This document shows positions 1 through 64,000 of a stretch of 64,000 nucleotides of DNA, in pieces. The notes beneath the pieces were generated by a model. That model saw only the letters and a list, made by a program, of their open reading frames with translations, was not told the origin of the DNA and made no database searches. Source of the stretch: Candidatus Saelkia tenebricola (GTDB lineage: Bacteria; Omnitrophota; Gorgyraeia; Kaelpiales; Kaelpiaceae). The position numbers were made by a program, and so were the translations under genes. The stretch is taken from positions 16,320-80,319 of the forward strand of contig JAVCDA010000002.1 in assembly GCA_030765145.1 (NCBI GenBank), read 5' to 3'. Position 1 is the stretch's first letter. The number at the start of each line of letters is the position of its first letter.

Positions 1-320
1 ATTTCAAATATCGGGATATTATAGTTTTTGATTATTTCTTTGATAACCGGAATTTGTTTTTTTAAAGTATCAGGTGTAGGTTTTCTTGTAGCTTTGTAAT
101 CTTTAAATAGTTCTTTCCTGAATGTAGGAGCCTTATGGTCAAGAGTAACAGCGAGATAGTCGGGGTTTCTTTCCTGGATAAGCTTTTTTAACATATTGAT
201 AAAACCATAAATAGCATTAGTTGGAAATCCCTTAGAATTGGTTAATCGTGGTAAGGCATAATAAGCTCTATAGATATAATTACTACCGTCGATTAGATAA
301 AGCGTTTTTTGAGAATCCAT
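1..320 (-). CDS. polA: DNA polymerase I, N-terminal 5'-3' exonuclease domain (partial; C-terminal portion lies beyond window start)
   Basis: Own translation of minus strand from ATG at 320-318: MDSQKTLYLIDGSNYIYRAYYALPRLTNSKGFPTNAIYGFINMLKKLIQERNPDYLAVTLDHKAPTFRKELFKDYKATRKPTPDTLKKQIPVIKE. This matches the conserved PolI/FEN 5'-nuclease start (LIDGS..YRA.YAL...T..G.PTNA.YGF, PDYLAV.FD, YKA.R...PD.L..Q). Confidence 0.75.
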   Translation of the reverse strand, partial: MDSQKTLYLIDGSNYIYRAYYALPRLTNSKGFPTNAIYGFINMLKKLIQERNPDYLAVTLDHKAPTFRKELFKDYKATRKPTPDTLKKQIPVIKEIIKNYNIPIFE

Positions 321-349
321 CTATATGTTTTAAGGATTAATTTGAGAGG

Positions 350-1141
350 TTATTCATCTCTGGGAATTAATTCAAGTATTTTCTCAAATTCTTGTTTCGC
401 CTTTACATTTTCATTAGAGTTTAAGAAGTCGGTGCCGTTTTTGACGTGTATGTTGATTTTCTGAATTTTATATTCAGAATTAGATTTGCTATACATTTCC
501 TGATATTTTAAATTATCAGGTGCTAAGTGAATTGCCTGTTTCAACTCATTATATGCATTTTCAAAAAGTTTCTTTTTGAAATAGAAAACACCTTTCTGAT
601 AATGTTTGGCAGCCAAAATTTTGTTGGATTCTTTATCTTCTTTAAGTTTTCCGGCAATCTCCTGGGCAAGAACCTTAGCTTCTATCTCTTTTGCCATCTC
701 AGGCGCGTATTTCCAAATTTTCTCCCATGCTCTTTTTGTCCAGGAATCATTTGTTTTACCGAGTTCTGCTCTTTTTGCGAAATGCACAAGAGCTTTTTCT
801 ATTTCATTCATTCGCTCATATAAAAGCCCCAGGTTCATATGTGCTTCAGCAAAATCAGGATTTATTTGAATAGCTGCAATATATTCGTTCAGTGCTTTAT
901 CAAGATAGCCTTTTATTTCGAATACTATTCCGGCGTCATTATGAGGTATAGCATAGAACGGATCCAAGGCCGAAGATTTTTTATAGTACACTAAGGCCAT
1001 TTCAATATCACCTGCGGTTTGAGCTTCATACCCCTTACTTCTATATACCCTTGCTTCGTTGAAGAAATCCTCATTTGTTGCCCAAGCAAGTGAATAAAAC
1101 ATTAACATCACAAATACGATTATTTTCATTTTATCATTCAT
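350..1141 (-). CDS. TPR-repeat protein with N-terminal signal peptide
   Basis: Signal-like N-terminus (MKIIVFVMLMFYSLAWA). Repeated TPR-type motifs (AxxxYxxAL/ALxxDPxxAxAHxNLG) occur throughout. The start overlaps the upstream stop (ATGAATGA). Confidence 0.65.
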   Translation of the reverse strand: MNDKMKIIVFVMLMFYSLAWATNEDFFNEARVYRSKGYEAQTAGDIEMALVYYKKSSALDPFYAIPHNDAGIVFEIKGYLDKALNEYIAAIQINPDFAEAHMNLGLLYERMNEIEKALVHFAKRAELGKTNDSWTKRAWEKIWKYAPEMAKEIEAKVLAQEIAGKLKEDKESNKILAAKHYQKGVFYFKKKLFENAYNELKQAIHLAPDNLKYQEMYSKSNSEYKIQKINIHVKNGTDFLNSNENVKAKQEFEKILELIPRDE

Positions 1142-1601
1142 TGTTTATCGGCTCGTATAATTGAATTCTCTGCTGTGCTCTCCAGACCCAAGGATCATCT
1201 TTTTTATTTGAATATTTTACTCTTAATTTATAATAATGAACTGCTTTCTCAGCATTATCCATTTTCTCATATAATCGAGCTAAGTTAAAGTAAGAAGAAA
1301 GAAATTTTTCATCAACATCAATTGCTTTTTTATAAGTATCCTCCGCTTTAGAATACATTTCTTTTACCTCATATATAATGCCTAAATCATTATATATTTT
1401 TGCGTTGTAAGGATCAAGGTAAGTTGCTTTTTTATAATAACTTATAGCTTTACTCCAGTCTTTCTTATCCTGGGCAAACCTTCCCTCTTTTTGATAATTA
1501 AGGGCTTCTTCTTTTATAAAGATTTCTGTTTTAAACGATTTGCAGCTTGATAGCAGCAGGCACAGAAACAATAAGGAATAAAACTTAAGAGATTTCATCA
1601 T
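1134..1601 (-). CDS. TPR-repeat lipoprotein (start set at internal MM; ORF track extends to 1721)
   Basis: MMKSLKFYSLLFLCLLLSSCKSF is a lipoprotein signal with lipobox LLSSC; TPR motifs follow (YYKKATYLDPYNAKIYNDLGIIY, FNLARLYEKMDNAEKAVHYY). The track's longer N-terminal extension overlaps the upstream gene and lacks signal-peptide character. Confidence 0.6.
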   Translation of the reverse strand: MMKSLKFYSLLFLCLLLSSCKSFKTEIFIKEEALNYQKEGRFAQDKKDWSKAISYYKKATYLDPYNAKIYNDLGIIYEVKEMYSKAEDTYKKAIDVDEKFLSSYFNLARLYEKMDNAEKAVHYYKLRVKYSNKKDDPWVWRAQQRIQLYEPINNE

Positions 1602-1635
1602 ACACTTGTTTAGCAGTAGATTAGCATTTAATAAT

Positions 1636-2226
1636 TTATCTGTAAAGATAAAATTCATCAATAAAAATTCTTCCAGTTTTTTTTGTAACTGTTTTCTCAT
1701 CAAATATAATTGAAAATTCATATACTTCGCTGAAGTCTTCTGCTTTATTCATTGCTTCAAACGGAACAACAATTTTCCTCCATTTTGAAGTAATACCTTC
1801 AACTAAAAAACTTGCTATTTTTCCGTGAATATTTTTCATCTCAACGGTCAAAGTCTCAGTATAACCTATGCCCTCGTCTCCTTTTGCATAGAAAGAAAGA
1901 TATTCCCAATTTCTTAAATCCATTCTTTCAAGTCTCATCCAGAATCCGTTATAAGCAGGAGAATTTGGGGAATCAACGTCATAGTCTAAAGTAAGGCTGC
2001 AGCCTCGGCCGTTATAAGCTATTCTGGGATCACTTGTGATACTTTCATTACAGAACTGAGACCTGTCCCATTCAATCCTGTTCCATGTTCCGTAATCACC
2101 GCTGATTAAGTTAGGTTTTTCTCCTCTGTCAAAATCTGCGATTTTTAATTCCTCAGCATTTAACAAGGAGAAGTTCAGGATTAGCAAGGATAGCAGTAAA
2201 ATAGTAGGTTTTCTCATATAAACCAT
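1636..2226 (-). CDS. secreted hypothetical protein, beta-sandwich/CBM-like by composition
   Basis: Signal peptide MRKPTILLLSLLILNFSLLNA. The mature part is rich in W/Y/G/D (DYGTWNRIEWDRSQFC...NGRGCSLTLDYDV), as in carbohydrate-binding beta-sandwich modules. No family was confidently recognised. Confidence 0.45.
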   Translation of the reverse strand: MVYMRKPTILLLSLLILNFSLLNAEELKIADFDRGEKPNLISGDYGTWNRIEWDRSQFCNESITSDPRIAYNGRGCSLTLDYDVDSPNSPAYNGFWMRLERMDLRNWEYLSFYAKGDEGIGYTETLTVEMKNIHGKIASFLVEGITSKWRKIVVPFEAMNKAEDFSEVYEFSIIFDEKTVTKKTGRIFIDEFYLYR

Positions 2227-3896
2227 CCAAATTTAAAGTATACTGTATCTATATTGTCATTTACGTTGATATAGTCTGTATAACGGTATCCAACTCTTAA
2301 ATCTATCAATCCGGGTTTCCTGAGCATTAATTCGCCTCGTGTAGTTATATTGTCGAACTCGCTAAAACCAAGTCCGTTTCCGTAATCTAAGCCGAATGTG
2401 AATTTTAAATCCCTGATTATTTCATATTCCAGTTCATTTTCCCATGTCCAAGAAGATGCGGATATTGTCTGAGCGGATACAGTAGAAGGAGATTTAATTC
2501 TGGTATAATCAACATAAGTCCAGTCTGTTTTATACATCATTTTTCCATTAATCCCCTTTTCTACCTTTAAGCCTGTTTTTTTTGTCCACCAGGTATCCTG
2601 GCTGGGAGAGTGCTGTTGTTTCTCCCAGTAAAAGTGGGGTTTGATTCTTAAATATTTGCGCTGGTTATAAAAATCTAATTCTAATGTATAGTTTCTTTCA
2701 TATGCTCTTCGCTCACTCCACCCTTCCTCTTCTGCCCGCTTATATTCTCCATTCCAATATTGATAGTCGAATTTGATTCCGAATGTTTGATCTAATAAAG
2801 CACTGTATGGTGCTGTTTCAAATCCAACTAGATAAGAATTGCAAGGAATGTAGCCTGCCTCATCGGTTACTTTATTACTTATATTTACCGTATCTCCGTA
2901 GCGTAGTTTTAGTTTTAAGTAGCCCAGTTTTTTTATTCTTGGGATTGTGTATTCTAATTGATAGTATTTTTCGTCGTAATTATCGAAATAAACGTCATTT
3001 GAACTCCACAATGTTTTAGCCGGATATTTTCTTTTTACTTTTTCTTGATGGTTAATAAAAGTAAATTTGGGTAGATTTTCCTTAATATGAAGAATAATTT
3101 CTTCTCGATAATACTCTTGCTTATTAATTGATAAGTAATTTCGTACTTCATCATTTCGCCGCTGGTTGAATTCCTGTGCTTCCAGCATCAAAGTCTCTAT
3201 CCCCACACGTTCTTCATCATATTTATACTCACCTCTTACCCCAATCCAGGGGTGTATTTTTAAGCCCTCCCTGTCTTTAAAGTAAGGAATCCTGAAATCC
3301 CTGTGTTTTATATGATAGGGGTCTAATATCGTATTAACCGTTGCACCTTTTTTCTCTGCTGAATGCGCATCTATTGCATCTATCTGCTGAAATTCAGCAA
3401 TGATTGCCCCTTGTTTTTTAACTGTAAAATGAGGTGTTGCCTGTTCTTCTTCAATAGATTGTGTATGTTTAGGAAATTGCTTTACCGTTACGACAGGTGT
3501 TAAAACTTGCTTTTGCTGTTTGGTAACTTCTGGAATTAAATTTTGCACCCTTTTTTCTTTAATAACAGGAATGGTTGCGGTTTCTTTTTCCATAAGGACT
3601 ATTTTTATGGGGGGGTGTTTTGTTGTTTTTGTTTTTTCAACATTGGCTAAGACAATTTTGCGTAACTCGGGATTAAAAGGATAAATCTCACTTGCCTTTA
3701 GGTAATAATTTTTGGCAAGCTGAGGATTTTTCAGGGCTACTTCTTTTCCTTTAGCGATTAGAGTATAAGATAATTTTACTTTCCATGCGGGGTATTCTTT
3801 TTCAGATGCCGATAATGATTTAGGAAAGAGAAAAAAATAGCAGATGAACAAAATAGAAAAATATACTTTTAATCCGGTTATTTTTTTGAAAACCAT
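2214..3896 (-). CDS. hypothetical outer-membrane beta-barrel-like protein
   Basis: Signal peptide, then an N-terminal TPR-like segment and a P/T/Q/K-rich linker. The C-terminal ~350 aa are rich in alternating aromatic/polar residues and end YFKFGWFI, an OMP-like C-terminal aromatic signature. Confidence 0.45.
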   Translation of the reverse strand: MVFKKITGLKVYFSILFICYFFLFPKSLSASEKEYPAWKVKLSYTLIAKGKEVALKNPQLAKNYYLKASEIYPFNPELRKIVLANVEKTKTTKHPPIKIVLMEKETATIPVIKEKRVQNLIPEVTKQQKQVLTPVVTVKQFPKHTQSIEEEQATPHFTVKKQGAIIAEFQQIDAIDAHSAEKKGATVNTILDPYHIKHRDFRIPYFKDREGLKIHPWIGVRGEYKYDEERVGIETLMLEAQEFNQRRNDEVRNYLSINKQEYYREEIILHIKENLPKFTFINHQEKVKRKYPAKTLWSSNDVYFDNYDEKYYQLEYTIPRIKKLGYLKLKLRYGDTVNISNKVTDEAGYIPCNSYLVGFETAPYSALLDQTFGIKFDYQYWNGEYKRAEEEGWSERRAYERNYTLELDFYNQRKYLRIKPHFYWEKQQHSPSQDTWWTKKTGLKVEKGINGKMMYKTDWTYVDYTRIKSPSTVSAQTISASSWTWENELEYEIIRDLKFTFGLDYGNGLGFSEFDNITTRGELMLRKPGLIDLRVGYRYTDYINVNDNIDTVYFKFGWFI

Positions 3897-3941
3897 AATA
3901 TATCCGCTATTTTCCTAATTTAGATATACTATAGCAATAAT

Positions 3942-5102
3942 TTACTTTTTTTTCAACTCTAAATTGGGTATTTTCAGTTTTACTTCTTCTAATATTACTT
4001 TAAGAGGGATTTTAAATTTAAGTGCTAAGAGCTTACAATCTTCGTATTCCGGTTTGATTTTAGAAACCCCTTTAATGTTTGAAATTTTAATTCTTACTTT
4101 ACCGTATTTTATATTGATGTATTTCATTTCCTGAAACAGTTTCCTCCTGTTTATTTTTTGATATCTTATTCCGTTTGTGGTTGTTTCTTTAAAGATTGCA
4201 TCCAGCAAACATTCCAAATTATTTTTATCCGAGAGAACTTTAACCGTAAAACCAATTCTGTTTTTTTTGCCGTAATGAGAATGTATGTAAACATCTAAAG
4301 CACCTGATTTAAAGAGTTTCTCCTGCAAGTAAGATAAGACTTCAGGTGTCTCATCATCTACTGCTGTCTCAATAAGGTATATTTCTTCATCCCTTAAATT
4401 CAAATCTACATCCGCTAATATTAGTCTTAACAGGTTGGGTCCGACTTTAAGTTGTTTATTTCCAGTAGCATAAGATGTTTTAATAGCTGTGAATTCTGAC
4501 ATCAAATGCCGGGGATTAGACAATGTTTTGATGATGCTCGCTCCGGTAGGAGTAATAATCTCTTCGTCAATATCTATATATCGTAATTTAAACCCCTTAA
4601 GTATCTCCAGTGTTGCCGGTGCAAAAGAGGGGTATTTCCTGCCCTTTTTGTAAAATCGAGGTATGTTTATAGAGGTTATGAAACAATTCTTAACTCCTAA
4701 ATCATCAATCATAAGTCCTGCTCCTACTGCGTCAATTAGAGTATCAACTGATGCAATCTCATCACTGTGGAGATGATGTGTATTGTGAATCTTTTTTTCA
4801 ACTTCAATAAGATTCTCTACTATTTTTAGTGCAATTGTCTCTGCTGTTTCGCTTAATTTTGATTTACGAATTATTTCTACAATTTCCACCAACTCTAAAT
4901 GCTTCAAGTTCTCATCGAAGATTATTAACTTGTTGACTTTGAAATGTCCGGAATGTATTTTTTTTATTTTTATCCTGGTTTTGTATTTAAATTTAGCAAG
5001 CAAATCATTTATTTTATCAACTTTACACCCTAAACCTATTGATGCGGCTAAAAACATATCTCCGCTTATTCCTGGTTGTGTATCGATAATTAAAGATTTC
5101 AT
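3942..5102 (-). CDS. larC: nickel-pincer cofactor biosynthesis protein LarC (DUF111 family)
   Basis: N-terminus MKSLIIDTQPGISGDMFLAASIGLG matches the LarC/DUF111 hallmark (ID...GISGDM.LGAL.DLG). Length is ~390 aa and it is adjacent to larB with a 4-nt overlap. Confidence 0.8.
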   Translation of the reverse strand: MKSLIIDTQPGISGDMFLAASIGLGCKVDKINDLLAKFKYKTRIKIKKIHSGHFKVNKLIIFDENLKHLELVEIVEIIRKSKLSETAETIALKIVENLIEVEKKIHNTHHLHSDEIASVDTLIDAVGAGLMIDDLGVKNCFITSINIPRFYKKGRKYPSFAPATLEILKGFKLRYIDIDEEIITPTGASIIKTLSNPRHLMSEFTAIKTSYATGNKQLKVGPNLLRLILADVDLNLRDEEIYLIETAVDDETPEVLSYLQEKLFKSGALDVYIHSHYGKKNRIGFTVKVLSDKNNLECLLDAIFKETTTNGIRYQKINRRKLFQEMKYINIKYGKVRIKISNIKGVSKIKPEYEDCKLLALKFKIPLKVILEEVKLKIPNLELKKK

Positions 5103-5839
5103 AGTTTATTTATGAGATATGCCATTGTCGCTGCGCCTATGCCGTTATCAATATTTACAACAGCTGATCCTAAGCTACATGAGTTGAGCATTGTTAAAAG
5201 AGCAGAGAACCCTCCCAAATTAGTACCGTATCCTATGCTTGTAGGCACAGCTATTAGGGGTTTTGATACCATGCTTGCTATTATTCCCGGCAAAGCTCCT
5301 TCCATTCCGGCTGCTACTATTATACATTTTGACTCCTCAATTTGCTCTATTTTATCCATTATTCTATGTAATCCTGCTATTCCAAGATCATAAAATCTAT
5401 TAACATGAGCTCCTAAAAGTTCCAGAGTGAAAGCTGCTTCTTCCCCAACCTTAATATCGGAACTCCCAGCAGTTATAACAGCAATAAGTCCGGATTTATT
5501 TTTGGGAGGAATATCCAAATAACCAATTGAAGCAGTTTTATTATATTTAAGTTTTGGAAATGTTATTTTCAACTTTTTATAGATAGTATATTCCAAGCGG
5601 CTCATTATGAGTGGTGAAATAGATTTAGTATTTTTTAAAACTTCCTTTAGAGTCTTAATATTTTTATCTTTTGCATAGATTATTTCAGGAAAACCTCGCC
5701 TTAGATATCGCTGAGTATCAAAAGTTAGATTTTTCTTTTCAACAAAGGGATACCACTTAAGGGTCTTTAAAGCATCACTTAAGGATAATGTACCCTGTTT
5801 ATATTGATTAAGAATTTCCTCAAGGTTTGAAGTGGTCAT
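5099..5839 (-). CDS. larB: nickel-pincer cofactor biosynthesis protein LarB (PurE-like carboxylase/hydrolase)
   Basis: The C-terminal half carries a PurE-fold motif (IIVAAGMEGALPGIIASMVSKPLIAVPTSIGYG...GGFSALLTMLNSC). Length is ~246 aa and it is coupled to larC. Confidence 0.75.
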   Translation of the reverse strand: MTTSNLEEILNQYKQGTLSLSDALKTLKWYPFVEKKNLTFDTQRYLRRGFPEIIYAKDKNIKTLKEVLKNTKSISPLIMSRLEYTIYKKLKITFPKLKYNKTASIGYLDIPPKNKSGLIAVITAGSSDIKVGEEAAFTLELLGAHVNRFYDLGIAGLHRIMDKIEQIEESKCIIVAAGMEGALPGIIASMVSKPLIAVPTSIGYGTNLGGFSALLTMLNSCSLGSAVVNIDNGIGAATMAYLINKL

Positions 5840-5847
5840 CTATGTGT

Positions 5848-6195
5848 TTAGTATTTGAGTATGTAATAAAGAAGCATGAAAATTAAACAAAAACTCATAA
5901 TGTAAAAATCATTGAATTTAATGAATTCTAAAAGTTTATCCCTAAAACATAATTTTTCTTTTAGGTATTCTATTTCTTCCTGAGAAGGTAGGTTTCGATA
6001 CTCAACGATTTTATCTCGAATGTGTGGCATATTAGCTTGTTCTTTATATTTTTCCAACTCCTGCTGCGAAAAACGAATAAATTTACCCGCAATTTTATAA
6101 TGGGGTATTTTATGTTTTTGAATAAAATCTTCAAATTCCTGGGTATTAATATCCAAAAATAGAGCTGCTTCATTAGAAGTTAGAAGTTTATCCAT
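5848..6195 (-). CDS. excisionase-family helix-turn-helix protein with C-terminal transmembrane helix
   Basis: N-terminal HTH (LLTSNEAALFLDINTQEFEDFIQKHKIPHYKIAGKFIRFSQQELEKY) followed by a hydrophobic C-terminal helix (FYIMSFCLIFMLLYYIL). Confidence 0.5.
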   Translation of the reverse strand: MDKLLTSNEAALFLDINTQEFEDFIQKHKIPHYKIAGKFIRFSQQELEKYKEQANMPHIRDKIVEYRNLPSQEEIEYLKEKLCFRDKLLEFIKFNDFYIMSFCLIFMLLYYILKY

Positions 6196-6204
6196 CGCTA
6201 TTAC

Positions 6205-6714
6205 TTAAGATACTTTTTCTTTAGAAAGCCAGTTTTCAACTTCTTTGGGGTCAAAAAGATACCGCGAGCCTTCTCTGATTACAGGAACTTTATTTTCTTG
6301 AGACCAGTCTAAGAGTGTCGATTCTTCTATTTGTAAGTAAGTAGCCATTTCTCTAAGAGTGAGATATTTTGATTTTGTTTCTGCATTCATGGTGCATAAT
6401 CCATTCAGAAGTGCACCTTCCTCAACAACCAAAAGAGGAGATCTTATTTCTCCTGTAACATTTGCAGGAGAAATAAGTCTGAGTCGTCTTTGGGCGGAAA
6501 TGTTTCCTTCAATTTTTCCTGCGACAGTAATATCTTCACCCATAATTTCCGCTTTTACGCTTGCATTTTGGCCTATAAAAAGTGTTCCTTTGGTATTTAA
6601 TTTACCTTGAAAAGTACCGTTGATAGTTAGATTGACAGAATCTTTAAAGGTAAGCTCTCCCTGCATGTCTGCATTGACTTCCAGTATCTTTTCTTCAACT
6701 TTTCTTTTTGCCAT
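6205..6714 (-). CDS. bactofilin-family (DUF583) polymer-forming protein fused to C-terminal excisionase-type HTH domain
   Basis: Beta-helical bactofilin repeats (TINGTFQGKLNTKGTLFIGQNASVKAEIMGEDITVAGKIEGNISA...VTGEI...VVEEGALLNGLCTM). The C-terminal ~55 aa (KYLTLREMATYLQIEESTLLDWSQENKVPVIREGSRYLFDPKEVENWL) are an excisionase/MerR-like HTH. Confidence 0.7.
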   Translation of the reverse strand: MAKRKVEEKILEVNADMQGELTFKDSVNLTINGTFQGKLNTKGTLFIGQNASVKAEIMGEDITVAGKIEGNISAQRRLRLISPANVTGEIRSPLLVVEEGALLNGLCTMNAETKSKYLTLREMATYLQIEESTLLDWSQENKVPVIREGSRYLFDPKEVENWLSKEKVS

Positions 6715-6736
6715 TATTCTGCCTCCTTTTAATAAA

Positions 6737-7408
6737 TTATGTTTGCGAATAAATCCAACGTGTGAATTTTATACCGTTTATGCGAGCAATATCTTCTGAT
6801 ATATTGGGCATGTGTTTATCCAACAAGCGTAGTTTTAATTCAATAATATATGTGATGTGTTCTTTATCTTTAAGTGAAACTTCAAAATCTTTTATTTCTA
6901 CATTGTATTCAGATAAAATGCTGCGTATTTTCTCAAGGAGGTGAATTTCACCGGTTGTTTCCACCTGCAATGTTTTGTATAAAGATTTACGTAATAATTT
7001 CTTTTCTATCCCCGCAAGCAGAAATAAAACAATGAGTATAATAATTGTGGTAAAAATTGCTGGTAGATATAAACCAACTCCTATTGCAAGTCCAATTCCG
7101 GCAACCGCCCACAAAGAAGCTGCGGTAGTCAATCCCCGTATTGAAGCTCTGAATCTGATAATTGTTCCGGCACCTAAAAACCCTATTCCGCTTACTACTT
7201 GAGCTGCTATTCGTGACGGATCTGCAGAATTTCCGTATACGGAATACATATAAACAGAAGTCAACATTATAAGACAAGATCCGATACCTACAAGGATATG
7301 GGTTCTGAATCCAGCTGCTCTACCATGAGTTTCTCTTTCCAATCCAATCAGTCCAGACAGAACAGACACCAATACTAATTTATATAAAATGACTACGTTT
7401 TCTCCCAT
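6737..7408 (-). CDS. MgtC/SapB family membrane protein
   Basis: LIGLERETHGRAAGFRTHILVGIGSCL matches the MgtC signature. Four to five TM helices precede a C-terminal ACT-like soluble domain. Confidence 0.8.
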   Translation of the reverse strand: MGENVVILYKLVLVSVLSGLIGLERETHGRAAGFRTHILVGIGSCLIMLTSVYMYSVYGNSADPSRIAAQVVSGIGFLGAGTIIRFRASIRGLTTAASLWAVAGIGLAIGVGLYLPAIFTTIIILIVLFLLAGIEKKLLRKSLYKTLQVETTGEIHLLEKIRSILSEYNVEIKDFEVSLKDKEHITYIIELKLRLLDKHMPNISEDIARINGIKFTRWIYSQT

Positions 7409-8391
7409 TTCTCCTCAAAAGTTGAATAAGGTTCAAAATTAATTTTGGTTCCCAACTTTTTATTATACAACTCATAGCCTAATCCTGCAACCATTCCTGC
7501 ATTGTCAGAACAGTATTTCATCTCAGGAAGGTATATGTTGAGACCTGAATCAGATAGTTTTCTCCTCAGGTTTTTGTTGGCAATAACACCTCCTCCGACA
7601 ATCATTCTATTGATACCATAATCTAAAACGGTTTTTTTAACCTGCTTAAGTAATGTTGTCAGTGCAGCCTCCTGAAATGCATAGCAGATTTCATCTGTTT
7701 TAGTTTTATCTAAAATCTCAAGTTTTCTTGTGTAATACAACACAGCTGTTTTTAATCCACTGTAACTAAAATCATAACCGCTTTTTACTGAAGGTGCCGT
7801 AAAATGCAATTCTTTATTTTTTGCTGAATTTGCTTTTCTTTCGATTACAGGTCCTCCGGGAAATCCCAGATTTAAAATCTTAGCAACTTTATCGTATGCT
7901 TCACCTAAGGCATCGTCTCTTGTTTTGCCTATTACTTTAAAGTCAGTAAAACTATTTAGTAAAAATAAGCTTGTATGCCCCCCGGAAACGACAAGTCCTA
8001 AAGATGGAAATTCTATGTTATTGTTCGAAAGGCATGCTGCATAAAGGTGGCTTAATATGTGGTCAACAGCAATAATAGGTTTTTTGAGTGCAAAGCTAAG
8101 TGATTTTGCAAATATTATTCCTATCATTAAAGAGCCAATTAAACCCGGTCCTTGGGTAACAGAGATTAAATCAATTTCAGAAAGAGATGTTTGAGATGTC
8201 TTAATTGCTTCTTCTAAAACAGGTAGGATTACTTCTACGTGATGCCTTGTTGCTATTTCAGGAACTATTCCCCCATATTGTTTATGGATGTCGAGACTCG
8301 AGGCGATTACATTAGCTAAAACTGTTTTACCGTTTTCTACTACTGCAACGGATGTTTCATCACAAGAGGTTTCTATTCCTAAAACTTTCAT
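7393..8391 (-). CDS. tsaD: tRNA N6-adenosine threonylcarbamoyltransferase TsaD (Kae1/Gcp family)
   Basis: MKVLGIETSCDETSVAVV start and a conserved HH motif; the ASKHA fold is seen throughout. Confidence 0.9.
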   Translation of the reverse strand: MKVLGIETSCDETSVAVVENGKTVLANVIASSLDIHKQYGGIVPEIATRHHVEVILPVLEEAIKTSQTSLSEIDLISVTQGPGLIGSLMIGIIFAKSLSFALKKPIIAVDHILSHLYAACLSNNNIEFPSLGLVVSGGHTSLFLLNSFTDFKVIGKTRDDALGEAYDKVAKILNLGFPGGPVIERKANSAKNKELHFTAPSVKSGYDFSYSGLKTAVLYYTRKLEILDKTKTDEICYAFQEAALTTLLKQVKKTVLDYGINRMIVGGGVIANKNLRRKLSDSGLNIYLPEMKYCSDNAGMVAGLGYELYNKKLGTKINFEPYSTFEEKWEKT

Positions 8392-9440
8392 TTTAAATTC
8401 GATAGTTGAGTTGGATAGGTGTTTTCAATTATTTCAGGGATCATCTCTTTAATCGTCTTTAAAGTTATGTGTTTTGTATGTCCGATGGCAATCGCATAGC
8501 CTTGTTTTTGAGAAAGAGCTATAGCTTCTCTGATCCGAGTTTTTATGTAATCACTGTCGAGTTTGTTATCCAGAAAAACATCCCTTTCAAAACACACTAT
8601 TCCTATTTTTTCTGCACAGTCTTTGGCTACGGAATCAGAAATGACTTTGCTATCCAAATAGTAAAATCCTTTTTCATTTAATATTTTAAGAATCAAAGAC
8701 ATTTTTTCTTCATTTTTCGAAAGCAAAGACCCCATATGATTATTTACCCCTTTAATATTACTCAAATTAAGCAAGAAATTTGTCAATATTTTCTCCACCT
8801 CTTTATCACTCATGGTGTCTCTTATTGTAAACTTTTCTAGGTATTTTTCCATCTTTCTCGATTTTTGAGGTTGCATTGGAAGATGCAGCAATACTTCATG
8901 GCTGTAATCGTGGGCTATTTTGTTTATGGTTTTAGAATATCTTAATCCCGGGAGAATTGAGATATTTAAAGGGATATTAATTTCCTTCAGGTATGGAATT
9001 ACGGATTGAGAATATCCCCAGTCGTCTATTACAAGTACAAGATATCCTTTCGTTTTTATGTTTAGATTCAATTTGTAGACTAAGATGTTTTTAAAAAATA
9101 TTTCAAATGCAAAATGTTTTTCTTTGTTCTTAAGAGATTGTTTTTTTAATGCTAAGCTTTTTTTTCTCAAAAAATTATTTATGTTTTTGTGAAACTGCTG
9201 GATAGGAAAGTCCGGGCTTATGAAGTATTCTTTTTCAATGTAAGTATAGGTTTTGTTTTTGTATTGTCTTTGTTCCTGAATGTTGTTTGTTAGGTTTTTC
9301 TCCTCGATTCCAAAACAAGAAAATAGTTCTTCAAGGGAATCACCTGGTTTAGGGATTTCATTGGAATAATTTTTAAGCAGATAATTAAACAGCAAAAAAA
9401 CAAGAATAAGAGGAACAATAAATTTTAAGATTAATCTCAT
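8388..9440 (-). CDS. divergent polysaccharide deacetylase family protein (YibQ-like)
   Basis: GYLVLVIDDWGYS...NISILPGLRYS...HLPMQPQ matches the divergent polysaccharide deacetylase family; it has an N-terminal TM helix. Confidence 0.7.
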   Translation of the reverse strand: MRLILKFIVPLILVFLLFNYLLKNYSNEIPKPGDSLEELFSCFGIEEKNLTNNIQEQRQYKNKTYTYIEKEYFISPDFPIQQFHKNINNFLRKKSLALKKQSLKNKEKHFAFEIFFKNILVYKLNLNIKTKGYLVLVIDDWGYSQSVIPYLKEINIPLNISILPGLRYSKTINKIAHDYSHEVLLHLPMQPQKSRKMEKYLEKFTIRDTMSDKEVEKILTNFLLNLSNIKGVNNHMGSLLSKNEEKMSLILKILNEKGFYYLDSKVISDSVAKDCAEKIGIVCFERDVFLDNKLDSDYIKTRIREAIALSQKQGYAIAIGHTKHITLKTIKEMIPEIIENTYPTQLSNLK

Positions 9441-10723
9441 TGAGAATCTATAAGCATATTATTATACTGGATGAGCCCTTTCATAATATCTATTGCTTGT
9501 TCCAATTGAGAATCTATTATTTTTTTCTTTTTATTTTCTATAGGAAACGTTTCTTTCCCATCTTCTATTTCTTTAAATATTTTTTCTGCAGCAACTTCCT
9601 CAGGTACTTTTTTAACAAATTGTGTTTTATTTATTAAAATATCGGGTTGAATTCCTTTTTCATGAATCAAGCTTCCGTTAGGTGTATAATAATGGGCCGT
9701 TGTAAGTCTTAGAGCGGAACCGTCTTTAAGAGGTATTATCGTCTGAACAGATGCTTTTCCGAATGACGATTGACCTATTATGAGGGCTCTGTTGTTATCT
9801 TGAACAGCTCCGGCTAAAATCTCAGAACCGCTTGCACTACCTTTGTTTATCAAAACGATTAATGGTTTTTTAATAAAAATGCCACTTTTGGATTTAAATT
9901 CCATATCCTGAGTGGAGTTTCTCCCCTTTGTGTATACAATTAATTTGTCTTTAGGTAAAAATTCACTTGTAACCGCTACTGCGACATCAAGTAGACCACC
10001 GGGGTTATTTCTTAAATCCAGAACAAGTCCTTCTATTTTTTCTTGGATAAGACTATTTAAGGCTTTTCTAAAGTCAGGAAGTGTGTTTTCCTGGAATTCA
10101 AGTATCTTTATGTATCCAATATTCTCGGTTATTACCTGGGTATCTTTTACGCTTTCTATTTTTATAATGTCTCTCATTATTTTAAAATCAATAAGTCTTT
10201 GTTCTGATTCTCTTAAAACAGTGATAAAAACTTCTGTTTTTGGTTTTCCGCGAAGTTGTCCTACTGCTTCTAAAAGAGTGATGCCTTTTGTGGATTCCCC
10301 CTCGATTTTAACAATCCTGTCTCCTGCTTCCAGTCCGGCTTCATACCCTGGTGTTTCTTCCAAGGGTGATACAATAGTAAGAACGCCGTCTTTTATTGCT
10401 ATTACAATTCCGATTCCTCCGAATTCTCCTTCTGTTTCAACTTTAAGTTCTTTATACATGTCAGGAGGTAAAAACTGGCTGTAAGGATCTAATGATGCCA
10501 ACATTCCCCCTAGAGCACCGTAAATGATATCTTTGGCAATTTGATCCTCCACATATTCTTCCTGAATAAGATTTATTACATCTGAAAATATCTCCAAATT
10601 AGCATAAAGATCCTGATCCAAAGACTTAGAAGAGATTTGGGAATCCAGGTCCATAGAGTAGATGTTGTAACCTATAGTAACAAAAAACGTTATAAAAACC
10701 ATTAGCATAATAACTTTTTTCAT
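9437..10723 (-). CDS. ctpA: carboxyl-terminal processing protease (S41 family, PDZ domain)
   Basis: PDZ segment (GLEAGDRIVKIEG) and the S41 catalytic region (LINKGSASGSEILAGAVQDNNRALIIGQSSFGKASVQ); N-terminal signal anchor. Confidence 0.9.
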   Translation of the reverse strand: MKKVIMLMVFITFFVTIGYNIYSMDLDSQISSKSLDQDLYANLEIFSDVINLIQEEYVEDQIAKDIIYGALGGMLASLDPYSQFLPPDMYKELKVETEGEFGGIGIVIAIKDGVLTIVSPLEETPGYEAGLEAGDRIVKIEGESTKGITLLEAVGQLRGKPKTEVFITVLRESEQRLIDFKIMRDIIKIESVKDTQVITENIGYIKILEFQENTLPDFRKALNSLIQEKIEGLVLDLRNNPGGLLDVAVAVTSEFLPKDKLIVYTKGRNSTQDMEFKSKSGIFIKKPLIVLINKGSASGSEILAGAVQDNNRALIIGQSSFGKASVQTIIPLKDGSALRLTTAHYYTPNGSLIHEKGIQPDILINKTQFVKKVPEEVAAEKIFKEIEDGKETFPIENKKKKIIDSQLEQAIDIMKGLIQYNNMLIDSQ

Positions 10724-12162
10724 TTTCCTTCCTCCTTATTTAATTTCTCATTAAGTAGTTTATTTACCATAGCAGGATTAGCTGTTCCTTTAGTTAATCT
10801 CATAACTTGACCGACTAAAAATTTTAAAGCGCTATTTTTACCGTTTTTATAATCTGTTACGGCCTGAGAGTTTTCTTTACATGCTGTTTCTATTACATTT
10901 TTGATTTCAGATGTTTCATTCATTTGCTTAAGGTTTTTTTCTTCAATATATTTTTCGGGATCAATATCATAATTTAATAAATCGAATAATAATTCTTTTG
11001 CGGTTTTAATCGATATTAGTCCTTCTTTAACCAAGTTTAAAATTTTTCCGCAATTTTTAGGAGTAAGTTTGATATTAGATAATTTAATTTTTTTTTCATG
11101 AGCTACACCGACCATATCACTAGTAAGGAAATTGCAAACAGCTTTTGGATTAATATGAAACTTTAACGTTTCTTCGAAATAGCTGGCAATAAATTTATCT
11201 CGTACTAGGAGATCTGCATCATATTCGCTAAGAAAATAATCTTTCTTGAATCGTTCTCTTTTAGCCATGGGTAATTCAGGAAGCTCATCCTTAAATTTAT
11301 TCCGCATCTTATTTGAAATTTCATATGTTAGGAGATCTGGATCTGGAAAATAACGGTAATCATGAATATCTTCTTTGCTTCTCATAGATGTTGTCTTTTG
11401 CTTAAGAGGGTCCCAGAGCCGTGTTTGATGAGTTACTTTTTCACCTTCCTCAAGAAGTATCGTCTGTCTTTGAATTTCATATTCCAGAGCTTGCCTGATT
11501 CCTTTGAATGTATTCATGTTCTTAAGCTCTATTTTTGTGCCTAACTTCTTATCCCCTGCCTTGCGTAGAGATATATTAGCATCACACCTTAAACTGCCTT
11601 CTTCCATATTACAATCAGCAATTTCTAGATATAAAATCGTTATTTTTAATTCTTGCAGAAAATCATATGCTTCATCAGGTGAGTATATATCAGGTTCGGT
11701 TACAATTTCAATAAGAGGAATACCTGTTCTGTTAAGATCAACAAAACTAATTTTTCCGTTTTGGTCATGAATAAGTTTGCCTGCGTCTTCCTCCATATGA
11801 ACTCTATTGATTTTTACCGGATTAGAACTACGGTTTTTAATTTTTAAAAAACCATTACGACCTACGGGTGTCCCATACTGAGAGATTTGATAGTTTTTCG
11901 GCAAATCCGGGTAATAGTAATTCTTTCTATCAAATGTAATAGATTCAGATACTTGACAGTTTAAAGCTAGAGAAGATTTAATGGCATAATGAAAAGCTTT
12001 TTTATTAAGTACCGGTAGCACTCCCGGTAGTCCCAAACAGATAGGACAGGTTAGTGAGTTGGGTGAATTCCCGAATTTTGTAGAGCAAGAACAGAAAATT
12101 TTACTCTCTGTTGAGAGGTGAATGTGGATTTCTAATCCTATTACCGGTTCAAATTTATTCAT
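10720..12162 (-). CDS. gatB: Asp-tRNA(Asn)/Glu-tRNA(Gln) amidotransferase subunit B
   Basis: MNKFEPVIGLEIHIHLSTESKIFCSCST is the canonical GatB N-terminus; the length fits and a C-terminal YqeY-like domain is present. Confidence 0.95.
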   Translation of the reverse strand: MNKFEPVIGLEIHIHLSTESKIFCSCSTKFGNSPNSLTCPICLGLPGVLPVLNKKAFHYAIKSSLALNCQVSESITFDRKNYYYPDLPKNYQISQYGTPVGRNGFLKIKNRSSNPVKINRVHMEEDAGKLIHDQNGKISFVDLNRTGIPLIEIVTEPDIYSPDEAYDFLQELKITILYLEIADCNMEEGSLRCDANISLRKAGDKKLGTKIELKNMNTFKGIRQALEYEIQRQTILLEEGEKVTHQTRLWDPLKQKTTSMRSKEDIHDYRYFPDPDLLTYEISNKMRNKFKDELPELPMAKRERFKKDYFLSEYDADLLVRDKFIASYFEETLKFHINPKAVCNFLTSDMVGVAHEKKIKLSNIKLTPKNCGKILNLVKEGLISIKTAKELLFDLLNYDIDPEKYIEEKNLKQMNETSEIKNVIETACKENSQAVTDYKNGKNSALKFLVGQVMRLTKGTANPAMVNKLLNEKLNKEEGK

Positions 12163-13604
12163 TTTTGTAATTTTTCTATTAGATAAGCAGTATTTAACAT
12201 TTTCTGTTCTTGGAAAAAATCAGCCATTATTTGAATACCTATAGGTAAATTATTTTGCGTTGTGCCAGCAGATACTGAAATTGCCGGTATCCCTGCCAAA
12301 TTTGCAGGTATGGTGAAAATGTCGGATAAATACATTTGAAGCGGGTCGGTTTTCTCTCCTATTCTAAATGCTGCAGCAGGAGTTGTGGGAGAAATTATGC
12401 AATCGTATTTTTTGAAAGCTTCTTGAAAGTCGTTTTTAATAAGGGTTCTAACTTTTGCAGCACGCAGGTAATAAGCTTCATAATATCCGCTGGATAATGA
12501 ATATGTCCCAAGAAGCATCCTTCTTTTTGCCTCTGCTCCAAAGCCGGCTGATCGTGTTGCCAGATACATTCTTATCATGGGATTCTTCACGTTTTTAAGG
12601 AGCTGATTGTCCGCTACCCTTAGCCCATATTGAACACCGTCATAGCGGGCTAAATTTGAGCTTGCTTCAGATGGGGCTATAATGTAATAACAGCTTATTG
12701 CATATTCTGTATGAGGAAGGTTCATTCTTTCTACTTTTGCACCTTCTTTTTTAAGTTGCCCTAAAATGAATTCTATTCTTTCTTTAATTTTGGAATCTAT
12801 TCCTTCAGAAAAATATTCTTCAGGTACGCCGATTTTAATGCCTTTTATTTCATGAGTAAGTTTTTTACTAAATTCAGGTACAGTTTCTTCTGAAGAAGTA
12901 GAATCTTTAGGATCAAATCCGGAAAGAACTTCTAACAGTAACGCTGCATCTTTTACATCGCGTGTTAAAGGTCCTATTTGGTCTAAACTGGATGCAAATG
13001 CAATTAATCCATATCTTGACACTCTGCCATATGTTGGTTTTAGACCTACTACATTGCATAACGAAGCAGGTTGCCTGATAGAACCTCCTGTATCGGACCC
13101 CAATGCCCAAAGTGCTTCTTCACTTCCTACTGCCGCTGCAGAGCCACCGGATGAGCCTCCGGGAACGCGAGTTGCATCATAAGGGTTTTTAGTCACTCCG
13201 TAACATGATGTTTCACATGATGATCCGAATGCAAATTCATCCATATTGGTTTTGCCAAGTAGAATAGCACCGTTTTTTTCCAACAGTTCGATTACAGTTG
13301 CATCATAAGGCGGCTTAAAACCAGATAGTATATTAGAACTGCAGGTAGTAGGCTCATCTTTTACGCATATATTGTCCTTAATAGCAATCGGAAGCCCTGC
13401 GAGTTTTAAATTGAGATTACCTTTCTTATCCAGCTCTGTTGCTTTTTTAAGAGTTTTTTCGGGGTCTATAAAGACATAAGCATTAATATTTTTATCTGTT
13501 ACAGTTATTTTATCGAGATAAGCTTTTGTTGTTTCTTTTGCCGTAATTTTTCCTGATGAAATTAAATCCCGTAATTGAAAGGCAGTTAATCTTGTAAGGT
13601 CCAT
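12159..13604 (-). CDS. gatA: Glu-tRNA(Gln) amidotransferase subunit A
   Basis: Amidase signature GGSSGGSAAAV with the catalytic Ser-cisSer-Lys context; 481 aa. Confidence 0.95.
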   Translation of the reverse strand: MDLTRLTAFQLRDLISSGKITAKETTKAYLDKITVTDKNINAYVFIDPEKTLKKATELDKKGNLNLKLAGLPIAIKDNICVKDEPTTCSSNILSGFKPPYDATVIELLEKNGAILLGKTNMDEFAFGSSCETSCYGVTKNPYDATRVPGGSSGGSAAAVGSEEALWALGSDTGGSIRQPASLCNVVGLKPTYGRVSRYGLIAFASSLDQIGPLTRDVKDAALLLEVLSGFDPKDSTSSEETVPEFSKKLTHEIKGIKIGVPEEYFSEGIDSKIKERIEFILGQLKKEGAKVERMNLPHTEYAISCYYIIAPSEASSNLARYDGVQYGLRVADNQLLKNVKNPMIRMYLATRSAGFGAEAKRRMLLGTYSLSSGYYEAYYLRAAKVRTLIKNDFQEAFKKYDCIISPTTPAAAFRIGEKTDPLQMYLSDIFTIPANLAGIPAISVSAGTTQNNLPIGIQIMADFFQEQKMLNTAYLIEKLQK

Positions 13605-13606
13605 TT

Positions 13607-13891
13607 TTAATATACCTTTGGTACTACGAAGAAGTTGTCTTGTTTATCAGGTGCGTTTTTTAACGCTTCTTCAGATGTTAAAGAAGGTCTCACTGTATCA
13701 ACACGCAAAACATTTTTTAAGTTCAAAACATTGAAAGTAGGAGCGATATTTGTAATATCTATCTTCTTAAGTTTCTCTATATATTCCAGAATTTTATTAA
13801 GTTGTGAAGAATAAAGTTCAAGCTCATCATCGCTTAGATGTAAGCGTGCAAGATGTCCAGTATGAGATACTATTTCCTTGGAAATTTGCAT
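13607..13891 (-). CDS. gatC: Glu-tRNA(Gln) amidotransferase subunit C
   Basis: A 94-aa protein directly upstream of and coupled to gatA, with GatC-like sequence (LARLHLSDDELELYSSQLNKILEYIEKL). Confidence 0.85.
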   Translation of the reverse strand: MQISKEIVSHTGHLARLHLSDDELELYSSQLNKILEYIEKLKKIDITNIAPTFNVLNLKNVLRVDTVRPSLTSEEALKNAPDKQDNFFVVPKVY

Positions 13892-14328
13892 AGCAACTGT
13901 ATATCACAGGGGGGTAAAAAAATCAAGAATAGTATTTTGAAATGCAAAACTGTTAGTCTTCAGAAGGTAAATATGCCGGAGAAAAGATATCAAAAATAAC
14001 TTTTTGTAGAATTAGTAAAATTAGGTGAAGAAGTAATATGGAATATGAGTTTTATATCATTTTCTATCAGTAACTTGGGTATCTTATTTAAGTAATTCAT
14101 TATTTGATCCGAAGGAATTCTATAGCGAGGGAATAATTTGTTTGAAAAATAATCTAAATCAATATTTATAATAACAATTTTACCCCTGTATTTATTTTGC
14201 TTTATCCATTTAGTACTGAAGGATTTGTAGACAAAACAATGTTGTTTAGAGAGCTATATTATTTTATCTCGTTATTTGTAAAAACGGCTAATATATGGCA
14301 TACTATTAACAAATAGGGGGATGGTTTA

Positions 14329-15171
14329 GTGAAAATAAGACAAAGTACTGTTATTCTTATATTCTCTATGTTTCTTTGTAATGTTCTTTTGCCTATATCT
14401 TCAGTGTGGGCCCGGAGAATAAGAGAAGATAAAATTGTTTTTTCTGCAGAAATTATTGAAAGAAACGTTACAGAGTGGGAAAACTGCGGTTTGCCTTTTG
14501 CTGTTATTTCAGAGGTTGACGGGCAGACACTTAAACAGCCTATAACAATTGTAAAAAAACCAACTTTAATGACTACATTTTATCGTCATTTGGCATGTAA
14601 ATTATTAGGAGAATATTTCCTTAGTCTAGGAGTGTATGAAAATGAACATATACCGTCTTTGATAACATGGGGAGATGGATGTTACTATTATCTTTATTCG
14701 GAAGGATTAAGTCATTATCCTCTGGAAGTACGCGGCAAGGAGATTCAACTGGCAGAGTGGGATGAATTTAACACAGTTTTTAGAGAAGCAGGGTTTTTTA
14801 CCGATAAGGATATTACTAAGGGAGAAAGAGCCGAGCTTTCTAATAATATTATTCTTAATCATTCGTTAGAAGAAGCTGTGTTATCAGATGTTGGAGAGCT
14901 TAGCTCCTGGAAAAGAATTGATTTTGAATTTTCCAGTTTTTCTTCACCTTTAAAGGGAGCTTTTATACATAACGAGCTATGGGATGATTTTTTAGTAACC
15001 CATAGCGAGGGGTTACAACAGCAATTGGGGCGGGAAAAATTTAAGCTTCTAAATATTTGTGTTACAGCTCTTAAAAATTTAGGTAAACTTTCTGAATCTC
15101 AGGAACAGATATTCAAAACCCTGTTTTTTCAATATCAAGGGGAATTACTTAGGGAATATCTTCCGGACTAA
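14329..15171 (+). CDS. hypothetical secreted protein (GTG start, strong SD)
   Basis: One of only two plus-strand genes in the window (the other is 54020..54433). It has a GTG start, and AGGGGGA ends about 9 nt upstream of the GTG. Signal peptide MKIRQSTVILIFSMFLCNVLLPISSVWA; no family recognised. Confidence 0.5.
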   Translation: MKIRQSTVILIFSMFLCNVLLPISSVWARRIREDKIVFSAEIIERNVTEWENCGLPFAVISEVDGQTLKQPITIVKKPTLMTTFYRHLACKLLGEYFLSLGVYENEHIPSLITWGDGCYYYLYSEGLSHYPLEVRGKEIQLAEWDEFNTVFREAGFFTDKDITKGERAELSNNIILNHSLEEAVLSDVGELSSWKRIDFEFSSFSSPLKGAFIHNELWDDFLVTHSEGLQQQLGREKFKLLNICVTALKNLGKLSESQEQIFKTLFFQYQGELLREYLPD

Positions 15172-15320
15172 TTTAATAATATTCTGTTTTATTTCTCCTG
15201 AGTAACAGTCAGTTACAAAATTTATCCAATACAGGGAGAAATAAGTTAATAGGTATTGCTTATACTTTCTTGCCCCCCCAATCTAAAGATGGTATTTTTA
15301 CAAAAAGACAGAGTTGATAT

Positions 15321-16112
15321 TTAATGCAGGATATTGTTATGTATTTTAAGTTCTTTTTGAACTTGTTCGATTCTTTCGTCTAGAAAGGGATGTGTTTTTA
15401 GATAATACCTTCTAATCGGTGAATCAAATTGAAATTTTTGTATTTTCTCTAATAGGGATATCATTCCTTGGGGGTTGAAACCGGCTTTTTGAAGATATTT
15501 TAAAGCTAATTTATCTGCCTCGAATTCTCTTTCTTTACTGTAAGCAAGAAGCAGCAATATCATGGCAACTTGACTGTTTTTAGCAGTACGCATATCAGGT
15601 GAACTTGTACCTACTATTATAAGTAAAGCCTGAGTGCCTATTGCTTCCTGAAGTTTAAGGATGTTGTGCCTTAAAACGATATGAGATAGTTCATGGGCTA
15701 GTACAGCAGCTATTTCATCCTTCCCTTCCAGCATATCCATAAGGGTTTTATTGATATAAATATAGCCTCCCGGCAATGCAAAAGCATTTGGGCCTTTATC
15801 AGAAGAGTCTTCATTGTGATTATTTTTTTCTTCGTCTATTATATCAAAGTAATATACCAGTCCTTTTCTGTCACAGTGTTCGACGAGTTTATAACCCACT
15901 TCATTAACAACGTCTCTTAAACGGGGATCTTTTGTTATTTCAAATTCTTCTTCAACCTGCAGGGAAATTTTTTTACCCAATTTTACTTCTTTTTCTTCGG
16001 ATATAAATGTCATGTTTTCTTTTCCGGTTAAGATGTTATAGTCAATAGATGCACATCCAAAAAAGAGAGTTATTAATAGTAATTTAGGTAAGAAGAATAT
16101 TTTATTTACCAT
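15321..16112 (-). CDS. M48-family Zn metallopeptidase, lipoprotein
   Basis: HEXXH motif in LAHELSHIVLRH with a downstream E, and a lipobox (LFFGCAS). Confidence 0.8.
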   Translation of the reverse strand: MVNKIFFLPKLLLITLFFGCASIDYNILTGKENMTFISEEKEVKLGKKISLQVEEEFEITKDPRLRDVVNEVGYKLVEHCDRKGLVYYFDIIDEEKNNHNEDSSDKGPNAFALPGGYIYINKTLMDMLEGKDEIAAVLAHELSHIVLRHNILKLQEAIGTQALLIIVGTSSPDMRTAKNSQVAMILLLLAYSKEREFEADKLALKYLQKAGFNPQGMISLLEKIQKFQFDSPIRRYYLKTHPFLDERIEQVQKELKIHNNILH

Positions 16113-16266
16113 TTGTTTTTTTAAGCGTTGCGAGTATTTTATCCAAAGTAATAGAAATGTTTTCTAAAAGTTCTGTTTGCTTTTTCCAAATATCTTCCTG
16201 TTCTTTTTGGGATTTTTTTGCTTCTTGAGCCAATTTCATCATATTGCCAATTTCGCCTATATTCAT
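16104..16266 (-). CDS. unannotated small ORF (54 codons), predicted helical protein
   Basis: Own translation: MNIGEIGNMMKLAQEAKKSQKEQEDIWKKQTELLENISITLDKILATLKKTNGK. It fills the gap between two minus-strand genes and overlaps the M48 start by 9 nt. There is no homology evidence. Confidence 0.2.
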
Positions 16267-16285
16267 TATATTCTCCTTATTAACC

Positions 16286-16648
16286 TTATTGCAACTGATA
16301 CCGGGAAGAGTCCCTTAATTGCAAATATTGATTGTTAAAATCGATTATTTTAAGCGTGGCATCCTTTACTTTGATTATATCAGGATTGGGAAATTTTAGG
16401 ATTATCGGAACATTGTTTTCTACATAAGTTAACAATAATACTTTCATCTCATCTGAATATTCATATCCGGAGTAATAGAGATTCTCTCCCATTTGAGATA
16501 ATATTTTTTCTCCGGCACTAAAAGTATAAGTCTTGGGTTCTGATACTGCATTTAACATGCCTCCTAAAATATTGTCTAAATCTGATCCAAAACCTGTTTT
16601 TATACCTATGAGCAAAATGATAGCCGTTATGACTGTTATGTATTTCAT
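16286..16648 (-). CDS. small hypothetical secreted protein
   Basis: Signal peptide MKYITVITAIILLIGIKTGFG; no family recognised. Confidence 0.45.
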   Translation of the reverse strand: MKYITVITAIILLIGIKTGFGSDLDNILGGMLNAVSEPKTYTFSAGEKILSQMGENLYYSGYEYSDEMKVLLLTYVENNVPIILKFPNPDIIKVKDATLKIIDFNNQYLQLRDSSRYQLQ

Positions 16649-16668
16649 TTAAATCTCCTGTTTTGAAT

Positions 16669-17865
16669 TTAAATAAGATCTGTTAGTTTATAACTGTTAA
16701 GAGCATCGTTATTGGTTATTTTTTCTATTATTTGAGATAAATGCTGGTTATTGTTTTCCTCTGGTGTATTAATGAAGATAATTTCACTCAAAGCTATATT
16801 GTCGGGGTTTTTAAGAAAGTAAATTTCATCTTCTTTTACAATCAAAATATTATGCTCTTTAAGGTAATTGATAATTTTAATAATCTTAGTATCGTGTATA
16901 TTTAAATTCCCGCTGATTTTTTTATGATTTAAAGGAAATTCTCCGTCTTGAAATTTTTTTACCATAAACTTCAGTGTTTTAAGTATATCGTTTAATTCTA
17001 ATAGCGAAGATTCATTATCACGTTGTATATTTTTTAAATTTCTGCGGTTTTGGAATACGAATCCAAGTTCTGCTCCAAGAAGAATAACTATCCAGCTAAA
17101 ATAAATCCAGACCATAAATATGGGTAAAGTTGCAAAAGTTCCGTAAATGGCATTGTACCTTGTGATACCGATTTGAAATTTCAAATACCCCCACTGAAAT
17201 ATCTGCCAGATTGTTCCAGCAATAATACCTGAAATAAGTCCTGTTGTTAAGTTTACTTTTTTATTTGGCATGAACATATAAAATATGCTGAGTGCAAGCC
17301 AGATACTGATAAAAGGAAGGAATTTTATTATAGAAAAATATACATTGTTGATGAAAGAAAATTTAAGCAGATTTTGTACCAGTATATTTGATGAAATGGT
17401 TGCGGTGAAAGTAAAGGTTAGAAATACAAAAATCGGACAAAGGATAACTACTGTTAAATAATCAGATATTTTTCTTGTGATTCTTCTGGGGGCATTTACT
17501 TCCCAAATAGAATTAAATACTGTTTCAATCGAGCCTAATAATCTTATTACGGTGAGGAAAAGAAATATTATTCCTGTTGTACCTAAAGTTGTAAGGTTTG
17601 TGTTTTTAATATATTTTATTATGTTTAAAAACAGGTCTTGTTTTCCTAAAGCCAGTTTCTCAAGAACGATATTTTGTAAAAAATTCTGAATACCTAGGCC
17701 TTTGGATATTGCAAACAAAAGAGCTAAAAACGGTATTAATGTCAAAAGGGTGATAAAAGTAAGTGCTGCAGCATGAAGATTGCATTTATCTTTCGTAAAA
17801 TTATTTACTATGCATTTTATAAAAAACCCTGGTTTCCTGAATACCCTTCCTAATTTATTGGCCAT
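16669..17865 (-). CDS. YihY/BrkB family inner-membrane protein with C-terminal winged-helix-like extension
   Basis: N-terminus ...CNLHAAALTFITLLTLIPFLALLFAI and six TM helices typical of YihY/virulence factor BrkB; plus an extra ~110-aa soluble C-terminal domain. Confidence 0.75.
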   Translation of the reverse strand: MANKLGRVFRKPGFFIKCIVNNFTKDKCNLHAAALTFITLLTLIPFLALLFAISKGLGIQNFLQNIVLEKLALGKQDLFLNIIKYIKNTNLTTLGTTGIIFLFLTVIRLLGSIETVFNSIWEVNAPRRITRKISDYLTVVILCPIFVFLTFTFTATISSNILVQNLLKFSFINNVYFSIIKFLPFISIWLALSIFYMFMPNKKVNLTTGLISGIIAGTIWQIFQWGYLKFQIGITRYNAIYGTFATLPIFMVWIYFSWIVILLGAELGFVFQNRRNLKNIQRDNESSLLELNDILKTLKFMVKKFQDGEFPLNHKKISGNLNIHDTKIIKIINYLKEHNILIVKEDEIYFLKNPDNIALSEIIFINTPEENNNQHLSQIIEKITNNDALNSYKLTDLI

Positions 17866-18700
17866 TATTGTTTTCCTTTAGTTTTTCTTTTAACGATTGC
17901 AAAGTATCTTCTTTCATTTTAAACGAATGTTCTTCAGCAGGGAATTTATCCTTATGAACATCATCTTTGAATTTATTCAGAGCATCTTCTATTTGAGAGT
18001 TTAAATTCAAGTATTGTTTAATAAACTTAGGTTTGAAACAGCTGACGAGTCCCAGTATGTCAGGGGTTACCAAAACCTGTCCATCACAAGAGCTCCCTGC
18101 TCCTATTCCGATTACAGGTATAGTGAGTTTTTGAGCTATAATCTTTGTTAGCTGGTGTGGAACACATTCAAGTATTATGGCAAAACAACCGATTTCCTCT
18201 AAAAGGATACTGTCTTTATAAATTGTCTCAGCAGAAGATAAATCTCTACCCTGGACTTTAAGCCCACCTAAAATTGTAGCTGTCTGGGGAGTTAGCCCCG
18301 CATGGCCCAATACAGGTATACCTGCTTTTAATATGGCTTTTATCTGTTCTTTATGAGCTCCTTCTACTTTTACAGCATCACAACCAGCTTCCTTAATAAA
18401 TCTGCCAGCATTTCTTACGGCATCTTCAGTAGATATTTGATAGGATAAAAAAGGCATATCACCTATCAGAAACGTATCCGGTGCTCCTCTCCTTACAGCT
18501 TTAGAATGGTGTATCATCTCATTCATTGTTACGGGAATGGTTGATTCATAACCTAAAACCGTAGTTCCCAGGGAGTCTCCTACCAATAAAATATCAATGC
18601 CTGCTTTCTCTACAATTTGTGCTATGGGATAATCATAGGCAGTAAGCATTGTGATTTTTTCTTTCTTACTCTTTATCTCTGGAATTGTTAGCTTAGCCAT
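17855..18700 (-). CDS. panB: 3-methyl-2-oxobutanoate hydroxymethyltransferase
   Basis: ITMLTAYDYPIAQIVEKAGIDILLVGDSLGTTVLGYESTIPVTMNEMIHH is near-canonical PanB. Confidence 0.9.
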   Translation of the reverse strand: MAKLTIPEIKSKKEKITMLTAYDYPIAQIVEKAGIDILLVGDSLGTTVLGYESTIPVTMNEMIHHSKAVRRGAPDTFLIGDMPFLSYQISTEDAVRNAGRFIKEAGCDAVKVEGAHKEQIKAILKAGIPVLGHAGLTPQTATILGGLKVQGRDLSSAETIYKDSILLEEIGCFAIILECVPHQLTKIIAQKLTIPVIGIGAGSSCDGQVLVTPDILGLVSCFKPKFIKQYLNLNSQIEDALNKFKDDVHKDKFPAEEHSFKMKEDTLQSLKEKLKENNNGQ

Positions 18701-19638
18701 CTTAAATCCCCTTTGTCTTTTTTAATTAAGGTACGTTTTGATACAGCTTTTTTTATCCACCTTCTATCCTTGATAAATTCTAATACATAATGAGGCTTTT
18801 TGGGAAGCAAGAAAATCCAAAGATATATATCGTATAAAATTGTGAATGGAATATGTTTTATAAAATTCGCTAAATTTTCGTTTTTAATAAAAGTAGAATA
18901 ACGGTTTTTAATAAGCTGGAATTTAAATTCGCTTGATAAGTTGAGATATCCTAATCGTTTTCTCCTTTTCCAACCTGTTATTCCCCTATGGTGGTAAGCT
19001 ATGGCATAAGGAGTAAAATAACTGTTCCATCCTGCATTATGAGCACGCCAGTTTAAGTCTAAATCTTCCAAATATGCCTGATAATCTTCATCAAAATATT
19101 CCTGCTCCATTTTAATATCAAATAGCATTTCTTTTTTATAAAGCGCACAAGCACCTGATACACCCCAGACATAACCTTCTTCAAACTGATTTCTTTCTTT
19201 CTGTTTATAACCTCTTTCATGTGCACGCCTGGCGAGTGTCAGGAATTGACCGGTAGAATCTATTTTCTTTGTTTGTGGATTTAACAACTTGCCTGATATA
19301 GAGCCTATTTTTCTGTCTATTTTGAACTTGGGTAATACCTTTTCCAAATAATCATTGTTTAAGAAAACATCGTTATTAATGCAAAATAAATATTCCCCAT
19401 TTGAGGATATAATGCCTTGATTGTAAGATTTAGAGACCATCATGTTTTGACTGTTTTGAATTATTTTAGTCTGGGGAAAATATTTTTTTACCATTTCAAC
19501 TGACTCATCATTCGATGCATTATCCACTAAAATAACCTCAATATTTTTATATGTCTGGTTAAAAATAGAGTTAAGACAAACCTTTAAGATTTTTTTTCTG
19601 TCTTTATTTATTACGATAAAAGATACAAGTCCATTCAT
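18688..19638 (-). CDS. family 2 glycosyltransferase
   Basis: VSFIVINKDRKKILKVCLNSIFNQTYKNIEVILVDNASNDES, a GT-A N-terminal motif with a DxD region. Confidence 0.8.
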   Translation of the reverse strand: MNGLVSFIVINKDRKKILKVCLNSIFNQTYKNIEVILVDNASNDESVEMVKKYFPQTKIIQNSQNMMVSKSYNQGIISSNGEYLFCINNDVFLNNDYLEKVLPKFKIDRKIGSISGKLLNPQTKKIDSTGQFLTLARRAHERGYKQKERNQFEEGYVWGVSGACALYKKEMLFDIKMEQEYFDEDYQAYLEDLDLNWRAHNAGWNSYFTPYAIAYHHRGITGWKRRKRLGYLNLSSEFKFQLIKNRYSTFIKNENLANFIKHIPFTILYDIYLWIFLLPKKPHYVLEFIKDRRWIKKAVSKRTLIKKDKGDLRWLS

Positions 19639-19641
19639 TTT

Positions 19642-21363
19642 TTACCCCCCGGAAGCAGAGTATGTTCTTGTTGCTAATGTTACTCTATCTATTGTAAGGT
19701 CTGATGCAGACCAAAGCAGCTGCGATAGCTCTGAAATATTTAAAGGTTCCCTGCTGTATTTTCTTATCGATTTTCTTTTATATAGTGCTTCTTCAATAGA
19801 TATTTTTCCTTGATAACGAGAGTGAGGAAGCTGAATTATTTGCTCGGCAAACACTGTCGAATTCAGTGAAAATAGAAAAATAAAAGCTATTATTGTTTTA
19901 AGCTTTAAATATTGCAACTCTGTTTTAAAGCGTCTTTTAAGTTTTTCCAATAATAATTTTAAGCCGTACTTTTTATACCGCGAGAATAAAAATTTTAAAG
20001 GATTTTTAGTCAAGCTCGTTTTCAGAAATAAATGATCTCGTATAATAAGAGCAGTGTTTTTAATATTCTCGATATTGTCTTTGTTATATTGAGGATAATT
20101 TACTATAACTGAATTGGCTCCGTCAAAAGAATGAGAATCATTATTAGCAAGGTATCCATTTTTTTTCACCCAGGAATAAAACGGTGTACCCGGAAAAGGT
20201 GTTGCTGTTGATATTTGAGCATTTGCAATTAGTCTCTCTTTAATTAAACGTTTCATAAAATTAATTGTTTGGCTATCTTCTGCCGGGGTAGCTTCGGGCA
20301 GCCCAAACATAAAAGTGGCATACATCTTAAGACCGATGTTCTTAGCGTGTTTTAATAAATCAAGGATTCGGTCTGTTTCCATAGGTTTACCTATTTTTTT
20401 GCTCAATGGTAAAGAGGCTGTTTCAATTCCGAACCGGATTTTATAATATCCTGCTTCTTTCATGATTGTTAAAATATCTTTATCTAAGATTCTGATATCG
20501 CACATTGCTTCATATTTTAGATTTGAAAGATTTTCTTCTTTAAGTTTGGAGGCAAGTTCTTTAATAAAATCTTTATCACCGTTATGAGTTTCTTCATCAA
20601 AAAATATGCCTTCCATTTGGGGGTATTTATTTTTCAAATATTTAATTTCATTTATTATATTATTTACATTTCGAGGTCTCCAGTTCCCCTGGGCATAATA
20701 TATATTTCTTGAGACACAAAAATTACAGTTCCCCCTGCATCCTCTTGAAGCATAAGCCTGGATTTCTATATATTCTGAACTTGGTTCACCGGGTGTAGCA
20801 TAATCTATTCTTTTAATATCAATGTCTTCCGGAAAAGGTAGGCGAGAAAAATCAAGAAGCGGTCTTCTTTGATTAGGATATAATCCTAAAATAGTATTTT
20901 TATCTTTATTTTGAAATAATTCTAACAAAGTCAGCTCAAATTCACCTATACAAACATAGTCTACGCCTTCTTTTATTAATTCATTTGGAAATACTGACGC
21001 ATGTTGGCCTACAAATACAACTTTAACAGGTAATTTCTTTTTTAAGTTTTTTCCAACCCAGAGATTCTCTTGTATTGTTCTGGTAGATGACTCTATTATA
21101 AGCCAATCAGGTTTTTGGTCTAAAATTTTAGCAAGTGTCTGGTATTTGTCCCACCTTTTAAGACAAGGATCTATCAATTTGATTGCATGAGGAGTTTCCT
21201 GCTTTAATAAAGACGAGGTATAAGCTAACTCCCAGGGGTAATAAGCAAACCAGGATGATTTCAGGCGCACGCCTTCAGACCAGCGAGAAGGAGAATGAAT
21301 TATGTAATATCCCAGGTCATCTTTACCTACAGAGTTAGTTAAAATAATTTTTTCTTTAAACAT
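19642..21363 (-). CDS. B12-binding (class B) radical SAM protein with C-terminal TM segment and truncated SagB/nitroreductase-like tail
   Basis: Radical SAM motif CRGNCNFC. The N-terminal region is homologous to the N-terminus of the 1928-aa protein, including a shared SRW motif (HSPSRWSEGVRL vs VRAGSRWPHLKH). After a TM-like segment (IIAFIFLFSLNSTVFA), the last ~55 aa (IEEALYKRKSIRKYSREPLNISELSQLLWSASDLTIDRVTLATRTYSASGG) resemble the first third of a SagB-type dehydrogenase and stop abruptly. Confidence 0.8.
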   Translation of the reverse strand: MFKEKIILTNSVGKDDLGYYIIHSPSRWSEGVRLKSSWFAYYPWELAYTSSLLKQETPHAIKLIDPCLKRWDKYQTLAKILDQKPDWLIIESSTRTIQENLWVGKNLKKKLPVKVVFVGQHASVFPNELIKEGVDYVCIGEFELTLLELFQNKDKNTILGLYPNQRRPLLDFSRLPFPEDIDIKRIDYATPGEPSSEYIEIQAYASRGCRGNCNFCVSRNIYYAQGNWRPRNVNNIINEIKYLKNKYPQMEGIFFDEETHNGDKDFIKELASKLKEENLSNLKYEAMCDIRILDKDILTIMKEAGYYKIRFGIETASLPLSKKIGKPMETDRILDLLKHAKNIGLKMYATFMFGLPEATPAEDSQTINFMKRLIKERLIANAQISTATPFPGTPFYSWVKKNGYLANNDSHSFDGANSVIVNYPQYNKDNIENIKNTALIIRDHLFLKTSLTKNPLKFLFSRYKKYGLKLLLEKLKRRFKTELQYLKLKTIIAFIFLFSLNSTVFAEQIIQLPHSRYQGKISIEEALYKRKSIRKYSREPLNISELSQLLWSASDLTIDRVTLATRTYSASGG

Positions 21364-22453
21364 CTTTAAGAATAGAAATTAGTTTTTGAGTCTGGTTTTC
21401 TACTGTGTAATTATTCTCTATCTTTTCTCTGGCATTTGCACCGATTTTTTTTCTTAAAGAAGAATTTCCAGCGAGTTTTAGAATCGATCCTTTAAATTCC
21501 TCTTTATTTTTAGCCAGCAACCCATCTACTCCATCGTTAATAATATTTTGAGTTTCTCCAAAAGATGTTGCTATAACAGGAATACCTTTGGCCATAAATT
21601 CCAGTATTTTAACCGGAAATTTTGCTTCTGTGAATTTGTTTTCTATTGCAATCGGGAAGATACCTATATCAACATTATCTAAATATCGGGGTATATCACT
21701 TGGCGTAATCCAGCCTTTAAATGTCACATTTTTAATCCCCTCTTTTTTTGCCTCATCTTGAATGTTGGATTTCCATATTCCATCACCGATAATTTCTAAT
21801 TGTATATTAGGAATATCTTTAACTATTTCCAATATCCATTGCAGATTGATAAAATCTTCATGTCTGAACATTGTTCCTATCCAGGCTAATATCGTAATTT
21901 TTTTGTTCATATGGTTTTGTTTTATCTTAAAGTGCTCTATCTCTATTCCGGGAGCAAGATAAAATACACGGGGGGTAATATTTTTTATGTAATTATAAAG
22001 AAAGTTGCTTCCGGCCAAATTAAATAAAGCTTTTTTAGCTGTTATTTTAAAAATAAATTCGGCTTTTGATTTAGGTAAGAATCCCAATATGGGAGTTATA
22101 TTTTCCCTGAATTCCCAATCGTCAATGTCATAGATGTATTTTATCTTATTTTTAAATGCATAAAAAAGAGGTCCGAAAGAATGATAATTCAGGCGCTGGA
22201 TAATCAAAAGTGGGTTTTTGAATTGTTTAAGGTATGTATATGCTTTTTTATTATATTTTATTTTATCAGCTATAGTAAGAAAACTTTCTAAATTACCGCT
22301 TAAAGCTCCTAAGTTTTCAGAAAAGGACAATACACAAGACGTATAACCTTGTTTTTGTAAACAATTTGAGAAATTATATGCTCTATACCTTGCCCCGGGT
22401 AGAACTTTGCTTTCTCTGGTAATGAATATTATTTCGTAATTTTTTAAATTCAT
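21356..22453 (-). CDS. family 1 (GT4-type) glycosyltransferase
   Basis: C-terminal GT-B motif EAKFPVKILEFMAKGIPVIATSFGETQNIINDGVDGLL. The annotated start overlaps the upstream gene by 71 nt, so the true start may be slightly downstream. Confidence 0.75.
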   Translation of the reverse strand: MNLKNYEIIFITRESKVLPGARYRAYNFSNCLQKQGYTSCVLSFSENLGALSGNLESFLTIADKIKYNKKAYTYLKQFKNPLLIIQRLNYHSFGPLFYAFKNKIKYIYDIDDWEFRENITPILGFLPKSKAEFIFKITAKKALFNLAGSNFLYNYIKNITPRVFYLAPGIEIEHFKIKQNHMNKKITILAWIGTMFRHEDFINLQWILEIVKDIPNIQLEIIGDGIWKSNIQDEAKKEGIKNVTFKGWITPSDIPRYLDNVDIGIFPIAIENKFTEAKFPVKILEFMAKGIPVIATSFGETQNIINDGVDGLLAKNKEEFKGSILKLAGNSSLRKKIGANAREKIENNYTVENQTQKLISILKDV

Positions 22454-23615
22454 ATCCTTTCAAAACCTGCTCATAAATTTGCAACAAATTCTCAGCCGTT
22501 GTGGGCCAGTTATATTTTTCTTCAGCTCTTTTTCTTGATAAAACTGCCATCTTCTCTCTTAAGGCAGGTTGAGATAACAGTTCATTTATTCCGCCAGCAA
22601 ACACAAGATGATTACCTGGTTCTACCAGAATTCCTACTCCACCAACCATATTCCTGACCTCGCCTACGTTACTTGCTACAATGGCTTTGCCAGAAGCTAG
22701 GTATTCAGCTAGTTTTAAGGGGCTTTTAGATTGAGTTATGGCATTATTTTCAAAGCAGGCTGCACAAACATCGGCTGCTGCTATATATTTTGCTGTTTCT
22801 TCATGCGGAATAAATCCTGTAAAGATAATCTTATCTCTTAGCCCTAAATCTAAAGCTAATGATTTCAGTTCGCTTAATCTATACCCTCCGCCAACTATAA
22901 AAAACATAGCTGTAGGATACCATTGAATCACAACACTTACAGCATGGATAAATAGTTCTGCATATTGTGCTCCATGCAGCTGACCTAAATACAATACGAT
23001 TGGTCCAGTTAAACGGTATTTTTCTCTTATCAGGGTATTTTTATTTTGAGGATTAAAAATAGTCAGGTCAGCTCCTACATGAGCAGATGTGGTTCTTTTT
23101 GGGGATACTCCATATTCATTTGTAGCAAGCTGTATGAGACGATTACTTGAACAAGAGATTGAATCGACAAATTTCGGTAAAGCCCTTTCTAAGATCCACA
23201 TATATATCCCTATAAGAGGAGAAGCTGGTTTACCATAAAAATAAATTTTTGTTTCCCAATCATCCCAATCATAATGAATGGGTTTGTTCTGAATCCAGGA
23301 AGCTATGATTGCAGGGATAGATGCATAATGGAAACACTTTTGAAAATGCACTATATCAGCCCATTTTATTTCTCTTAAAAGTTTAACAGTGTTTTTAAAA
23401 AGGATATTTATTCCTCTTCTTCTATCCATTGGTATGATTTCTATGTTGTGCCAAATAAACCGCTGTTTTTTTAAATCTTTTAAATGTAGCGGAAAATATG
23501 CAATCTTTACACTGTGGTTAACTTTTATAAATTCCCGAGCTAAAGATTTAATTCGTATAGTCCAGGGTTCTGAGAGATCAAATAAATCATGCGGATGTAT
23601 CATAAATATTTTCAT
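22383..23615 (-). CDS. family 1 (GT4-type) glycosyltransferase
   Basis: GT-B C-terminal motif TGFIPHEE...PLKLAEYLASGKAIVASNVGEVRNMV, with an E-x7-E-like region. Confidence 0.8.
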   Translation of the reverse strand: MKIFMIHPHDLFDLSEPWTIRIKSLAREFIKVNHSVKIAYFPLHLKDLKKQRFIWHNIEIIPMDRRRGINILFKNTVKLLREIKWADIVHFQKCFHYASIPAIIASWIQNKPIHYDWDDWETKIYFYGKPASPLIGIYMWILERALPKFVDSISCSSNRLIQLATNEYGVSPKRTTSAHVGADLTIFNPQNKNTLIREKYRLTGPIVLYLGQLHGAQYAELFIHAVSVVIQWYPTAMFFIVGGGYRLSELKSLALDLGLRDKIIFTGFIPHEETAKYIAAADVCAACFENNAITQSKSPLKLAEYLASGKAIVASNVGEVRNMVGGVGILVEPGNHLVFAGGINELLSQPALREKMAVLSRKRAEEKYNWPTTAENLLQIYEQVLKGYEFKKLRNNIHYQRKQSSTRGKV

Positions 23616-23621
23616 AACAAT

Positions 23622-26600
23622 TTAACTTCCGGGGAATATCACCATTCGCCGTAACTTTCTTAAAATCCAGAGGTAAGTTTCAGCAATTAAAGTTAATAGA
23701 ATTATTAAAACCAGATATGGCAGCTTATACATTCTCACCCTAGGTAGAATCACAGTAGATTGGATGTTTTTTTCTTTTTTAGGTAAATCTTGGATTGAAT
23801 TAACAATAGTCTTTAGCGTTTCAATGTCATGTTTCTCAACATTTATTTGTTTACCTTCCTCTATATTTGTCTCCATTACCTTAAATCCCAACTGTTTGGC
23901 AACTTCTAAGATGCGTTCTCCTCTTGTTTTTCTTATATCGTATGTATTGCCATCATACGTTTGCCAGAGATAATGCCAATTATTTTGAGGAAGAGGTTTT
24001 AAATTGTATTCAGTTATGTTTTTATATATTGCTGTTCCGGCAATTAAATGAAGTGTGTTTATTGATTTTATAGTGTTGATGTAATTGCGATTTCTTTTTA
24101 TAAATTCAATTGTTTCTTGAAATTCCTTTTCTCCTTCAGATGGAAATCCAATCATAGTAAATATTTCTGTCTCAATTCCGGCTAAAGATGATTTTTTTAT
24201 AAATTGTTCCGCATCGCTTGATAAATAGGATTTTCGCATTTTTTTTAAGACTTTATCCGATGCACTTTCAAGTCCTATTTGAAGATTAATACAACCTGCT
24301 TGTTTCATTTTTTTCAAAATAGGTATATCCATATCTTTTCGAGGTATTGCTTCTCCTGACCAGGTAATATTCAATTTGTTTTTTATAATCAAATCGCATA
24401 ATTTATCCAATACTTTAGGATTACCATTTATTAAAGGATCGCAGATTGTGAAGTTTTTTATATTGTTATGGTGAAGATGATACTTTAGTTCCTGAAATAT
24501 ATGTTCGGCAGTTCTTGATCTATATTTAGATACGAGCTCACAGTTTATGCAAAATGCGCATTTACCTGTGCATCCCCGAGACCATTCCAAAATCAATGAT
24601 TGCCCGAAGTAAAGGTTAAGATTAAAATCTTCATAAGTTGGGAAAGGTAATGTATCTAAATCCTCAATTAACTCACGAGGAGTATAAATCCATAAGCCGT
24701 TTATTTTGGAAACAGTTCCCTTTATAATTCCAGAGCATTCCTTATCAAGTAGCTCAATCAATGCTTCTTCCCCCTCTCCCACAACGAAATAGTCAATATC
24801 ATCAGATATATTATCTATAAAAATTTTACGGGAATGTTCACTTAAACATGCCGGTCCACCGAGAATAATTTTTTTTGTTTTATCACGTTGTTTTATTCTT
24901 TTAATAAATTCAATAGTAATCCGTTCTTTGGGGTCTACAATTGAAAATCCTATATAGCCTGCTTCTGTTTCAAGTATTCTATCAACTGCTTCATTTATTT
25001 TTTGATCAAAAAATTTACACACTACAGGAAACCAGTCTTCTTCACTCCAGAAGTTTTTATTTTCTACATGCCACATCAATTTAAGATCTTCTGGTGCACT
25101 ATTATAAAAATCTATATTGAAGTCACAAAGAACAGCTTTATATCCATGGTTCTTTAACATACTTGCTAAGTAAGCCATACCTACGGGAGGATTGTTAATT
25201 CCCCAGGGCGGTGTAGTAATAAGTGCTATATGAGGTTTATTGGATACACTTGTTTTTCTTTGAGGTAATGCTGTTGCTTCTGTTGTATATGAAATATCTA
25301 ATTTATTAAGAAGATTATGGACTTTTTCTACCCTTTCCATACGTATATCAAAGTTATTTACATCCCTTATGAACCAGTTGGAATCGGGATTCTCCTTGGG
25401 GAATTCTATGTGATATCTTCCAGGATTAGAAAACAATTCGGATCCTGCCATTATGAATAAAGGATTTACAGATTTGACAAAATCAATGTGGTTTTTGTTT
25501 TCTTTTATAAAATCCAGAGTTAAATTTAAATCATCTGCTGTCTCTTGTGGAAAACCGACAATAAAATATAATACATTTTGAATACCTGCTTTTTTTGTCA
25601 ATTCCAGTGTGTGTGAGGAATCTTTAGTTGAGAATGTTTTACCCATAAGATGTAATATTTTATCACTTCCGCTTTCTGTTCCGTATTCCAATCTGAAGAA
25701 TCCGGCAGCTTTCATTTTCTTAAGCAAAGACAGGCTCATATCTCTTGGTATAGCAAGACCGGTAAGGTTGATAGAGAGATGGTTTTTTATTATAAGGCTA
25801 CAGACTTCATCTAGCCATTTTAAGTCTGCATTAACTGAAGAATCTACAATTGAGAAATAAATTTTGCCCAAAGTGTTTTTGTAGAACTTAAGCTCCTCAA
25901 CTATTCTTGTGGGAGACTTTTTTTTGTAGTATTTGCTCAGAACTTTAAAATCACAGAAGGAACATTTGCCGATACATCCCCGGGACCATTCAACAGCCAA
26001 GCTGTTTTTTGCAATGTATGAACCAAGAGAAAAATTTTTATATTTTGCATAAGAATAGGAATCTAATTTTTTTAAAGTTTTTATCGAAGATGTAATTCTG
26101 CTTTTATCTTTAAGAACAATGATGTTTTCTACATCGTTTATGGATTGGTTGTATGTTATTTTATCAATCAGTTTAGTAATGGCCTCTTCACCCTCTCCGC
26201 ATACGATAACATCAACTTTATCTTTTATTAATTCTAATAATTCTTCTCGCTGCTCTTTTACAGTAACTGAAATTCCTCCCAGTATTATCCATTTTTTAGG
26301 TGCGTGTTTCTTTATCTCCTCAATCACCCATTTAATCATCAAATACATTGAATTTGAGGGAACTGAAAATCCTACGATTTTAGCATCATTGTTTTTCTCA
26401 AGAGTTTGTTTTATTTCATTAAAAATATCACTATATTTTTTTAGAAGGTAAAAAATAAATTCTGGTTTTCTCCAATATAAAGTATGGTCCATTCGCCAGT
26501 ATTTTTTGTCTTCTTCTTTTACTTTATTGTATAAGAAAATATTTATGTCCAAAACCTCAACATCAAAACCTTTATTTTCCAAAACTTCTGATATTACGGC

Positions 26601-27554
26601 CAGGCCTACAGGCGGCCTTTCAATACCCCAGGGAGGAGTGATAATTAATTGAATCTTTTTTTTAAAACTACTGGGGGTAGTTTGTGCACATTCACATTTT
26701 AGGCATATAAAATTATTATCTGGAGGAATTTCACCCTGTATTTTCTTTCTAATGGCGGTATATTCTTGTCCTGTCCAGATGTTTTGGATAGATTGTTTTT
26801 TTAAATTACCCAATATAACTTCTGATTTCCAGTCCATACAGCATAAGACTACATCTCCGTTACTCAATATGTGAATCATTTCATTAGTCCATATGGAATT
26901 GCAACCGTATATTTTTTTATGTTTTATTTTTGGAAGGATCGGTACATTTCCGGCCCGGGATATCGGATTTGAATAAACATTAATGCGAGATAATCCTTGA
27001 TTCTCCCAGAAACTTACAGCTTCTTCTATTTCTTTATCATTGAGATATGAGTTTTTAAGCATTGTTACCATGATAAAGTCAGAGATTTCACCCTTAATTT
27101 GTTTAGAGATTTTTATGAAATTCAGCATATTATCCAGTGCTTTTTCAGGATCTATTCCCATAACTGAAGATATAGTGTTGTTTCTGATGCCATGCAGGCT
27201 GAAACCTATCCAGTCAATGTTGCTCTCTATCAATCTATGTGTGAAATCAGAATCCAGTAAAACACCATTGGTAAGGATATGTGTAGAAACTTCAGGTGAT
27301 TTTTTTTTGATGTAAGTAATTTTATCCGGCAACTCTTTATCCAAAAGAGGTTCATTCATAAGATAGGGCATTATAACTTGGACTTCTTTTTGTTTTGAAC
27401 ATTCGTCGATAATGTTTTTAAAAAGATTGCCATCTATTTTTTCACCGGAGATTGTATCTTTAATATGAGGGTAGGGGCAGAAAAAACATTTCCCGTTACA
27501 TCCGGATATAGTTTGAATCATTATATGAGTTGGGAACTTAAGTTTTGGTGTCAT
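23622..27554 (-). CDS. giant three-module radical SAM protein (SPASM-type rSAM + two B12-binding class B rSAM modules) with C-terminal membrane anchor
   Basis: There are three CxxxCxxC motifs: CNGKCFFC (N-terminal; downstream SPASM-like Cys-rich region GDVVLCCMDW...FICLKCEC), CIGKCSFC and CTGKCAFC. The latter two are each preceded by a Rossmann-like B12-binding segment (ITPPWGIERPPVGLAVISEVL... and ITTPPWGINNPPVGMAYLASML...). The C-terminal hydrophobic helix is LPYLVLIILLTLIAETYLWIL. Confidence 0.85.
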   Translation of the reverse strand: MTPKLKFPTHIMIQTISGCNGKCFFCPYPHIKDTISGEKIDGNLFKNIIDECSKQKEVQVIMPYLMNEPLLDKELPDKITYIKKKSPEVSTHILTNGVLLDSDFTHRLIESNIDWIGFSLHGIRNNTISSVMGIDPEKALDNMLNFIKISKQIKGEISDFIMVTMLKNSYLNDKEIEEAVSFWENQGLSRINVYSNPISRAGNVPILPKIKHKKIYGCNSIWTNEMIHILSNGDVVLCCMDWKSEVILGNLKKQSIQNIWTGQEYTAIRKKIQGEIPPDNNFICLKCECAQTTPSSFKKKIQLIITPPWGIERPPVGLAVISEVLENKGFDVEVLDINIFLYNKVKEEDKKYWRMDHTLYWRKPEFIFYLLKKYSDIFNEIKQTLEKNNDAKIVGFSVPSNSMYLMIKWVIEEIKKHAPKKWIILGGISVTVKEQREELLELIKDKVDVIVCGEGEEAITKLIDKITYNQSINDVENIIVLKDKSRITSSIKTLKKLDSYSYAKYKNFSLGSYIAKNSLAVEWSRGCIGKCSFCDFKVLSKYYKKKSPTRIVEELKFYKNTLGKIYFSIVDSSVNADLKWLDEVCSLIIKNHLSINLTGLAIPRDMSLSLLKKMKAAGFFRLEYGTESGSDKILHLMGKTFSTKDSSHTLELTKKAGIQNVLYFIVGFPQETADDLNLTLDFIKENKNHIDFVKSVNPLFIMAGSELFSNPGRYHIEFPKENPDSNWFIRDVNNFDIRMERVEKVHNLLNKLDISYTTEATALPQRKTSVSNKPHIALITTPPWGINNPPVGMAYLASMLKNHGYKAVLCDFNIDFYNSAPEDLKLMWHVENKNFWSEEDWFPVVCKFFDQKINEAVDRILETEAGYIGFSIVDPKERITIEFIKRIKQRDKTKKIILGGPACLSEHSRKIFIDNISDDIDYFVVGEGEEALIELLDKECSGIIKGTVSKINGLWIYTPRELIEDLDTLPFPTYEDFNLNLYFGQSLILEWSRGCTGKCAFCINCELVSKYRSRTAEHIFQELKYHLHHNNIKNFTICDPLINGNPKVLDKLCDLIIKNKLNITWSGEAIPRKDMDIPILKKMKQAGCINLQIGLESASDKVLKKMRKSYLSSDAEQFIKKSSLAGIETEIFTMIGFPSEGEKEFQETIEFIKRNRNYINTIKSINTLHLIAGTAIYKNITEYNLKPLPQNNWHYLWQTYDGNTYDIRKTRGERILEVAKQLGFKVMETNIEEGKQINVEKHDIETLKTIVNSIQDLPKKEKNIQSTVILPRVRMYKLPYLVLIILLTLIAETYLWILRKLRRMVIFPGS

Positions 27555-30500
27555 GTGTTCTTAGAGAATATTCTTTCGTGAATTTCTTCATTGTGCATTA
27601 AATTGTCACATTCTTTAAAACAATCCATTTTTGCAAAATAAGGTTGGGTTTTTTTTAACAATTTAGCGCGAGCTCTAAATCCATTGTAGAGCTGAGAATA
27701 CCAGATGTCGTTGAATGATTGTAGCATAATGTTGCCCATCGGGTAATTTATACCTCTACAGCAAGGTATGATTTCTCCATTCCCCAAGAGGCGGGTGAAA
27801 AACCATCCCACATAACACGGTATCTTATCAATTCTGTTTCTGTCATAATTTCCGGTTGGGGTTCTTGATTCAATTCTTTCTTTAAAACCAATTAGATTCT
27901 CTATTTCTATATTGTTATCTTTTAAATAGTTTTCTGCTTTGATTAATTCTTCTTTTGATTTAATGTATTGATTTTCGTTTAAAAGAAGAAAATCAGTTTC
28001 TCCTTTAAAAACGTCTGCAAATGTAAAATAAACAGCATCTGCACCTGTTTCTTTGGCAAATTGTGCCATTTGGAATATTTTATCAAAATTATTGTTTGTT
28101 ATTACATTTGCGATAGTAACTTTAGTTTGTTTTCCCTTTAAGGAGTTTAATATTGTTATGTTTTCTCTGATCTTTTCAAAATCTGCAATTTTTGTTCCAG
28201 GATGCATTTGAGTATAAGTGTAAGCATCTGGAGCCCAAATACTTAGGGCCATTTCATCCAGATTGAGTTTTATTATATCTTTTAACATGCTTTCTTTGAT
28301 ATTGTAGAAATTTGTTGTAAGAGTTGTTTTTATATTTCTTGATTTTGTCAGGTCCAATAAATCCAGAATTCCTTCATAAAGCAGAGGTTCTCCCCCACCT
28401 GTAAAACGTATTATTCTTGCCCCCATACCAGATGCCTCATCAATAAAAGATGCCATTCTTTTATACGGTATTTGTTTGGCTAACCACTCAGGTGAAGGTT
28501 TATGTTCTTTAAGATGTGTAGAATACAACCAGCAGGCATTGCATTTCAACTGGCATTTATTGGTTACATCAATCACTATGTGCTCCGGACCCTGATAAGC
28601 ACATCTACCGTTAATTATCCCAGCAGTTAACTTAATGGGTGTTTTAAGCAAAGGTTTTTTGTTGATAGGTAATTGGGGAGCTTTTTTTCTCTTATATCGT
28701 TTATACTTTACAAATAGATTAAGAAAAAATCTTTCTACATGTGTAAGTGACATTATTTTTTTATGCATATGGATATTTCTTCCGATATCATCACAGCTTT
28801 TATAACAGCCAGCTTCTTCTGTATTGGGATCGTTGCCTATCAGTTTAAAAAAATTATCATTCTTCGCATAACAAAGCATCTTCTTCCGACAGTATATCTG
28901 TTTCGGCGAATTCCATATTTGAGAGAATTTTTCTTCATACAAATTACCTACAGGAAACCTGTGAGATTTAAGGCAGGTATTGATATTACCATCAGGTAAA
29001 ATCCTTGCAAATAACCAGCCTATATAACATGGAATAGCATCGATAATATTTTTATCGTATTTGGCTTCTAAAGTTTCTTTCTCCTTGCTGATTCTTCTTA
29101 AGAACTGGTCAAATCTAAAGAGATGTACTCCCTTGTAATCGAAATTGAGCATCATTTCTCTTGCCACACTTTGACATGTTTTATGTAATTGTTTTCTTTC
29201 CTCCCTATTTAAAGCTAATGCCTCAGTTTTACCGGGTATAGTATCTATCAGAGTAAATTCCACAGATTCACATTTTGTATATTGAGCAAATTCAATCATT
29301 TGTTTTATCTCATGGTAGTTTAAATTGAATATCACCTGATAAAGTTTTATATAAGGTGTTTTGTTTTTTTGTTTGTTAAGATATGTCAAATTCTCTTTAA
29401 TCTGTGCAAAAGTAGCTTCGGTTTTGTTAGGATGAGTTCTAGCATAAGTTTTTGGAGTTCCTGCCCAAACACTTACGGTTAAATGATCAACACCGATGTC
29501 GATAATACGGTCTATTTTTTCCTTACTTAGAAGCGTAAAATTAGTATTTACATAGCAAATAAGACCCAGTTTTTTTGTGTATTCTAAAATCTGCATTATC
29601 TCGGGATGCATAAATGGCTCACCGCCACCGGAATAATAAACCTCTTTTGCGCCAAGCGTCTTAGCTTCATCTAAAAGTTCCTTTATTATCGCTTTTGGCA
29701 GGTATTGTTTTTTCATCTCTTGCGACATTTTTTTTTCTTCTAAAAGAGGAGAGTTGCACCAGCATCCTATACAATCATTATTACAATCATTCGTCAGATC
29801 GATTTGAATATGAAACGGTCCTTTGTAGGCAAATTCACCGTCAAAAACACCTATTATATCCAGGTAGTGATTAATAAAATTTCTGGGGATTAAAAATTTT
29901 GTTATTCGTTTAAAAGTAGCCTTTCTTCCGTGTGTTTTAAAAGATTCTTTGAGCAGTTTTAACGGTTCTTTTTTTTTATATACACTCGACGGGTCACAAA
30001 AGCAATTTTTATCATAATCCTGTGTTTTTATTTCTAGTTCCAGTCTTGCAAAATGAGGAAAATAAGAACCGGAAAACAATTCGATTTTATGGGGCCCATT
30101 TTTAAGGTATACTTCTATTTCGGGAAAAAGTTTAAGGTGTTTTTTAGTCCAGCCCGAAGTAGAGCTTTTCATAATCTTACCAAAATATTCACCGTCTATT
30201 TTGATCTCAACAGGTCTGGGTATTTCAGCAGCATATTTACTGAAGAGCTTATAGAGACCAGGTTCATTAGTATCAAAGAGATATTCTGCAAATCCAAAAC
30301 CTGCACCGCCGTCTATAACAAGATTATTACCGAAACCATTATCTGCTTTGTTTAAATTACCCCGGGAAAAACTTTGAGAAGGAATAATAATCTTATTCTT
30401 GTTATAAATAGTTTTTATGGATGGCTGCTTTTGAAATTCCGTTTTTTTTGTATGTTCCAAAACTTTTTTATGCACCATTAAATTCATCCCCAGATTATCG

Positions 30501-33337
30501 CAAACTTTGTAACAATTTATTTTTTCGAAATATTTGTCTTTTTTATTCAGAAAACGCGTTTTATGCCTAAATTCATCATAAAGGTCTGAATTCCAAATAT
30601 GGGAAAATCTTTTTTCTTTAACATTACCTAATATTAATTCATCTGCTTTGCAGCACGGTTTTACATCACCATTTGTTGTTATGCGTGTAAAATTCCATCC
30701 TGCATAACACGGTAGAGTATCTATAAAATCCCCATCCAAATAAGTTGTTTCTTTAACGATTGAATTAACTCTTCTTATAAAAGTTTCGATGCCTAAAATT
30801 GTTAAAAGATGTACTTCAAACGGAGTGTTTTTATCTTTATCATAACAGGAAGTGCGTAAAACACATTTTTTACATGTATTGTCGGAAAAATGATATTTCA
30901 CATGTCTTACATCTTTATCAGGATAAGGTGTTTTTCCTGTACTGTAGTTACCTTTAGGGCATTTTGCCATCCTAATCCCGTTAATTAATTGAAAATTTGA
31001 GTCTATTTTCTTTAAAAATCTTCCAAAATCAGAGAGTTCTTTACGGTGACTAGGGTTATCATAAATCAATAAATCTCGATCTGATATGAAATCAGGTATA
31101 TAATCCGACCTGTTTTTGAATTTATTAAGTATATCTTCAATCTCTTCTGCTTCTTTTTTTGTAATAAGCAAATGGTCTGTTTTTCCAGGGATAGAATCCA
31201 TAAATTGAAATTCTAAATAATCAACACCCATGTTAAGAGCAAAATCGAGCATTTCAGGTATATTTCTGTAATTTACTTTAGAAATCACATTGTATATTTT
31301 AAGAGCAGGAGTATCGTTTTTTCTCGTTTTTATTAAATATTTAAGATTGTTTCCTATTTTTTCAAACATATCTTCGCTTGATCCAGGATGGGTTTTACAA
31401 TATGTCTTAGCATCCCCAGCCCATAGGCTTGCTGTAATGTAATTTAATCCTAATCGGATGAGGCGAGTAATTGTTTCTTTATCAAAAAGAGTGAAGTTTG
31501 TTATCAAATGACATCTCATTCCTCGGGCTTTTATATATTTAATAATTTCAAAAATTTCCGGATGCATTAATGGTTCTCCACCGCCTGTGATCTGTATTTC
31601 TTCGGTATCCAGCTTATGAAGTTCATCAACCAGATTCTTTATAACGTTAAGGTCAAGATGTTTTTGAAGTTCGGGATCCTGGCGATTTTTGTTTATAAAT
31701 GGTGAGTAAAGCCAGCACCCAATGCATGAAATATTGCATTTGTTGGTTACGTCAATAACAGCAATTTTAGGTCCGCAATATGCTCCGTTTCCTTTTAAAA
31801 TACCTTTAAGCAGATCATTGCTTTTTCTGGTTATATCCGTTATTTCTTTGGTTTTGGAGAATGAAGACATATGTTTTTTTACATTAAGATAAGAGTTTTT
31901 CTTTTCCCAGGCAAATTTAATTCCATAGAGTTTCACACAATCCAGAAAAAGTTTGAGTTCTTGCGGTAATGTTTTTTTAAGCAAAAGTTTGTTTTTATGC
32001 TCGAACCAGCTTCGATATGCTTTGTTTAAATAATTCTCCAATTCCTCAGGGGTGACATTCTCAATGTTTATTACCGCTGCTTTATGACCGTCAAATAACC
32101 CCCAGTCATTCGGTTCTTCCCAGCCTCGCTCTTTAAGAATATTAAAATAACTTGTTCCGGGAAATGGTGTTGTTATTGAGAACTGAACGGAATAGGGATT
32201 CAATTTTTTTGCTAAGTCAATTGTTTCTTCTATTGTTTCTTTTGTTTCGCCCGGCAAACCGAATGTAAAGGTTAGATGAGTTTTAATCCCCAGCTTGTTT
32301 GTTAAATGTATCATTTTTACAGCATGTTTTAAGTCCATGTTTTTATTGGCGTTGTCGACTAATTTTTGAACTGCGGACTCAACGCCGTATTTTACAGAAT
32401 AAAGACCTGATGAGCGAAGCTCACATAGTAGCTCTTCGTCCATTAAATCAGGCCTTGCCATAATTGCCCAAGGGAATTTTAATTTCCTATTTTTTATTTC
32501 TTTGGCAATGTTAATAAGAAATTTCTTATTAACATTTGCTGTATCATCGTCTATATAAATAGATTTAAATCCCATTTCTTTTATTAGATATTCCATTTCA
32601 TCTACAACTTTATAAGGATTGCGTAATCGGTAAGTACTACCTTGATACATAATGTGCGGCCAGAGACAAAAAATACATTCATAAGGACATCCTCTTGAGG
32701 CCCACATCTGAACAGATGGAAGAGGCATGCCTCCAGGAGCATCAACGTAGTTTTGCATTTGGATATTATTTCTATGTGGCCAGGGTAATGAGTCCAATTC
32801 TTTTATAAGAGGCCTGGGGTGGTTTTTACACAATTGCCCGGAGTGCCTGTATATCAATCCTTTAACAGATGAAAAATCCTTATTCTGTTTTATTGTTTGC
32901 GCTAATTCAAGAAGAGTTTCTTCATATTCTCCTACCATTACAAAATCTATAAAAGGTTTGTTTTCTAAAAACGACAAGTTTCTCATGTTGTATTCAGGTC
33001 CACATACAACAATCGGTGCGATATTTCTCAATTGTTCTAACAGAGATAAGTCATACTGTAATGATGGTGTTGATGTCTCTGCTACAATTAGATCAGGATT
33101 TTTTTGTTTTAAGAGTTTCATGAAATCTGATATTTCAATCTGTTCTGCAATAGCGTCTATAAACTCTGCCTGAAATCCATTTTTTATAAGTAAAGAAGTA
33201 GCATATCCCAGGAAAAATGGATAAGGTAAATAGTCTTTCTCGCTATAAGGATGTTTTAGATGAGGCCACCTGGATCCGGCTCGCACTCCCCAAAGGCCGT
33301 TACTTTTCCAGGGCATATTGGTAATTATTATTTTCAT
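27551..33337 (-). CDS. giant four-module radical SAM protein (B12-binding class B rSAM + three paralogous SPASM-domain rSAM modules)
   Basis: There are four CxxxCxxC motifs: CPYECIFC (in a B12-binding module, N-terminal ~470 aa), CNISCIGC, CNNDCIGC and CQLKCNAC. Each of the latter three is followed by GGGEP and a SPASM-like Cys cluster (CY.GW.F.R....G...PCC...C...C). The three SPASM modules are mutually similar, indicating internal triplication. There is a 4-nt overlap with the downstream rSAM gene. Confidence 0.85.
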   Translation of the reverse strand: MKIIITNMPWKSNGLWGVRAGSRWPHLKHPYSEKDYLPYPFFLGYATSLLIKNGFQAEFIDAIAEQIEISDFMKLLKQKNPDLIVAETSTPSLQYDLSLLEQLRNIAPIVVCGPEYNMRNLSFLENKPFIDFVMVGEYEETLLELAQTIKQNKDFSSVKGLIYRHSGQLCKNHPRPLIKELDSLPWPHRNNIQMQNYVDAPGGMPLPSVQMWASRGCPYECIFCLWPHIMYQGSTYRLRNPYKVVDEMEYLIKEMGFKSIYIDDDTANVNKKFLINIAKEIKNRKLKFPWAIMARPDLMDEELLCELRSSGLYSVKYGVESAVQKLVDNANKNMDLKHAVKMIHLTNKLGIKTHLTFTFGLPGETKETIEETIDLAKKLNPYSVQFSITTPFPGTSYFNILKERGWEEPNDWGLFDGHKAAVINIENVTPEELENYLNKAYRSWFEHKNKLLLKKTLPQELKLFLDCVKLYGIKFAWEKKNSYLNVKKHMSSFSKTKEITDITRKSNDLLKGILKGNGAYCGPKIAVIDVTNKCNISCIGCWLYSPFINKNRQDPELQKHLDLNVIKNLVDELHKLDTEEIQITGGGEPLMHPEIFEIIKYIKARGMRCHLITNFTLFDKETITRLIRLGLNYITASLWAGDAKTYCKTHPGSSEDMFEKIGNNLKYLIKTRKNDTPALKIYNVISKVNYRNIPEMLDFALNMGVDYLEFQFMDSIPGKTDHLLITKKEAEEIEDILNKFKNRSDYIPDFISDRDLLIYDNPSHRKELSDFGRFLKKIDSNFQLINGIRMAKCPKGNYSTGKTPYPDKDVRHVKYHFSDNTCKKCVLRTSCYDKDKNTPFEVHLLTILGIETFIRRVNSIVKETTYLDGDFIDTLPCYAGWNFTRITTNGDVKPCCKADELILGNVKEKRFSHIWNSDLYDEFRHKTRFLNKKDKYFEKINCYKVCDNLGMNLMVHKKVLEHTKKTEFQKQPSIKTIYNKNKIIIPSQSFSRGNLNKADNGFGNNLVIDGGAGFGFAEYLFDTNEPGLYKLFSKYAAEIPRPVEIKIDGEYFGKIMKSSTSGWTKKHLKLFPEIEVYLKNGPHKIELFSGSYFPHFARLELEIKTQDYDKNCFCDPSSVYKKKEPLKLLKESFKTHGRKATFKRITKFLIPRNFINHYLDIIGVFDGEFAYKGPFHIQIDLTNDCNNDCIGCWCNSPLLEEKKMSQEMKKQYLPKAIIKELLDEAKTLGAKEVYYSGGGEPFMHPEIMQILEYTKKLGLICYVNTNFTLLSKEKIDRIIDIGVDHLTVSVWAGTPKTYARTHPNKTEATFAQIKENLTYLNKQKNKTPYIKLYQVIFNLNYHEIKQMIEFAQYTKCESVEFTLIDTIPGKTEALALNREERKQLHKTCQSVAREMMLNFDYKGVHLFRFDQFLRRISKEKETLEAKYDKNIIDAIPCYIGWLFARILPDGNINTCLKSHRFPVGNLYEEKFSQIWNSPKQIYCRKKMLCYAKNDNFFKLIGNDPNTEEAGCYKSCDDIGRNIHMHKKIMSLTHVERFFLNLFVKYKRYKRKKAPQLPINKKPLLKTPIKLTAGIINGRCAYQGPEHIVIDVTNKCQLKCNACWLYSTHLKEHKPSPEWLAKQIPYKRMASFIDEASGMGARIIRFTGGGEPLLYEGILDLLDLTKSRNIKTTLTTNFYNIKESMLKDIIKLNLDEMALSIWAPDAYTYTQMHPGTKIADFEKIRENITILNSLKGKQTKVTIANVITNNNFDKIFQMAQFAKETGADAVYFTFADVFKGETDFLLLNENQYIKSKEELIKAENYLKDNNIEIENLIGFKERIESRTPTGNYDRNRIDKIPCYVGWFFTRLLGNGEIIPCCRGINYPMGNIMLQSFNDIWYSQLYNGFRARAKLLKKTQPYFAKMDCFKECDNLMHNEEIHERIFSKNT

Positions 33338-34098
33338 TACACGTTAAATTCCAACACGATTTTAAAAATTTTATGACAGCCTGCATTATATATCTTCTCG
33401 TTTAGTAATGCAGCCTGAACAAAATATCCGTTTGAGAATCTGGTTGTATTTTGGATGATTATTTGTGATACATTAATAGAGTCAATAATAGAAAATTTTA
33501 ATTTTCCAATCTCTGAAGAATTATCCCTAATTTTAAACGAAACTTCTTTTTCGTTTAGTGGAAATTTAACAATATTTTTAATATTGGTTGTTTTAGGTAG
33601 AGAAAACTCTCTATTTTTCACCGATATCTGATTATTAATGCAAGTATGATTTAAGATGATTCCAGATTGAAATTCTTCGATAGAAATGCTGTTTTCCAGA
33701 TTCAAAAACACTTCCCATATCATTGTGTTAGATTTTAATGAGATTTCCCAGAGTTGCGTAAGCGGTAAATTCCACCAGTATTGTTTTACAAGAATTTTAT
33801 TGTTATTGAGTTTCTGAAAAGAAAATTTTGATTGGATAGAGTCATGATATTTATCCAAATTTTTCAATCTACTGCTTAATCCCACATTATTTGTTAGAGA
33901 TATATCTTTAAAGTTTATATGTATCTGAGTGGGATTAGCGGTAACCCTAATATCATTTGCATTGACAGATATTGTTTTTAAGCCTTTTATTTTTTTTGAT
34001 TTTATTTTAAACGAAACATAGTCCCAGGTTTTCATAAAAGTTAATAGAACACCATTTTCTTTAAAATGATGGAAAGTTTTTTTAACTATTTCCATCAT
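33337..34098 (-). CDS. hypothetical protein, paralog of adjacent gene and of Wzt C-terminal extension
   Basis: No signal peptide. It shares motifs with ORF 34082..34762 and with the Wzt C-terminus (DISLTNNVGLSSRL vs KNIILTKNLGLYSSIY vs QAITTDLGIFASY; QYWWNLPLTQLWEISLKSNTMIWEV vs GEWINAPHRQTWDFILTDNTLQWNIT). Confidence 0.45.
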   Translation of the reverse strand: MMEIVKKTFHHFKENGVLLTFMKTWDYVSFKIKSKKIKGLKTISVNANDIRVTANPTQIHINFKDISLTNNVGLSSRLKNLDKYHDSIQSKFSFQKLNNNKILVKQYWWNLPLTQLWEISLKSNTMIWEVFLNLENSISIEEFQSGIILNHTCINNQISVKNREFSLPKTTNIKNIVKFPLNEKEVSFKIRDNSSEIGKLKFSIIDSINVSQIIIQNTTRFSNGYFVQAALLNEKIYNAGCHKIFKIVLEFNV

Positions 34099-34762
34099 TT
34101 TCTTCTATCTTTATCGTAGTTTGTAAAGTTATAGAATAATCTTCTGCTATTGATTGTTGGGAAGGATTTATAAATAGCGTTTGTATTATTCGGGCGGAAT
34201 CATTAGGAGATGTGTTTTCTATGGCAATAAGAGCATTTGGTTCTGTTAGAGGAGGAACAATTTTTAAAAGCGGAAGTTTTTTTGTTTTATCTGCACTTAA
34301 TATAACTTCTACCCCTTTTATCTTAGGACTAGACCATATTCTATCCCATAGTAAACCGTTATAATTAGTAAAAAACTCAGGAAATTTACCTGCTGCATAA
34401 TCATTGATTTTCCAAGAGGTATACATCTCATTCAGCATGAAATTTTGCTGAATCATATTAATTGTAAAATTATTTAGATTCTTACAAGTAATATTCCACT
34501 GTAATGTATTGTCTGTAAGAATAAAGTCCCATGTTTGCCGGTGTGGTGCATTAATCCATTCCCCATAAAGTTTAAGCTTATCTTGAGTTATCTCAATAAC
34601 TTCCCAAGTTGCAAAACGGGAATCAAACCATTTTTGTTCATGATATATACTGGAATATAACCCCAGGTTTTTTGTTAAAATTATGTTTTTGTATGATAAA
34701 CTGCAATATCCCAGTAGAAAATCAATTTGAATGCGTTTGTTTTTTAAAGACAGTTCTTTCAT
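34082..34762 (-). CDS. hypothetical protein, paralog of adjacent gene and of Wzt C-terminal extension
   Basis: See the previous feature; 17-nt overlap with the downstream gene and 4-nt overlap with wzt. Confidence 0.45.
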   Translation of the reverse strand: MKELSLKNKRIQIDFLLGYCSLSYKNIILTKNLGLYSSIYHEQKWFDSRFATWEVIEITQDKLKLYGEWINAPHRQTWDFILTDNTLQWNITCKNLNNFTINMIQQNFMLNEMYTSWKINDYAAGKFPEFFTNYNGLLWDRIWSSPKIKGVEVILSADKTKKLPLLKIVPPLTEPNALIAIENTSPNDSARIIQTLFINPSQQSIAEDYSITLQTTIKIEENDGNS

Positions 34763-36621
34763 AGGCTTAAGGTTATCAGAAAGTCATTTTGATTTATAAT
34801 AGATAAAAATTTTATATTTATTCCGACATCATAGTTGTCTTTGACTATTTCAATAGTTGTTTCGCGGTTAAGCTTAATATTAAGCGGCTGAATTAAATTT
34901 TTCGTCGATTCTAATCTCAAATTGCTTGCCGTTAAAATGCTTGTTTTTTCTGTAACAGTTCCTTCTGTATGGTCGGTTGTATAATGTTTGTAAAGCAAAT
35001 CAGGAAATATGACAAAACCTATTGATATAGCAGGGGTTGATGAAGAGAGCTTAAACGTTACCTTGTTTTTATGTGTAGCAGATGAAAATAGAAGCGATGC
35101 ATTGTTTTTGATAAAATATATTGAGAATTGGGTGTTAGGAAAATCTTCAATATTTATGTCTTGGCACTTGAAATCTTCAAGCGCTTTTTTTTGAGTGTTA
35201 CTCAAGAAGTTTATTCTTTTGATAAGCGGTGATTGTATTTTTTTGTTCTGAATTAACGAATTGTTGATTTCCGTTAGTAAATCAGCAATAATCAGAAGGT
35301 TGTTTGACTGTTTTATCTGATGAGTATTTTTTTCTGTGAGTAACATTTTTAAGCTTATACTGGATTCAGTAACAGGAATTCGTACCACTCGCGCAGGATG
35401 ATTGAAATAGTGATTAAATAGTTCAAAACACACTGTTTTATCCGAGTAGGTGAATAATGAAACTTCCGGATAGTCTATTTTTGATTGAGGAATTATCTTT
35501 AAATGATTCGAGGACATTTCGCCTTGTTTATACCATTCACTCATTAATTCCTTATCTACCGGCGGTAGTTCTAAAACATCATTTTGCGTCTGGAATTTTG
35601 AATAGATATCACAAAACATTAAGTTTAATTCCATCTCAGGAAATTCTGATTCTAGAAAAAAACTTATATTTTCTTGGGATATTTTTATCTTGAATATACA
35701 TACTGGATTATCGGCATATATCCCTTTAGCTTCAATATAATCGAATTTTTCAGTTGTCTTCCACGATAAATCCGTAGAATATATTATCGCGTTATTTTTT
35801 TTATAAGAAGCAAATATGCCCAAATCTGTTGTTATGGCCTGATTTTTATGCCTTATAGTTATTCTTCCGTTGTTAAAAACCAGATTGGTTTTTTCATTTT
35901 TAACACAAGCTATCCCCCACAAATTCCCGGATAAATCTGTAAATATATTTTTTACTTCTTCCATGCTTCCTTGAGCAAATATTTTGCCTTTTTCCAAAAC
36001 AATGCATCTTTGACATAATAGATTAGCTAAATCAAAATTATGTGTTACAAGGATTACTGTTTTACCGCTCGATATAATGTTTTTTATTTTTATGATGCAT
36101 TTTTTTTGAAAATGAAAATCTCCGACAGCTAAAATATCATCTATAATCAATATCTCAGGGTCGGTATGAATTGCCAGTGAGAATGCCAATCTTAAGTACA
36201 TTCCCTGAGAATATGTTTTCAATGGCGCGTATATAAAATCCTTTAATTCTGAAAACTCAATAATATTATTTAAAACGTTTTGATCATGAATTCCATAAAA
36301 TTTAAGAACCATTTTAATGTTCTCATATCCTGTAAGTTCAGGGATAAAACCTGCTTCCAGTTCAAAAATACCCCGCACATTTCCGTTAACAGTGATTTCT
36401 CCTTTATCAGGCTTAATTATCCCCGCTATTGATTTTAAAAGTGTAGTCTTGCCTGCTCCATTAGACCCTAAGACAGCCAGTACCTCCCCCTTATATACAG
36501 TAAGAGTAATATCATCTATAGCTTTGATTTCTTTTTCTATCTGTTTTTCAGGATAGCTGAATTTTATCCTGTAATTTTCAGAAACATTTTTTACTGTAAC
36601 AGCAATATTCTCATTTACCAT
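34759..36621 (-). CDS. wzt: ABC transporter ATP-binding protein, Wzt/TagH/KpsT (polysaccharide exporter) type, with ~380-aa C-terminal extension
   Basis: Walker A GSNGAGKTT; signature YSQGMYLRLAFSLAI (the YS.GM..RLAF pattern typical of Wzt/TagH); Walker B ILIIDDILAVGD. The long C-terminal region is consistent with a Wzt-type substrate-terminus-binding domain. Confidence 0.85.
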   Translation of the reverse strand: MVNENIAVTVKNVSENYRIKFSYPEKQIEKEIKAIDDITLTVYKGEVLAVLGSNGAGKTTLLKSIAGIIKPDKGEITVNGNVRGIFELEAGFIPELTGYENIKMVLKFYGIHDQNVLNNIIEFSELKDFIYAPLKTYSQGMYLRLAFSLAIHTDPEILIIDDILAVGDFHFQKKCIIKIKNIISSGKTVILVTHNFDLANLLCQRCIVLEKGKIFAQGSMEEVKNIFTDLSGNLWGIACVKNEKTNLVFNNGRITIRHKNQAITTDLGIFASYKKNNAIIYSTDLSWKTTEKFDYIEAKGIYADNPVCIFKIKISQENISFFLESEFPEMELNLMFCDIYSKFQTQNDVLELPPVDKELMSEWYKQGEMSSNHLKIIPQSKIDYPEVSLFTYSDKTVCFELFNHYFNHPARVVRIPVTESSISLKMLLTEKNTHQIKQSNNLLIIADLLTEINNSLIQNKKIQSPLIKRINFLSNTQKKALEDFKCQDINIEDFPNTQFSIYFIKNNASLLFSSATHKNKVTFKLSSSTPAISIGFVIFPDLLYKHYTTDHTEGTVTEKTSILTASNLRLESTKNLIQPLNIKLNRETTIEIVKDNYDVGINIKFLSIINQNDFLITLSL

Positions 36622-36668
36622 AGTTTTTCCTAATTCTGTTTTTTACTGCATAATATTTTATAACAATT

Positions 36669-37430
36669 TCAAATTTTTTTCAGGATTGAATTCTCCATTT
36701 TTTTATATAAAAAATAAGCCAGAATCAAAAATAATACAGCAAATATGAAAGCGTAAACATTGCCTCTACCCATAAAAGATGAGTAGTTTTCCAGCAATAC
36801 GCTTCTGTAAAGATCTATGAAATATGAAAGAGGATTACAATAAATTATAAATCTAAATCTTAACGGTACCATCAGAGGATTGTAGAAAACAGGTGTTAGC
36901 CAAAATAAAACCATAAGAACTGTTCCTAAAATGTGTTCTAAGTCTCTGATGTATAAATTGGTTATAGAAATTATAATCGTAACTGCTGCCAAAAATATAG
37001 TAAAGGAAACTGTTGGAATAATCAAGAGTATGAATTTATATAATAAAGCAGGATTATAAAAAGCAAAAACAGGCAGAAGTACCGCTATTCCTATTAAATG
37101 TTGAATTAGATTTGAACATGTTACAGAGAGAGGATACAAGAGATGAGAAAATGGAAATTGATGCATCATGGGTTTTTCTCTTACAAAAGCCTGGGTAGCT
37201 TCCGTTGTTAGATTGGTAAAATACAACCAGGGAATAAGCCCTGAAAGAACAAAAATATGAAAATCTTTCTGATCTATTTTGAGTACTTTCATAAAAACAA
37301 ATGTTATAGCAATCATTAGAATTATAGGTATCAAACCTGCCCACAAAATACCCAGAAAGGTAGAAGCATATTTGAATTTTAAATTTCTAATTGTTAAATC
37401 TCTTAAATTCTCGATGGTTTTTATTAGCAC
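36669..37430 (-). CDS. wzm: ABC-2 type polysaccharide exporter permease (Wzm/TagG-like)
   Basis: Six TM helices in 253 aa; adjacent to and co-oriented with the Wzt ATPase. Confidence 0.75.
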   Translation of the reverse strand: MLIKTIENLRDLTIRNLKFKYASTFLGILWAGLIPIILMIAITFVFMKVLKIDQKDFHIFVLSGLIPWLYFTNLTTEATQAFVREKPMMHQFPFSHLLYPLSVTCSNLIQHLIGIAVLLPVFAFYNPALLYKFILLIIPTVSFTIFLAAVTIIISITNLYIRDLEHILGTVLMVLFWLTPVFYNPLMVPLRFRFIIYCNPLSYFIDLYRSVLLENYSSFMGRGNVYAFIFAVLFLILAYFLYKKMENSILKKI

Positions 37431-38314
37431 CTGTTTCTCTCCTTGATAAAACTTTGCAATTCTTTTAATGCTGTTTTTGTATAGCTATAATTGCTTATTA
37501 ATAAAAATATTAATCGCGGCAGGTCATATAATAACAGGGATAAAATAATATAGGCCGTATTTTTAAGTTTAAAATATTTTAAAATAAGAAAATATCTGTT
37601 TCTAAAAGAAAGGTATTGGGCGTGTTTTGAATTTATATTGCTCCCGCCGCGATAATGATATCCAATAGCTTCGGGGATATATTCAAAACGGTATCCTTTA
37701 TTCTGAGCTCTGATAGCAACATCGAAATCTTCCACCAGATAATGTAGTTTAGAATCGAAATATTCTCCATTTGCACCAACTATGTTTTCTAACATCGATC
37801 TTTTATATACAGCTGCACATGCACATGGTCCGATGACTTTTAAAGAAGAGGCTTTAAAATTTTTATATAATTTTCCTGCTCCGTGGTCATAGAAACGATA
37901 GAATTTAGTTAATATAATACCTAAAGAATCAATACGCTTAGGATCTCTCATGTTTAAAACAGTACCTCCCCACATACCGGTATCAAACGATGCATTTAAA
38001 CTTCTGTGGATAATTTTAGAAATATAGTCTGGTTGTAAAATAACATCAGAATCAAGTGTCATAACATATTCAGAATTTGTGTTTTTTATAACCTGGTTTC
38101 TGGCAAAACATACTCCGTAATTTTTAATATTCCTAATAACAGGAATATTAAACTCGTTTAAAATATCCGCTGTATCGTCTTGGGAATTGTTATCAACAAC
38201 CCTTATTTCCACATAGGGATAATCTTGAGCTAAAACTGATTTTAGACATTTTTTAATAAACTTCCCGGCATTATATGCAGGTATTATCACCACTACCTTA
38301 GAATAACTATCCAT
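37424..38314 (-). CDS. family 2 glycosyltransferase
   Basis: VVVIIPAYNAGKFIKKCLKSVLAQDYPYVEIRVVDNNSQDDT, a GT-A N-terminal motif. Confidence 0.8.
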   Translation of the reverse strand: MDSYSKVVVIIPAYNAGKFIKKCLKSVLAQDYPYVEIRVVDNNSQDDTADILNEFNIPVIRNIKNYGVCFARNQVIKNTNSEYVMTLDSDVILQPDYISKIIHRSLNASFDTGMWGGTVLNMRDPKRIDSLGIILTKFYRFYDHGAGKLYKNFKASSLKVIGPCACAAVYKRSMLENIVGANGEYFDSKLHYLVEDFDVAIRAQNKGYRFEYIPEAIGYHYRGGSNINSKHAQYLSFRNRYFLILKYFKLKNTAYIILSLLLYDLPRLIFLLISNYSYTKTALKELQSFIKERNRC

Positions 38315-38348
38315 TTAAGTATTTATGCCACCTCTAAAATAATAAATG

Positions 38349-38945
38349 CTAATCCTTCTTTCCGTACTTATTGAAATATAGTATTTTCTCCAATGGTCTT
38401 TTAGGTACGTAATGAATACCTTTTTTATCTTGGTAGTATTTTGTTTTTTTATCTGTTTCTATAGTTTTTGGGGTCTCTTTCGGATATCCTAATGCAATTA
38501 AGGAATCAAGCTTTACGTGTTTTGGTAAGCTTAAAATTTTAGAGATTTCTTTTTTATTTATTGCGCCCAACCAACAGCTTGCTATTTTAAAACCCAATGC
38601 CGACAACATGATGTTTTCAGCCGCAGCACCGAGATCCCTTAAATCAGATTTTGAGCTTCTAGTACAATTTATAGCAATCCCTACATAATAAAGAGGTCTT
38701 TCCTTAATACCAGGAGTTCCTTGGGGATATATATATGCAGCCCATTTTGTATAAGGGAATATTCTTTGTGTCGTTTTGTTATTGGTTATTAATATATATT
38801 CCAAAAACTGTAAATTTGCAGCGCTCGGCGCACATCTGGCAGCATTAATAATCTTTTTTAAAACAGGAAGTGTTATTTTACGTCGAGAAAATTTTCTAAC
38901 AGTTCTTCTTTTGATAATCAAACTATATAACTCATTTTTTTCCAT
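38349..38945 (-). CDS. nitroreductase-family flavoprotein
   Basis: KRRTVRKFSRRKITLPVLKKIINAARCAPSAANLQ is a classic nitroreductase N-terminus (R.S.R.F....I......I..AA..APS..N.Q). Confidence 0.75.
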   Translation of the reverse strand: MEKNELYSLIIKRRTVRKFSRRKITLPVLKKIINAARCAPSAANLQFLEYILITNNKTTQRIFPYTKWAAYIYPQGTPGIKERPLYYVGIAINCTRSSKSDLRDLGAAAENIMLSALGFKIASCWLGAINKKEISKILSLPKHVKLDSLIALGYPKETPKTIETDKKTKYYQDKKGIHYVPKRPLEKILYFNKYGKKD

Positions 38946-38950
38946 ATTAA

Positions 38951-39451
38951 TTAAAATTTTTCCCAGTGCAGCAATTCGTCAAGAGGTCTCTTCTCTGCCT
39001 TAGTAATTAAATCATTTTTAGGATAACCCAAAGATATTATGCTTATTAGATTGTATTCTGATGGTGCTTTTAACAGTATTTTTATATCTGGAACATAATC
39101 TTTTTTATCTCCGGCAATCCAGCAGGATGCTATTCCATAACTCGTTGCAGCAAGCAAAATATTTTCAGTTGCAGCTGAACAGTCCTCAAGGTAATATTTC
39201 GTTGGCCTGGAGAATATAACTATACAAGCAGAAGCTTCTTTTAAAAAAAGTGCGTTTCTGTTTGTTAAGCGGGAAATTTCTTTAAGAGTTTCTTTGTTCT
39301 TTATTACAATAAATTCCCAAGGTTCTTCTCCTCTTGCTGTAGGAGCCATATGACCGCAGTCGATTAAGTCTAATAAGATTTCATCGGAGATTAGTTTGTC
39401 TTTATATTCCCTAATGCTGCGTCTTTTTTTTATTATTTCTCTTGTCCCCAT
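38951..39451 (-). CDS. nitroreductase-family flavoprotein
   Basis: KKRRSIREYKDKLISDEILLDLIDCGHMAPTARGEEPWEF is a nitroreductase N-terminus; it lies in tandem with the previous nitroreductase. Confidence 0.75.
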   Translation of the reverse strand: MGTREIIKKRRSIREYKDKLISDEILLDLIDCGHMAPTARGEEPWEFIVIKNKETLKEISRLTNRNALFLKEASACIVIFSRPTKYYLEDCSAATENILLAATSYGIASCWIAGDKKDYVPDIKILLKAPSEYNLISIISLGYPKNDLITKAEKRPLDELLHWEKF

Positions 39452-39452
39452 C

Positions 39453-41243
39453 TTAATCCATTTTTAAAATTGCCAAGAATGCTTCTTGAGGGATATCGAC
39501 TTTACCAAATTTTTTCATACGTTTCTTACCTTCTTTTTGCCTGTCCCAGAGTTTTCTTTTTCTTGTAATATCTCCCCCATAGCATTTTCCAGTAACATGT
39601 TTTTTTAAAGCAACTACAGACTCGCGGGCAATAATTTTTCCTCCTATTGCAGCTTGAATTGCCACTTCGAATAACTGCCTTGGGATCGTAGATCTTAATT
39701 TTTGAACCAGCTGCCTGGCTTTATAATTGGATTTCTCTTTATCTATTAAAAGAGATAGCGCTTCGCAGATTTCTCCGTTGATAAGAATATCAACCTTAAT
39801 TAAATCAACTTCTCTATACTCTAAAAACTCATAATCCAAAGAACCATATCCACGGGTCATGGATTTTATTTTATCATGGAAATCAATCAATATTTCCGCC
39901 AGTGGTAATTCATAAGTCAATCCTACTCTTTTTTTGCCGTAATACTCTGTTGCTTTATATATTCCTCGTTTTGCCTGGGTAAGCTCCATAATAGCCCCAA
40001 TTGAATCTGGAGGCACTAATATATAAGCTTTGACATAAGGCTCCATTACTTGTGTATCCCGGGATTGATTGAATTTAGAAGGTGTATCAACCTCTATTTT
40101 CTCCCCAGTCTTTTTTAAAACAATATATTTTACGTTTGGAGTGGTAATAACAATGTTTATTTTGAATTCTCTTTCTAGTCTTTCTTGGATAATTTCCATA
40201 TGCAAAAGCCCTAGGAATCCGCATCTAAAACCCGGTCCTAAGGCAGGAGAATTCTCCGGCTCAAATATCAATGCTACATCAGTAAGTGAAAGTTTCTCTA
40301 AAGCTTCTCTTAAGATATTGACATCAGACGTACTGACCGGATAAAAACCTGCATAGACCATTGGTTTATGTTTTTTAAATCCCGAAACAGCAACAGATGT
40401 GGGGTTTTCAAATGAAGTTACAGTATCTCCTGAAATTATCTCTCTTGGAATTTTAATGTTTGCAGTAATAAAACCTACATCTCCAACACTAAGCGAATCA
40501 ACAAACTTAGGGTAGGGAGTTAATATTCCGATTTCTTCGACTTCATATTCTTTACCTGTGGCAAACATTTTTATTTTATCTTTGGGTTTTATTATGCCGT
40601 CAAAAACTCTTAAGTAAATAACCACCCCTTTATAAACATCGAAATAAGAATCAAATATCATTGCTTTAAGAGGTTCTGAGACGTCTCCTTGCGGTGGAGG
40701 TACATCTTCTACAATACGCCTTAAAATATCGTCAATCCCAATACCCTCTTTAGCGCTGGCTCTTACGATTTGTTCCTTTTCTATTTGCAGGATATCTTCA
40801 ATCTGAACCTCGATTTCTTCTGCTCGTGCATTCGGCAAATCTATTTTGTTTATAACAGGAATAATTTTTAAGTTTTTTTCAAGAGCAAAATGAAGATTTG
40901 CAACAGTCTGCGCTTCAACACCCTGAGCAGCATCTACAACTAAAAGAGCCCCTTCAGAACAGGATATGGATTTTGTAACTTCGGACGTAAAATCCACATG
41001 TCCCGGGGTATCGATTAAGTTAAGTTCATAGTTTTCTCCATCATAGTTATATAACAGTCTTACAGCACTTGCTTTAATAGTTATTCCCCTCTCCCTCTCT
41101 AAGTCCATATCGTCAAGAATTTGGGATTTAAAAGATCTTTCTGTTATAGCATTTGTATTGAGTAGAAATCTATCTGCAAGCGTAGATTTTCCGTGGTCAA
41201 TATGTGCAATTATAGAAAAGTTTCTTATTAATTTAGGATCCAT
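39453..41243 (-). CDS. lepA: elongation factor 4 (LepA)
   Basis: IRNFSIIAHIDHGKSTLADR G-domain motifs, 596 aa, and the LepA-specific C-terminal domain (...GKCYGGDITRKRKLW). Confidence 0.95.
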   Translation of the reverse strand: MDPKLIRNFSIIAHIDHGKSTLADRFLLNTNAITERSFKSQILDDMDLERERGITIKASAVRLLYNYDGENYELNLIDTPGHVDFTSEVTKSISCSEGALLVVDAAQGVEAQTVANLHFALEKNLKIIPVINKIDLPNARAEEIEVQIEDILQIEKEQIVRASAKEGIGIDDILRRIVEDVPPPQGDVSEPLKAMIFDSYFDVYKGVVIYLRVFDGIIKPKDKIKMFATGKEYEVEEIGILTPYPKFVDSLSVGDVGFITANIKIPREIISGDTVTSFENPTSVAVSGFKKHKPMVYAGFYPVSTSDVNILREALEKLSLTDVALIFEPENSPALGPGFRCGFLGLLHMEIIQERLEREFKINIVITTPNVKYIVLKKTGEKIEVDTPSKFNQSRDTQVMEPYVKAYILVPPDSIGAIMELTQAKRGIYKATEYYGKKRVGLTYELPLAEILIDFHDKIKSMTRGYGSLDYEFLEYREVDLIKVDILINGEICEALSLLIDKEKSNYKARQLVQKLRSTIPRQLFEVAIQAAIGGKIIARESVVALKKHVTGKCYGGDITRKRKLWDRQKEGKKRMKKFGKVDIPQEAFLAILKMD

Positions 41244-41244
41244 T

Positions 41245-42654
41245 TTATTTTATCGATAAGGCAAATTTTTTACCGAAAGAAACAAGCTTTTTAACCTTAT
41301 CAATGGAAGAACTTTCAGAATATATCCTTAAAATAGGTTCTGTTCCTGATAATCTGAAAATCAGCCAGCTGTCGTTGGCGAGAATTATTTTTATTCCATC
41401 AGTTTTTTTGATATCCACAACTTCAAAATTACAGACTTTTTTAAACGGATGACTTTTCAGCTTTTTGAAAAGTTTGGGTTTTAATTTGTCAGGATAGTGA
41501 ATATCGACTCTTTCGTAGTAAAACTTGCCAAATTCATCCTCGACTTCATGGATAATCTGATTGATTCCTTTGTTTTCATGAGCCATAAGTTCAACCAGCA
41601 AAAGTCCGCTCAAAACACCGTCTCTTTCAGGGATATAGTTTTTAAACCCAATACCACCGGATTCTTCTCCTCCTATTAAAACATCTATTTTTTTCATAAG
41701 TTCAGCAATATGCTTAAAACCAACTGGAGTTTCATATACCTGGAGTTTAAATTTACGGGCAATAACTCCTATTAAAGAACTATTAGATATTGTTTTTACA
41801 ACTGCACCTGTTTCTTCCCGGTTTTTGATGAAATGGATAAGTAAAAGAGCCATGATCCATCCGGGATTTAAGAAACGCCCTCCCTTTGCTATCGCACCGA
41901 TTCTGTCTGCATCCCCGTCGGTTACAAGACAGATGTCATATTTGCTGCTCTTCATGATAGATAGAGAGTCTTTAAGGTTTTTAGCAATAGGTTCCGGACT
42001 AATTCCGCAAAATGAAGGATTTAATTCACCCCTTATTGTATCAACTTGACAATTTGAACCTGCTAAAATATCACACAAGAGATGATCTCCTGTTCCATAC
42101 ATCGCATCGTGTAAGATTTTGAATTTACTTTTTTTGATAACATCAAAGTTAATATAATTTCTCAAATATTTGACATATTCTTTTCTATAATCAGTTTCTA
42201 TAATCTTTCCCCTTTTCAAAGCTGTATCGTAATCCATTTCTCTTACTTTTGATTTCCCGAACAATTTCTCTATTTTTTTTGTTTCTGTTAAGGCGGCAGG
42301 AGAAGCCTCATCTGTTCTTATTTTTATCCCATTAAAATTCGCAGGATTATGGCTTGCCGTAATCATTATCCCGCCGGAAAATTTATATTTTTTGATTGCG
42401 AAGCATAAACAGGGAGAAGGTAAAGCGGATTTAAATATCCAAACACCTATATTATTTGCCGCTAAAACAGATGCAACTGTTTTAGCAAATTCCGGGGATA
42501 AAAATCTGGTGTCAAACCCCACAACTACTTTTAAATTTCTTTTTTTTGTATCTTTTAGAGAATCAGCATATGCCTGGGCAACTTTTCTTACATTCTCAAA
42601 TGTAAAATCTTCAGCGATTATCGCCCTCCATCCATCAGTTCCGAATTGTATCAT
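41245..42654 (-). CDS. phosphoglucomutase/phosphomannomutase family protein (phospho-sugar mutase)
   Basis: N-terminal FGTDGWRA motif and the active-site serine loop TASHNPANFNGIKI. Confidence 0.85.
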   Translation of the reverse strand: MIQFGTDGWRAIIAEDFTFENVRKVAQAYADSLKDTKKRNLKVVVGFDTRFLSPEFAKTVASVLAANNIGVWIFKSALPSPCLCFAIKKYKFSGGIMITASHNPANFNGIKIRTDEASPAALTETKKIEKLFGKSKVREMDYDTALKRGKIIETDYRKEYVKYLRNYINFDVIKKSKFKILHDAMYGTGDHLLCDILAGSNCQVDTIRGELNPSFCGISPEPIAKNLKDSLSIMKSSKYDICLVTDGDADRIGAIAKGGRFLNPGWIMALLLIHFIKNREETGAVVKTISNSSLIGVIARKFKLQVYETPVGFKHIAELMKKIDVLIGGEESGGIGFKNYIPERDGVLSGLLLVELMAHENKGINQIIHEVEDEFGKFYYERVDIHYPDKLKPKLFKKLKSHPFKKVCNFEVVDIKKTDGIKIILANDSWLIFRLSGTEPILRIYSESSSIDKVKKLVSFGKKFALSIK

Positions 42655-43343
42655 TGCTTTCTCCTTTTAACATTTTTTAAACTATTAATTGCTTCTGTTC
42701 TATCTGAAGCTCCAAATATATATGTACCTGCAACCAAGATATTGCAACCTGCTTCAACTGCTGACTCAGCTGTTGAAGCATTTATTCCACCGTCTATTTG
42801 TATATCACCTTTAAACTGAAGGTCTTCTCTTAATATTCTTACTTTATCTAAAACGTCGTTAATAAATGATTGCCCTCCGAATCCTGGATTGACAGACATA
42901 ATAAGTATAAAATCTAAATCTATAGTGCTTAGAATTTCCCGGAAACATTCTACTTTAGTCGGCGGATTTATTGTAAGAGCGGTGCGTATTCCTTTTACGC
43001 TTTGATATGTTTTAACGAGATTTTTGATATTTAACCCCGTATCTTCTAAAAACACTTCAACATGAAAATTAATTATATCAGCTCCTGAATCTATAAACTC
43101 AGGAATATATTTGTAAGGATCTTCAATCATTAAATGGACGTCTAAAGGAAGGCTTGTAACTTTTTTTATGGTTCTTACAATCCCAGGACCTATTGTGATA
43201 TTAGGTACGAAATGTCCATCCATAATATCAATGTGCATTAAATCTACACCCCGTTTTTCTACGTCGATTAGCTCTTCAGCAAGTTTAGAATAATCCGCAG
43301 CCAATATTGACGGTGCGATTTTGATTTGAGGATAGTAAACCAT
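42651..43343 (-). CDS. rpe: ribulose-phosphate 3-epimerase (start moved to MVYYPQ; ORF track extends to 43415)
   Basis: IAPSILAADYSKLAEE...LMHIDIMDGHFVPNITIGP is canonical Rpe. The track's 24-aa N-terminal extension overlaps the upstream gene and is not Rpe-like. Confidence 0.9.
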   Translation of the reverse strand: MVYYPQIKIAPSILAADYSKLAEELIDVEKRGVDLMHIDIMDGHFVPNITIGPGIVRTIKKVTSLPLDVHLMIEDPYKYIPEFIDSGADIINFHVEVFLEDTGLNIKNLVKTYQSVKGIRTALTINPPTKVECFREILSTIDLDFILIMSVNPGFGGQSFINDVLDKVRILREDLQFKGDIQIDGGINASTAESAVEAGCNILVAGTYIFGASDRTEAINSLKNVKRRKQ

Positions 43344-43362
43344 AATTATTTCTCCTTGTTGT

Positions 43363-44433
43363 TTATTTACGTTGTTTTCTGGCAAATAGAGAGTATACCC
43401 TGCTAACGTTTTCAAGGGTTATTATGCCTTTTAAAATTCCTTCGTTATCAATAACAGGCAGTGCTTTTAAATGTGTGCTTTCCATTTTGCTATAAGCGCT
43501 TCCAAGGAATTCACTACTTGTTGCAGTAGGAAAATCTACCAGCATGATTTCATACACTTTCTTATCTAATTCTTTATTTTGGACGGTTAAAATAATCTTC
43601 TCACGCGGTAGGAATCCAGTTATTCTACCTTCATCTGTTACAACCGGAAAATCTTCTTGATTAGAATGTAGCATCTGGTTTAAAACATCCGACATAGTAG
43701 TTTGGGGATTTACTGAATAAACATTTTCCGGGAGAACATCCAAAACTTTAATGTTATTTAGTGTAGATTTTAAACTGGCAACGGATTGTTCCTGAGAAGC
43801 TGCCATAAATACGAACAATGCAATCAAAAGCAAAATTAAATTAGGCGGCTGTGACGTTAGAGCTATAAATGCAAATATTAGTGCAAAAAGATGCCCGAAT
43901 CCGACAGCTATTTTTGTTGCTTTCAGGTAAGAAAATTTTATTGCCAAAAGAGACCTTAAAATTCTTCCGCCATCCATAGGGAAAGCCGGCAACAGGTTAA
44001 ACCCTGCTAAAATCGGATTTATCCAATAGGCATAAGCCATTGTACCTGACCAAGTTATGAGGCTAGGATGAGAAAGAGAATATGAACCTAAAACAATCTT
44101 CAACGGAAAATACAAAACAAGTGCCAGTATTATGTTAAATAATGGGCCGGCGATTGAGATCATGAATTCTTGCATAGGGGTTTTTGGGTTCGAGCGCATA
44201 TTAGCAATACCCCCAATAGGTAAAAGAATTATCTTATCAACCTTGATTCCGTAATTCTTAGCAACTACGCTGTGCATTAATTCGTGCGCAGCAACGCAAG
44301 TAAAAATTGCACATATTATAAAAATCCCTTTCATTCCGTACATAAACCAGAAGAATATTGGCAAAATCAAAAATGTTATATGCATCTCTAATTTTATGCC
44401 CAGTATTGTTAATATCTTAATCGTGCCTTTCAT
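43363..44433 (-). CDS. M50-family (site-2 protease) metallopeptidase with C-terminal CBS domain pair
   Basis: HExxH in AAHELMHSVVAK within a TM helix; multiple TM helices; C-terminal CBS-like repeats. Confidence 0.8.
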   Translation of the reverse strand: MKGTIKILTILGIKLEMHITFLILPIFFWFMYGMKGIFIICAIFTCVAAHELMHSVVAKNYGIKVDKIILLPIGGIANMRSNPKTPMQEFMISIAGPLFNIILALVLYFPLKIVLGSYSLSHPSLITWSGTMAYAYWINPILAGFNLLPAFPMDGGRILRSLLAIKFSYLKATKIAVGFGHLFALIFAFIALTSQPPNLILLLIALFVFMAASQEQSVASLKSTLNNIKVLDVLPENVYSVNPQTTMSDVLNQMLHSNQEDFPVVTDEGRITGFLPREKIILTVQNKELDKKVYEIMLVDFPTATSSEFLGSAYSKMESTHLKALPVIDNEGILKGIITLENVSRVYSLFARKQRK

Positions 44434-44842
44434 TTCTCAACCATTCCAGATAAGATTGTAAGATTATTTGAGCAGATATCATATCTAATTTGCTCTTCTG
44501 TTTTTTTGCATTCAATTCTCTTAGAGCCATCTCTGCTTCTTTTGTAGAAAACCTTTCATCCCATAATATAACCTTAGTATTAAAATGATGTTCAATCAGC
44601 TCTGCTGTTTTTTTTGTTTTCATTGTGGCAGTTGATTCTTCGCCGTATTTATTCAGAGGATTTCCAATAACAACGCTTTGGATATCGTAAATATTAAAAT
44701 ATTTTGATAATTTGTTTAACAAATCAGACCTTCCTCGGATGTGTAAAACATCTAGCCCTTGAGCAAATATTTTTAAAGGGTCAGATACCGCAACCCCTAC
44801 CCTCTTTTCTCCTAAATCAAGCGAGAGGAATCTTTTTTCCAT
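44417..44842 (-). CDS. ruvX: Holliday-junction resolvase-like nuclease RuvX/YqgF
   Basis: [17 protein letters not shown]-terminal motif; 141 aa. Confidence 0.85.
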   Translation of the reverse strand: MEKRFLSLDLGEKRVGVAVSDPLKIFAQGLDVLHIRGRSDLLNKLSKYFNIYDIQSVVIGNPLNKYGEESTATMKTKKTAELIEHHFNTKVILWDERFSTKEAEMALRELNAKKQKSKLDMISAQIILQSYLEWLRNERHD

Positions 44843-45635
44843 CTAATACACTCCTGATTCGGCGAGTGAATTTGGCTATTTCATCCACTGCCATTTTTTT
44901 ATTATTAATGTTTTTCTCAATAATTTTAACAATAGCACTTCCGATAATAATGCCGTCTGCATATTCTGCTAATGTTTTTGCCTGTTTAGCTGTCGAAATA
45001 CCAAACCCCACACAAACCGGAAGAGTTGTATTCTTTTTAACCAGTTTAATGTGTTCTATCGCTTTTTTTTCAAAACCTTGATGTTGACCAGTCACACCTT
45101 TAATAGAGATGTAATAGATAAATCCTGATGCATTACTATTAATTTTTTTCATTCTCAGAGAAGGTGTTGTCGGAGAAATAAAACATATTGAAGCAAGATC
45201 TATTGCTTTTGAATTTTTGATGAATTTCTTTGATTCCTCAAATGATAAATCAGGTATTATAATTCCATCTAACTTTGTTTTTTCACAAACCTTAAAAAAC
45301 CTTTCCTCACCCATCATGAAAACAGGATTATAATAACTCATAAAAAGAATTGGCACCGAAATTTGTTTTTTTATGTTTTCAAGCATTTTGAATCCTTCTA
45401 TTAAACTAGCACCTTTATTAAGAGCTCTTATCGAAGCTTTCTGTATTACAGGACCATCTGCCATGGGGTCGGAAAATGGAATACCTATCTCAATTGCATC
45501 AGCTCCATTATTCTCGAGGGCTTTAAGTATTTTAAGAAAATATTCTTTATCGGGATCCCATAGAGTTACAAAGGGGAGAAACAGCTTTCTTTTTTGTTTC
45601 TTAAGCAGCGTAAAATGTTTTTGTAATGAATTCAT
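44817..45635 (-). CDS. trpA: tryptophan synthase alpha chain
   Basis: LPFVTLWDP...[24 protein letters not shown] is canonical TrpA. Confidence 0.9.
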
Positions 45636-46807
45636 ACTAAATGCTCCTTAACTATATCAATGTCTTTATCTCCTCGTCCGGAAAGGTTGAGTATCACAAT
45701 ATCCAGTTTTTTAAATCTCTTTTTATGTTTTATAAGATAACCTATGGCATGCGAAGGTTCTAATGCAGGTATTATACCTTCGGTTTCAGATAAAAACTTA
45801 AATCCTAAAAGCGTTGTTTTATCATCAACCGCATAATATTGGGCACGTTTTATATCTTTATAATAAGCATGTTCAGGACCTACTCCGGGATAATCAAGCC
45901 CGGCAGATATTGAATGTGCTGTTTGAATCTGCCCGTTCTTATCTTGTAGGAGATAACTTTTTGCCCCCTGGAAGACTCCTATTGTTCCCTTACATAAACT
46001 GGCTCCATGCTCTTTGGTATTTAAGCCCCGTCCAGCAGGTTCAACACCGATAAATTTTACTCTTTTATCTCTATAAAACGGATGAAATAACCCCATAGCA
46101 TTGCTTCCTCCGCCTACACAGGCAACAAGATAATCGGGCAAACGTTTTTCATGCCTTAAAATCTGTTTTTTGACTTCCTTACCTATAATGCACTGAAAAT
46201 CTCTTACTATCATAGGATATGGATATGGACCAACAATAGAACCTATAACGTAATGTGTGGTATCAATATTACTAACCCAGTCTCTAATTGCCTCATTGAT
46301 AGCATCTTTAAGCGTCATGCTTCCAGAATCAACGCATTTAACTTCAGTTCCTAAAAGCTGCATCCTAAACACATTAAGGCTTTGCCTGTGCATGTCTTCT
46401 TTCCCCATGTAAACACAACATGGCATTTTGAATAAAGCTGCTGCTGTTGCTGTTGCAACACCATGCTGGCCTGCACCTGTTTCAGCTATAATGCGTTTTT
46501 TACCCATCATCTTTGCCATTAAAACCTGCCCCAGAGTATTGTTTATTTTATGGGCACCGGTATGAGCTAAGTCTTCACGTTTTAAATAAATTTTAAATCC
46601 TAAATATTTGGAAAAATTTTCTGCAAAATAAAGCGGGGTTGGTCTACCTGCATATTCTTTGAGATAATAATTGAGTTTGTTTCTAAACTCTTTAGATTTT
46701 TTGAAATAAGCGTATGAAGTTTCAAGCTCATTTATTGCTACGATAAGAGTTTCAGGGACAAATTTCCCGCCAAAATTTAGAAAATAACCTTTTTTATCAG
46801 GATACAT
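45632..46807 (-). CDS. trpB: tryptophan synthase beta chain
   Basis: GGKFVPETL, the PLP-lysine motif [11 protein letters not shown], and a GGGSNA region. Confidence 0.95.
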
Positions 46808-46810
46808 AAC

Positions 46811-47335
46811 TCATCTGCCTATTTGTTTACGGAACAGTTCCCGTATTTGTTTAAATATATCATTGTATTCTTGTGTCCTATAATCAGGGTAAGTCCATAG
46901 AAAATTCTGAAAATTATCATCTTTATAATAAAGGGTTATTTCTGCATATATACCTTGTGATAAATAAAACCTCTGGAGATTATCTTTTGTTGAAGCTAAA
47001 ATCAATTTCCCTTCGTTTAAATATCCAGGATCAATATTGATACTCCGTTTTGAATTAATTGCATTTTTTTTCTCCAAAATATTTGTGTGAAGTTTTATGC
47101 CAGAAAGTTCTTTAGGGTGTATCAGCTTCTTGAAGCTTATGAATCTTCTAAGCAATCTCTCCCCCATCTCTTGAGTATAATAATCTGTAAAATTAAAATC
47201 GATTATATTACTTTTAAAATCTATTTTGTCGTATTTTCTTTCTAACATTTTCTCAACATTTTCGAATAAGCTGCCATTGTTTGAAATCATACCCATTATC
47301 AGTTTTACAGGTGATACCTTCCTTACAAGCCCCAT
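46811..47335 (-). CDS. hypothetical protein inserted in trp operon (possibly a DUF-family protein)
   Basis: A 174-aa protein between trpF and trpB, translationally coupled on both sides; no family confidently recognised. Confidence 0.4.
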   Translation of the reverse strand: MGLVRKVSPVKLIMGMISNNGSLFENVEKMLERKYDKIDFKSNIIDFNFTDYYTQEMGERLLRRFISFKKLIHPKELSGIKLHTNILEKKNAINSKRSINIDPGYLNEGKLILASTKDNLQRFYLSQGIYAEITLYYKDDNFQNFLWTYPDYRTQEYNDIFKQIRELFRKQIGR

Positions 47336-47958
47336 TCTTCTTCCCAGATAGAAGCTACAAATTTAGCCATTAATTCATGATCTTTTATTCCTGGAGAGCT
47401 TTCTATTCCGGATGAGATATCTACTGCATAAGGATTGACTTCCTCAATAGCCTTTTTTATGTTATCCGGATTAAGTCCTCCGGAAAGAATTATCGGTATC
47501 TCAAACTTGCGCGCTCGACGTGCTATATCCCAGTCAAAAATTTCACCAGTCCCACCGGCTACATTTTTCTTATAGCTATCCAAAAGTATTGCATCTAAAA
47601 AATTATATTCACTGATTATATCAAGCAATTCTTCCCCCTTAACCCTAAGTGCCTTTATGCAGCGGTATCTTCCCTGGACTTTTCTGCAAAATTCAGGGGG
47701 CTCGTCGCCATGAAGCTGGATCACATCAAGCTTACAAACAGATGCAATTTCTTCTATTTCTGGAATATCTGAATTTAAAAACACACCGACTCGCAAAACA
47801 AAAGGCGCAAGGTGCGAGATTATCTCAGCTGCTTTTAATGGTGTAATATATCTGGGGCTGGTTTTTGCAAAAACAAACCCAATTGCACTTATTCCAAGGC
47901 GTGACGCAGCTAATGCATCCTCAGTATTCGTAAAACCGCAAAATTTAATCCTGACCAT
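47323..47958 (-). CDS. trpF: phosphoribosylanthranilate isomerase
   Basis: MVRIKFCGFTNTEDALAASRLGISAIGFVF is the canonical TrpF start. Confidence 0.85.
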   Translation of the reverse strand: MVRIKFCGFTNTEDALAASRLGISAIGFVFAKTSPRYITPLKAAEIISHLAPFVLRVGVFLNSDIPEIEEIASVCKLDVIQLHGDEPPEFCRKVQGRYRCIKALRVKGEELLDIISEYNFLDAILLDSYKKNVAGGTGEIFDWDIARRARKFEIPIILSGGLNPDNIKKAIEEVNPYAVDISSGIESSPGIKDHELMAKFVASIWEEEWGL

Positions 47959-48742
47959 AACCCAATAAACTCCTTATTTTTTCTGCTGAATCAGGCGAGG
48001 TTAAAATAGATTCGCCTATTAAAAAAGCATCTGCGCCTAAACTCTTTAAGTATAGAATATCTTTATAATTTTTAATTGCGCTTTCAGATATTTTAAAGAT
48101 TTCTTCCGGAATTTCCGGAAGAAGATGCGTTGATATTTCAATATCTGTCTCTAGGGTAGATAAGTTTCTGTTGTTAACTCCGATCATTTGAGGCGTCAAC
48201 TCCAAAACTTTATTTAAATCATCCTGGTCATGGATTTCAAACAAAACATCCATTTCAAGATTACAAGCTACGTCATTTAACAAATCTAATTCTTCTAAGC
48301 TTAGTATTTTTGCAATAAGAAGCACAGCATCAGCTTTAAAATATTTACTTTCATATATCTGATATTCGTCAATTATAAAATCTTTTCTTAAGACAGGTAA
48401 CGTTGTGCTTTTTTTGATATTTACTAAATCTTCTGTCTCACCTTTAAAAAAATCTTTTTCTGTAAGGACTGATATTGCAGCAGCTCCGTTAAGTTCATAG
48501 AGCCTTGCAATTTCAATTATACTTGCATCGCTATCTAAGATGTCCCCCTCAGAAGGAGAGGCTTTTTTAATCTCAGCGATAATTCTGATGTTCGCTTCTT
48601 TTTCTTTAAGAGATTTTAAAAAATCGCTTTGGCCAAATCCCTCTTCAAAAAGAGCTTTTTTTAGCTCTGAGAGAGAAAATTTTTCTTTTGTTTTCGCGAT
48701 TGCTGCTCTTTTTTTCTCTAATATATTATTCAGAATAGACAT
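47945..48742 (-). CDS. trpC: indole-3-glycerol phosphate synthase
   Basis: IIAEIKKASPSEG motif and a TIM-barrel pattern. Confidence 0.85.
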   Translation of the reverse strand: MSILNNILEKKRAAIAKTKEKFSLSELKKALFEEGFGQSDFLKSLKEKEANIRIIAEIKKASPSEGDILDSDASIIEIARLYELNGAAAISVLTEKDFFKGETEDLVNIKKSTTLPVLRKDFIIDEYQIYESKYFKADAVLLIAKILSLEELDLLNDVACNLEMDVLFEIHDQDDLNKVLELTPQMIGVNNRNLSTLETDIEISTHLLPEIPEEIFKISESAIKNYKDILYLKSLGADAFLIGESILTSPDSAEKIRSLLGYGQD

Positions 48743-49748
48743 TTTTAAAATATGCTCTTATTTGGTTTAATTTTTCCAAAACTTTTTTATCTTTCAACAA
48801 AACTTTTATTTTTTCATATCCTTCACGAGGATTTTTTACTTCATCCAGCATAAATAAAGTCCACCCGGCATTGAGGGCAATAGCATCTAATTCAGGAGAA
48901 TTTATACCATTTAAGACTTTCTCTGCTTTTTCTTTTGATTCGATAAGATTAGATACTTTTAATGCATTCGGAGATAAATTTTGATAATTTAAGTCTATTG
49001 GCATAATTTCAATATCTGTAATCTCTCCATTTTTAAGCAGCTTGGCTGAAGTAGTCGTAAATATCGATATTTCATCCATACCGTCATTTGCATAAACTAT
49101 CAGCGCAGCATTCAAATTCAGATTCTTAAGAGCATTTGCAACAGGATCAAGTAGCTTCTTGTCATATACACCGAGTATCTGATAATTTGGGTTCGCTGGA
49201 TTTGCCAAAGGCCCTAAAATATTGAATATTGTTCTCATCCGGAGATGTTTTCTTACCGGCATGGCATATTTCATTGCCGGATGATAATAGGGGGCAAAAA
49301 TATATCCAAAACCAACCTCTTCTATAGCTTTTTCTAATATATTCTTATCTTTAATGAGAGGTATTCCTAAAGATTCAATTAAATCAGCGCTTCCGCAAGA
49401 GCTTGAAACAGAACGGTTTCCGTGTTTAGCAACAGGTATTCCATATGCTGCAAGCACGAGTGAAACAATGGTTGAAATATTGAAGGTATAAAGTCCATCT
49501 CCACCCGTCCCGCAGGTATCTATCAATCTGCTAACTTTAGGACGAATAGGTATTGCTTTTTCTCTTAAAACAGAAGCTGCAGCAGCTATCTCATCAGGAG
49601 TTTCAGTTTTCTCCTTAAGAGTGGTGAGAAATGAGGAGATTTCATCAAAAGATGCAGTTCCGGTCATAATTTCCCCCATTACAGCCTTCATAATATCTGA
49701 AGTAAGATTTATCTTCTTTGTTAATAATTTAATAGCATCGTTTATCAT
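48726..49748 (-). CDS. trpD: anthranilate phosphoribosyltransferase
   Basis: IDTCGTGGDG motif and 340 aa. Confidence 0.9.
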   Translation of the reverse strand: MINDAIKLLTKKINLTSDIMKAVMGEIMTGTASFDEISSFLTTLKEKTETPDEIAAAASVLREKAIPIRPKVSRLIDTCGTGGDGLYTFNISTIVSLVLAAYGIPVAKHGNRSVSSSCGSADLIESLGIPLIKDKNILEKAIEEVGFGYIFAPYYHPAMKYAMPVRKHLRMRTIFNILGPLANPANPNYQILGVYDKKLLDPVANALKNLNLNAALIVYANDGMDEISIFTTTSAKLLKNGEITDIEIMPIDLNYQNLSPNALKVSNLIESKEKAEKVLNGINSPELDAIALNAGWTLFMLDEVKNPREGYEKIKVLLKDKKVLEKLNQIRAYFKNVYSE

Positions 49749-49820
49749 AACTTATTATTTTATAATATAAGGGTTTTAATTACAATTTTATTCTTGGGAT
49801 TTGCAGAATTAAAGGTTTTT

Positions 49821-50144
49821 CTATACCTCTTTTACTTCACTGTCCAGCCATTTTAAATAATCGCTGTTTCCTTCAACAACGGGTAAAGCCATAATTTCGG
49901 GCATTTGATACGGATGTATTTTCTTGATAGCCTTTTCTATTTTATTATAGAGTGCTTTTTTGCTTTTTATGATACAAATCCATTCATTGGCGTTTTCTAC
50001 ATTACCTTCCCACCAATAAGAGCTTTTTACAGGGCCTAATACTTGGGTGCAGGCTGCGAGTTTTTCCTGAATTAAATCTTCTGCTATTTTTTCAGCATTC
50101 TCTTTGCTGTCGGTTGATGTGATTATCTGGATATATTCTCCCAT
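49821..50144 (-). CDS. cutA: divalent-cation tolerance protein CutA (start moved to MGEYIQ; track extends to 50183)
   Basis: YIQIITSTDSKENAEKIAEDLIQEKLAACTQV...WWEGNV...E matches the CutA1 fold signature. Confidence 0.8.
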   Translation of the reverse strand: MGEYIQIITSTDSKENAEKIAEDLIQEKLAACTQVLGPVKSSYWWEGNVENANEWICIIKSKKALYNKIEKAIKKIHPYQMPEIMALPVVEGNSDYLKWLDSEVKEV

Positions 50145-51624
50145 AAGAGCCTCCTTCTTCTTGCAACCTTTTAAGGATATCAACCATGCCTCTGGTATCT
50201 AAGTCACAATATTTCTCTAGTGAGGCGTAAATATCGCGACGTTTTTTCTCATCTGTATCTTTATTAAACGTTACCGTATAATACTGAATACTTGCTTCTC
50301 CTCCATCGGCAATTTCCATGTCTTTATAACTATCTTTAGTAAGAACAGGGAGCACTTTTTTAAGCGAATTGCTACCCTGTTGAGAAGGATGATGGTAAAA
50401 AAAACTCCTGAATGGCATCAACAAATCAGAGAATCTACTCTCAATCTCATCAAACCAATCCTGATATTGAGTAAAAACCTCACTTGACTTCCTGAGTACA
50501 TTTATTTCAAAATTAGCGTTATAGGCTATAATAGAACCACGTAAACCTAATAATTTTTTAAGATTTTTTAAAACTTCAATTCTGGGATCTTCTTCACCTT
50601 GTGCAAGATAGGCATATACATCAGGTTTTACTCCCTCTTCTCTTATAACATATAAAACATATTGGAACGGAATATATTCATAAGGCCTTGATAAATCATA
50701 AATCGGAATAGCTGGATTTATGGTTTCAAAATCCAAAAAATAAAGCGGATATTCCAACTTGCTCACAAACTCTCGCAGAGCTTCTTTGTTTACATAAGGA
50801 GTCTGTTCCTTATAACTTTTAAGTTGAATAGTTTGCTTTTCACTGAGTATGAAATCATCAGGGATATCTTTGATATCCAAAATACCCATATCCAAAAGAT
50901 CAAAAGCCAATGTTTTCCCTCTGTAAAGGTTAAATACATTACTCCCAGTAGGAAGAAAACTCCAGCAAATATATTTAAGAGGACATTGATAAGGCTTATC
51001 ACACTGTTGGCCTATGGGTGTATCGGGACATTTTTTAGAATCAATGGTCTTAAACATATTGGCAATATTCTCTTCTATAGTATTGATATTTTCCTCTACT
51101 TCATAGCTGATATTCTCAATACTGAAGAGGCTTAGAGGGTCAATTTCACCATGTTTAATATATTCGTTATTAATATGAACAAGAAAGCAGTTTTTGATTT
51201 TCAGCCCGGATTTTTCCAAACAGTATCTCTGGAAAGCAACATCGTTAATATGTTCTTTTTTAACCCGGGTTGTACTTTTAACCTCAATAATATCCCATGA
51301 ATCATCTTCTGCAGGATTTAAGATGTCTATTCTGGAATACAGATTGTTTGTTAAAATACCTGCTTCAAATAACGAGTTGCGTTGTTTCAGAAGTTCTTTA
51401 GTTTGATTGATATTGGTCATGAAGGCTGTTTTAGGAATATCAATCCCTTGAGGATATAATCTTTTAGCTAAATCACCTACTAATTGACCCTGTTGAAATC
51501 TAAATTGAGTAGCTAAATCAAAATCAGGTATTTTATCCGGTTCATTATACTTAGTCCATAAATATTTAGGACATTGTAATCCAATTAAATACTTTGATTT
51601 TGTAAGCAGCTTGCTATAAGCCAT
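50092..51624 (-). CDS. DUF2779-like predicted nuclease (PD-(D/E)xK/Cas4-like with Cys cluster)
   Basis: N-terminus SKLLTKSKYLIGLQCPKYLWTKY resembles the DUF2779 hallmark; Cys cluster CPDTPIGQQCDKPYQCPLKYICW. Confidence 0.55.
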   Translation of the reverse strand: MAYSKLLTKSKYLIGLQCPKYLWTKYNEPDKIPDFDLATQFRFQQGQLVGDLAKRLYPQGIDIPKTAFMTNINQTKELLKQRNSLFEAGILTNNLYSRIDILNPAEDDSWDIIEVKSTTRVKKEHINDVAFQRYCLEKSGLKIKNCFLVHINNEYIKHGEIDPLSLFSIENISYEVEENINTIEENIANMFKTIDSKKCPDTPIGQQCDKPYQCPLKYICWSFLPTGSNVFNLYRGKTLAFDLLDMGILDIKDIPDDFILSEKQTIQLKSYKEQTPYVNKEALREFVSKLEYPLYFLDFETINPAIPIYDLSRPYEYIPFQYVLYVIREEGVKPDVYAYLAQGEEDPRIEVLKNLKKLLGLRGSIIAYNANFEINVLRKSSEVFTQYQDWFDEIESRFSDLLMPFRSFFYHHPSQQGSNSLKKVLPVLTKDSYKDMEIADGGEASIQYYTVTFNKDTDEKKRRDIYASLEKYCDLDTRGMVDILKRLQEEGGSYGRIYPDNHINRQQREC

Positions 51625-51673
51625 CTAAAAGAGAATCTTCAAGAAAAACTAAATTTGTTTATAAATTCAAACT

Positions 51674-51913
51674 TTATTCCATATGACTCAGTGCTTCCTG
51701 CATCAAAGGAAGAATACCTTCTACCTCCTCCTTAGTTATACGGCCGAGCTTTGCAAATCTTAATTCACCGGAAGGTCCCTGACTTTCTCTTGAAATCTGA
51801 AGTTTTTTTGTTCCCTTATTGTAAGAATATACGCTAACTGTAAGACGCTCTACATCAGTTTCCCAGACAGCAGAAAACAGAGATTCATCTAAAGTAGGGT
51901 CATAACCTGGCAT
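51674..51913 (-). CDS. small hypothetical protein, tentatively PC4/YdbC-like ssDNA-binding fold
   Basis: 79 aa. The pattern LTVSVYSYNKGTKKLQISRE...LRFAKLGRITKEEVEGIL resembles bacterial PC4-like proteins. This is a weak, memory-based assignment. Confidence 0.3.
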   Translation of the reverse strand: MPGYDPTLDESLFSAVWETDVERLTVSVYSYNKGTKKLQISRESQGPSGELRFAKLGRITKEEVEGILPLMQEALSHME

Positions 51914-51975
51914 ATCAATCCTCCTTTTTGTATGATTTATAGAATCATACTATATCTGACAGTAATATTCAACAA

Positions 51976-52968
51976 TTATGATTTCTCAGGAGGAGCCATA
52001 AATTCAGCTCCTATAGGTTCTGGCAGAGATTCCTTAATTATTTTTTCTATTGTATTTTTTGCTTCCCTATCAAGCTCCCATCCCATAATCTCATTAACAA
52101 CCTCTAACTGTTCAGGTTGCCTGGCACCCCAAAGTGCAATATCAACCCCTTCATGATCTAAAACCCAACGCACAGCTATATAAATAATACCTTTATCGTA
52201 TTTACCTTGTGTAAACTCATTCAGCTTTTCAACCGCATTTAAATATTTACTATAATTAGGCTCCTGAAATTTAGGATCTATTTTTCTTATATCATCTCCC
52301 TTAAATTCAGTATCAGACTTCATTCTCCCGCTCAATAACCCCCGACATAATGTTCCATATGTTAAAGTCGTAATACCGTAAGTATGACAATACGGTAGGA
52401 CATCAAATACTGCACCCTGTTCAAAAAGATTAAATGGTGGTTGAGATGTGTGTAATGGAGAATACTCTCTGAATTTATCCATCTGCTGTGGAGAATAATT
52501 GCTTGCTCCAATAGCACGGATTTTACCATTTTTGTAAAGCTCATGCATAACATCAGCAGTCTTACCTATTGGAGTTGAGGCATCAGGCCAATGTACCTGA
52601 TAAATATCGATATAATCCGTACCTAAACGTTTTAACGACTCATCTATTTCTTTTAAAATTCTTTTTTTGCTGGAATTCCGAAAAATTTTATTTCCATCCC
52701 ACTCAAGCCCAACTTTTGTCGCAATAATGACATCTTCACGCCTGCCGTAAATAGCAAGAGCTTGGCCGATAATCTCTTCAGCTTTACCCATGCCGTATAC
52801 GGGAGCAGTATCTATCAAATTAACTCCTCTTTCTAGCGCAGCAAGAATAGTGTTGATAGCATCGTGCTCACTGGTCCCGCCCCAAAGCCAGCCGCCTATA
52901 GCCCAACTCCCAAGACCGATGCGGGAAACAGGCTGAATATCAGTATTCCTTATTTTCGTATATTTCAT
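51976..52968 (-). CDS. aldo/keto reductase
   Basis: IGLGSWAIGG...NLIDTAPVYGMGKAEEIIGQAL, an AKR N-terminal motif. Confidence 0.85.
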   Translation of the reverse strand: MKYTKIRNTDIQPVSRIGLGSWAIGGWLWGGTSEHDAINTILAALERGVNLIDTAPVYGMGKAEEIIGQALAIYGRREDVIIATKVGLEWDGNKIFRNSSKKRILKEIDESLKRLGTDYIDIYQVHWPDASTPIGKTADVMHELYKNGKIRAIGASNYSPQQMDKFREYSPLHTSQPPFNLFEQGAVFDVLPYCHTYGITTLTYGTLCRGLLSGRMKSDTEFKGDDIRKIDPKFQEPNYSKYLNAVEKLNEFTQGKYDKGIIYIAVRWVLDHEGVDIALWGARQPEQLEVVNEIMGWELDREAKNTIEKIIKESLPEPIGAEFMAPPEKS

Positions 52969-53074
52969 AATATTAATTATACAATATCAGAAAAAATACT
53001 TATATCGAAAACTGAAGGAGTATTTGTGGATTCTCTAATTAGTTTTTCAGTATATCTTATCTGCAAAAAAAGAT

Positions 53075-53851
53075 TTATTTTTGGGATTGGAAAATATTTT
53101 TGATTATATCCGTTGTTTTCCCTGCTACTCCCTCAACAACTTCCTTGGCCCCTCTTCCAAGACCACCGATAGTTTTATTCAAAACTCCAGTAGTTAAGTC
53201 TTCTATGGCGCGCAAATCAAAATCGATTAATTTTGCTATATTTGTTTTTATCAAAGCTTTTACAACAATTAGACGTGCCAGAGATTTAAAATCAGTGATA
53301 TTCTCATATTCCTCATCAATGTTTACTTTATATTCTTCAATCTCAGGTTCACCGCCTTTAGAATAATCTTTATAGATAACACGTTCGATTTTTAATTTTA
53401 ACATATCTATCTGAACGTTGTTTTTATCCGGGGTTTCTTTTTTTACTGCAAGCTTTTCTTTTTTTTGCGATTCTTTAATCACTTTCAAAGAGTTAAGGTT
53501 TAGCTCGCCATCTTCATTTTTTATTACCACAAATTCTTTCAAGTTAATTCTAATTTCTTTAAAGTAAATAGTACCTTTTAATATTGCAGGTAAATCATAA
53601 TTGATATATATCTCAGGCATCTCAACCATTAATCTGTCTTTAAAATTCGGAGGATTATATAATTTCATCTCTTCTATCCCTATGATAGTTTCTTTTATGC
53701 CCACGTTCATATCTTTAATACTAAGCTTAAGTCCGGTAAAAGCTTTTACCCCTTTTGAAACAGCAAAATTCACCACCAGGTTTTTAAATAAAAAAAGACA
53801 AACTATTAAAATTAGAGTAATTAAAGTCAGTATTTTAATTATTTTTTTCAT
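53075..53851 (-). CDS. hypothetical membrane-anchored protein
   Basis: N-terminal TM helix (ILTLITLILIVCLFLF); a beta-rich, charged soluble region. Confidence 0.4.
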   Translation of the reverse strand: MKKIIKILTLITLILIVCLFLFKNLVVNFAVSKGVKAFTGLKLSIKDMNVGIKETIIGIEEMKLYNPPNFKDRLMVEMPEIYINYDLPAILKGTIYFKEIRINLKEFVVIKNEDGELNLNSLKVIKESQKKEKLAVKKETPDKNNVQIDMLKLKIERVIYKDYSKGGEPEIEEYKVNIDEEYENITDFKSLARLIVVKALIKTNIAKLIDFDLRAIEDLTTGVLNKTIGGLGRGAKEVVEGVAGKTTDIIKNIFQSQK

Positions 53852-54019
53852 TTACTTCTCCTTTTTATTCAATTTTTATAGAAGTTTTACCAACATGACT
53901 AATAATAACATATTTAAAATCAGCTTTCAACATTTGAAACTCTTACAACTATTAAAATTAACTTGTTTTTAGATTAATTTTATGATTATATTATTCAAAG
54001 ATATTAAAAGGAGGAAATA

Positions 54020-54433
54020 ATGAGAATTGTTTTAAAGAAGGTTTTTATAGTAGGTTTGCTATTTATTATTACTGGTTGTAATTTGTCTCCTTCTGAATTG
54101 GGTAGATCTTTAGAATATAAAGGCAGTGATCTTTATTATACAGATACTGTGACAGAGACAGAGGCTCGGGTATTAGGCGACTACTTATCAGATACAGGCT
54201 TTTTTAAGGAAGATAACCCTGGGACAACACAAATAAGAAAAGAAGATGATGTATATCAATTACGTATGGTTGTAAAAGAAGGAACTGCAGACGATATAGA
54301 CTTTTTGAACAACGCTGCAATGTTTGCTGCCCATATATCAAAAGATGTTTTTAACGGTACTCAAGTTGAGATGCACCTTTGTAATAAAGATTTAGAAACT
54401 ATTCGAGTTGCTACATACAACCTTGTTGATTAA
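54020..54433 (+). CDS. hypothetical lipoprotein
   Basis: Lipobox LFIITGCNL; 137 aa; second of only two plus-strand genes. Confidence 0.45.
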   Translation: MRIVLKKVFIVGLLFIITGCNLSPSELGRSLEYKGSDLYYTDTVTETEARVLGDYLSDTGFFKEDNPGTTQIRKEDDVYQLRMVVKEGTADDIDFLNNAAMFAAHISKDVFNGTQVEMHLCNKDLETIRVATYNLVD

Positions 54434-54463
54434 GAATAATCTGTAATTTCTTAAATATACTTT

Positions 54464-54883
54464 TTATTCTCCGATAATTTTAATTAAAATACGTTTTTTT
54501 CTCCTGCCGTCGAATTCAGCGTAGAAGATTTGCTCCCAGGGGCCTAAATCTAATACCCCATTTGTAACAGCAACAACCACTTCTCTTCCCATAATTTGGC
54601 GTTTAAGATGGGCATCACCGTTATCTTCCATAGTTCTGTTATGCAGATATTGAGAAGTCGGCTCATGAGGAGCCAATTTCTCAAGCCACCTCTCATAATC
54701 CTCTATTAATCCATTTTCATCATCATTAATATACACACTTGCTGTAATATGCATAGCATTCACCAGGCATAAACCTTCCCTAACCCCGCTTTTTTTAACC
54801 AGTTCCTCAATCTTACCGGTTATATTAATGTATGCCCGGCGGGTTTTTGTATTAAACCATAAGTATTCAGTTAGAAATTTCAC
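54464..54883 (-). CDS. YjbQ/UPF0047 family protein (secondary thiamine-phosphate synthase-like)
   Basis: ...[23 protein letters not shown]...[29 protein letters not shown] matches YjbQ family conservation. Confidence 0.8.
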
Positions 54884-54890
54884 TTATTAA

Positions 54891-56297
54891 CTAATCCGCC
54901 TTCAGGTAAACGCTTTCACCTTTCTTAGGCACATGTGGTTTTATATCCAATTTTCTGCGCATTGATTCTCTTAATATTTCCAGCTGCTCCGGCTCACCGT
55001 GAACAAGGAAAACTTTTTTTAATTGACCTTTACAACCCTGGGCATACTGTAAGAGACCCTTTTTATCTGCATGAGAACTAAAGGCATTAACAAGGACAAC
55101 TTCTGCTTTTAAATCATAAAGCTGTCCGAATATACGCACTGTATCTCTTTTCTCAACAATTCGTTTACCTAATGTATCCTTTGCCATAAAACCGATAACA
55201 ATAATAGTATTTCTGGGATTTTCAATATTATTTTTTAAATGATGTAGTATTCTTCCGTTTTCACACATTCCAGATGCAGATATAATTATTGAGGGTTTCG
55301 TAACGCCGTGTAATTTTTTAGAAGCATTTACATCTTTGATATATGTAATATTCCCGTATCCTAAGGGATCTTCTTTATCCAGAAATGCTCTTGCTGTTGC
55401 CTCGTCAAAGTACTGTGCATTATCCCTGAATACCTCTGTTAAATTGACTGCCAGCGGACCGTCAACATATATAGGAATTTTTTTAATCTTCTTTTTTCTC
55501 ATAAGCTCACTTATAAAAAATACAATTAATTGCGTTCTCTCAAGAGCAAAAGAAGGTATTATAATTTTCCCCCCACGCTTAATTGTCCTTGTTATAATAT
55601 CGGCAAGTTTTACCTCTGCATCTTTTATGTCATCATGCAGTCTTTTCCCGTATGTGCTCTCTATTATAAGGTAATCAACATCTTTGGGTATTTCAGGATT
55701 ACGTAAGAGCGGCATATCAACGCGTCCTAAATCAACAGCATATGCTATTCTGATAGATTTTTTCCTTGTTTTTACCTCAAGCATAGCTACTGCTGCACCT
55801 AAAATATGGCCCGACTCATAGAAAGTGAGGGTTACATCTTTTGTTAAAGGAAACTCTCTGTGATAATCTATGGGTCTTAGATATTTAAGAGCTTTTTTGG
55901 CTTCTTTCTGGGTATAGAGAGGTTCTCTAGCCGGAAGGCCACGGCGCTTGTTTATTTTATTAACGTATTTTATGTCTTCTTCTTGGACAAATCCTGAATC
56001 CATAAGCATATAGTGGCAAAGATCTCGCGTTGCTGGAGTGCAATACACAGAAGACCTGAACCCTTTTTTTATTAATGTCGGAATATTCCCACAATGGTCA
56101 ATATGGGCATGAGATAAAACACAGGCATCAATATTATGTGGGTTGAATGAAAAATACGAATTTATTTTATAATATTCATCACGTTTTCCTTGAAAAAGTC
56201 CACAGTCTATAAGTATTTTAGATTTAGGTGTTGAGAGAAGATGCGTTGAGCCTGTAACTGTTCCTGCCCCGCCGCAAAACTTTAAAGATACCGCCAC
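54891..56297 (-). CDS. MBL-fold beta-CASP family RNA-metabolising hydrolase
   Basis: LIDCGLFQG...LSHAHIDHCGNIP metallo-beta-lactamase motifs, 468 aa with beta-CASP-like C-terminal motifs; perfect SD (GGAGGTG) upstream. Confidence 0.8.
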   Translation of the reverse strand: MAVSLKFCGGAGTVTGSTHLLSTPKSKILIDCGLFQGKRDEYYKINSYFSFNPHNIDACVLSHAHIDHCGNIPTLIKKGFRSSVYCTPATRDLCHYMLMDSGFVQEEDIKYVNKINKRRGLPAREPLYTQKEAKKALKYLRPIDYHREFPLTKDVTLTFYESGHILGAAVAMLEVKTRKKSIRIAYAVDLGRVDMPLLRNPEIPKDVDYLIIESTYGKRLHDDIKDAEVKLADIITRTIKRGGKIIIPSFALERTQLIVFFISELMRKKKIKKIPIYVDGPLAVNLTEVFRDNAQYFDEATARAFLDKEDPLGYGNITYIKDVNASKKLHGVTKPSIIISASGMCENGRILHHLKNNIENPRNTIIVIGFMAKDTLGKRIVEKRDTVRIFGQLYDLKAEVVLVNAFSSHADKKGLLQYAQGCKGQLKKVFLVHGEPEQLEILRESMRRKLDIKPHVPKKGESVYLKAD

Positions 56298-56531
56298 TTT
56301 TCACCTCCTGAGAAAACAGGTTAATATTAAAATTTTAAAACGTCCATTTATTATATCAAGAAAATATGAAATGGGAAGAAACTACATTTAAAGCAAAAAA
56401 TTGATTCGCCAAAACACATGATATCTAACATAAGATCCTAAAACAACTCTTTATGTTTTTACTGTTAATTTTTTAGGAACCATTGTTCTACATAATTCGA
56501 ATACAATGTTATTCTACTACAATATTATCCC

Positions 56532-57164
56532 TTAATTTTTCAAAGAGTTATATTCTTTAATCAGAGTCTGGATAGAATCTTTGATGAGTGAAAATCGACG
56601 ATTTTTAAGCCATTCTTCCTTGAAGATACTTGAACCAAAAGCAACTGCCGATGTTCCGGATAAGAAAAATTCTCCTATATTTTCAGCTGACACACCGCCA
56701 CAGGCAAGAATCTCAATATCTTGCAACGGAGCTTTTATCTCTTTTATATATGAGGGGCCGAAAAACTTAAGAGGAAATACTTTTACCATAGTAGCCCCTG
56801 CACAATGAGCATTGTATATTTCATGAGGAGTCAATGCTCCTGGAAATACAGGTATTCTATTCTTAATGCAGAACTTTACAACTTCATCTATTAAAACAGG
56901 TGAGACTATAAACGTTGCTCCGGAATCTATTGCTGTATGTAGATCTTCAAGCGTTAACACAGTTCCCGCACCTATCATAAGGCAATCGTGGGATTTTTTT
57001 ACCATCCGTCGTAATAGCTGTGGAGCTCCTGGAGTATTCATAGTGATTTCAAGAGTTCTAAGACCTGATGCAATTACAACATCAATAATCTCATCGATTA
57101 TATCTAATTCTACCCCTCGTAATATCCCTAAGACAGGTAACTTTTTGAACTTCTCTATATCCAT
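56532..57164 (-). CDS. KDPG/KHG aldolase family protein (Eda-like)
   Basis: KLPVLGILRGVELDIIDEIIDVVIASGLRTLEITMNTPGA matches the Eda family N-terminus; 210 aa. Confidence 0.7.
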   Translation of the reverse strand: MDIEKFKKLPVLGILRGVELDIIDEIIDVVIASGLRTLEITMNTPGAPQLLRRMVKKSHDCLMIGAGTVLTLEDLHTAIDSGATFIVSPVLIDEVVKFCIKNRIPVFPGALTPHEIYNAHCAGATMVKVFPLKFFGPSYIKEIKAPLQDIEILACGGVSAENIGEFFLSGTSAVAFGSSIFKEEWLKNRRFSLIKDSIQTLIKEYNSLKN

Positions 57165-58115
57165 TCAGTCTAATTCCACATCTATTAAACTCTCGTAAAA
57201 TTCGCGATAATTTTCTTTTTCCTCGCTATTACGTAATGCCATAGCTGCTCTGGGGTGCTCGTTCATCATACCCGATATAGCATAAGGAATAATGTAACCC
57301 CACTCTATTTTTTCTCTTAAGGGAATAAATTCATCAGATATCAAATCCAAAATTGGACGGATATCAAACTTTGGATTCTTTAAGAATCCAATTAATAATT
57401 CCAAAGTACAATTTCCTGCTGCGCGTCCTATGCCATATACTGTTCCATCGAGATAATTAACACCATGAATAATTGCCTCAATAGTATTGCCAAAAGCGAG
57501 CTGCTGGTTGTTGTGTCCGTGAAACCCCACTTCTTTTGTCTTTAAAATAGTTTTGAACTTCTTTACCAACCATTCAACAGACTCTTGATATAACGCTCCG
57601 AAACTGTCTACAATGTACACTGCCTGGACCCGACTTTCTTTTTCAATCTGATGCAGCGCTTCATCTAATTCAGGTCCTTGGTCGCGGGAAATGGCCATAA
57701 TATTAATAGTCGTCTCATAGCCCTTCTTGTCAAAATCATTTGTCATATGTATTGCCTTATCAATATCTTTAACGTAAGAGGCAACCCTTATCATGTCTAC
57801 TGGACTTTCACATGAAGGTTTAATATCGTCCAACTCAACACGCCCTACATCAACCATAATAGAAATCTTTGTTTTGGATTCAACACCGTCAATTGTTTTG
57901 CTAATAAGTTCATCTTCACAAAACTTCCAAGCGCCGAATTCTTTAGATGAGAAAAGATTCTTAGAATTTCGATAGCCTATTTCCATGTAATCAACTCCAG
58001 CCTCAGATAGAGCTTTATAAACTGTTTTTACAAATCGTTCTTCAAAAAAATGATTATTAATGAGTCCTCCGTCACGAATAGTACAATCAAACACTTTTAT
58101 TTGCGGTCTATACAT
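57165..58115 (-). CDS. HMGL-like (LeuA/CimA/DmpG-family) catalytic-domain protein, short form lacking LeuA regulatory domain
   Basis: IKVFDCTIRDGGLINNHFFEERFVKTVYKALSEAGVDYMEIGY is a DRE-TIM metallolyase N-terminus; 316 aa; adjacent to ilvC. Confidence 0.65.
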   Translation of the reverse strand: MYRPQIKVFDCTIRDGGLINNHFFEERFVKTVYKALSEAGVDYMEIGYRNSKNLFSSKEFGAWKFCEDELISKTIDGVESKTKISIMVDVGRVELDDIKPSCESPVDMIRVASYVKDIDKAIHMTNDFDKKGYETTINIMAISRDQGPELDEALHQIEKESRVQAVYIVDSFGALYQESVEWLVKKFKTILKTKEVGFHGHNNQQLAFGNTIEAIIHGVNYLDGTVYGIGRAAGNCTLELLIGFLKNPKFDIRPILDLISDEFIPLREKIEWGYIIPYAISGMMNEHPRAAMALRNSEEKENYREFYESLIDVELD

Positions 58116-58227
58116 TTTTTCTCCTTTTTTAATGATTTATTCGGGAGGTAATTATACCAAACATCAAGATTATTATACAACTAATACCTTCGAAAATTGC
58201 CCAGATGCAATCGATTAGGCTATTATT

Positions 58228-58261
58228 AAAAAAAAGTGCACAGCAAATGCTGTGCACTTTT
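58228..58261 (-). terminator. rho-independent terminator (bidirectional-capable) downstream of ilvC
   Basis: Perfect 9-bp inverted repeat GTGCACAGC-AAAT-GCTGTGCAC (58236..58257), flanked by an 8-A run on one side and a T run on the other. On the minus-strand transcript this gives a GC-rich stem followed by 8 U, 22 nt after the ilvC stop. Confidence 0.6.
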
Positions 58262-58282
58262 GGGTTTTTGAAATCAGAAAAA

Positions 58283-59269
58283 CTATTTAATCCAAGGCAT
58301 CATCTTACGAAGCTTGGCTCCGACTTTTTCTATTTTTTCTCCCTCTGCCTTTTTCCTTGCAGCAAGGAATTTCTTCCTACCGGCTTTATTCTCTTCAATC
58401 CATTCTTTTGCAAAACTACCTGACTGAATCTCTTTTAAAATCTTTTTCATCTCAAGACGAGTCTTGCTGTCAATTATTCGTTTACCTCTTGTGTAATCCC
58501 CGTATTCTGCGGTATCTGATATAACATACCGCATTTTTTGGATTCCATGTTTATACATTAAATCAACAATAAGCTTTAACTCATGAAGACACTCAAAATA
58601 AGCAATTTCAGGCTGATATCCTGCATTCGTAAGAGTATCAAACCCTGCTTTAACGAGTTCTGTTGCCCCACCACATAATACAGCCTGTTCACCAAACAAA
58701 TCGGTCTCAGTTTCTTCTTTAAAAGTTGTCTCTATAACACCTGCCCTTGTACCTCCAATTGCCTTAGCAAATGCCAAAGCAATTTTTTTAGCCTGTTTTG
58801 TAGCATCCTGGTATACAGCAATAAGACAAGGAACACCTTTTTTCTCTAGATACATATCGCGAACAAGCGTGCCTGGACCTTTAGGAGCTACCATAAAAAT
58901 ATCAATAGACTTTGAAGGAATAATCTGCTTGAAATGAATATTAAAACCGTGTGAAAAGCTTATTGCAGCATCTTTTTTTAAGTATGGCTTAATTTGCTGA
59001 TAAATAATTGCCTGAACATGATCCTGAGCAAGCATATGAATGATATCTGCACATTTAGCTGCCTCAACAGCTGTTGTAGGCTTGAAACCTTCTTGTACAG
59101 CTAGTTTATAATTGAGTGTATTTTTAAGTTCTGCAATTATAACTTTTATTCCGCTATCGCGCAGATTTAAAGCTTGAGCTCTACCTTGAGCACCGTACCC
59201 GATAATTGCTACGGTTTTCTTTTTAATAACACCAAGATTTGCATCTTTATCGTAATATACTTTTGCCAT
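58283..59269 (-). CDS. ilvC: ketol-acid reductoisomerase
   Basis: [26 protein letters not shown] Rossmann motif and 328 aa (class I KARI). Confidence 0.95.
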
Positions 59270-59285
59270 TTTTAATACCTCCTTA

Positions 59286-59762
59286 TTATTCTTTACCTAT
59301 TGCAATAACTCCTGTACGCATTACTTCCTTGATACCATAAGGCTTAAGAAGTTTTAAAGCAGTTAATATTTTATCTTTATTGCCGACTATTTCAACACAC
59401 ACTGATTTAAGACCAACATGCAAAATGCTCCCCTCTAATATCTCAACAACTTCAATTATATGAGATCTGTTCTGAGCTGTCAGAGTTATCTTCAAAAGCA
59501 AAATCTCTCTATCAATAAAATCTTTTTTGGTAAAGTCCTGAATAGATACCACATCGATGAGTTTATTGAGCTGTTTTTTAACCTGTTCAAATGTCTTTTC
59601 ATTTGCATTAACAACTATTGTCATACGTGATGTATCCGGCGATTCAGTCTCAGCAACAGCTAAAGAATTGATATTAAAACCTCTGGCACTAAATAGGCCT
59701 GCAACACGGGCTAAAACACCGAACTTATTCTCAACTAGAATAGATAATACATAGTTTTTCAT
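59286..59762 (-). CDS. ilvN: acetolactate synthase small (regulatory) subunit
   Basis: [27 protein letters not shown], an ACT domain N-terminus typical of IlvN/IlvH. Confidence 0.85.
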
Positions 59763-59764
59763 AT

Positions 59765-61435
59765 TTACGCCATCCCTCCTATCATTCTGTCAATAGCCTC
59801 ACCCGCAGGTACCATAGGAAAAACATTTTCAAATTCCTCAACCATAAAATTAATCACAACAGGTTTGGTCTTACTCTTTAGAGCTTTTTTCAAAGCAGGG
59901 ACAACCTCTGTTTTTTTAGTAACTTTTATTCCTATTGCACCATAAGCTTTTGCTATCTCAACAAAATCAGGACTCTTAAGGCATGTATATGAATATCGTT
60001 CTTTATAAAACAATTCTTGCCACTGTCTTACCATACCTAAACAACCATTGTTTAATATTGCAATAATCACAGGAATTTTACCAGTAACAGCTGTTGCAAG
60101 CTCCTGGATATTCATCTGTATTGAACCATCTCCTGCAATATCTATAACTATCTTTTCGGGATTCCCTACCTTAGCACCTATTGCTGCAGGAAAACCGTAT
60201 CCCATAGTTCCAAGACCACCAGATGATAAAAATGTCCTTGGTCGGGTATACTTATACCAGTGAGCAGACCACATTTGATTCTGTCCCACTTCAGTTGTAA
60301 TAATGGCTTCTCCTTTTGTTACCTCGTAAATCTTCTCAATAACATACTGAGGCTTTAGCTTACCACCCGTTTGATATTTTAAGGGAAAATCTTTTTTCCA
60401 GGTTTTAACCTGCTTAATCCAGTCCTTTATCTCAGGTTTTTTAACCATTTTATTTAGTTCCTGCAGGATACTTTTAGCATCCCCGACTATAGGAACATCT
60501 ACATCAACATTTTTACTAATTGCTGAAGGATCAATATCAATATGTATTATTTTAGCATGAGGGGCAAAAGCCTCGATTTTACCAGTCACTCTATCATCGA
60601 ATCTAGCGCCAACAGCAATAATTAAATCCGAATTCTGGATTGCCAGATTTGCAAAAACAGTACCATGCATGCCGAGCATAGCAAGAGAAAGTTCATGGTC
60701 TTGAGGAAACCCCCCTAACCCCATAAGTGTCATTGTAACAGGTATCTGACATTTCTCAGCCAACTTTTTAAGTTCTTTATGAGCTCCGGAAATAATTACA
60801 CCTCCACCTGCATAAATAACTGGTTTTCTGGATTTCGCAATCAAATCGCTTGCTTTTTTAATCTGAAGAGGATGCCCTTGAGTTACAGGTTTATATCCAC
60901 GCATTGAAACTTTGTTCTGATAGTGAAAATCCATCTTTTGAAGAGTTATATCAACCGGTAAATCTATTACAACAGGACCAGGTCTACCAGTTGAGGCACA
61001 GTGAAAAGCCTCTTTAATTGTTGGTCCAAGCTCTTTTATATCTTTTACAAGATAGTTATATTTTGTAATCGGACGCGTTATACCTGTTGTATCTGCTTCC
61101 TGAAAAGCATCATTTCCTATCAAGTGTGTTTTAACCTGACCTGTAATACAGACCAAAGGTATCGAATCCATATAAGCTGTAGCAATACCGGTTACAAGGT
61201 TAGTTGCTCCAGGACCTGAGGTAGCAATACATACTCCTACACGACCTGTACTTCTGGCATAACCATCTGCGGCATGTACTGCACCTTGCTCATGACGAGT
61301 AAGAATAAATTCAACAGGGGCATCGTATAAAACATCAAAAAGAGGCAAAACTGAACCTCCGGGATAACCGAAAATATGCTTTACCCCCTCTTTTTTTAAT
61401 GCTTCAACAACAATTTGTGCACCAGTCATCTTCAT
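59765..61435 (-). CDS. ilvB: acetolactate synthase large subunit
   Basis: [32 protein letters not shown]..., ThDP-binding motif (GDGS...NN), 556 aa. Confidence 0.9.
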
Positions 61436-61494
61436 AGCTTGATTAATATATCAGAATTATATAATTATATCAAGATTTTTTAGTGTACAACCAT

Positions 61495-62466
61495 TTAATA
61501 TTGCCCGACTATCTCCTCCATTACATCTTCAAGAGTAACTATTCCTACCACCATACCTATAGAATTACGTATCCCAACCATATGAACATTATTTTTAAGC
61601 ATTTTTATCAAAAGACAATCTAAATATGTATTATCATCCACATAGAACAATGGATGTATTAATTCTGTTATCATCATTCCATCTTCAATATCCTGAATTA
61701 AAAAATCCATATAATTAATCAAACCTATATATTCTTCCTTTTCTTTATCATAGATAGGAAGACGCGAAAAATTATACTTTTTGAATTCATCTACTGTTGC
61801 TTGAATCCCGATATTTTTATCTATAGCCACAACTTTTTTAATTGGAATCATAATCTCCTTGACCTGTCTTTTACCTAAATCAAAGACTTTATAAAGTATC
61901 GTTGTCTCATGATCTTCTAATAATCCTTTCTCTTCACTTTTTGATATCACAGCTTTTATCTGATCTTTGGTTCGTATCGTTTTTATGCGCATAGGAACAT
62001 TAGTAAAAAAATTTATTAATCTTGAAGGCAGAAAGTAAAAGATACAAGAGAGCGGATACATCAGGTAGTACATTATTTGGAATATTTTCACTGCATGAAA
62101 AACCAAGATTGGTTTTGTGCGGAAGATGCTCTTAGGTAAAATTTCTGCGAATATAATACTTATAGGTGTTATGAAGACAACTGTCAATAATTCAGCTTCC
62201 GAACCTTTTAAAAATTTAATAGCTGTTGAAAGAAATATCATAACAGCACCGGTCAAAGCAAAATTGGTAGCTACAAGCGTGATACTTACCAGCTTCTCTG
62301 TATTATTCATCCTTTTTAACAACCAGATATAAGATCGTCTTTTTGAATTACGCATCTCTTCAACCATGGAAACAGGAACTGACATAAGTCCTGTTTCATA
62401 CCCCGAAGAAAACCCGGCTAATGCTAAAAATAAAAATAAATATAATAAAAGAGTTATTATCCCCAT
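61495..62466 (-). CDS. CNNM/HlyC/CorC-family membrane protein (DUF21 + CBS pair, no CorC domain)
   Basis: DUF21 TM region (SGYETGLMSVP...), a CBS pair, and it ends ...TLEDVMEEIVGQY. Confidence 0.75.
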   Translation of the reverse strand: MGIITLLLYLFLFLALAGFSSGYETGLMSVPVSMVEEMRNSKRRSYIWLLKRMNNTEKLVSITLVATNFALTGAVMIFLSTAIKFLKGSEAELLTVVFITPISIIFAEILPKSIFRTKPILVFHAVKIFQIMYYLMYPLSCIFYFLPSRLINFFTNVPMRIKTIRTKDQIKAVISKSEEKGLLEDHETTILYKVFDLGKRQVKEIMIPIKKVVAIDKNIGIQATVDEFKKYNFSRLPIYDKEKEEYIGLINYMDFLIQDIEDGMMITELIHPLFYVDDNTYLDCLLIKMLKNNVHMVGIRNSIGMVVGIVTLEDVMEEIVGQY

Positions 62467-62624
62467 ATTAATCGTTCATTTTTTTAATAGTTACTTTTTT
62501 AATTTTATTTCTGCTTACTTCGTCAATAAAAAACTTCAAATTCCTGTATTCAATTGACTGTCCACTAGAGGGAATTTTCTGAAACAAATTAAAAAGAAAT
62601 CCTGTCAGAGATGATATCCCCCCA
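62467..62624 (-). pseudogene. out-of-frame 3' segment encoding the rest of a CorC_HlyC domain (continuation of the 62605..63702 gene if one G is added to the G6 run)
   Basis: Own translation with a seventh G inserted in the run at 62618..62623 (plus-strand C6): MGGISSLTGFLFNLFQKIPSSGQSIEYRNLKFFIDEVSRNKIKKVTIKKMND*. This matches the CorC_HlyC consensus (TLaGl.l..lg.iP..Ge.ve...l.f.v.......I..V.v). It ends 1 nt before the next gene's ATG. Confidence 0.6.
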
Positions 62625-63702
62625 TTTTCAATCTTAAATTTAAAACCTCGCTTAATTCGTTTAAAGAAACATTGCCCGAAATATGATATGTCGAAGAATC
62701 GATTACTGTTATTCTGCTTTTTTCTCTTCTAAACTCATTTTCTATTTCACCTACCAGCTCCTCCAGTATATCTTCCAATGTCACAATTCCTGCAGTACCA
62801 CCGTATTCATCAACAATAATAGACATTTCTTCGTTTCTTTCTCTAAACTGTAGAAGAAGCTCATCTATTTTCATTTGTTCGGGAATTGCTAATAGCGGAT
62901 GTATTAATTCCTGCCAATCAGAAAAATGTTTCAAGAGTAAATCTCGGGCATATAATACTCCTATAATATTATCTATAGTTTTTTCATACACAGGAAATTT
63001 AGTATGTTTTTCCTTCTTAATAAGATCTTTAATCTCTGCTAAAGACAAGTTTTTAGAACAAGATATGATTTCTACTCTAGGGGTCATGATTTCTTTTACC
63101 CATCTTTTACCGAAATCCAAAACCTTCTCAACTAAAATTCTTTCTCCTTTTTCCAATATACCTTTATCTTCTCCGGCTTTGACGATTGCGTAAAGTTCAG
63201 ACAGTGCCGGTTTGGTTTCCAGAGATCTTATATCTATATCTATAAATAACGCTAGTTTTTTAGTAGTTTTTGTCAAAATTTTCTCAAGTGGAGAAATTAA
63301 CCCCGATGAGACCGAAAGAAAAAAGGTTGAGAAAACAGAAAATTTATCAGCAAATCTTAAAGCAATCAGCTTCGGAAATATTTCTCCCAGGAATAATATA
63401 ACCGATGTAACAATTAATATTGATATAAAGATACTAAATTCCGGATAAAAATGATAAAAAAGCGCACCGACAATACTTGCTGTAACTGTATTTGCAATGG
63501 TATTTCCCGTAATAATAAGAGAAATTGTATCAGTAGGTCGGATTAAAAAAGACCTCAATCTTTTCCAAGCTTTAATATTTTTATGTTTGAGCTCGATTTT
63601 TTCATATTCCGTTAAGGAAAAAATTGCACTTTCAGAAGAGGAATATAAAGCTGAAAGAATCAAAAATAACGGCAGGAGTATATAATGGAGCAAAACATTC
63701 AT
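62605..63702 (-). CDS. CNNM/HlyC/CorC-family membrane protein, apparently truncated by a frameshift in a G6 homopolymer
   Basis: DUF21 (SSESAIFSLT...) plus a CBS pair plus the start of a CorC_HlyC domain (YHISGNVSLNELSEVLNLRLKMGG), then a stop. The remainder of the CorC domain is encoded in the +1 frame immediately downstream. Confidence 0.7.
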   Translation of the reverse strand: MNVLLHYILLPLFLILSALYSSSESAIFSLTEYEKIELKHKNIKAWKRLRSFLIRPTDTISLIITGNTIANTVTASIVGALFYHFYPEFSIFISILIVTSVILFLGEIFPKLIALRFADKFSVFSTFFLSVSSGLISPLEKILTKTTKKLALFIDIDIRSLETKPALSELYAIVKAGEDKGILEKGERILVEKVLDFGKRWVKEIMTPRVEIISCSKNLSLAEIKDLIKKEKHTKFPVYEKTIDNIIGVLYARDLLLKHFSDWQELIHPLLAIPEQMKIDELLLQFRERNEEMSIIVDEYGGTAGIVTLEDILEELVGEIENEFRREKSRITVIDSSTYHISGNVSLNELSEVLNLRLKMGGYHL

Positions 63703-63720
63703 CTGTAAAGATTGTAGGCA

Positions 63721-64000
63721 TTAATGTAATCAACTGTTTTATCTGACATCAGATAGCGAATGGATTTATTATCTTTCACTCTTTTACGTAAGTAAGAAGA
63801 GGAGATAGAAATTTTGGGCATTATAAGTTTTTCCATTTTGACATCAACCGGATTTTTTATATCAAAATTTTCTCTCCCGGCAACTATAAAACCAGCTATT
63901 TTAATCAGTTTGGAATAATTTTTCCACGTTCCAATTTCCTTGAAAGCATCTGAACCTAAAATAAAGTAGAATTCCGTTTGAGGATATTTTTTTATGAGTT
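63721..64000 (-). CDS. nadD: nicotinate-nucleotide adenylyltransferase, C-terminal part (partial; N-terminus beyond window end)
   Basis: Own translation of the minus strand: ...YFILGSDAFKEIGTWKNYSKLIKIAGFIVAGRENFDIKNPVDVKMEKLIMPKISISSSYLRKRVKDNKSIRYLMSDKTVDYI*. It matches the NadD C-terminal motifs (GSD.F..I..W, ISST.IR.R...G.SIRYL.PD.V..YI). Confidence 0.75.

Follow-up and report, generated by a model that had tools for sequence, protein, structure and literature searches.

The described systems closest to the locus reported here include the ABC transporter-dependent O-antigen pathways, and those of E. coli O9a (WbdD/Wzt), Klebsiella O12 (WbbB/Wzt), and Klebsiella O4 and O7 were used for comparison. 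In E. coli O9a and Klebsiella O12, the carbohydrate-binding module of Wzt is an export checkpoint that reads terminal modifications of the glycan (PMC11231755). Three groups of radical SAM (rSAM) enzymes are also relevant. The aminoglycoside enzymes AprD4 (diol dehydratase, PDB 6fd2) and BtrN are single-domain proteins that act on soluble pseudo-oligosaccharides in antibiotic clusters. The SPASM/twitch maturases, including PqqE, AhbD/NirJ and the tungsten-enzyme maturase TIGR04317, combine an rSAM core with a C-terminal Cys-rich auxiliary-cluster domain. Finally, HpnJ (TIGR03471), a B12-binding rSAM enzyme with the GT2 glycosyltransferase HpnI as its partner, makes the cyclitol ether hopanoid (PMC12324291).

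The DNA analyzed, a 64-kb stretch referred to below as the window, comes from the uncultured bacterium Candidatus Saelkia tenebricola (Omnitrophota). The functional unit discussed here is located at about 18688-38314 on the minus strand, as are all features described below, and encodes a GT2, Wzm, Wzt, two proteins with a newly delineated domain (the u-domain), two rSAM polyproteins, two GT4 enzymes, a B12-type rSAM protein and a second GT2. It is best explained, with a probability of about 0.68, as a cytoplasmic-face ABC transporter-dependent (Wzm/Wzt) glycan assembly and export locus with radical tailoring. As in the O-antigen systems, Wzm and Wzt adjoin glycosyltransferases, catalytic modules occur in variable fusions, the C-terminal extension of Wzt is predicted to bind carbohydrate, and by analogy a logic of modification followed by reading before export may apply (PMC11231755). 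By contrast, the Saelkia Wzt extension is predicted to be mutarotase-like and not Wzt_C (no PF14524 match), with up to 8 repeats in relatives; the tailoring enzymes are rSAM proteins in place of kinases, SAM methyltransferases and Kdo transferases; the putative reader domain is not restricted to Wzt, being present in standalone proteins and within the tailoring enzymes as well; and domain annotation of the window identified neither a chain terminator nor an initiating phosphoglycosyltransferase. The first-pass annotation of this DNA, made from the sequence without database searches, had called the combination undescribed, and no description of Wzm/Wzt together with multi-rSAM proteins was found in the literature searched. 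With its eight rSAM modules joined to predicted carbohydrate-binding domains, the conserved glycan locus points to an undescribed chemical tailoring of a cell-surface glycan.

Gene organization and conservation

The ORF listing of the window shows 15 back-to-back minus-strand ORFs at 18688-42654, with lengths, from the 18688 end onward, of 316, 573, 365, 410, 1310, 1928, 253 and 226 aa, and then of 620, 253, 296, 198, 166, 596 and 469 aa up to 42654, in agreement with the coordinates and gene lengths previously annotated. Adjacent ORFs overlap by 1-17 nt or are separated by 1-47 nt, except that the two GT4 genes apparently overlap by 71 nt. Pfam searches confirmed the annotated gene content (two GT2 and two GT4 enzymes, an ABC-2 (Wzm) permease, an ABC ATPase, a PGM/PMM-family mutase and two nitroreductase-family proteins, with Rpe just upstream), and this domain content bears out the assignment to a Wzm/Wzt-type glycan locus. 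The description of the whole block as a 24-kb operon was overcalled. The translation factor LepA (39453-41243; Pfam), left unnamed in the first-pass annotation, and the phosphohexose mutase lie inside the block and Rpe just outside, forming a conserved housekeeping flank. Tight packing on one strand runs on into housekeeping genes on either side and characterizes the window throughout, so that it cannot delimit an operon.

The search for syntenic clusters that the first-pass annotation had proposed found two loci with identical gene order, L005 of Ca. Kaelpia imicola and L006 on a JGI metagenome contig, where the counterparts of the 1928-aa protein share 62-76% identity with it. The core of Wzm, Wzt, multi-rSAM, B12-rSAM and GT4 recurs between unrelated flanks in distant Omnitrophota (L008, L010, L011), with a B12-type rSAM protein of about 480-545 aa after the multi-rSAM genes in all three and a GT2 after the core in L008 and L010. 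These distant loci also carry WecA-like Glycos_transf_4, PMT_2, DegT, carbamoyltransferase and AsnB. Several related proteins are fusions: P0028 consists of a Wzt ATPase domain, two u-domains, a B12-rSAM module, a further u-domain and a SPASM-rSAM module; P0127 of a Wzt ATPase domain, five u-domains and an rSAM/SPASM module; and P0113, which is encoded amid nucleotide-sugar and glycosyltransferase genes and to which P0106-P0120 are similar, of GT2, B12-rSAM and GT4 domains.

It could be argued that there is no functional unit, and that the rSAM genes are only neighbors of glycan genes in a compact one-strand genome. The extension of the packing through unrelated housekeeping genes is in keeping with this. 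Promoter-like and terminator-like sites were no more frequent than in shuffled sequence, a result that neither supports nor contradicts co-transcription. However, the association of rSAM and glycan genes outlasts a complete change of flanks in distant Omnitrophota, and the covalent Wzt-rSAM and glycosyltransferase-rSAM fusions contradict the argument, which is scarcely credible.

Glycosyltransferases and ABC transporter

The first gene of the conserved locus encodes a 296-aa GT2 (37424..38314; Pfam Glycos_transf_2, 100 bits), which matches only generic exopolysaccharide/PgaC-like NCBIfam models, below their cutoffs, and whose position is unchanged in L005 and L006. It is followed by the ABC-2 type permease Wzm (253 aa, 36669..37430; Pfam ABC2_membrane, 47.9 bits), which scores 56 bits against the NCBIfam model for galactan-export Wzm/RfbD, below the cutoff of 380. 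The 620-aa Wzt comprises a nucleotide-binding domain (residues 1-235, 35917..36621; Pfam ABC_tran, 75.7 bits) and a 385-aa C-terminal extension, and its best NCBIfam models, TagH (157 bits) and galactan Wzt/RfbE (149 bits), both score below equivalog cutoffs. The first part of the extension (residues 240-418, 35368..35904) contains one u-domain copy, as detected by HMM. The Wzt proteins of L001, L005 and L006 share the conserved second part (residues 430-620, 34762..35334), which has no family assigned and gives no Pfam match even at E<=10 and a probability of 0.8% against the u-domain profile in hhalign. The two GT4 enzymes are encoded at 22383..23615 (410 aa; Pfam Glycos_transf_1, 80.5 bits, and Glyco_transf_4; orthologs in L005 and L006) and 21356..22453 (365 aa; Pfam Glyco_trans_1_4, 80.9 bits, and Glycos_transf_1).

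Radical SAM modules

Eight CxxxCxxC motifs occur in the three rSAM proteins, at position 209 of the 573-aa protein, 19, 527 and 995 of the 1310-aa protein, and 217, 534, 1185 and 1595 of the 1928-aa protein. All lie inside Pfam Radical_SAM matches (whole-protein E of 8.6e-15, 2.7e-57 and 1.1e-70, respectively), and four of the modules are preceded by a B12-binding domain match while four have a SPASM match, so that the motifs are not a chance occurrence; the Pfam and NCBIfam searches show the three proteins to be true rSAM enzymes, with the four B12-binding and four SPASM modules first proposed. The SPASM-type label stands as far as the Pfam match is concerned, but the domain is abridged, with only four conserved Cys after CxxxCxxC compared with seven in canonical SPASM, which suggests a single auxiliary cluster. 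In this respect the modules may be likened to BtrN, a dehydrogenase with one auxiliary cluster, although none of them yielded a direct match to it in sequence. None of the eight modules reaches a curated NCBIfam subfamily threshold, so that the reaction types given below are nearest-neighbor guesses.

In the 1928-aa protein, module 1 (residues 1-500, 31838..33337) is HpnJ/AprD4-like, with Pfam matches to B12-binding (34.2 bits) and Radical_SAM, an NCBIfam HpnJ score of 245 bits, and AprD4 (6fd2, E 1.2e-22) as its closest solved chain. It shares 30% identity with the 573-aa protein (19642..21363), which is likewise HpnJ/AprD4-like (Pfam Radical_SAM 55.7 bits, B12-binding 35.7 bits; HpnJ 177 bits) and ends in an 83-aa tail that is specific to the window and absent from the 488-490-aa orthologs in L005 and L006. 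HpnJ is the best NCBIfam neighbor of both, with near full-length alignment, and it has a lipid-anchored amino sugar as substrate and an adjacent GT2 gene; however, both scores fall far below the cutoff of 578, the window contains no hopanoid genes, and the context in Saelkia is Wzm/Wzt polymer export. The locus differs from AprD4 and BtrN in having up to four modules per polypeptide, carbohydrate-binding-type domains (predicted) and polymer export. The nearest characterized relatives, both with amino-sugar substrates, are HpnJ (sugar ring contraction) and AprD4 (diol dehydratase); in view of these reactions, the earlier statement that class B rSAM enzymes methylate or epimerize is too narrow for these two B12-type modules. 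AprD4 is not known to bind cobalamin, and cobalamin binding by the B12-binding domains of the locus is putative.

The remaining modules of the 1928-aa protein are all rSAM with abridged SPASM. Module 2 (residues 505-960, 30458..31825; Pfam Radical_SAM, Fer4_12 and SPASM; best NCBIfam match 112 bits, cutoff 380) contains a ~90-aa insertion bearing four extra Cys, and is 44% identical across the rSAM core to module 3 (residues 1150-1560, 28658..29890), for which PqqE, at only E 5e-7, is the closest chain of solved structure. Module 4 (residues 1561-1928, 27554..28657) is 32-34% identical to modules 2 and 3. The 1310-aa protein begins with a further module of this type (residues 1-300, 26655..27554; Pfam Radical_SAM and SPASM (222-287); best NCBIfam match 82 bits, cutoff 380), followed by two B12-binding rSAM modules with 33% identity to each other, module 2 (residues 300-770, 25245..26657; Pfam) and module 3 (residues 770-1250, 23805..25247). 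The best NCBIfam matches of module 2 are PhpK (121 bits, cutoff 600) and RiPP C-methyltransferase (118 bits, cutoff 282). A hydrophobic helix near the C-terminus (residues 1278-1298, 23661..23723; LPYLVLIILLTLIAETYLWIL) is a putative membrane anchor.

Peptide maturation is what SPASM rSAM enzymes are best known for, and the first-pass annotation had offered, besides a tailored surface glycan, a glycosylated RiPP-like product with its precursor encoded elsewhere. On this account, the SPASM and B12-type rSAM modules would modify the peptide, the glycosyltransferases would glycosylate it and the ABC transporter would export it. NCBIfam neighbors include RiPP C-methyltransferase (118-126 bits per module), ApyD, PqqE, StsB and WgkB, the GT4s weakly match TIGR04157 (40 bits, cutoff 400), which is named for a radical SAM gene link, and SPASM/twitch maturases are the best NCBIfam and PDB sequence matches of the four SPASM-type modules. 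However, the maturase scores are at most 30% of cutoffs, all RiPP-family scores are below theirs, and the locus has no peptide-recognition domain or cofactor pathway genes. Pfam reports no PqqD/RRE, peptidase or leader-processing domain in the block; the largest intergenic gap in the locus, 47 nt, is too short to accommodate a precursor gene; and the export system encoded is an ABC-2 Wzm/Wzt transporter whose ATPase resembles TagH and galactan Wzt. The fusion of rSAM modules to predicted carbohydrate-type folds, to Wzt, and to GT2 and GT4 in a single protein favors the tailored surface glycan. A RiPP product is unlikely, and this account of the locus very much so.

Lipids are another conceivable substrate: the rSAM enzymes may modify a membrane lipid or the lipid moiety of a glycolipid, with cross-linking, cyclization or methylation of alkyl or isoprenoid chains as examples, and Wzm/Wzt would flip the finished glycolipid. 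Consistent with this are NCBIfam matches to ladderane-type lipid B12-rSAM (104-112 bits per module) and tetraether synthase Tes (50 bits), the presence of HpnJ and HpnR (hopanoid metabolism) among the neighbors, the hydrophobic helix of the 1310-aa protein, and the report of rSAM lipid enzymes in Omnitrophota (10.1101/2023.10.20.563219). Nevertheless, every lipid-enzyme match is far below the family cutoff, HpnJ acts on the sugar of the hopanoid and not on the lipid, the accessory domains are predicted to have carbohydrate-type folds, relatives place a B12-rSAM module between GT2 and GT4 domains in one protein, and lipid-synthesis genes are absent from both the window and the related loci (L005, L006, L008, L010, L011). 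Lipid tailoring is therefore considered rather unlikely.

Predicted carbohydrate-type domains

Two standalone proteins, u253 (253 aa, 33337..34098) and u226 (226 aa, 34082..34762), together with the Wzt extension, define the u-domain, an uncurated domain with a predicted galactose-mutarotase-like fold, present in three copies in the locus. In u253, an N-terminal helical hairpin is predicted to precede an all-beta galactose-mutarotase-like supersandwich. Its paralog u226 (E 4e-13) has no Pfam or NCBIfam match, and orthologs occupy the same slot in L001, L005 and L006. A u-domain HMM from alignment A2 detects Wzt residues 240-418 (42.6 bits, E 4e-14), and an earlier 8-sequence HMM matches the Wzt orthologs of L001, L005 and L006 at E about 1e-6. 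Of the earlier designation of these proteins as Wzt-C-like paralogs, the paralogy to each other and to Wzt therefore holds, while the likeness to canonical Wzt_C does not, given the predicted supersandwich fold. The 1928-aa protein additionally contains an embedded insert (residues about 965-1110, 30008..30445) predicted to be a CBM6/CBM35-like beta-sandwich.

Unlike the galactose-mutarotase-like and CBM6/CBM35 domains of CAZymes, the u-domain and the insert bear no detectable resemblance in sequence to any family in Pfam or any chain in the PDB, and they would be cytoplasmic, attached to Fe-S radical enzymes and an ABC ATPase instead of secreted hydrolases. Mutarotase-like folds are also known outside carbohydrate contexts (e.g. 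the YidC P1 domain). Of the 120 homologs that best match the 1928-aa protein, 88 combine rSAM with the u-domain, and the top-ranking u-domain family members tested prove to be Wzt ATPases in which 3-8 copies follow the ATPase domain in tandem. Instead of readers, these domains could be enzymes (anomerase or epimerase) or holders of sugar intermediates, with the Wzt copies catalytic or structural, in which case the glycan pathway would still be radical-tailored. Mutarotases use a His/Glu pair; however, the u-domain family alignment has no invariant or near-invariant His or Glu column, and the tandem copies behind the Wzt ATPase domain look more like binding-module repeats. In glycoside hydrolases, moreover, the mutarotase-like fold is usually a non-catalytic domain. 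A catalytic or holding role is thus unlikely.

Proposed pathway

In the proposed glycan pathway, the GT2 and GT4 enzymes would assemble a polyprenol-linked glycan at the cytoplasmic face, following initiation by a phosphoglycosyltransferase presumably encoded outside the window. The mutarotase-like and CBM-like domains may hold the rSAM modules on the glycan, where abstraction of hydrogen from sugar carbons would lead to several C-H-level modifications. Judged by nearest neighbors, these would most likely be dehydration/deoxygenation or ring rearrangement for the two HpnJ/AprD4-like modules, C-methylation for the other two B12-type modules, and dehydrogenation or epimerization for the four single-auxiliary-cluster modules. 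The mutarotase-like domain on Wzt would then read the finished or modified glycan and license its export by Wzm/Wzt, by analogy with the Wzt carbohydrate-binding module of E. coli O9a and Klebsiella O12, from which it differs in fold.

Ends of the locus

Upstream of the first GT2 gene lie two nitroreductase-family flavoproteins (198 and 166 aa, 38349..39451; Pfam Nitroreductase, 77.9 and 84.4 bits), neither of which reaches an NCBIfam cutoff (BluB, 45 bits, cutoff 150). Their suggested role as dedicated electron donors is unsupported: L006 has two copies and L005 one, but adjacency to the locus is confined to the Saelkia/Kaelpia clade, L008, L010 and L011 having none, and their membership of the locus is uncertain. 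At the other end, the last gene of the conserved locus encodes a 316-aa GT2 (18688..19638; Pfam Glycos_transf_2, 97.4 bits), which is followed by PanB here and in both L005 and L006.

Extent and gene content of the locus

The ORF map contains 15 consecutive minus-strand ORFs at 18688-42654, of the lengths listed in the first-pass annotation, with neighbours that overlap by 1-17 nt or lie 1-47 nt apart, except that the two GT4 genes seem to overlap by 71 nt. According to their Pfam matches, these encode a GT2 glycosyltransferase (18688-19638), a 573-aa protein with B12-binding and radical SAM (rSAM) domains (19642-21363), two GT4 glycosyltransferases (21356-22453 and 22383-23615), multi-domain rSAM proteins of 1310 aa (23622-27554) and 1928 aa (27551-33337), two small proteins denoted u253 (33337-34098, with nothing above a Pfam family cutoff) and u226 (34082-34762, without Pfam match), a 620-aa ABC ATPase (Wzt, 34759-36621), an ABC-2 permease (Wzm, 36669-37430), a second GT2 (37424-38314), two nitroreductase-family proteins (38349-38945 and 38951-39451), LepA (39453-41243) and a PGM/PMM-family mutase (41245-42654).

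This block had been described as a gap-free 24-kb operon, of which the packing stands but the extent and the operon reading do not. Almost all genes of the 64-kb window are densely packed on the minus strand, the cumulative GC skew declines steadily, and unrelated housekeeping genes also overlap by a few bases (the Pfam families in the window include LarC/LarB-type, bactofilin, MgtC, TsaD, GatA/GatB, PanB, an M50 protease, RuvX and tryptophan biosynthesis proteins). The gap-free look of the block thus results from strand bias and compaction that are extreme across the window, and is a property of the genome rather than the mark of an operon. Promoter and terminator scanning returned site counts at or below shuffled-sequence expectation, so that the DNA itself gives no reading of transcription units. 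Comparison with related loci instead places the probable limits of the locus at 18688-38314. The mutase, whose nearest family is archaeal-type GlmM (315 bits; cutoff 439), is set apart from the glycan genes by LepA, a translation factor. Because LepA intervenes and the housekeeping gene order is the same in the related loci L005 (Ca. Kaelpia imicola) and L006 (a JGI metagenome contig), neither this phosphohexose mutase nor Rpe was accepted as a pathway member.

Predicted glycan assembly and export functions

The Wzm/Wzt-type glycan pathway proposed at first pass agrees with the presence of an ABC-2 permease (PF01061, 47.9 bits) adjacent to an ABC ATPase (PF00005, 75.7 bits), beside four glycosyltransferase genes. 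The nearest NCBIfam models are TagH and the galactan Wzt and Wzm models, all of which score under their equivalog cutoffs. Scanning of the window proteins revealed no initiating polyprenol-phosphate phosphoglycosyltransferase of the WecA or WbaP type; the related locus L008 does have a Glycos_transf_4 gene, and E. coli wecA likewise lies outside the O-antigen cluster. On sequence grounds, we conclude that 18688-38314 is a putative ABC-transporter-dependent glycan assembly and export locus.

Radical SAM modules

The three rSAM proteins contain eight CxxxCxxC motifs, each at the expected place within one of eight Radical_SAM domains (PF04055) above the Pfam gathering score, in agreement with the number given in the initial reading. 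Whole-protein scores are 55.7, 194 and 237.6 bits for the 573-aa, 1310-aa and 1928-aa proteins (cutoff 29.5), which contain one, three and four matched stretches, respectively. The rSAM-rich gene block is real and well beyond chance. The modules share 25-44% pairwise identity and appear to be old paralogs rather than recent duplicates.

In all three proteins a B12-binding domain (PF02310, cutoff 32.1) precedes an rSAM core, as in class B enzymes, with scores of 35.7 bits (573-aa), 85.8 bits over two stretches (1310-aa) and 34.2 bits (1928-aa). The other four modules had been called SPASM-type, and the domain match holds (PF13186, cutoff 21.5; 48.4 bits over one stretch of the 1310-aa protein and 101.6 bits over three stretches of the 1928-aa protein), but the seven-Cys SPASM motif for two auxiliary [4Fe-4S] clusters is absent from their alignment, in which just four Cys are conserved past the CxxxCxxC motif. 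This pattern fits the presence of one auxiliary cluster, the arrangement of twitch-domain enzymes.

None of the eight modules reaches a curated NCBIfam threshold. For the 573-aa protein and module 1 of the 1928-aa protein, which are 30% identical, the nearest NCBIfam family is HpnJ (TIGR03471), with scores of 176.7 bits (573-aa) and 245.2 bits (1928-aa) that do not reach its cutoff of 577.6. The nearest solved relative of these HpnJ-like modules, including module 1, is AprD4 (E 1.2e-22), named in NCBIfam as a radical SAM diol dehydratase; AprD4 has a B12-binding-type domain but is not known to contain cobalamin. HpnJ converts an amino sugar into the cyclitol ether head group of a hopanoid (PMC12324291). 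The hopanoid genes shc, hpnH, hpnI and hpnK are not among the window proteins scanned against Pfam, and membership of the hopanoid, ladderane or Tes lipid families was ruled out by scores far under the NCBIfam cutoffs. The two B12-type modules of the 1310-aa protein have a generic likeness to class B methyltransferases (PhpK, RiPP C-methyltransferase and ladderane-type), and the four SPASM-type modules weakly resemble PqqE, AhbD/NirJ and a tungsten-enzyme maturase.

Four-module architecture is found in 8 of the 120 homologs of the 1928-aa protein, all from the Saelkia/Kaelpia clade, while most relatives contain two rSAM modules, and in L010 (an Omnitrophota MAG) the modules are separate genes. 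This variation in number and the separate genes of L010 point to shuffling of modules by fusion and fission.

Two further features of these proteins were observed. Module 2 of the 1928-aa protein carries an insertion of ~90 residues, missing from the other three SPASM-type modules, with four extra Cys (C793, C822, C825 and C831; residues 793-831, window ~30845-30960) that could make up a further metal site. The other feature is a lysine-rich helical element seen repeatedly at module boundaries (e.g. HHFKENGVLLTFMKTWDYVSF, ESFKTHGRKATFKRITKFL and SRYKKYGLKLLLEKLKRRF). It is located in u253 residues 1-34 (33997-34095, modelled as a helical hairpin), in residues ~1125-1150 of the 1928-aa protein (29888-29965, modelled as a long helix after a CBM-like insert) and in residues ~455-490 of the 573-aa protein (19900-20000). 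It may be a shared linker, docking element or membrane-surface helix that travels with each module.

A mutarotase-like domain shared by the exporter and the radical SAM proteins

The small proteins u253 and u226 are paralogous (E 4e-13). According to an HMM built from them and their orthologs (‘u-domain’), most homologs of the 1928-aa protein contain one to three copies, and with a broader profile the domain is present in 88 of 120. This broader profile (A2) also matches residues 240-418 of the window Wzt (42.6 bits, E 4e-14), which bears out the earlier suggestion that the locus contains paralogs resembling the Wzt C-terminal region. Across 1.84 billion representative proteins, an index-free search with the HMM recovered only 671 clusters of the family, its named members being from Omnitrophota, and six of the seven top matches scanned begin with an ABC ATPase domain followed by three to eight tandem u-domains.

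No Pfam family matches u226 even at E<=10, u253 has only three chance-level matches at that threshold (E 0.008-0.12), and the family profile has no match among PDB sequences. The AlphaFold2 model of u253 is confident (pLDDT 90, pTM 0.84) and contains an N-terminal helical hairpin followed by an all-beta domain of ~210 residues, whose predicted fold is the galactose mutarotase-like supersandwich of the aldose 1-epimerase superfamily. Invariant or near-invariant columns of the family alignment are G72, S86, W91, W116, Y152, W155 and N216; none of these columns is His or Glu, the residue types that serve catalysis in aldose 1-epimerases. Conservation of Trp, Tyr, Asn and Ser, and not of His or Glu, favours a binding function over mutarotase catalysis.

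The Wzt extension differs from the jelly-roll Wzt_C module of E. coli O9a, as PF14524 is unmatched in the whole protein at E<=0.01 and in residues 430-620 at E<=10. Those ~190 residues (34762-35334) have no Pfam match of any kind at E<=10; L001, L005 and L006 all have the region conserved in their Wzt orthologs, and by sequence it appears to be a second, as yet unnamed domain of the transporter ATPase. Comparison with the u-domain profile by hhalign was negative (probability 0.8%), and the region is not counted as a second u-domain copy.

A further accessory domain, an insert of ~185 residues between rSAM modules 2 and 3 of the 1928-aa protein, is found in P0001-P0008 among the homologs and in two distant proteins, and its predicted fold is a CBM6/CBM35-like beta-sandwich. 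It matches no Pfam family, including CBM_6 and CBM35, at E<=10, and a profile search of PDB sequences yielded only a weak xanthan-lyase match (E 0.03).

These carbohydrate-type accessory folds, together with the ABC-2 type of the transporter, argue against the other product considered in the first-pass annotation, a RiPP matured by the rSAM enzymes. Across 18688-39451 adjacent genes either overlap or are separated by no more than 47 nt, leaving no room for a precursor gene, and no PqqD/RRE or leader peptidase family was detected by Pfam in any block gene at E<=0.01. With precursor gene, recognition element and peptidase all missing from the block, a RiPP product is disfavoured relative to an exported glycan.

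Related loci and domain fusions

A MAG of Candidatus Saelkia tenebricola (Omnitrophota) encodes a protein 100% identical to the 1928-aa protein, with no annotation beyond ‘radical SAM protein’. The paper in which this organism was named, from Ace Lake in Antarctica, makes no mention of radical SAM, of glycosyltransferases or of O-antigen (PMC8542988). L005 and L006 have the same gene order as the window, namely M50, Rpe, mutase, LepA, one or two nitroreductases, GT2, Wzm, Wzt and the two small unknowns, followed by ~1920-aa rSAM, ~1310-aa rSAM, GT4, GT4, ~490-aa B12-rSAM, GT2, PanB and BrkB. L001 retains Wzm, Wzt, both unknowns and a 1941-aa rSAM protein. The distant Omnitrophota loci L008, L010 and L011 have other flanks and preserve a core of Wzm, long Wzt, multi-rSAM protein, B12-rSAM protein of ~480-545 aa and GT4, followed by GT2 in L008 and L010, while L011 stops just past its GT4. 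These distant loci add WecA-like Glycos_transf_4, PMT_2, DegT, carbamoyltransferase and asparagine-synthase-like genes.

Longer runs of rSAM genes are present in L010 (L010:1-24206), with at least eight beside a 1344-aa Wzt, together with GT4, GT2, carbamoyltransferase and PMT_2, and outside Omnitrophota in a Woesearchaeota MAG (L012:3819-20332), with seven in a row followed by GT2. Either gene transfer between the Omnitrophota and the DPANN archaea or faulty binning may account for these runs.

Several homologs are covalent fusions. P0028 (1900 aa, L008) contains a Wzt ATPase domain followed by B12-rSAM and SPASM-rSAM modules, P0127 joins a Wzt ATPase domain to an rSAM/SPASM module, and P0113 consists of GT2, B12-rSAM and GT4, with similar arrangements in P0106-P0120. 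The P0113 locus is rich in glycosyltransferases and nucleotide-sugar epimerase/dehydratases, and also contains a nucleotidyltransferase. These fusions indicate that HpnJ-like B12-rSAM and SPASM modules are physically tied to machinery that polymerises or exports glycans. They also weigh, along with the carbohydrate-type domains, against the alternative that the rSAM enzymes tailor a lipid, to which we give some weight in view of the lipid-enzyme neighbours in NCBIfam and the C-terminal hydrophobic helix of the 1310-aa protein.

Proposed pathway and its relation to known systems

For the glycan locus, a mechanism can be proposed in which the GT2 and GT4 enzymes would assemble a polyprenol-linked glycan, which the rSAM modules would tailor on the cytoplasmic face. 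Mutarotase-like and CBM-like domains would recruit the rSAM modules to the glycan, and the product would be recognised for export by the mutarotase-like domain that Wzt carries. We tentatively put at about 0.4 the probability of the full reading, that rSAM arrays, docked on or fused to Wzt via a u-domain glycan reader, act on a polyprenol-linked polysaccharide by multiple radical C-H reactions just before or during its export, yielding a heavily carbon-modified surface polymer, with the reader a second, independent solution to the Wzt checkpoint. The analysis establishes domain identities, predicted folds, synteny and fusions; we infer the glycan substrate, the reader role and every rSAM reaction type, with deoxygenation, C-methylation, epimerisation and ring contraction to carbocycles as possibilities. 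In known ABC-transporter-dependent polysaccharide pathways, tailoring is by conventional enzymes and Wzt bears a carbohydrate-binding module of jelly-roll fold. In E. coli O9a and in Klebsiella O12 and O4, a terminator and a carbohydrate-binding module form an export checkpoint (PMC11231755), and the proposed u-domain reader on Wzt would follow a parallel logic.

The individual elements have precedents, as Wzm/Wzt glycan export is well known and rSAM tailoring of sugars occurs in aminoglycoside and hopanoid pathways. To our knowledge, rSAM sugar chemistry is known almost solely from small-molecule antibiotic pathways and hopanoid head groups. What appears to be new is the combination of Wzm/Wzt export with rSAM sugar tailoring in a conserved, phylum-wide locus, a reader domain family common to exporter and tailoring enzymes, and polyproteins with up to four rSAM domains and a predicted embedded carbohydrate-binding module. 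Full-text literature searches found no paper that links rSAM enzymes to Wzm/Wzt pathways or describes the locus proteins, and searches on the organism, on Omnitrophota with rSAM, on multi-domain rSAM and on rSAM with carbohydrate-binding modules gave no account of the system, so that the combination, suspected from the outset to be undescribed, is so in the literature searched.

If correct, the proposal would imply a surface polymer decorated by numerous radical enzymes through a phylum-wide pathway, a carbon-modified product without known counterpart, and a new domain family that couples substrate recognition to tailoring enzymes and exporter; four rSAM domains per chain would be the most extreme natural rSAM fusions seen here. 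Omnitrophota include very small, host-dependent or predatory cells, and their surface chemistry therefore bears on attachment to partners. The standalone readers and modular polyproteins would also be tractable constructs for finding new radical sugar reactions.

Neighbouring genes and the tail of the 573-aa protein

Two other genes of the window were noted. A minus-strand 120-aa ORF (16286-16648), downstream of BrkB and PanB, has a signal-peptide-like N-terminus and no Pfam match. No other small unknown ORF lies near the locus, and there is no sign that this one encodes a precursor peptide. The second gene, also on the minus strand, encodes a 510-aa protein (50092-51624) with a DUF2779 domain and a weak match to a Cas4-like nuclease; flanked by the tryptophan genes on one side and an aldo/keto reductase on the other, it has no connection with the glycan locus.

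The two nitroreductases (to 39451) are a doubtful appendage to the locus. They adjoin it only in the close clade (L005 and L006) and reach no specific NCBIfam family threshold, and for these reasons no role is assigned to them; identity with BluB was ruled out (45 bits, against a cutoff of 150). The 573-aa protein has an 83-aa C-terminal tail (residues 491-573; 19645-19893, minus strand), missing in its 488-490-aa orthologs, which consists of a hydrophobic helix followed by the apparent truncated N-terminus of a nitroreductase/SagB-type protein (ALYKRKSIRKYSREPLNISELSQLLWSA...YSASGG). With matches to Pfam Nitroreductase (E 0.039) and, by BLAST in a two-sequence database, to the window nitroreductase (E 5e-4), this tail is probably the in-frame fused remnant of a third nitroreductase gene.

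What the first reader, a model, noticed from the sequence alone, without database searches (positions are those of the whole stretch)
23622..27554. 1310-aa tri-module rSAM (SPASM + 2x B12-binding) ending in a transmembrane helix
Seen: CNGKCFFC followed by a SPASM-like CC/C.C cluster, then two repeats of a B12-binding Rossmann segment (ITPPWGI(E/N)(R/N)PPVG) each followed by EWSRGC(I/T)GKC(S/A)FC. The last ~25 aa are a hydrophobic helix (LPYLVLIILLTLIAETYLWIL), giving a C-terminal membrane anchor. Together with the TM segment in the 573-aa rSAM, this suggests the rSAM machinery is tethered at the membrane next to the Wzm/Wzt exporter. There is a 4-nt start/stop overlap with the 1928-aa gene.
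Basis: partly seen in the sequence, partly recalled or inferred. Interest (0 to 1): 0.7.

Follow-up and report, generated by a model that had tools for sequence, protein, structure and literature searches.

The report
Membrane-anchored triple radical-SAM glycan-tailoring enzyme
One 1,310-residue protein of an uncultured Omnitrophota bacterium fuses three radical-SAM enzymes to a conserved C-terminal membrane helix and sits in a sugar-polymer gene cluster, pointing to an undescribed, radical-chemistry-heavy way of decorating a membrane-bound glycan.

Summary
ORF 23622..27554 (-) encodes 1,310 aa with three CX3CX2C radical-SAM cores, and its ATGA start overlaps the stop of the 1,928-aa gene.

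- **Modules.** The N-terminal unit is BtrN-like with a single auxiliary cluster, so it is Twitch-type rather than full SPASM. The other two units are paralogous B12-domain (class B) modules, 35% identical to each other.
- **Hydrophobic helix.** Residues 1277-1301 are the only TM-grade segment in the protein. The helix recurs in 57 distinct tails from relatives, as basic flank, hydrophobic helix, basic flank, then IIFPGS or LLGG. No library model covers it.
- **573-aa TM claim.** Not supported. That segment lies in an 85-aa extension missing from the 488- and 490-aa orthologues.
- **Partners.** The gene travels with a set of further rSAM domains (an HpnJ-like class B unit plus three Twitch units) and a GT4 glycosyltransferase, in Omnitrophota and other uncultured anaerobes. 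Wzm/Wzt lies nearby in only 10 of 34 helix-bearing loci.

Best reading: a membrane-tethered multi-rSAM tailoring enzyme acting on a lipid-linked sugar or glycan at the cytoplasmic membrane face, before export. Substrate, chemistry, cobalamin use and helix topology are all inferred. I rate it a new variant of known enzyme kinds, of moderately high interest.

The parts
23622..27554 (-). Whole gene: 1,310-aa fusion of three radical-SAM units plus a C-terminal hydrophobic tail
   Evidence: ORF list and translation. Pfam finds Radical_SAM x3, B12-binding x2 and SPASM x1.
26670..27554 (-). Module A (residues 1-295): BtrN-like radical-SAM core with a Twitch-type auxiliary-cluster domain. The CX3CX2C motif is at residues 19-26. 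Invariant cysteines are C218, C238, C239, C284 and C287.
   Evidence: phmmer against PDB gives BtrN at E 1e-10, with C238, C284 and C287 aligned to BtrN cysteines. The motif scan finds CX14GX4C plus CX2C and no CX2CX5CX3C. The AF2 model has pLDDT 76 and its best Foldseek hit is BtrN 4m7t at E 2e-11.
25245..26657 (-). Module B1 (residues ~300-770): B12-binding Rossmann-like domain plus radical-SAM core (CIGKCSFC at 527-534)
   Evidence: Pfam B12-binding best stretch 385-462 and Radical_SAM 522-683. 35% identical to B2 over 455 aa, E 1e-90. NCBIfam PhpK, ladderane-B12 and MCR Gln C-methyltransferase families hit, all below cut-off.
23820..25232 (-). Module B2 (residues ~775-1245): second B12-domain plus radical-SAM core (CTGKCAFC at 995-1002)
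   Evidence: The AF2 model has pLDDT 80. Foldseek against PDB returns TsrM at 5e-19, then OxsB, AprD4, MgmA, CysS and TokK. NCBIfam rSAM_ocin_1 matches residues 838-1153.
23727..23819 (-). Linker (residues ~1246-1276): low-confidence, probably flexible, ending in a basic patch (PRVRMYK)
   Evidence: AF2 pLDDT is below 50 for model residues 482-500, which are protein residues 1256-1274.
23652..23726 (-). C-terminal hydrophobic helix (residues 1277-1301: KLPYLVLIILLTLIAETYLWILRKL), the putative membrane anchor
   Evidence: KD peak 2.22, the only such segment in the protein. The Hessa-scale sum is -1.07, using scale values recalled from memory. AF2 predicts a helix at 1278-1306. Across 57 distinct tails, mean Eisenberg hydrophobicity is 0.80 and mean hydrophobic moment 0.13.
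23625..23651 (-). Conserved basic and terminal motif (RRMVIFPGS). The family consensus is KKLRRMIIFPGS or KNKxLLGG(R/K).
   Evidence: Alignments and tails. No NCBIfam model matches the tail.
27551..33337 (-). Partner gene: 1,928-aa fusion of four radical-SAM units, an HpnJ-like B12-domain unit followed by three Twitch-like units. Its stop overlaps the start of the 1,310-aa gene.
   Evidence: Pfam and NCBIfam. Motif scan. Its modules co-occur with the tri-module gene in most loci that have flanks.
22383..23615 (-). GT4 glycosyltransferase (410 aa), the most conserved non-rSAM partner of the tri-module gene
   Evidence: Pfam. Scores 335-405 bits in loci from several phyla.
34759..37430 (-). Wzm-like permease (36669..37430) and Wzt/TagH-like ATPase (34759..36621, 620 aa, with an unannotated 381-aa C-terminal extension)
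   Evidence: Pfam ABC2_membrane and ABC_tran. NCBIfam TagH and galactan Wzt and Wzm, below cut-offs. The extension has no Pfam hit.
19642..21363 (-). 573-aa HpnJ-like B12-domain radical-SAM protein. Residues 489-573 (nt 19645..19899) form a non-conserved extension that holds the weak hydrophobic segment.
   Evidence: Pfam and NCBIfam. Orthologues are 488 and 490 aa and have no hydrophobic segment.

Best explanation
The gene encodes a tail-anchored, three-active-site radical-SAM tailoring enzyme of a glycan pathway.

**Shown**
- It has three complete rSAM cores. One is BtrN-like with a single auxiliary [4Fe-4S] site. Two are paralogous class B-fold units, each with a B12-type Rossmann domain.
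- A probably flexible linker joins the last unit to a conserved hydrophobic helix flanked by basic residues.
- The gene sits in one tightly packed operon: GT2, Wzm, Wzt, two unknown paralogues, the 1,928-aa four-rSAM protein, this protein, two GT4, a further B12-rSAM, and GT2.
- In every locus checked for this (L001, L002, L003/L004, L005, L007), it is the only rSAM polypeptide of the set with a hydrophobic segment at its C-terminus.

**Inferred**
[quoted passage not shown] Through translational coupling or complex formation it may hold the otherwise soluble 1,928-aa partner there too.
- At the membrane, the rSAM domains act in series on a polyprenyl-phosphate-linked sugar or growing glycan made by the GT4 and GT2 enzymes.
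- B1 and B2 most likely add methyl groups to unactivated sugar carbons, with methyl-cobalamin as intermediate donor, as GenK, Fom3, TokK and CysS do.
- Module A most likely abstracts a sugar C-H and, via its auxiliary cluster, oxidises or epimerises that position, as BtrN and DesII do.
- The finished glycan is then exported by Wzm/Wzt in this genome. In relatives it is flipped and transferred by a GT-C enzyme.
For: - **Architecture.**
- **Class B fold.**
- **Module A.** It is BtrN/Twitch-like, and the other top fold hits include the sugar-acting DesII.
- **Helix conservation and properties.**. It is hydrophobic but not amphipathic: mean Eisenberg hydrophobicity 0.80 and mean hydrophobic moment 0.13 over 57 distinct tails.
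- **Single anchor.** In the loci checked, it is the only rSAM of the set with a C-terminal hydrophobic segment.
- **Glycan context is conserved across divergent loci.**
  - GT4a scores 335-405 bits in most loci with flanks.
  - Wzm/Wzt is present in 10 loci.
  - Other loci carry PMT_2 GT-C plus a short GT2, NDP-sugar epimerases/dehydratases, a split transketolase, a GHMP kinase, a sulfatase, a carbamoyltransferase or MBOAT.
- **No RiPP signature.** No PqqD/RRE domain was found in either giant rSAM protein.
- **Lipid-bound sugar analogue.** The nearest curated family for the partner class B modules is HpnJ, below cut-off. From my own knowledge, HpnJ acts on a lipid-bound sugar.
- **Operon packing.** Start/stop overlaps run through the cluster.
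Against: - No substrate, product or cofactor was observed.
- Every NCBIfam hit is far below its curated cut-off, so no reaction can be transferred by homology.
- AprD4 carries the same N-terminal domain. From my own knowledge it works without cobalamin. It is among the top fold and profile hits, so cobalamin use and methylation are not assured.
- The best NCBIfam hit for B2 is a RiPP C-methyltransferase family, and SPASM/Twitch enzymes are common in RiPP pathways.
- Both flanks of the helix are strongly basic. A simple N-in/C-out tail-anchor topology would therefore move about four positive charges across the membrane. A true TM predictor could not be run.
- Seventeen of the 51 loci lack the helix, so anchoring is not essential to the family's chemistry.
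- The cluster has no recognisable initiating phosphoglycosyltransferase.
Confidence: 0.5

Rival explanations
1. It is a peptide (RiPP) or protein maturase. On this reading the class B units C-methylate amino-acid side chains, the Twitch units make cross-links or epimerise residues, and the ABC-2 transporter exports the product.
For: The best NCBIfam hit is TIGR03975, a RiPP-maturation rSAM C-methyltransferase family, and ApyD also scores. SPASM/Twitch rSAMs are a mainstay of RiPP pathways (papers listed). Fold hits include SuiB, SkfB and EpeE. Two small conserved proteins of unknown function lie upstream.
Against: - No PqqD/RRE domain is present. Module A starts its CX3CX2C motif at residue 19, leaving no room for an N-terminal recognition domain.
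- No precursor-like gene was recognised.
- The most conserved partner across phyla is a GT4 glycosyltransferase.
- Loci are filled with sugar enzymes, Wzm/Wzt or GT-C.
- All RiPP-family scores are far below cut-off (235 bits against 282 for TIGR03975).
Confidence: 0.12
2. It is a membrane-lipid or glycolipid tailoring enzyme. The rSAM set would modify the lipid moiety or a head-group sugar of a membrane lipid, as happens for hopanoids, ladderanes and tetraether lipids. The helix would simply place the enzyme in the bilayer with its substrate.
For: HpnJ is the nearest family for two partner modules, and TIGR04072, the lipid-biosynthesis B12/rSAM family, scores 215 bits on this protein. GDGT-MAS appears among the fold hits for module A. 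A membrane anchor fits a lipid substrate. Relatives occur in archaea and in lineages discussed as tetraether producers.
Against: The cluster holds no isoprenoid, fatty-acid or glycerol-lipid genes. Four glycosyltransferases and a polymer-type ABC-2 exporter dominate it. All lipid-family scores are below cut-off. This rival overlaps the main explanation if the substrate is a glycolipid.
Confidence: 0.15
3. The hydrophobic tail is not a bilayer anchor. It would instead be a protein-protein contact or an in-plane element, for example one that docks on a polytopic partner. Alternatively, the enzyme works on soluble nucleotide-sugars and the tail serves only assembly or turnover.
For: Both flanks are equally basic, which makes full translocation of the C-tail unfavourable. 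A conserved terminal motif (IIFPGS or LLGG) and a conserved acidic or aromatic pattern inside the helix suggest specific recognition rather than a generic anchor. Seventeen of the 51 loci do without the helix.
Against: Mean hydrophobicity of 0.80 with a hydrophobic moment of 0.13 over 19 residues is typical of a membrane-spanning helix, not an amphipathic or soluble one. AF2 places the helix away from the catalytic domain, behind a low-confidence linker. From memory, bacterial tail-anchored proteins that end in basic residues exist (ElaB and YqjD); this was not checked here.
Confidence: 0.15

Closest known systems
Cobalamin-dependent (class B) radical-SAM enzymes with solved structures: TsrM, OxsB, MgmA (MCR glutamine C-methyltransferase), CysS, TokK
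   Same: Modules B1 and B2 share the N-terminal B12-type Rossmann domain followed by a CX3CX2C rSAM barrel. Foldseek E-values run from 5e-19 to 1e-14, and Pfam B12-binding scores E 3e-24.
   Different: Sequence identity is only 14-18%. Two such units are fused in tandem to a third rSAM and a membrane helix. The context is a glycan cluster rather than an antibiotic, cofactor or MCR pathway. Cobalamin binding is untested.
BtrN (butirosin 2-deoxy-scyllo-inosamine dehydrogenase), a Twitch-domain rSAM
   Same: It is the best sequence and fold match for module A. Both use a four-Cys auxiliary-cluster pattern: one Cys before the beta-hairpin, one after it, then CX2C. BtrN's substrate is carbohydrate-like.
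   Different: Identity is about 19% and E only 1e-10. Module A has two extra invariant cysteines (C52, C239). It is fused rather than free-standing. The reaction is unknown.
HpnJ (hopanoid-associated B12-domain rSAM)
   Same: It is the nearest curated family for the partner class B units: the N-terminal module of the 1,928-aa protein and the 573-aa protein. From my own knowledge, HpnJ acts on a sugar attached to a membrane lipid, the kind of substrate proposed here.
   Different: Scores are 245 and 177 bits against a cut-off of 578, so these are not equivalogs. No hopanoid genes are present. B1 and B2 of the 1,310-aa protein are only 25-30% identical to these units.
WbdD of the E. coli O9a Wzm/Wzt pathway (from my own knowledge; not tested here)
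   Same: It is a glycan-modifying enzyme of an ABC-transporter-dependent pathway. It is held at the cytoplasmic membrane face by its C-terminus and recruits a soluble partner there.
   Different: WbdD is a kinase plus a conventional SAM methyltransferase with an amphipathic C-terminal helix. Here the chemistry is radical SAM, and the helix is uniformly hydrophobic (hydrophobic moment 0.13).
FbiC (a CofG-CofH fusion), the textbook protein with two rSAM domains
   Same: Several rSAM cores sit on one polypeptide (mentioned in a paper found).
   Different: FbiC has two domains, is soluble and works in F420 biosynthesis. This system places three and four rSAM cores on two adjacent polypeptides, and relatives carry up to six CX3CX2C motifs in 2,778 aa.

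Membership tests
Radical SAM superfamily (PF04055) | A CX3CX2C motif that binds the SAM-cleaving [4Fe-4S] cluster, within a partial TIM barrel | tested here: met
   Three motifs lie at residues 19, 527 and 995, all invariant in the ten aligned sequences (the window protein plus nine homologues). Pfam scores E 3e-57 over three stretches. The AF2 models give rSAM folds.
Class B (cobalamin-dependent) radical SAM | An N-terminal B12-binding Rossmann-like domain fused to the rSAM core | tested here: met
   PF02310 matches two stretches at E 3e-24. The top fold matches are cobalamin-bound TsrM, OxsB, CysS and TokK.
Class B (cobalamin-dependent) radical SAM | Actual binding and use of cobalamin | not testable with these tools
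   AprD4 shares the domain and is among the top hits. From my own knowledge it works without cobalamin. Sequence alone cannot decide.
SPASM-domain rSAM (PF13186, seven-Cys motif) | CX9-15GX4C - gap - CX2CX5CX3C - gap - C, binding two auxiliary clusters (definition quoted from PMC6231123) | tested here: not met
   Only CX14GX4C (218-238) and CX2C (284-287) are present, and C289 is not invariant. The Pfam SPASM model still matches at E 1e-12, presumably because Twitch and SPASM domains are related.
Twitch-domain rSAM (BtrN/MoaA type) | A truncated SPASM domain with one auxiliary cluster ligated by up to four Cys | tested here: met
   Four invariant Cys are present. C238, C284 and C287 align with BtrN cysteines, and C218 sits 20 residues upstream of C238. 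That these BtrN cysteines are the cluster ligands is from my own recollection. BtrN is the best PDB hit by both sequence and fold.
TIGR03975 RiPP-maturation rSAM C-methyltransferase | Whole-protein score at or above the curated cut-off of 281.85 bits | tested here: not met
   234.9 bits, summed over modules.
Tail-anchored inner-membrane protein | A single C-terminal hydrophobic helix long and hydrophobic enough to span the bilayer, with no N-terminal signal peptide | tested here: met
   KD peak 2.22 over 19 residues at 1280-1298, with no other hydrophobic segment in the protein. AF2 predicts a helix at 1278-1306.
Tail-anchored inner-membrane protein | Demonstrated membrane insertion and N-in/C-out topology | not testable with these tools
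   No TMHMM or DeepTMHMM was available. Both flanks are basic, so topology is ambiguous.
Wzm/Wzt (ABC-2) glycan export pathway, for the neighbouring genes | An ABC-2 permease plus a TagH/Wzt-type ATPase next to glycosyltransferases | tested here: met
   PF01061 and PF00005 both match. The best NCBIfam hits are TagH, galactan Wzt and Wzm, and KpsM, all below equivalog cut-offs.

The most novel reading that the evidence does not exclude
Omnitrophota and several other uncultured anaerobic lineages, including DPANN archaea, may carry a previously unrecognised radical glycan-tailoring assembly line. Seven or eight radical-SAM active sites on two or three giant polypeptides would be pinned to the membrane by a dedicated, conserved C-terminal anchor module. 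Together they would convert a lipid-linked sugar into a heavily C-methylated, oxidised or ring-rearranged surface glycan with no known counterpart.
Probability: 0.3. Interest if true: 0.8.

Novelty: new variant of a known kind. Interest (0 to 1): 0.6.

Why it matters
**Unusual enzymology.**
- Radical-SAM tailoring of carbohydrates is known from a few soluble, single-domain enzymes of antibiotic pathways, such as BtrN, DesII, AprD4 and GenK.
- Here a conserved set of seven to eight rSAM domains is fused into 1,310- and 1,928-aa proteins and embedded in a cell-surface glycan export cluster.
- The set also carries its own conserved membrane-anchor module.

**What it would imply.**
- If the inference holds, anaerobes with small genomes spend a large share of coding capacity on O2-independent radical chemistry for their surface sugars.
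- It would also supply a natural example of how several rSAM active sites are organised at a membrane.

**Practical value.**
- The tail motif (basic flank, hydrophobic helix, basic flank, then IIFPGS or LLGG) has no model in NCBIfam; Pfam gave no hit there in the whole-protein scan. It could be used to mine for membrane-associated rSAM enzymes.

**Where it occurs.**
- The host, Ca. Saelkia tenebricola, and most other carriers are uncultured Omnitrophota. From my own knowledge this phylum is suspected of host-attached lifestyles, in which surface glycans should matter.

Tried and rejected
- **Exact look-up of the 1,310-aa protein** found nothing on record. The organism was identified indirectly: the 226-aa neighbour is 100% identical to a Ca. 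Saelkia tenebricola protein.
- **Literature.** Searches covered rSAM plus Omnitrophota, rSAM in O-antigen, LPS or capsule, membrane-anchored rSAM, and multi-rSAM fusions. None described this system. The paper naming the organism does not mention rSAM, LPS or cobalamin.
- **C-terminal sorting signal** of the PEP-CTERM, LPXTG or GlyGly-CTERM type. Rejected: the protein has no N-terminal signal peptide, and NCBIfam finds no such model in the tail.
- **Tat-exported tail-anchored protein** with a periplasmic catalytic domain, which would satisfy the positive-inside rule. Rejected: there is no twin-arginine leader, since the CX3CX2C motif starts at residue 19. The 1,928-aa partner also has no hydrophobic segment.
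- **Second anchor in the 573-aa rSAM.** Rejected as a conserved feature. The extension matches the N-terminus of nitroreductases only weakly (Pfam E 0.017; local BLAST E 0.003 against the neighbouring nitroreductase).
- **Assigning a reaction from NCBIfam.** Every hit is below its cut-off.
- **Deciding cobalamin dependence from fold.** The cobalamin-bound hits and AprD4 score too similarly to tell apart.
- **Pfam on the two unknown proteins and the Wzt C-terminal extension** returned nothing credible.

Full report

ORF 23622..27554 on the minus strand encodes 1,310 aa. The upstream ORF 27551..33337 encodes 1,928 aa and shares 4 nt with it (ATGA).

- CNGKCFFC at residues 19-26.
- ...ITPPWGIERPPVG... 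near residue 303 and ...TTPPWGINNPPVG... near 778.
- EWSRGCIGKCSFC at 522-534 and EWSRGCTGKCAFC at 990-1002.
- The C-terminal sequence KLPYLVLIILLTLIAETYLWILRKLRRMVIFPGS.

Pfam finds Radical_SAM in three stretches (E 3e-57), B12-binding in two stretches (E 3e-24) and SPASM at 222-287 (E 1e-12). A Kyte-Doolittle scan with a 19-residue window finds one segment at or above 1.6 in the whole protein. It spans 1273-1301 and peaks at 2.22. A sum over the Hessa biological hydrophobicity scale, with values recalled from memory, is -1.07 for residues 1280-1298.

**2. Anatomy**

*Module A (residues 1-295).*
- It has CX3CX2C at residue 19, so there is no room for an N-terminal peptide-recognition domain.
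- Its C-terminal part has CX14GX4C (218-238) and CX2C (284-287). It lacks the CX2CX5CX3C element that defines a full SPASM domain (motif definition quoted from PMC6231123).
- C218, C238, C239, C284 and C287 are invariant in ten aligned sequences (the window protein plus nine homologues). C289 is not.
- BtrN is the only PDB sequence hit (E 1e-10). C238, C284 and C287 align with BtrN cysteines.
- BtrN is also the best fold hit for an AF2 model of pLDDT 76: Foldseek E 2e-11, target-normalised TM-score 0.68. SuiB, DesII, MoaA, anSME and SkfB follow closely.
- Module A is therefore Twitch-type, with one auxiliary cluster.

*Modules B1 (~300-770) and B2 (~775-1245).*
- They are 35% identical over 455 residues (E 1e-90), which indicates an old internal duplication.
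- They are only 25-30% identical to the 573-aa protein and to the N-terminal unit of the 1,928-aa protein. Those two are each other's closest relatives, at 30% identity, and HpnJ is the best curated match for both.
- An AF2 model of B2 plus the tail (pLDDT 80) matches TsrM, OxsB, AprD4, MgmA, CysS and TokK at E 5e-19 to 1e-14.
- The caveat is AprD4, which has the same domain. From my own knowledge it does not use cobalamin.
- All NCBIfam hits are below their cut-offs, so no specific reaction can be transferred.

*The tail.*
- In the AF2 model, residues 1256-1274 have pLDDT below 50, and residues 1278-1306 form one helix with block-mean pLDDT of about 78-92.

**3. Is the helix conserved?**

All nine full-length homologues (44-76% identity) end with the same element. 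These include proteins from Ca. Kaelpia aquatica and Ca. Kaelpia imicola.

A search of 1.84 billion representative proteins with residues 111-1310 found 1,635 relatives at E <= 1e-30. Many are fusions of two to five modules. Of the best 148, 22 end in a hydrophobic helix with the same flanks. They range from single-module proteins of about 550 aa to four-module proteins of about 1,800 aa.

In 77 genomic loci recovered from species-representative genomes, 51 ORFs carrying a B2-type module have a complete C-terminus, and 34 of those end in the helix.

Across 57 distinct tails the pattern is constant:

| Element | Value |
|---|---|
| K/R in the 12 residues before the helix | 4.6 on average |
| Mean Eisenberg hydrophobicity, 19-residue core | 0.80 |
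| Mean hydrophobic moment | 0.13 (uniformly hydrophobic, not amphipathic) |
| K/R in the ~14.5 residues after the helix | 4.2 on average |
| Terminal motif | IIFPGS or LLGG |

No NCBIfam model matches the tail. It is a real, conserved and apparently unmodelled C-terminal module.

Because both flanks are equally basic, I cannot say from sequence whether the helix spans the bilayer (N-in/C-out) or sits as a monotopic anchor. No dedicated TM predictor was available.

**4. The second anchor claimed in the 573-aa protein**

- Its only hydrophobic segment (residues 488-510, KD 1.76) lies in an 85-residue C-terminal extension.
- The orthologues are 488 and 490 aa, stop just before that point, and have no hydrophobic segment.
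- The extension reads like a signal peptide followed by the start of a nitroreductase. That match is weak: Pfam E 0.017, and local BLAST E 0.003 against the neighbouring nitroreductase.
- It is best explained as a fused gene fragment peculiar to this genome.

**5. Context**

The genes from 38314 down to 18688 form one minus-strand block with overlaps or gaps of a few bases, apart from one 47-nt gap:

1. GT2
2. Wzm-like permease
3. Wzt/TagH-like ATPase, with a 381-aa unannotated extension
4. Two unknown proteins that are paralogues of each other
5. The 1,928-aa protein
6. The 1,310-aa protein
7. Two GT4
8. The 573-aa B12-rSAM
9. GT2

Housekeeping genes flank the block: lepA, pgm, rpe, ruvX and the trp operon on one side, panB and gatCAB on the other.

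The 226-aa neighbour is 100% identical to a protein of Ca. Saelkia tenebricola, an Omnitrophota MAG from Ace Lake. The paper describing that organism does not discuss this cluster.

The closest loci (L001, L002) are fully syntenic. Distant loci keep the rSAM set but change the surrounding genes:

- PMT_2 GT-C, a short GT2 and GT4.
- A sulfatase, NPCBM proteins and AsnB.
- NDP-sugar epimerases/dehydratases, a split transketolase and a GHMP kinase.
- A carbamoyltransferase, MBOAT and a GDSL hydrolase.

I compared the window's proteins with all ORFs of the 86 loci. The tri-module gene travels with the three Twitch modules and the HpnJ-like module of the 1,928-aa protein. It also travels with GT4a, at 335-405 bits, in loci labelled Omnitrophota, Wallbacteria, Cloacimonadota and Desulfatiglandales.

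Wzm/Wzt homologues lie within the flanks in 10 loci. All 10 are helix-bearing (Fisher p = 0.02, not corrected for phylogeny). Another 24 helix-bearing loci have none. In every locus checked for this (L001, L002, L003/L004, L005, L007), the tri-module protein is the only rSAM of the set with a C-terminal hydrophobic segment.

**6. Most likely mechanism**

*Shown:* a three-active-site rSAM fusion with a conserved hydrophobic tail, encoded in a glycan assembly and export operon, next to and overlapping a four-active-site rSAM fusion.

*Inferred:*
- The tail holds the enzyme, and possibly its soluble partners, at the cytoplasmic face of the membrane, where polyprenyl-phosphate-linked sugars are built in ABC-transporter-dependent and GT-C-dependent pathways.
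- B1 and B2 methylate unactivated sugar carbons through methyl-cobalamin.
- Module A oxidises or epimerises a sugar carbon with help from its auxiliary cluster.
- The product is exported by Wzm/Wzt in this genome.

The common denominator of the two kinds of context, Wzm/Wzt versus GT-C plus a short GT2, is a lipid-linked sugar at the inner leaflet. That explains the anchor better than docking to one specific exporter. I put 0.5 on this overall reading. The architecture itself is near certain.

**7. Rivals**

- **RiPP or protein maturase (0.12).** For: the best NCBIfam family and the habits of the SPASM/Twitch family. Against: no RRE domain, no precursor gene, and the conserved GT4 partner.
- **Membrane-lipid tailoring (0.15).** For: the HpnJ and ladderane-family similarities and the anchor. 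Against: no lipid genes in the cluster. This rival overlaps the main model if the substrate is a glycolipid.
- **The tail is a protein-contact or in-plane element, or the enzyme acts on soluble nucleotide-sugars (0.15).** For: basic flanks on both sides, the conserved terminal motif, and the 17 loci without the helix. Against: the helix's TM-like hydrophobicity and its separation from the catalytic domain by a low-confidence linker.

**8. Comparison with the known, and novelty**

The domains belong to known kinds: class B rSAM and Twitch rSAM. All defining features that sequence and fold can test are met. Full SPASM membership was tested and not met. Cobalamin use and membrane insertion cannot be tested here.

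What I could not find described in eight literature searches:

- Fusion of three and four rSAM cores into adjacent giant proteins.
- The conserved tail-anchor module.
- A seven-to-eight-domain rSAM set as a recurrent part of glycan clusters in Omnitrophota and other uncultured anaerobes, with relatives in Woesearchaeota and Nanoarchaeota MAGs.

The nearest functional analogy for the tethering is WbdD of the E. coli O9a pathway. That comparison comes from my own knowledge and was not tested here.

I rate this a new variant of a known kind, with interest 0.6.

Noticed in passing
window 19645..19899 (-), residues 489-573 of the 573-aa rSAM: This 85-aa C-terminal extension is absent from the 488- and 490-aa orthologues. 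It looks like a signal peptide (…IIAFIFLFSLNSTVFA/EQ) followed by a nitroreductase-type N-terminus (…EEALYKRKSIRKYSREPL…). It is probably a fused gene fragment. The nitroreductase match is weak (Pfam E 0.017).
   Followed up: partly
window 33337..34098 (-) and 34082..34762 (-): These two proteins (253 and 226 aa) have no Pfam or NCBIfam match and are paralogues of each other (28% identity over 109 aa, E 5e-9). Weak homologues of the 226-aa protein (about 50-90 bits) recur in many distant loci that carry the rSAM set. Its N-terminus weakly resembles the start of the Wzt C-terminal extension (25% over 52 aa). Function unknown; they could be glycan-binding or scaffold proteins.
   Followed up: partly
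window 34759..35904 (-), residues 240-620 of the Wzt-like ATPase: This 381-aa C-terminal extension has no family match and is found only in close relatives. From my own knowledge, C-terminal domains of Wzt proteins bind the modified glycan terminus, so this extension could read the rSAM-made modification.
   Followed up: no
window 27551..33337 (-): The 1,928-aa protein carries four CX3CX2C motifs. Its first unit is HpnJ-like with a B12 domain. The other three units each have CX(n)GX4C(C) plus CX3C- or CX5C-type pairs rather than the canonical SPASM motif. The C-terminal motif (C..CDN[LF]MHNE..H) is conserved in the 1,412-1,445-aa three-module orthologues of distant loci.
   Followed up: partly
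loci L018, L019, L021, L023, L024, L030-L040 and others: The family shuffles its modules freely. ORFs of 493 to 2,778 aa carry one to six CX3CX2C motifs. Relatives occur in MAGs labelled Woesearchaeota, Nanoarchaeota and Methanosarcinales, as well as Desulfatiglandales, Calescamantes, Caldisericota, Cloacimonadota, Wallbacteria and FEN-1099 lineages. MAG labels were not verified; several labelled Planctomycetia look like Omnitrophota.
   Followed up: partly
window 38349..39451 (-): Two adjacent nitroreductase-family genes (198 and 166 aa) lie between lepA and the first GT2 of the cluster. Whether they belong to the cluster, for example as a reductase for rSAM or cobalamin activation, is unknown.
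   Followed up: no
window 23622..27554 (-): The exact 1,310-aa product is not in the 15-billion-protein collection, and the best homologue is only 76% identical. Yet the neighbouring 226-aa protein is present at 100% identity under Ca. Saelkia tenebricola. The giant gene may have been missed, split or marked as a pseudogene in the public annotation.
   Followed up: no
window 21356..22453 (-) and 22383..23615 (-): As listed, the two GT4 ORFs overlap by 71 nt. The true start of the downstream GT4 is probably a later ATG. In L001 and L002 the equivalent overlap is about 20 nt.
   Followed up: no

Follow-up and report, generated by a model that had tools for sequence, protein, structure and literature searches.

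Radical SAM enzymes with SPASM or Twitch domains act mostly on peptide substrates. To our knowledge, every carbohydrate-active radical SAM enzyme comes from a small-molecule pathway: that of aminoglycosides, of nucleoside antibiotics or of hopanoid head groups. AprD4, the diol-dehydratase of apramycin C3'-deoxygenation, and HpnJ, involved in hopanoid cyclitol-ether formation, both work on sugar moieties; we know of no cobalamin use by AprD4, which carries a B12-like domain. BtrN is the 2-deoxy-scyllo-inosamine dehydrogenase of butirosin biosynthesis. FbiC is a fusion of CofG and CofH, whose two radical SAM domains catalyze successive steps of a pathway. Polysaccharide assembly by the Wzm/Wzt pathway is thought to involve glycosyltransferases plus simple caps. 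In Wzm/Wzt O-polysaccharide systems, an ABC-2 permease is paired with an extended ATPase, the glycan is assembled in the cytoplasm, and a domain of Wzt recognizes it (PMC9445017, PMC3482155, PMC11231755). Proteins with more than one radical SAM domain are mentioned in PMC11917521. Our literature search found no description of the protein reported here, of its operon system or of a link between radical SAM enzymes and the Wzm/Wzt pathway.

Architecture and conservation of the 1928-aa protein

The stretch of DNA analyzed here (the window, 64 kb) belongs to Candidatus Saelkia tenebricola; scans of the whole window for tRNA genes and Rfam families were empty. It encodes a 1928-aa protein that is a 100% match to an NCBI entry named "radical SAM protein" from the same organism (Table 1). 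A preliminary description had placed the gene at 27551-33337 without giving a strand; the ORF lies on the minus strand. Its claim of four radical SAM modules in a single polypeptide was borne out by four intact CX3CX2C motifs, all as originally spelled, and by Pfam, which returned four Radical_SAM stretches (E 1e-70; 237.6 bits, cutoff 29.5), three stretches of SPASM (E 3e-29) and a single B12-binding domain. The CX3CX2C motifs, together with GGGEP in modules 2-4, place the protein in PF04055, and these motifs and the cluster-binding cysteines were invariant across eight orthologues. No hydrophobic segment was present in the 1928-aa protein (maximum Kyte-Doolittle 19-mer, 1.17), which is predicted to be a soluble, cytoplasmic multi-enzyme.

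Table 1. Features of the locus (positions in the window; rSAM, radical SAM; GT, glycosyltransferase; NBD, nucleotide-binding domain of the ATPase).
Feature	Position	Strand	Content or basis
Whole ORF, 1928 aa, ATG start	27551..33337	minus	B12-rSAM, Twitch-like rSAM, CBM35-like, Twitch-like rSAM, Twitch-like rSAM
Module 1, aa 1-505	31823..33337	minus	B12-binding-type domain and rSAM core, CPYECIFC at 217; Pfam B12-binding and Radical_SAM
Module 2, aa 506-965	30443..31822	minus	rSAM core, CNISCIGC at 534; Twitch-like C-terminal domain, C877, C895/896, C942, C946 (invariant in 8 orthologues)
Module-2 insert	30833..30970	minus	C793, C822, C825, C831 (C-x28-C-x2-C-x5-C); three-module alignment
CBM35/CBM6-fold module, aa 975-1110	30008..30415	minus	AlphaFold, Foldseek, remote homologues
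Connector into module 3 (~50 aa), aa 1111-1160	29858..30007	minus	58% mean identity among orthologues
Module 3, aa 1161-1565	28643..29857	minus	rSAM core, CNNDCIGC at 1185; Twitch-like domain, C1437, C1455, C1511, C1515
Module 4, aa 1566-1928	27554..28642	minus	rSAM core, CQLKCNAC at 1595; Twitch-like domain, C1841, C1859/1860, C1906, C1910
Stand-alone X domain, 253 aa	33337..34098	minus	Galactose-mutarotase-like fold; stop/start overlap with 1928-aa gene
Stand-alone X domain, 226 aa	34082..34762	minus	
Wzt-like ABC ATPase, 620 aa	34759..36621	minus	NBD, X domain aa 240-420; Pfam ABC_tran, X HMM
Wzm-like ABC-2 permease	36669..37430	minus	Multiple hydrophobic segments; Pfam ABC2_membrane
GT2	37424..38314	minus	
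1310-aa protein	23622..27554	minus	SPASM-type rSAM, B12-rSAM, B12-rSAM, C-terminal TM helix
Two GT4	21356..23615	minus	
Single-module B12-rSAM, 573 aa	19642..21363	minus	
GT2	18688..19638	minus	Final gene of conserved block

Eight full-length orthologues from different, independent assemblies and sources shared 61-76% identity with the protein, had an identical module order and were 1913-1954 aa long; the 1954-aa protein was identical in two JGI samples. The linkers between the modules were conserved in the orthologue alignment, and the GC content along the gene was even (0.30-0.36). Ca. Kaelpia imicola and two JGI metagenomes showed the same operon order. Multi-module fusions of this size had been called rare. 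This holds for four modules, seen in only eight protein clusters among the matches, but proteins that join two or three modules from these families are common in Omnitrophota. The 1928-aa protein belongs to a modular system that is conserved within Omnitrophota and turns up sporadically in MAGs of other anaerobes; among the fusion forms of this system it is the largest. FbiC also has more than one radical SAM core per chain for successive steps of one pathway, but it has two such domains, not four, from unrelated families and without auxiliary-cluster domains or a CBM.

Module 1 was expected to be of the B12 type, and the Pfam B12-binding domain was found there (34.2 bits, cutoff 32.1). Class B radical SAM methyltransferases are defined by an N-terminal Rossmann-type domain that binds cobalamin and by methyl transfer; in this and the other B12-domain modules (B modules), cobalamin binding is putative. 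Module 1 had no significant similarity to modules 2-4; its closest paralogue is the single-module protein of 573 aa (E 9e-54). The best PDB match was AprD4, a dehydratase (6fd2, E 1e-22), and solved relatives also include TsrM, CysS and TokK. The best NCBIfam match was HpnJ (TIGR03471) over its full length, and membership was rejected, as the score was 248.6 bits (cutoff 577.6) and hpn genes were absent from the window. The AprD4 model gave 90 bits (cutoff 500), and methyltransferase models all scored far under their cutoffs with the B module. AprD4 and HpnJ have the same two-domain layout as module 1, whereas module 1 is fused to three more radical SAM modules and scores far below the curated cutoffs. 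None of the four modules reached a curated NCBIfam cutoff, and BchE, PqqE, MoaA, anSME and W_rSAM_matur were rejected on their scores.

A self-BLAST of the whole protein gave the identity match alone; the modules were then cut out and compared pairwise with blastp. Modules 2-4 aligned collinearly over their whole length (E 1e-64, 6e-48 and 2e-71; 32-44% identity), which confirmed the proposed mutual paralogy. Other details of the preliminary description needed correction. GGGEP is present in modules 2-4, but the "PE" assigned to all three is absent from module 4 (LMHPE, FMHPE and LLYEG follow in modules 2, 3 and 4). The C-terminal cysteine cluster is likewise in all three, but "PCC", which adds a fifth cysteine, occurs in modules 2 and 4 only; module 3 reads "TCL", and the distal pair is C-x3-C, not C..C (CYKVC, CYKSC, CFKEC). 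A SPASM domain is defined by C-x9-15-G-x4-C ... C-x2-C-x5-C-x3-C ... C and two auxiliary [4Fe-4S] clusters. A Twitch domain is an abbreviated SPASM with one auxiliary cluster; that of BtrN has four cysteines (C-x17-C ... C-x2-C). Pfam does name SPASM three times here, but the label is nominal. The match covers profile positions 1-53 of 67, the C-x2-C-x5-C-x3-C block is missing, and each module has four conserved cysteines (C-x17-C...C-x3-C) instead of the seven-Cys motif.

Modules 2-4 (T modules) have a BtrN-like Twitch pattern and may be of the single-cluster type. The C-terminal cysteines of module 4 align in register with the BtrN Twitch domain over ~70 residues (E 5e-5). NCBIfam N_Twi_rSAM gave 59-73 bits per T module (cutoff 170), and the BtrN-like cysteine pattern is present. 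Like BtrN, HygY and NeoN, the T modules end in a short four-Cys C-x17-C ... C-x2/3-C domain behind the radical SAM core, and a carbohydrate is the likely substrate. They differ from BtrN in that the similarity is limited to those ~70 residues while the core is nearer SuiB, the best PDB match of the module 4 core (E 3e-10, including the start of the C-terminal domain). In addition, three modules and a CBM are joined in one chain, and the context is a glycan-export operon rather than an aminoglycoside cluster. The likeness to SuiB, anSME, PqqE and sactisynthases lies in the Pfam SPASM matches and the SuiB structure; the seven-Cys motif, the RRE and a precursor peptide are absent here, and the context is that of a glycan.

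The preliminary description did not mention an insert of ~70 aa with four cysteines. It occurs in module 2 only and not in BtrN, its cysteines are invariant in the orthologues, and it is a possible extra metal or Fe-S site.

The term "internal triplication" captured the mutual similarity of modules 2-4 but is misleading, because each module has closer orthologues in distant proteins and loci. Distant T-CBM-T-T proteins lacking the B12 module carry orthologues of modules 2, 3 and 4; at another locus, a stand-alone module-2-type gene adjoins a protein of B-X-module 3-module 4 order, and other lineages have the three as separate genes (e.g., loci L016, L024 and L019). Stand-alone module-3-type proteins share 50-59% identity with module 3, compared with 44% for module 2 and 34% for module 4. 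Module 3 is the best conserved module, and no other type occurs so widely on its own (487 homologues at E ≤ 1e-20). Modules 2-4 are old, sub-functionalized paralogues.

Putative sugar-binding folds and the probable export operon

As noted earlier, the linker between modules 2 and 3 (aa 966-1160) has no conserved Cys motif. Its sequence gave nothing in Pfam at E ≤ 10, and the connector at aa 1111-1160 had no family match. The suggestion that it is a substrate-binding beta-sandwich gained support from the AlphaFold model (pLDDT 95). Every one of the top 50 Foldseek matches in the PDB belonged to CBM35/CBM6 (lowest E 7e-8; TM about 0.7). The domain has 198 homologues among 1.84e9 representatives, and remote homologues carry Pfam CBM_35/CBM_6, with overlapping matched stretches in three proteins (P0132, P0180, P0236). 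CBM35/CBM6 modules are defined by a beta-jelly-roll of ~120-130 aa and demonstrated sugar binding; it is the fold that is found here. The model therefore gives a high-confidence CBM35/CBM6 fold and a putative carbohydrate-binding module.

The two small ORFs upstream of the 1928-aa gene are paralogues of each other (hhalign probability 96.6%), and neither gave a Pfam match at E ≤ 10. Going by the predicted structure, they represent a new ~220-aa domain with a galactose-mutarotase fold, which we call X. With the 253-aa ORF as query, a word-indexed search gave just two proteins, and the family was assembled by jackhmmer against the proteins collected in this analysis. X also occurs behind the ATPase domain of the adjoining Wzt-like exporter (HMM match, i-E 7e-14) and, in other Omnitrophota, fused between radical SAM modules. 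Its nearest fold relatives are aldose 1-epimerases. An identity as galactose mutarotase or aldose 1-epimerase was rejected on the catalytic His/His/Asp/Glu set: X has no conserved His/Glu pair, and Trp predominates among the residues that it does conserve. Together, the modeled CBM and mutarotase-like folds point to sugar binding in general, and the ligand may be a polymer, a monosaccharide, a nucleotide sugar or a glycolipid head group.

The block GT2-Wzm-Wzt-X-X-4xrSAM-3xrSAM-GT4-GT4-rSAM-GT2 is syntenic across genera. It comprises eight radical SAM modules, four glycosyltransferases and a Wzm/Wzt-type ABC-2 exporter, and its genes overlap or lie ≤47 nt apart; the start of the 1310-aa gene overlaps the stop of the 1928-aa gene. 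The ABC2_membrane and ABC_tran pair with four glycosyltransferases is equally compatible with export of an O-antigen, a teichoic-acid-like polymer or a capsule, and glycan export is the putative role of this Wzm/Wzt-type exporter. In the Wzt-like protein, X sits where the C-terminal carbohydrate-binding domain (PF14524) stands in many systems. PF14524 was not detected, the C-terminus gave nothing in Pfam at E ≤ 10, and the last ~190-200 aa (aa 430-620) matched neither X nor any family.

Among 53 related loci of ≥15 kb, Wzm and Wzt homologues occurred together in 26 and glycosyltransferase homologues in 35; distant loci add WecA/MraY-type PF00953, PMT_2, DegT and AsnB-like genes. Fusions reinforce the association: one 1900-aa protein (P0028) has the order Wzt-X-X-B-X-T, B modules are fused to GT2/GT4 (P0106-P0120), and a T module is fused to GT4 (P0375). 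The operon resembles those of E. coli O9a (WbdA/WbdD) and Klebsiella O-antigens in its ABC-2 pair, GT2/GT4 enzymes, cytoplasmic assembly and multi-domain enzymes, and known Wzm/Wzt systems likewise have a sugar-binding domain on Wzt. However, those systems rely on capping by SAM-dependent methyltransferases or kinases and on the Wzt_C jelly-roll, whereas here Wzt has a mutarotase-fold X and the tailoring would fall to eight radical SAM modules.

Proposed function and competing substrates

We believe, with a probability of roughly 60%, that the 1928-aa protein is a multi-step radical tailoring enzyme that acts in the cytoplasm on a lipid-linked glycan before its export. Five independent lines of evidence support a carbohydrate link, among them the linker fold, the operon, the Rosetta-stone fusions and the characterized relatives. 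The nearest of these relatives (AprD4, HpnJ and BtrN) act on sugars, which argues for a sugar substrate. In a 2026 preprint on giant proteins of Omnitrophota, radical SAM domains co-occur with sugar-metabolism domains.

Our analysis shows the domain anatomy, the paralogy, the conservation, the CBM and X folds and the associations by locus and fusion; which substrate is used, how the steps are ordered and what the specific reactions are we infer. In systems of this kind, about 7-8 B and T modules are encoded alongside the glycosyltransferases and the exporter. The sugar-binding domains (CBM35-like and X) would recruit the radical SAM modules to the lipid-linked glycan and keep them there; the 1310-aa neighbor has a membrane anchor, and an X domain is present on Wzt itself. 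In every module, a 5'-deoxyadenosyl radical would abstract hydrogen from a sugar C-H bond and a different modification would be installed. The B modules could carry out C-methylation, or a dehydration or ring rearrangement of the AprD4/HpnJ kind, and the T modules an oxidation or epimerization of the BtrN/HygY/NeoN kind. The tailored glycan would then be exported by Wzm/Wzt. The preliminary description had proposed iterative chemistry on a repeating substrate. A repeating substrate, a polysaccharide, is indeed most likely, but three different tailoring steps appear to fit better than one processive chemistry because modules 2, 3 and 4 have separate orthologues.

Several findings count against glycan tailoring. 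SuiB, which modifies peptides, is the top PDB match for a T module taken as a whole, and SPASM/Twitch enzymes mostly have peptide substrates. The failure of all modules to reach a curated NCBIfam cutoff leaves the chemistry unconstrained. In this window, the block encodes neither an initiating phosphoglycosyl transferase nor an O-antigen ligase, nor does it hold a pathway for nucleotide sugars. Upstream of it within the window are only PGM/PMM and Rpe.

The modules could instead act on soluble monomers such as nucleotide sugars or sugar phosphates, with X and the CBM binding monosaccharides and the fusion channeling a precursor pathway. The fold relatives of X are monosaccharide binders, BtrN and AprD4 act on small molecules, and the PGM/PMM gene is just upstream. 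We nevertheless consider this unlikely. X on the Wzt ATPase and the P0028 fusion of Wzt, X and radical SAM modules make sense for recognition of an export substrate, not of a nucleotide sugar. The usual ligands of CBM35/6 modules are glycan chains or their ends. The lack of a conserved catalytic pair in X, its Trp-rich conservation and the membrane anchor of the 1310-aa protein also speak against monomers.

Less probable still is a system that modifies a membrane lipid or a glycolipid head group (hopanoid-, tetraether- or ladderane-like chemistry), with the ABC-2 transporter moving the lipid. Module 1 and its 573-aa paralogue match HpnJ best over the full length and also the "lipid biosynthesis B12-binding/radical SAM" family TIGR04072, T modules weakly match the tetraether synthase Tes, two radical SAM proteins have TM anchors, and a preprint reports homologues of the Mss/Hbs lipid radical SAM enzymes in Omnitrophota. 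However, the scores for HpnJ (249 against 577.6 bits), TIGR04072 (124 against 360) and Tes (50 against 450) are all far below the cutoffs. The block contains four glycosyltransferases and two kinds of putative sugar-binding domain but no lipid-synthesis genes. HpnJ itself probably works on the sugar part of a glycosylated hopanoid, so that a lipid substrate of this kind merges with the glycan-tailoring explanation.

It is very unlikely that the protein is a RiPP maturase whose SPASM/Twitch modules cross-link or epimerize a peptide that the B12 module methylates and the ABC transporter exports. The Pfam SPASM domains, the SuiB match (a streptide maturase), low NCBIfam scores for sactipeptide, WgkB and ApyD maturases, and nearby nitroreductase-family genes are consistent with it. 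Membership was rejected since no PqqD/RRE was detected at E ≤ 0.01, modules 3 and 4 start ~25 aa before CX3CX2C, which leaves no room for an RRE there, and the gaps in the block (≤47 nt) hold no precursor-peptide ORF. The transporter is of the ABC-2/Wzm type rather than a peptidase-containing exporter, and a peptide substrate leaves the CBM35 and mutarotase-like domains and the glycosyltransferase fusions unexplained.

Finally, the long ORF is hardly an artefact, that is, the assembly chimera considered in the preliminary description or separate genes fused by sequencing errors: the modules are separate genes in other phyla and a related MAG (L007) has the orthologue as two ORFs broken inside module 2, but a chimera is contradicted by the recurrence of protein and operon in independent assemblies, the identical protein in two JGI samples, the uniform composition and the conserved linkers.

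Significance for Omnitrophota

The cells of Omnitrophota, an abundant but uncultivated phylum, are very small and may depend on hosts. The conserved operon, the four modules and the predicted sugar-binding domain suggest an undescribed way of tailoring a cell-surface glycan. We propose more tentatively, at somewhat below even odds, a hitherto unrecognized class of systems in which up to eight or more (≥8) radical SAM modules are tethered by CBM35-like/X domains, in some lineages fused to Wzt, to a nascent lipid-linked glycan for C-H functionalization after polymerization (C-methylation, epimerization, oxidation or ring rearrangement). The 1928-aa protein would be the prime example of this class, and the resulting surface glycans would have chemistry unseen so far in bacteria.

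If glycan tailoring is correct, the coupling of eight radical SAM modules to glycosyltransferases and an exporter by two kinds of cytoplasmic sugar-binding domain would be a new logic of glycan diversification in anaerobes. New enzymology would be expected from the system as well, with up to ~7-8 Fe-S clusters per chain and three unassigned radical SAM subfamilies. The two unmodeled domain families, X and the radical SAM-associated CBM35-like domain, could improve the annotation of hundreds of metagenomic proteins now named "radical SAM protein", and the system would open a way to study the Omnitrophota cell surface.

Architecture of the 1928-residue protein

The gene is a single uninterrupted ORF of 1928 codons that starts with ATG. 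An identical protein (100%) is recorded at NCBI as 'radical SAM protein' from a Ca. Saelkia tenebricola MAG (Omnitrophota, PVC group). Seven more protein clusters from NCBI, JGI, and ENA assemblies (1913-1954 aa) show 61-76% full-length identity with unchanged module order, and all cluster-binding Cys are invariant across the eight orthologues. Ca. Kaelpia imicola and two JGI metagenome contigs share the same gene order around it, and the GC content is flat across the gene. The full-length orthologues, shared synteny, and flat GC exclude for practical purposes an assembly artefact, such as the chimera considered in the preliminary description. At locus L007 (Candidatus Omnitrophica bacterium 4484_49), the orthologue consists of two overlapping ORFs broken within M2 (830 aa, B-T, and 1041 aa, T-CBM-T-T; B, B12-domain radical-SAM module; T, SPASM/Twitch-type module), probably through an assembly frameshift or true pseudogenisation.

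In Pfam, Radical_SAM matches four stretches (total score 237.6 bits, E = 1e-70) and SPASM matches three (E = 3e-29), and the N-terminus carries a B12-binding domain. The four radical-SAM motifs described earlier were all found, at residues 217, 534, 1185, and 1595, and GGGEP occurs at residues 585, 1237, and 1647. The protein was cut into M1 (1-505), M2 (506-965), a linker (966-1160), M3 (1161-1565), and M4 (1566-1928). The last three radical-SAM modules are paralogous, as had been stated (pairwise E = 1e-64, 6e-48, and 2e-71; identity 32-44%). When the three are aligned together, collinearity extends from about 25 residues upstream of CX3CX2C to the last Cys pair. In the module-by-module comparison, M1 and the linker matched no other part of the protein. 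The quoted patterns were slightly inaccurate in places: in GGGEP(L/F)(M/L)(H/Y)PE, the GGGEP is shared by M2-M4 but the 'PE' ending is absent from M4 (GGGEPLLYEG), and in the C-terminal Cys pattern, 'PCC' is absent from M3 and the distal pair is C-x3-C, not C..C. M2 alone has an insert of about 70 residues with four extra Cys, invariant in 8 orthologues (C-x28-C-x2-C-x5-C). The insert, with its C-x2-C-x5-C element, is positioned upstream of the Twitch-like domain and may bind an extra metal centre.

None of the modules reached curated NCBIfam thresholds. The best match of M1 and of the 573-aa B12-rSAM paralogue was HpnJ (249 and 177 bits, respectively, against a cutoff of 577.6). For the T modules, the top matches were 'tungsten cofactor oxidoreductase maturase', which is uncharacterised (86-112 bits, cutoff 380), and the Twitch model (59-73 bits, cutoff 170). 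The solved structure nearest to M1 is AprD4 (6fd2, E = 1e-22), followed by TsrM, CysS, and TokK. SuiB matches M4 over the core (E = 3e-10), and the BtrN Twitch domain matches the C-terminal ~70 residues of M4, where C1859 and C1906/C1910 align with the BtrN cluster Cys; C1841 lies 17 residues upstream of C1859. The name 'SPASM' holds for the three Pfam stretches, but the T modules share a four-Cys pattern like that of BtrN, not the seven-Cys SPASM motif. Because of this pattern, one auxiliary cluster per T module is predicted.

Stand-alone M3-type proteins are numerous (n = 487 at E<=1e-20), and M3 is more identical to them (50-59%) than to M2 (44%) or M4 (34%). P0123 and P0127, two related proteins lacking a B module, contain M2-type, CBM, M3-type, and M4-type modules in order, each nearest its own counterpart (37-39%, 57-60%, and 43-47% identity). 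Another lineage (loci L005 and L012) has B-X-M3-M4 plus a separate M2-type gene. Since subtype-specific orthologues exist elsewhere, M2, M3, and M4 are old paralogues that have each been conserved as a separate subtype. The internal triplication noted earlier is a misleading label for modules that each have closer counterparts elsewhere. This conservation argues for three distinct reactions, and against the processive use of a single one.

The linker and domain X

Linker residues 966-1160 have no Pfam match. When 1.84 billion representatives were searched exhaustively with HMMER, 198 proteins matched a core of ~120 residues (E<=1e-3). The nearest are other radical-SAM/SPASM proteins, in which the matching stretch has no Pfam model and lies after the SPASM domain, before the radical-SAM core, or after B12-rSAM. 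The remoter ones are multi-repeat proteins with Pfam CBM_35 or CBM_6, and in P0132, P0180, and P0236, this Pfam match overlaps the linker-matched stretch. The AlphaFold model (47-sequence alignment) is all-beta with a mean pLDDT of 95, and the top 50 Foldseek matches in the PDB were all CBM35 or CBM6 (50/50; best E = 7e-8, TM ~0.7). The suggested beta-sandwich was thus borne out. Because homologues, model, and Foldseek matches agree, the linker is a predicted divergent cytoplasmic CBM35/6-fold carbohydrate-binding module.

A new domain, X (~220 residues; galactose-mutarotase-like fold), is present in two upstream ORFs of 226 and 253 aa, which are paralogues (hhalign probability 96.6%). It recurs in the Wzt-like ATPase at aa 240-420, directly after the nucleotide-binding domain (local iterative search, i-E 7e-14); the last ~190 residues match neither the X profile nor Pfam, including Wzt_C. 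In other Omnitrophota proteins, X occupies exactly the gaps between radical-SAM modules: B-X-T-X (~1394-aa class), X-B-T (1150-1250 aa), X-B-B, X-X-B (1077 aa), and Wzt-X-X-B-X-T in one 1900-aa chain (P0028). AlphaFold modelled the 226-aa ORF with a pLDDT of 89. The conserved residues of X are mostly tryptophans, and the catalytic His/Glu set is absent among them; we infer that X binds sugar and is not a mutarotation catalyst. The B-type relative P0107 (1236 aa, JGI metagenome) begins with X, and its precomputed Pfam matches, Intein_splicing and LAGLIDADG homing endonuclease, suggest that this radical-SAM protein contains an intein.

Operon and distribution

The gene lies in a tight block of genes on one strand, whose stops and starts overlap. 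The order is GT2, Wzm-like ABC-2 permease, Wzt-like ABC ATPase (620 aa), the 226-aa and 253-aa ORFs, the 1928-aa protein, the 1310-aa protein, GT4, GT4, the 573-aa B12-rSAM, and GT2. The block encodes eight radical-SAM modules in total (four B and four T), together with four glycosyltransferases and an exporter of the polysaccharide type. The flanks are housekeeping genes (lepA, PGM/PMM, rpe, panB, gatAB, tsaD, and trpAB); therefore, the block is chromosomal, not an island. Every orthologous locus has the 1310-aa gene next to the 1928-aa one; the 1310-aa product has a single C-terminal TM helix (~aa 1273-1300), and its two B12-rSAM modules are mutual paralogues (E = 8e-81). The C-terminal extension of the 573-aa protein contains a hydrophobic segment and then a stretch like a nitroreductase-family N-terminus (ALYKRKSIRKYSREPLNISELSQLLWSA), and may be a fused nitroreductase gene remnant. 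The nitroreductase/TM1586 pair is kept at the same place in JGI locus L002, and Ca. Kaelpia has one copy there; these genes might be part of the system, perhaps as electron donors.

Coordinates of features in the window and at two related loci
Feature	Position (strand)	Observation
1928-aa protein	27551..33337 (-)	
M2 insert, residues ~790-835	30833-30970 (-)	C793, C822, C825, C831
1310-aa protein	23622-27554 (-)	Immediately downstream; SPASM-type rSAM and two B12-rSAM modules
Extension of 573-aa B12-rSAM	19645-19902 (-)	~85 aa longer than orthologues (488-490 aa)
Wzt-like ATPase, aa 430-620	34759-35334 (-)	More X copies at same position in relatives
Tandem nitroreductase/TM1586-family genes	38349-39451 (-)	Between lepA and first GT2 of block
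LarC-like (Ni_insertion) gene adjoining LarB-like (AIR carboxylase family) gene	3942-5839 (-)	Suggests nickel-pincer cofactor biosynthesis
169-aa bactofilin-HTH_17 fusion	5848-6714 (-)	Unusual pairing of cytoskeletal and DNA-binding domains; adjoins stand-alone HTH_17 protein (115 aa)
196-aa and 560-aa ORFs	1636-3896 (-)	No Pfam match at E<=1e-5
Only sizeable non-coding or opposite-strand region	13604-15321	Plus-strand 280-aa GTG-start ORF without Pfam match; no tRNA or Rfam matches
Split orthologue	L007, 690-6258	
Twelve consecutive single-module radical-SAM genes	L019, 9953-24621	249-kb contig, MAG labelled 'archaeon isolate SI047_bin43'

The survey covered loci of 15 kb or longer that encode an M1-type module in GTDB species representatives (n = 53). 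Wzm and Wzt homologues were both present in 26 of them, and GT2/GT4 homologues in 35. Distant Omnitrophota loci keep the theme and add WecA/MraY-type PF00953 transferase, amine-oxidase-like flavoprotein, PMT_2, DegT, and AsnB-like genes. B modules are fused to GT2, GT4, or TPR (P0106-P0120), and one T module is fused to GT4 (P0375). Fusions of two or three modules are common; the maximum seen, four per chain, was found only in the Saelkia/Kaelpia clade. In other lineages, the modules are encoded by separate neighbouring genes. The L019 array (one B-type gene, then eleven T-type; 339-520 aa each), accompanied by Wzm, Wzt, GT2, and GT4 homologues, is an unfused, even larger form of the same theme.

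Proposed substrate and role

The substrate is most plausibly a carbohydrate, likeliest a lipid-linked glycan made by the cluster glycosyltransferases and exported by Wzm/Wzt. We favour this because there are two sugar-binding folds, one of them attached to the exporter ATPase, because covalent Wzt-rSAM and GT-rSAM fusions occur and the operon context is invariant, and because the nearest relatives AprD4, HpnJ, and BtrN are sugar-acting enzymes. The most serious rival is that the modules act on nucleotide sugars, not on the polymer. The HpnJ, TIGR04072, and Tes matches hint at a lipid or glycolipid substrate, but they are weak, and the part of its substrate on which HpnJ acts is a sugar head group. 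RiPP maturation is disfavoured: no RRE domain or precursor ORF was found, and the exporter is not peptide-type.

On a lipid-linked glycan, the 1928-aa protein would act as a soluble scaffold for four radical tailoring activities, each different, and would be joined by the membrane-anchored 1310-aa and 573-aa proteins and by the free X proteins to form the full assembly. By analogy, the B modules might perform C-methylation, dehydration, or ring rearrangement, and the T modules oxidation or epimerisation. Oxygen-sensitive chemistry would suit Ca. Saelkia tenebricola, an anaerobe that lives by fermentation and comes from anoxic Ace Lake (PMC8542988).

In the literature searched, neither the 1928-aa protein nor the X domain is described, and no radical-SAM enzyme is reported for a Wzm/Wzt pathway. 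A 2026 preprint about the giant proteins of Omnitrophota mentions radical-SAM domains only as occurring together with sugar-metabolism domains. We rate the system as a combination of two known things, radical-SAM sugar chemistry and ABC-transporter-dependent glycan assembly, with a substantial chance of its being a new class of polysaccharide-tailoring machinery.
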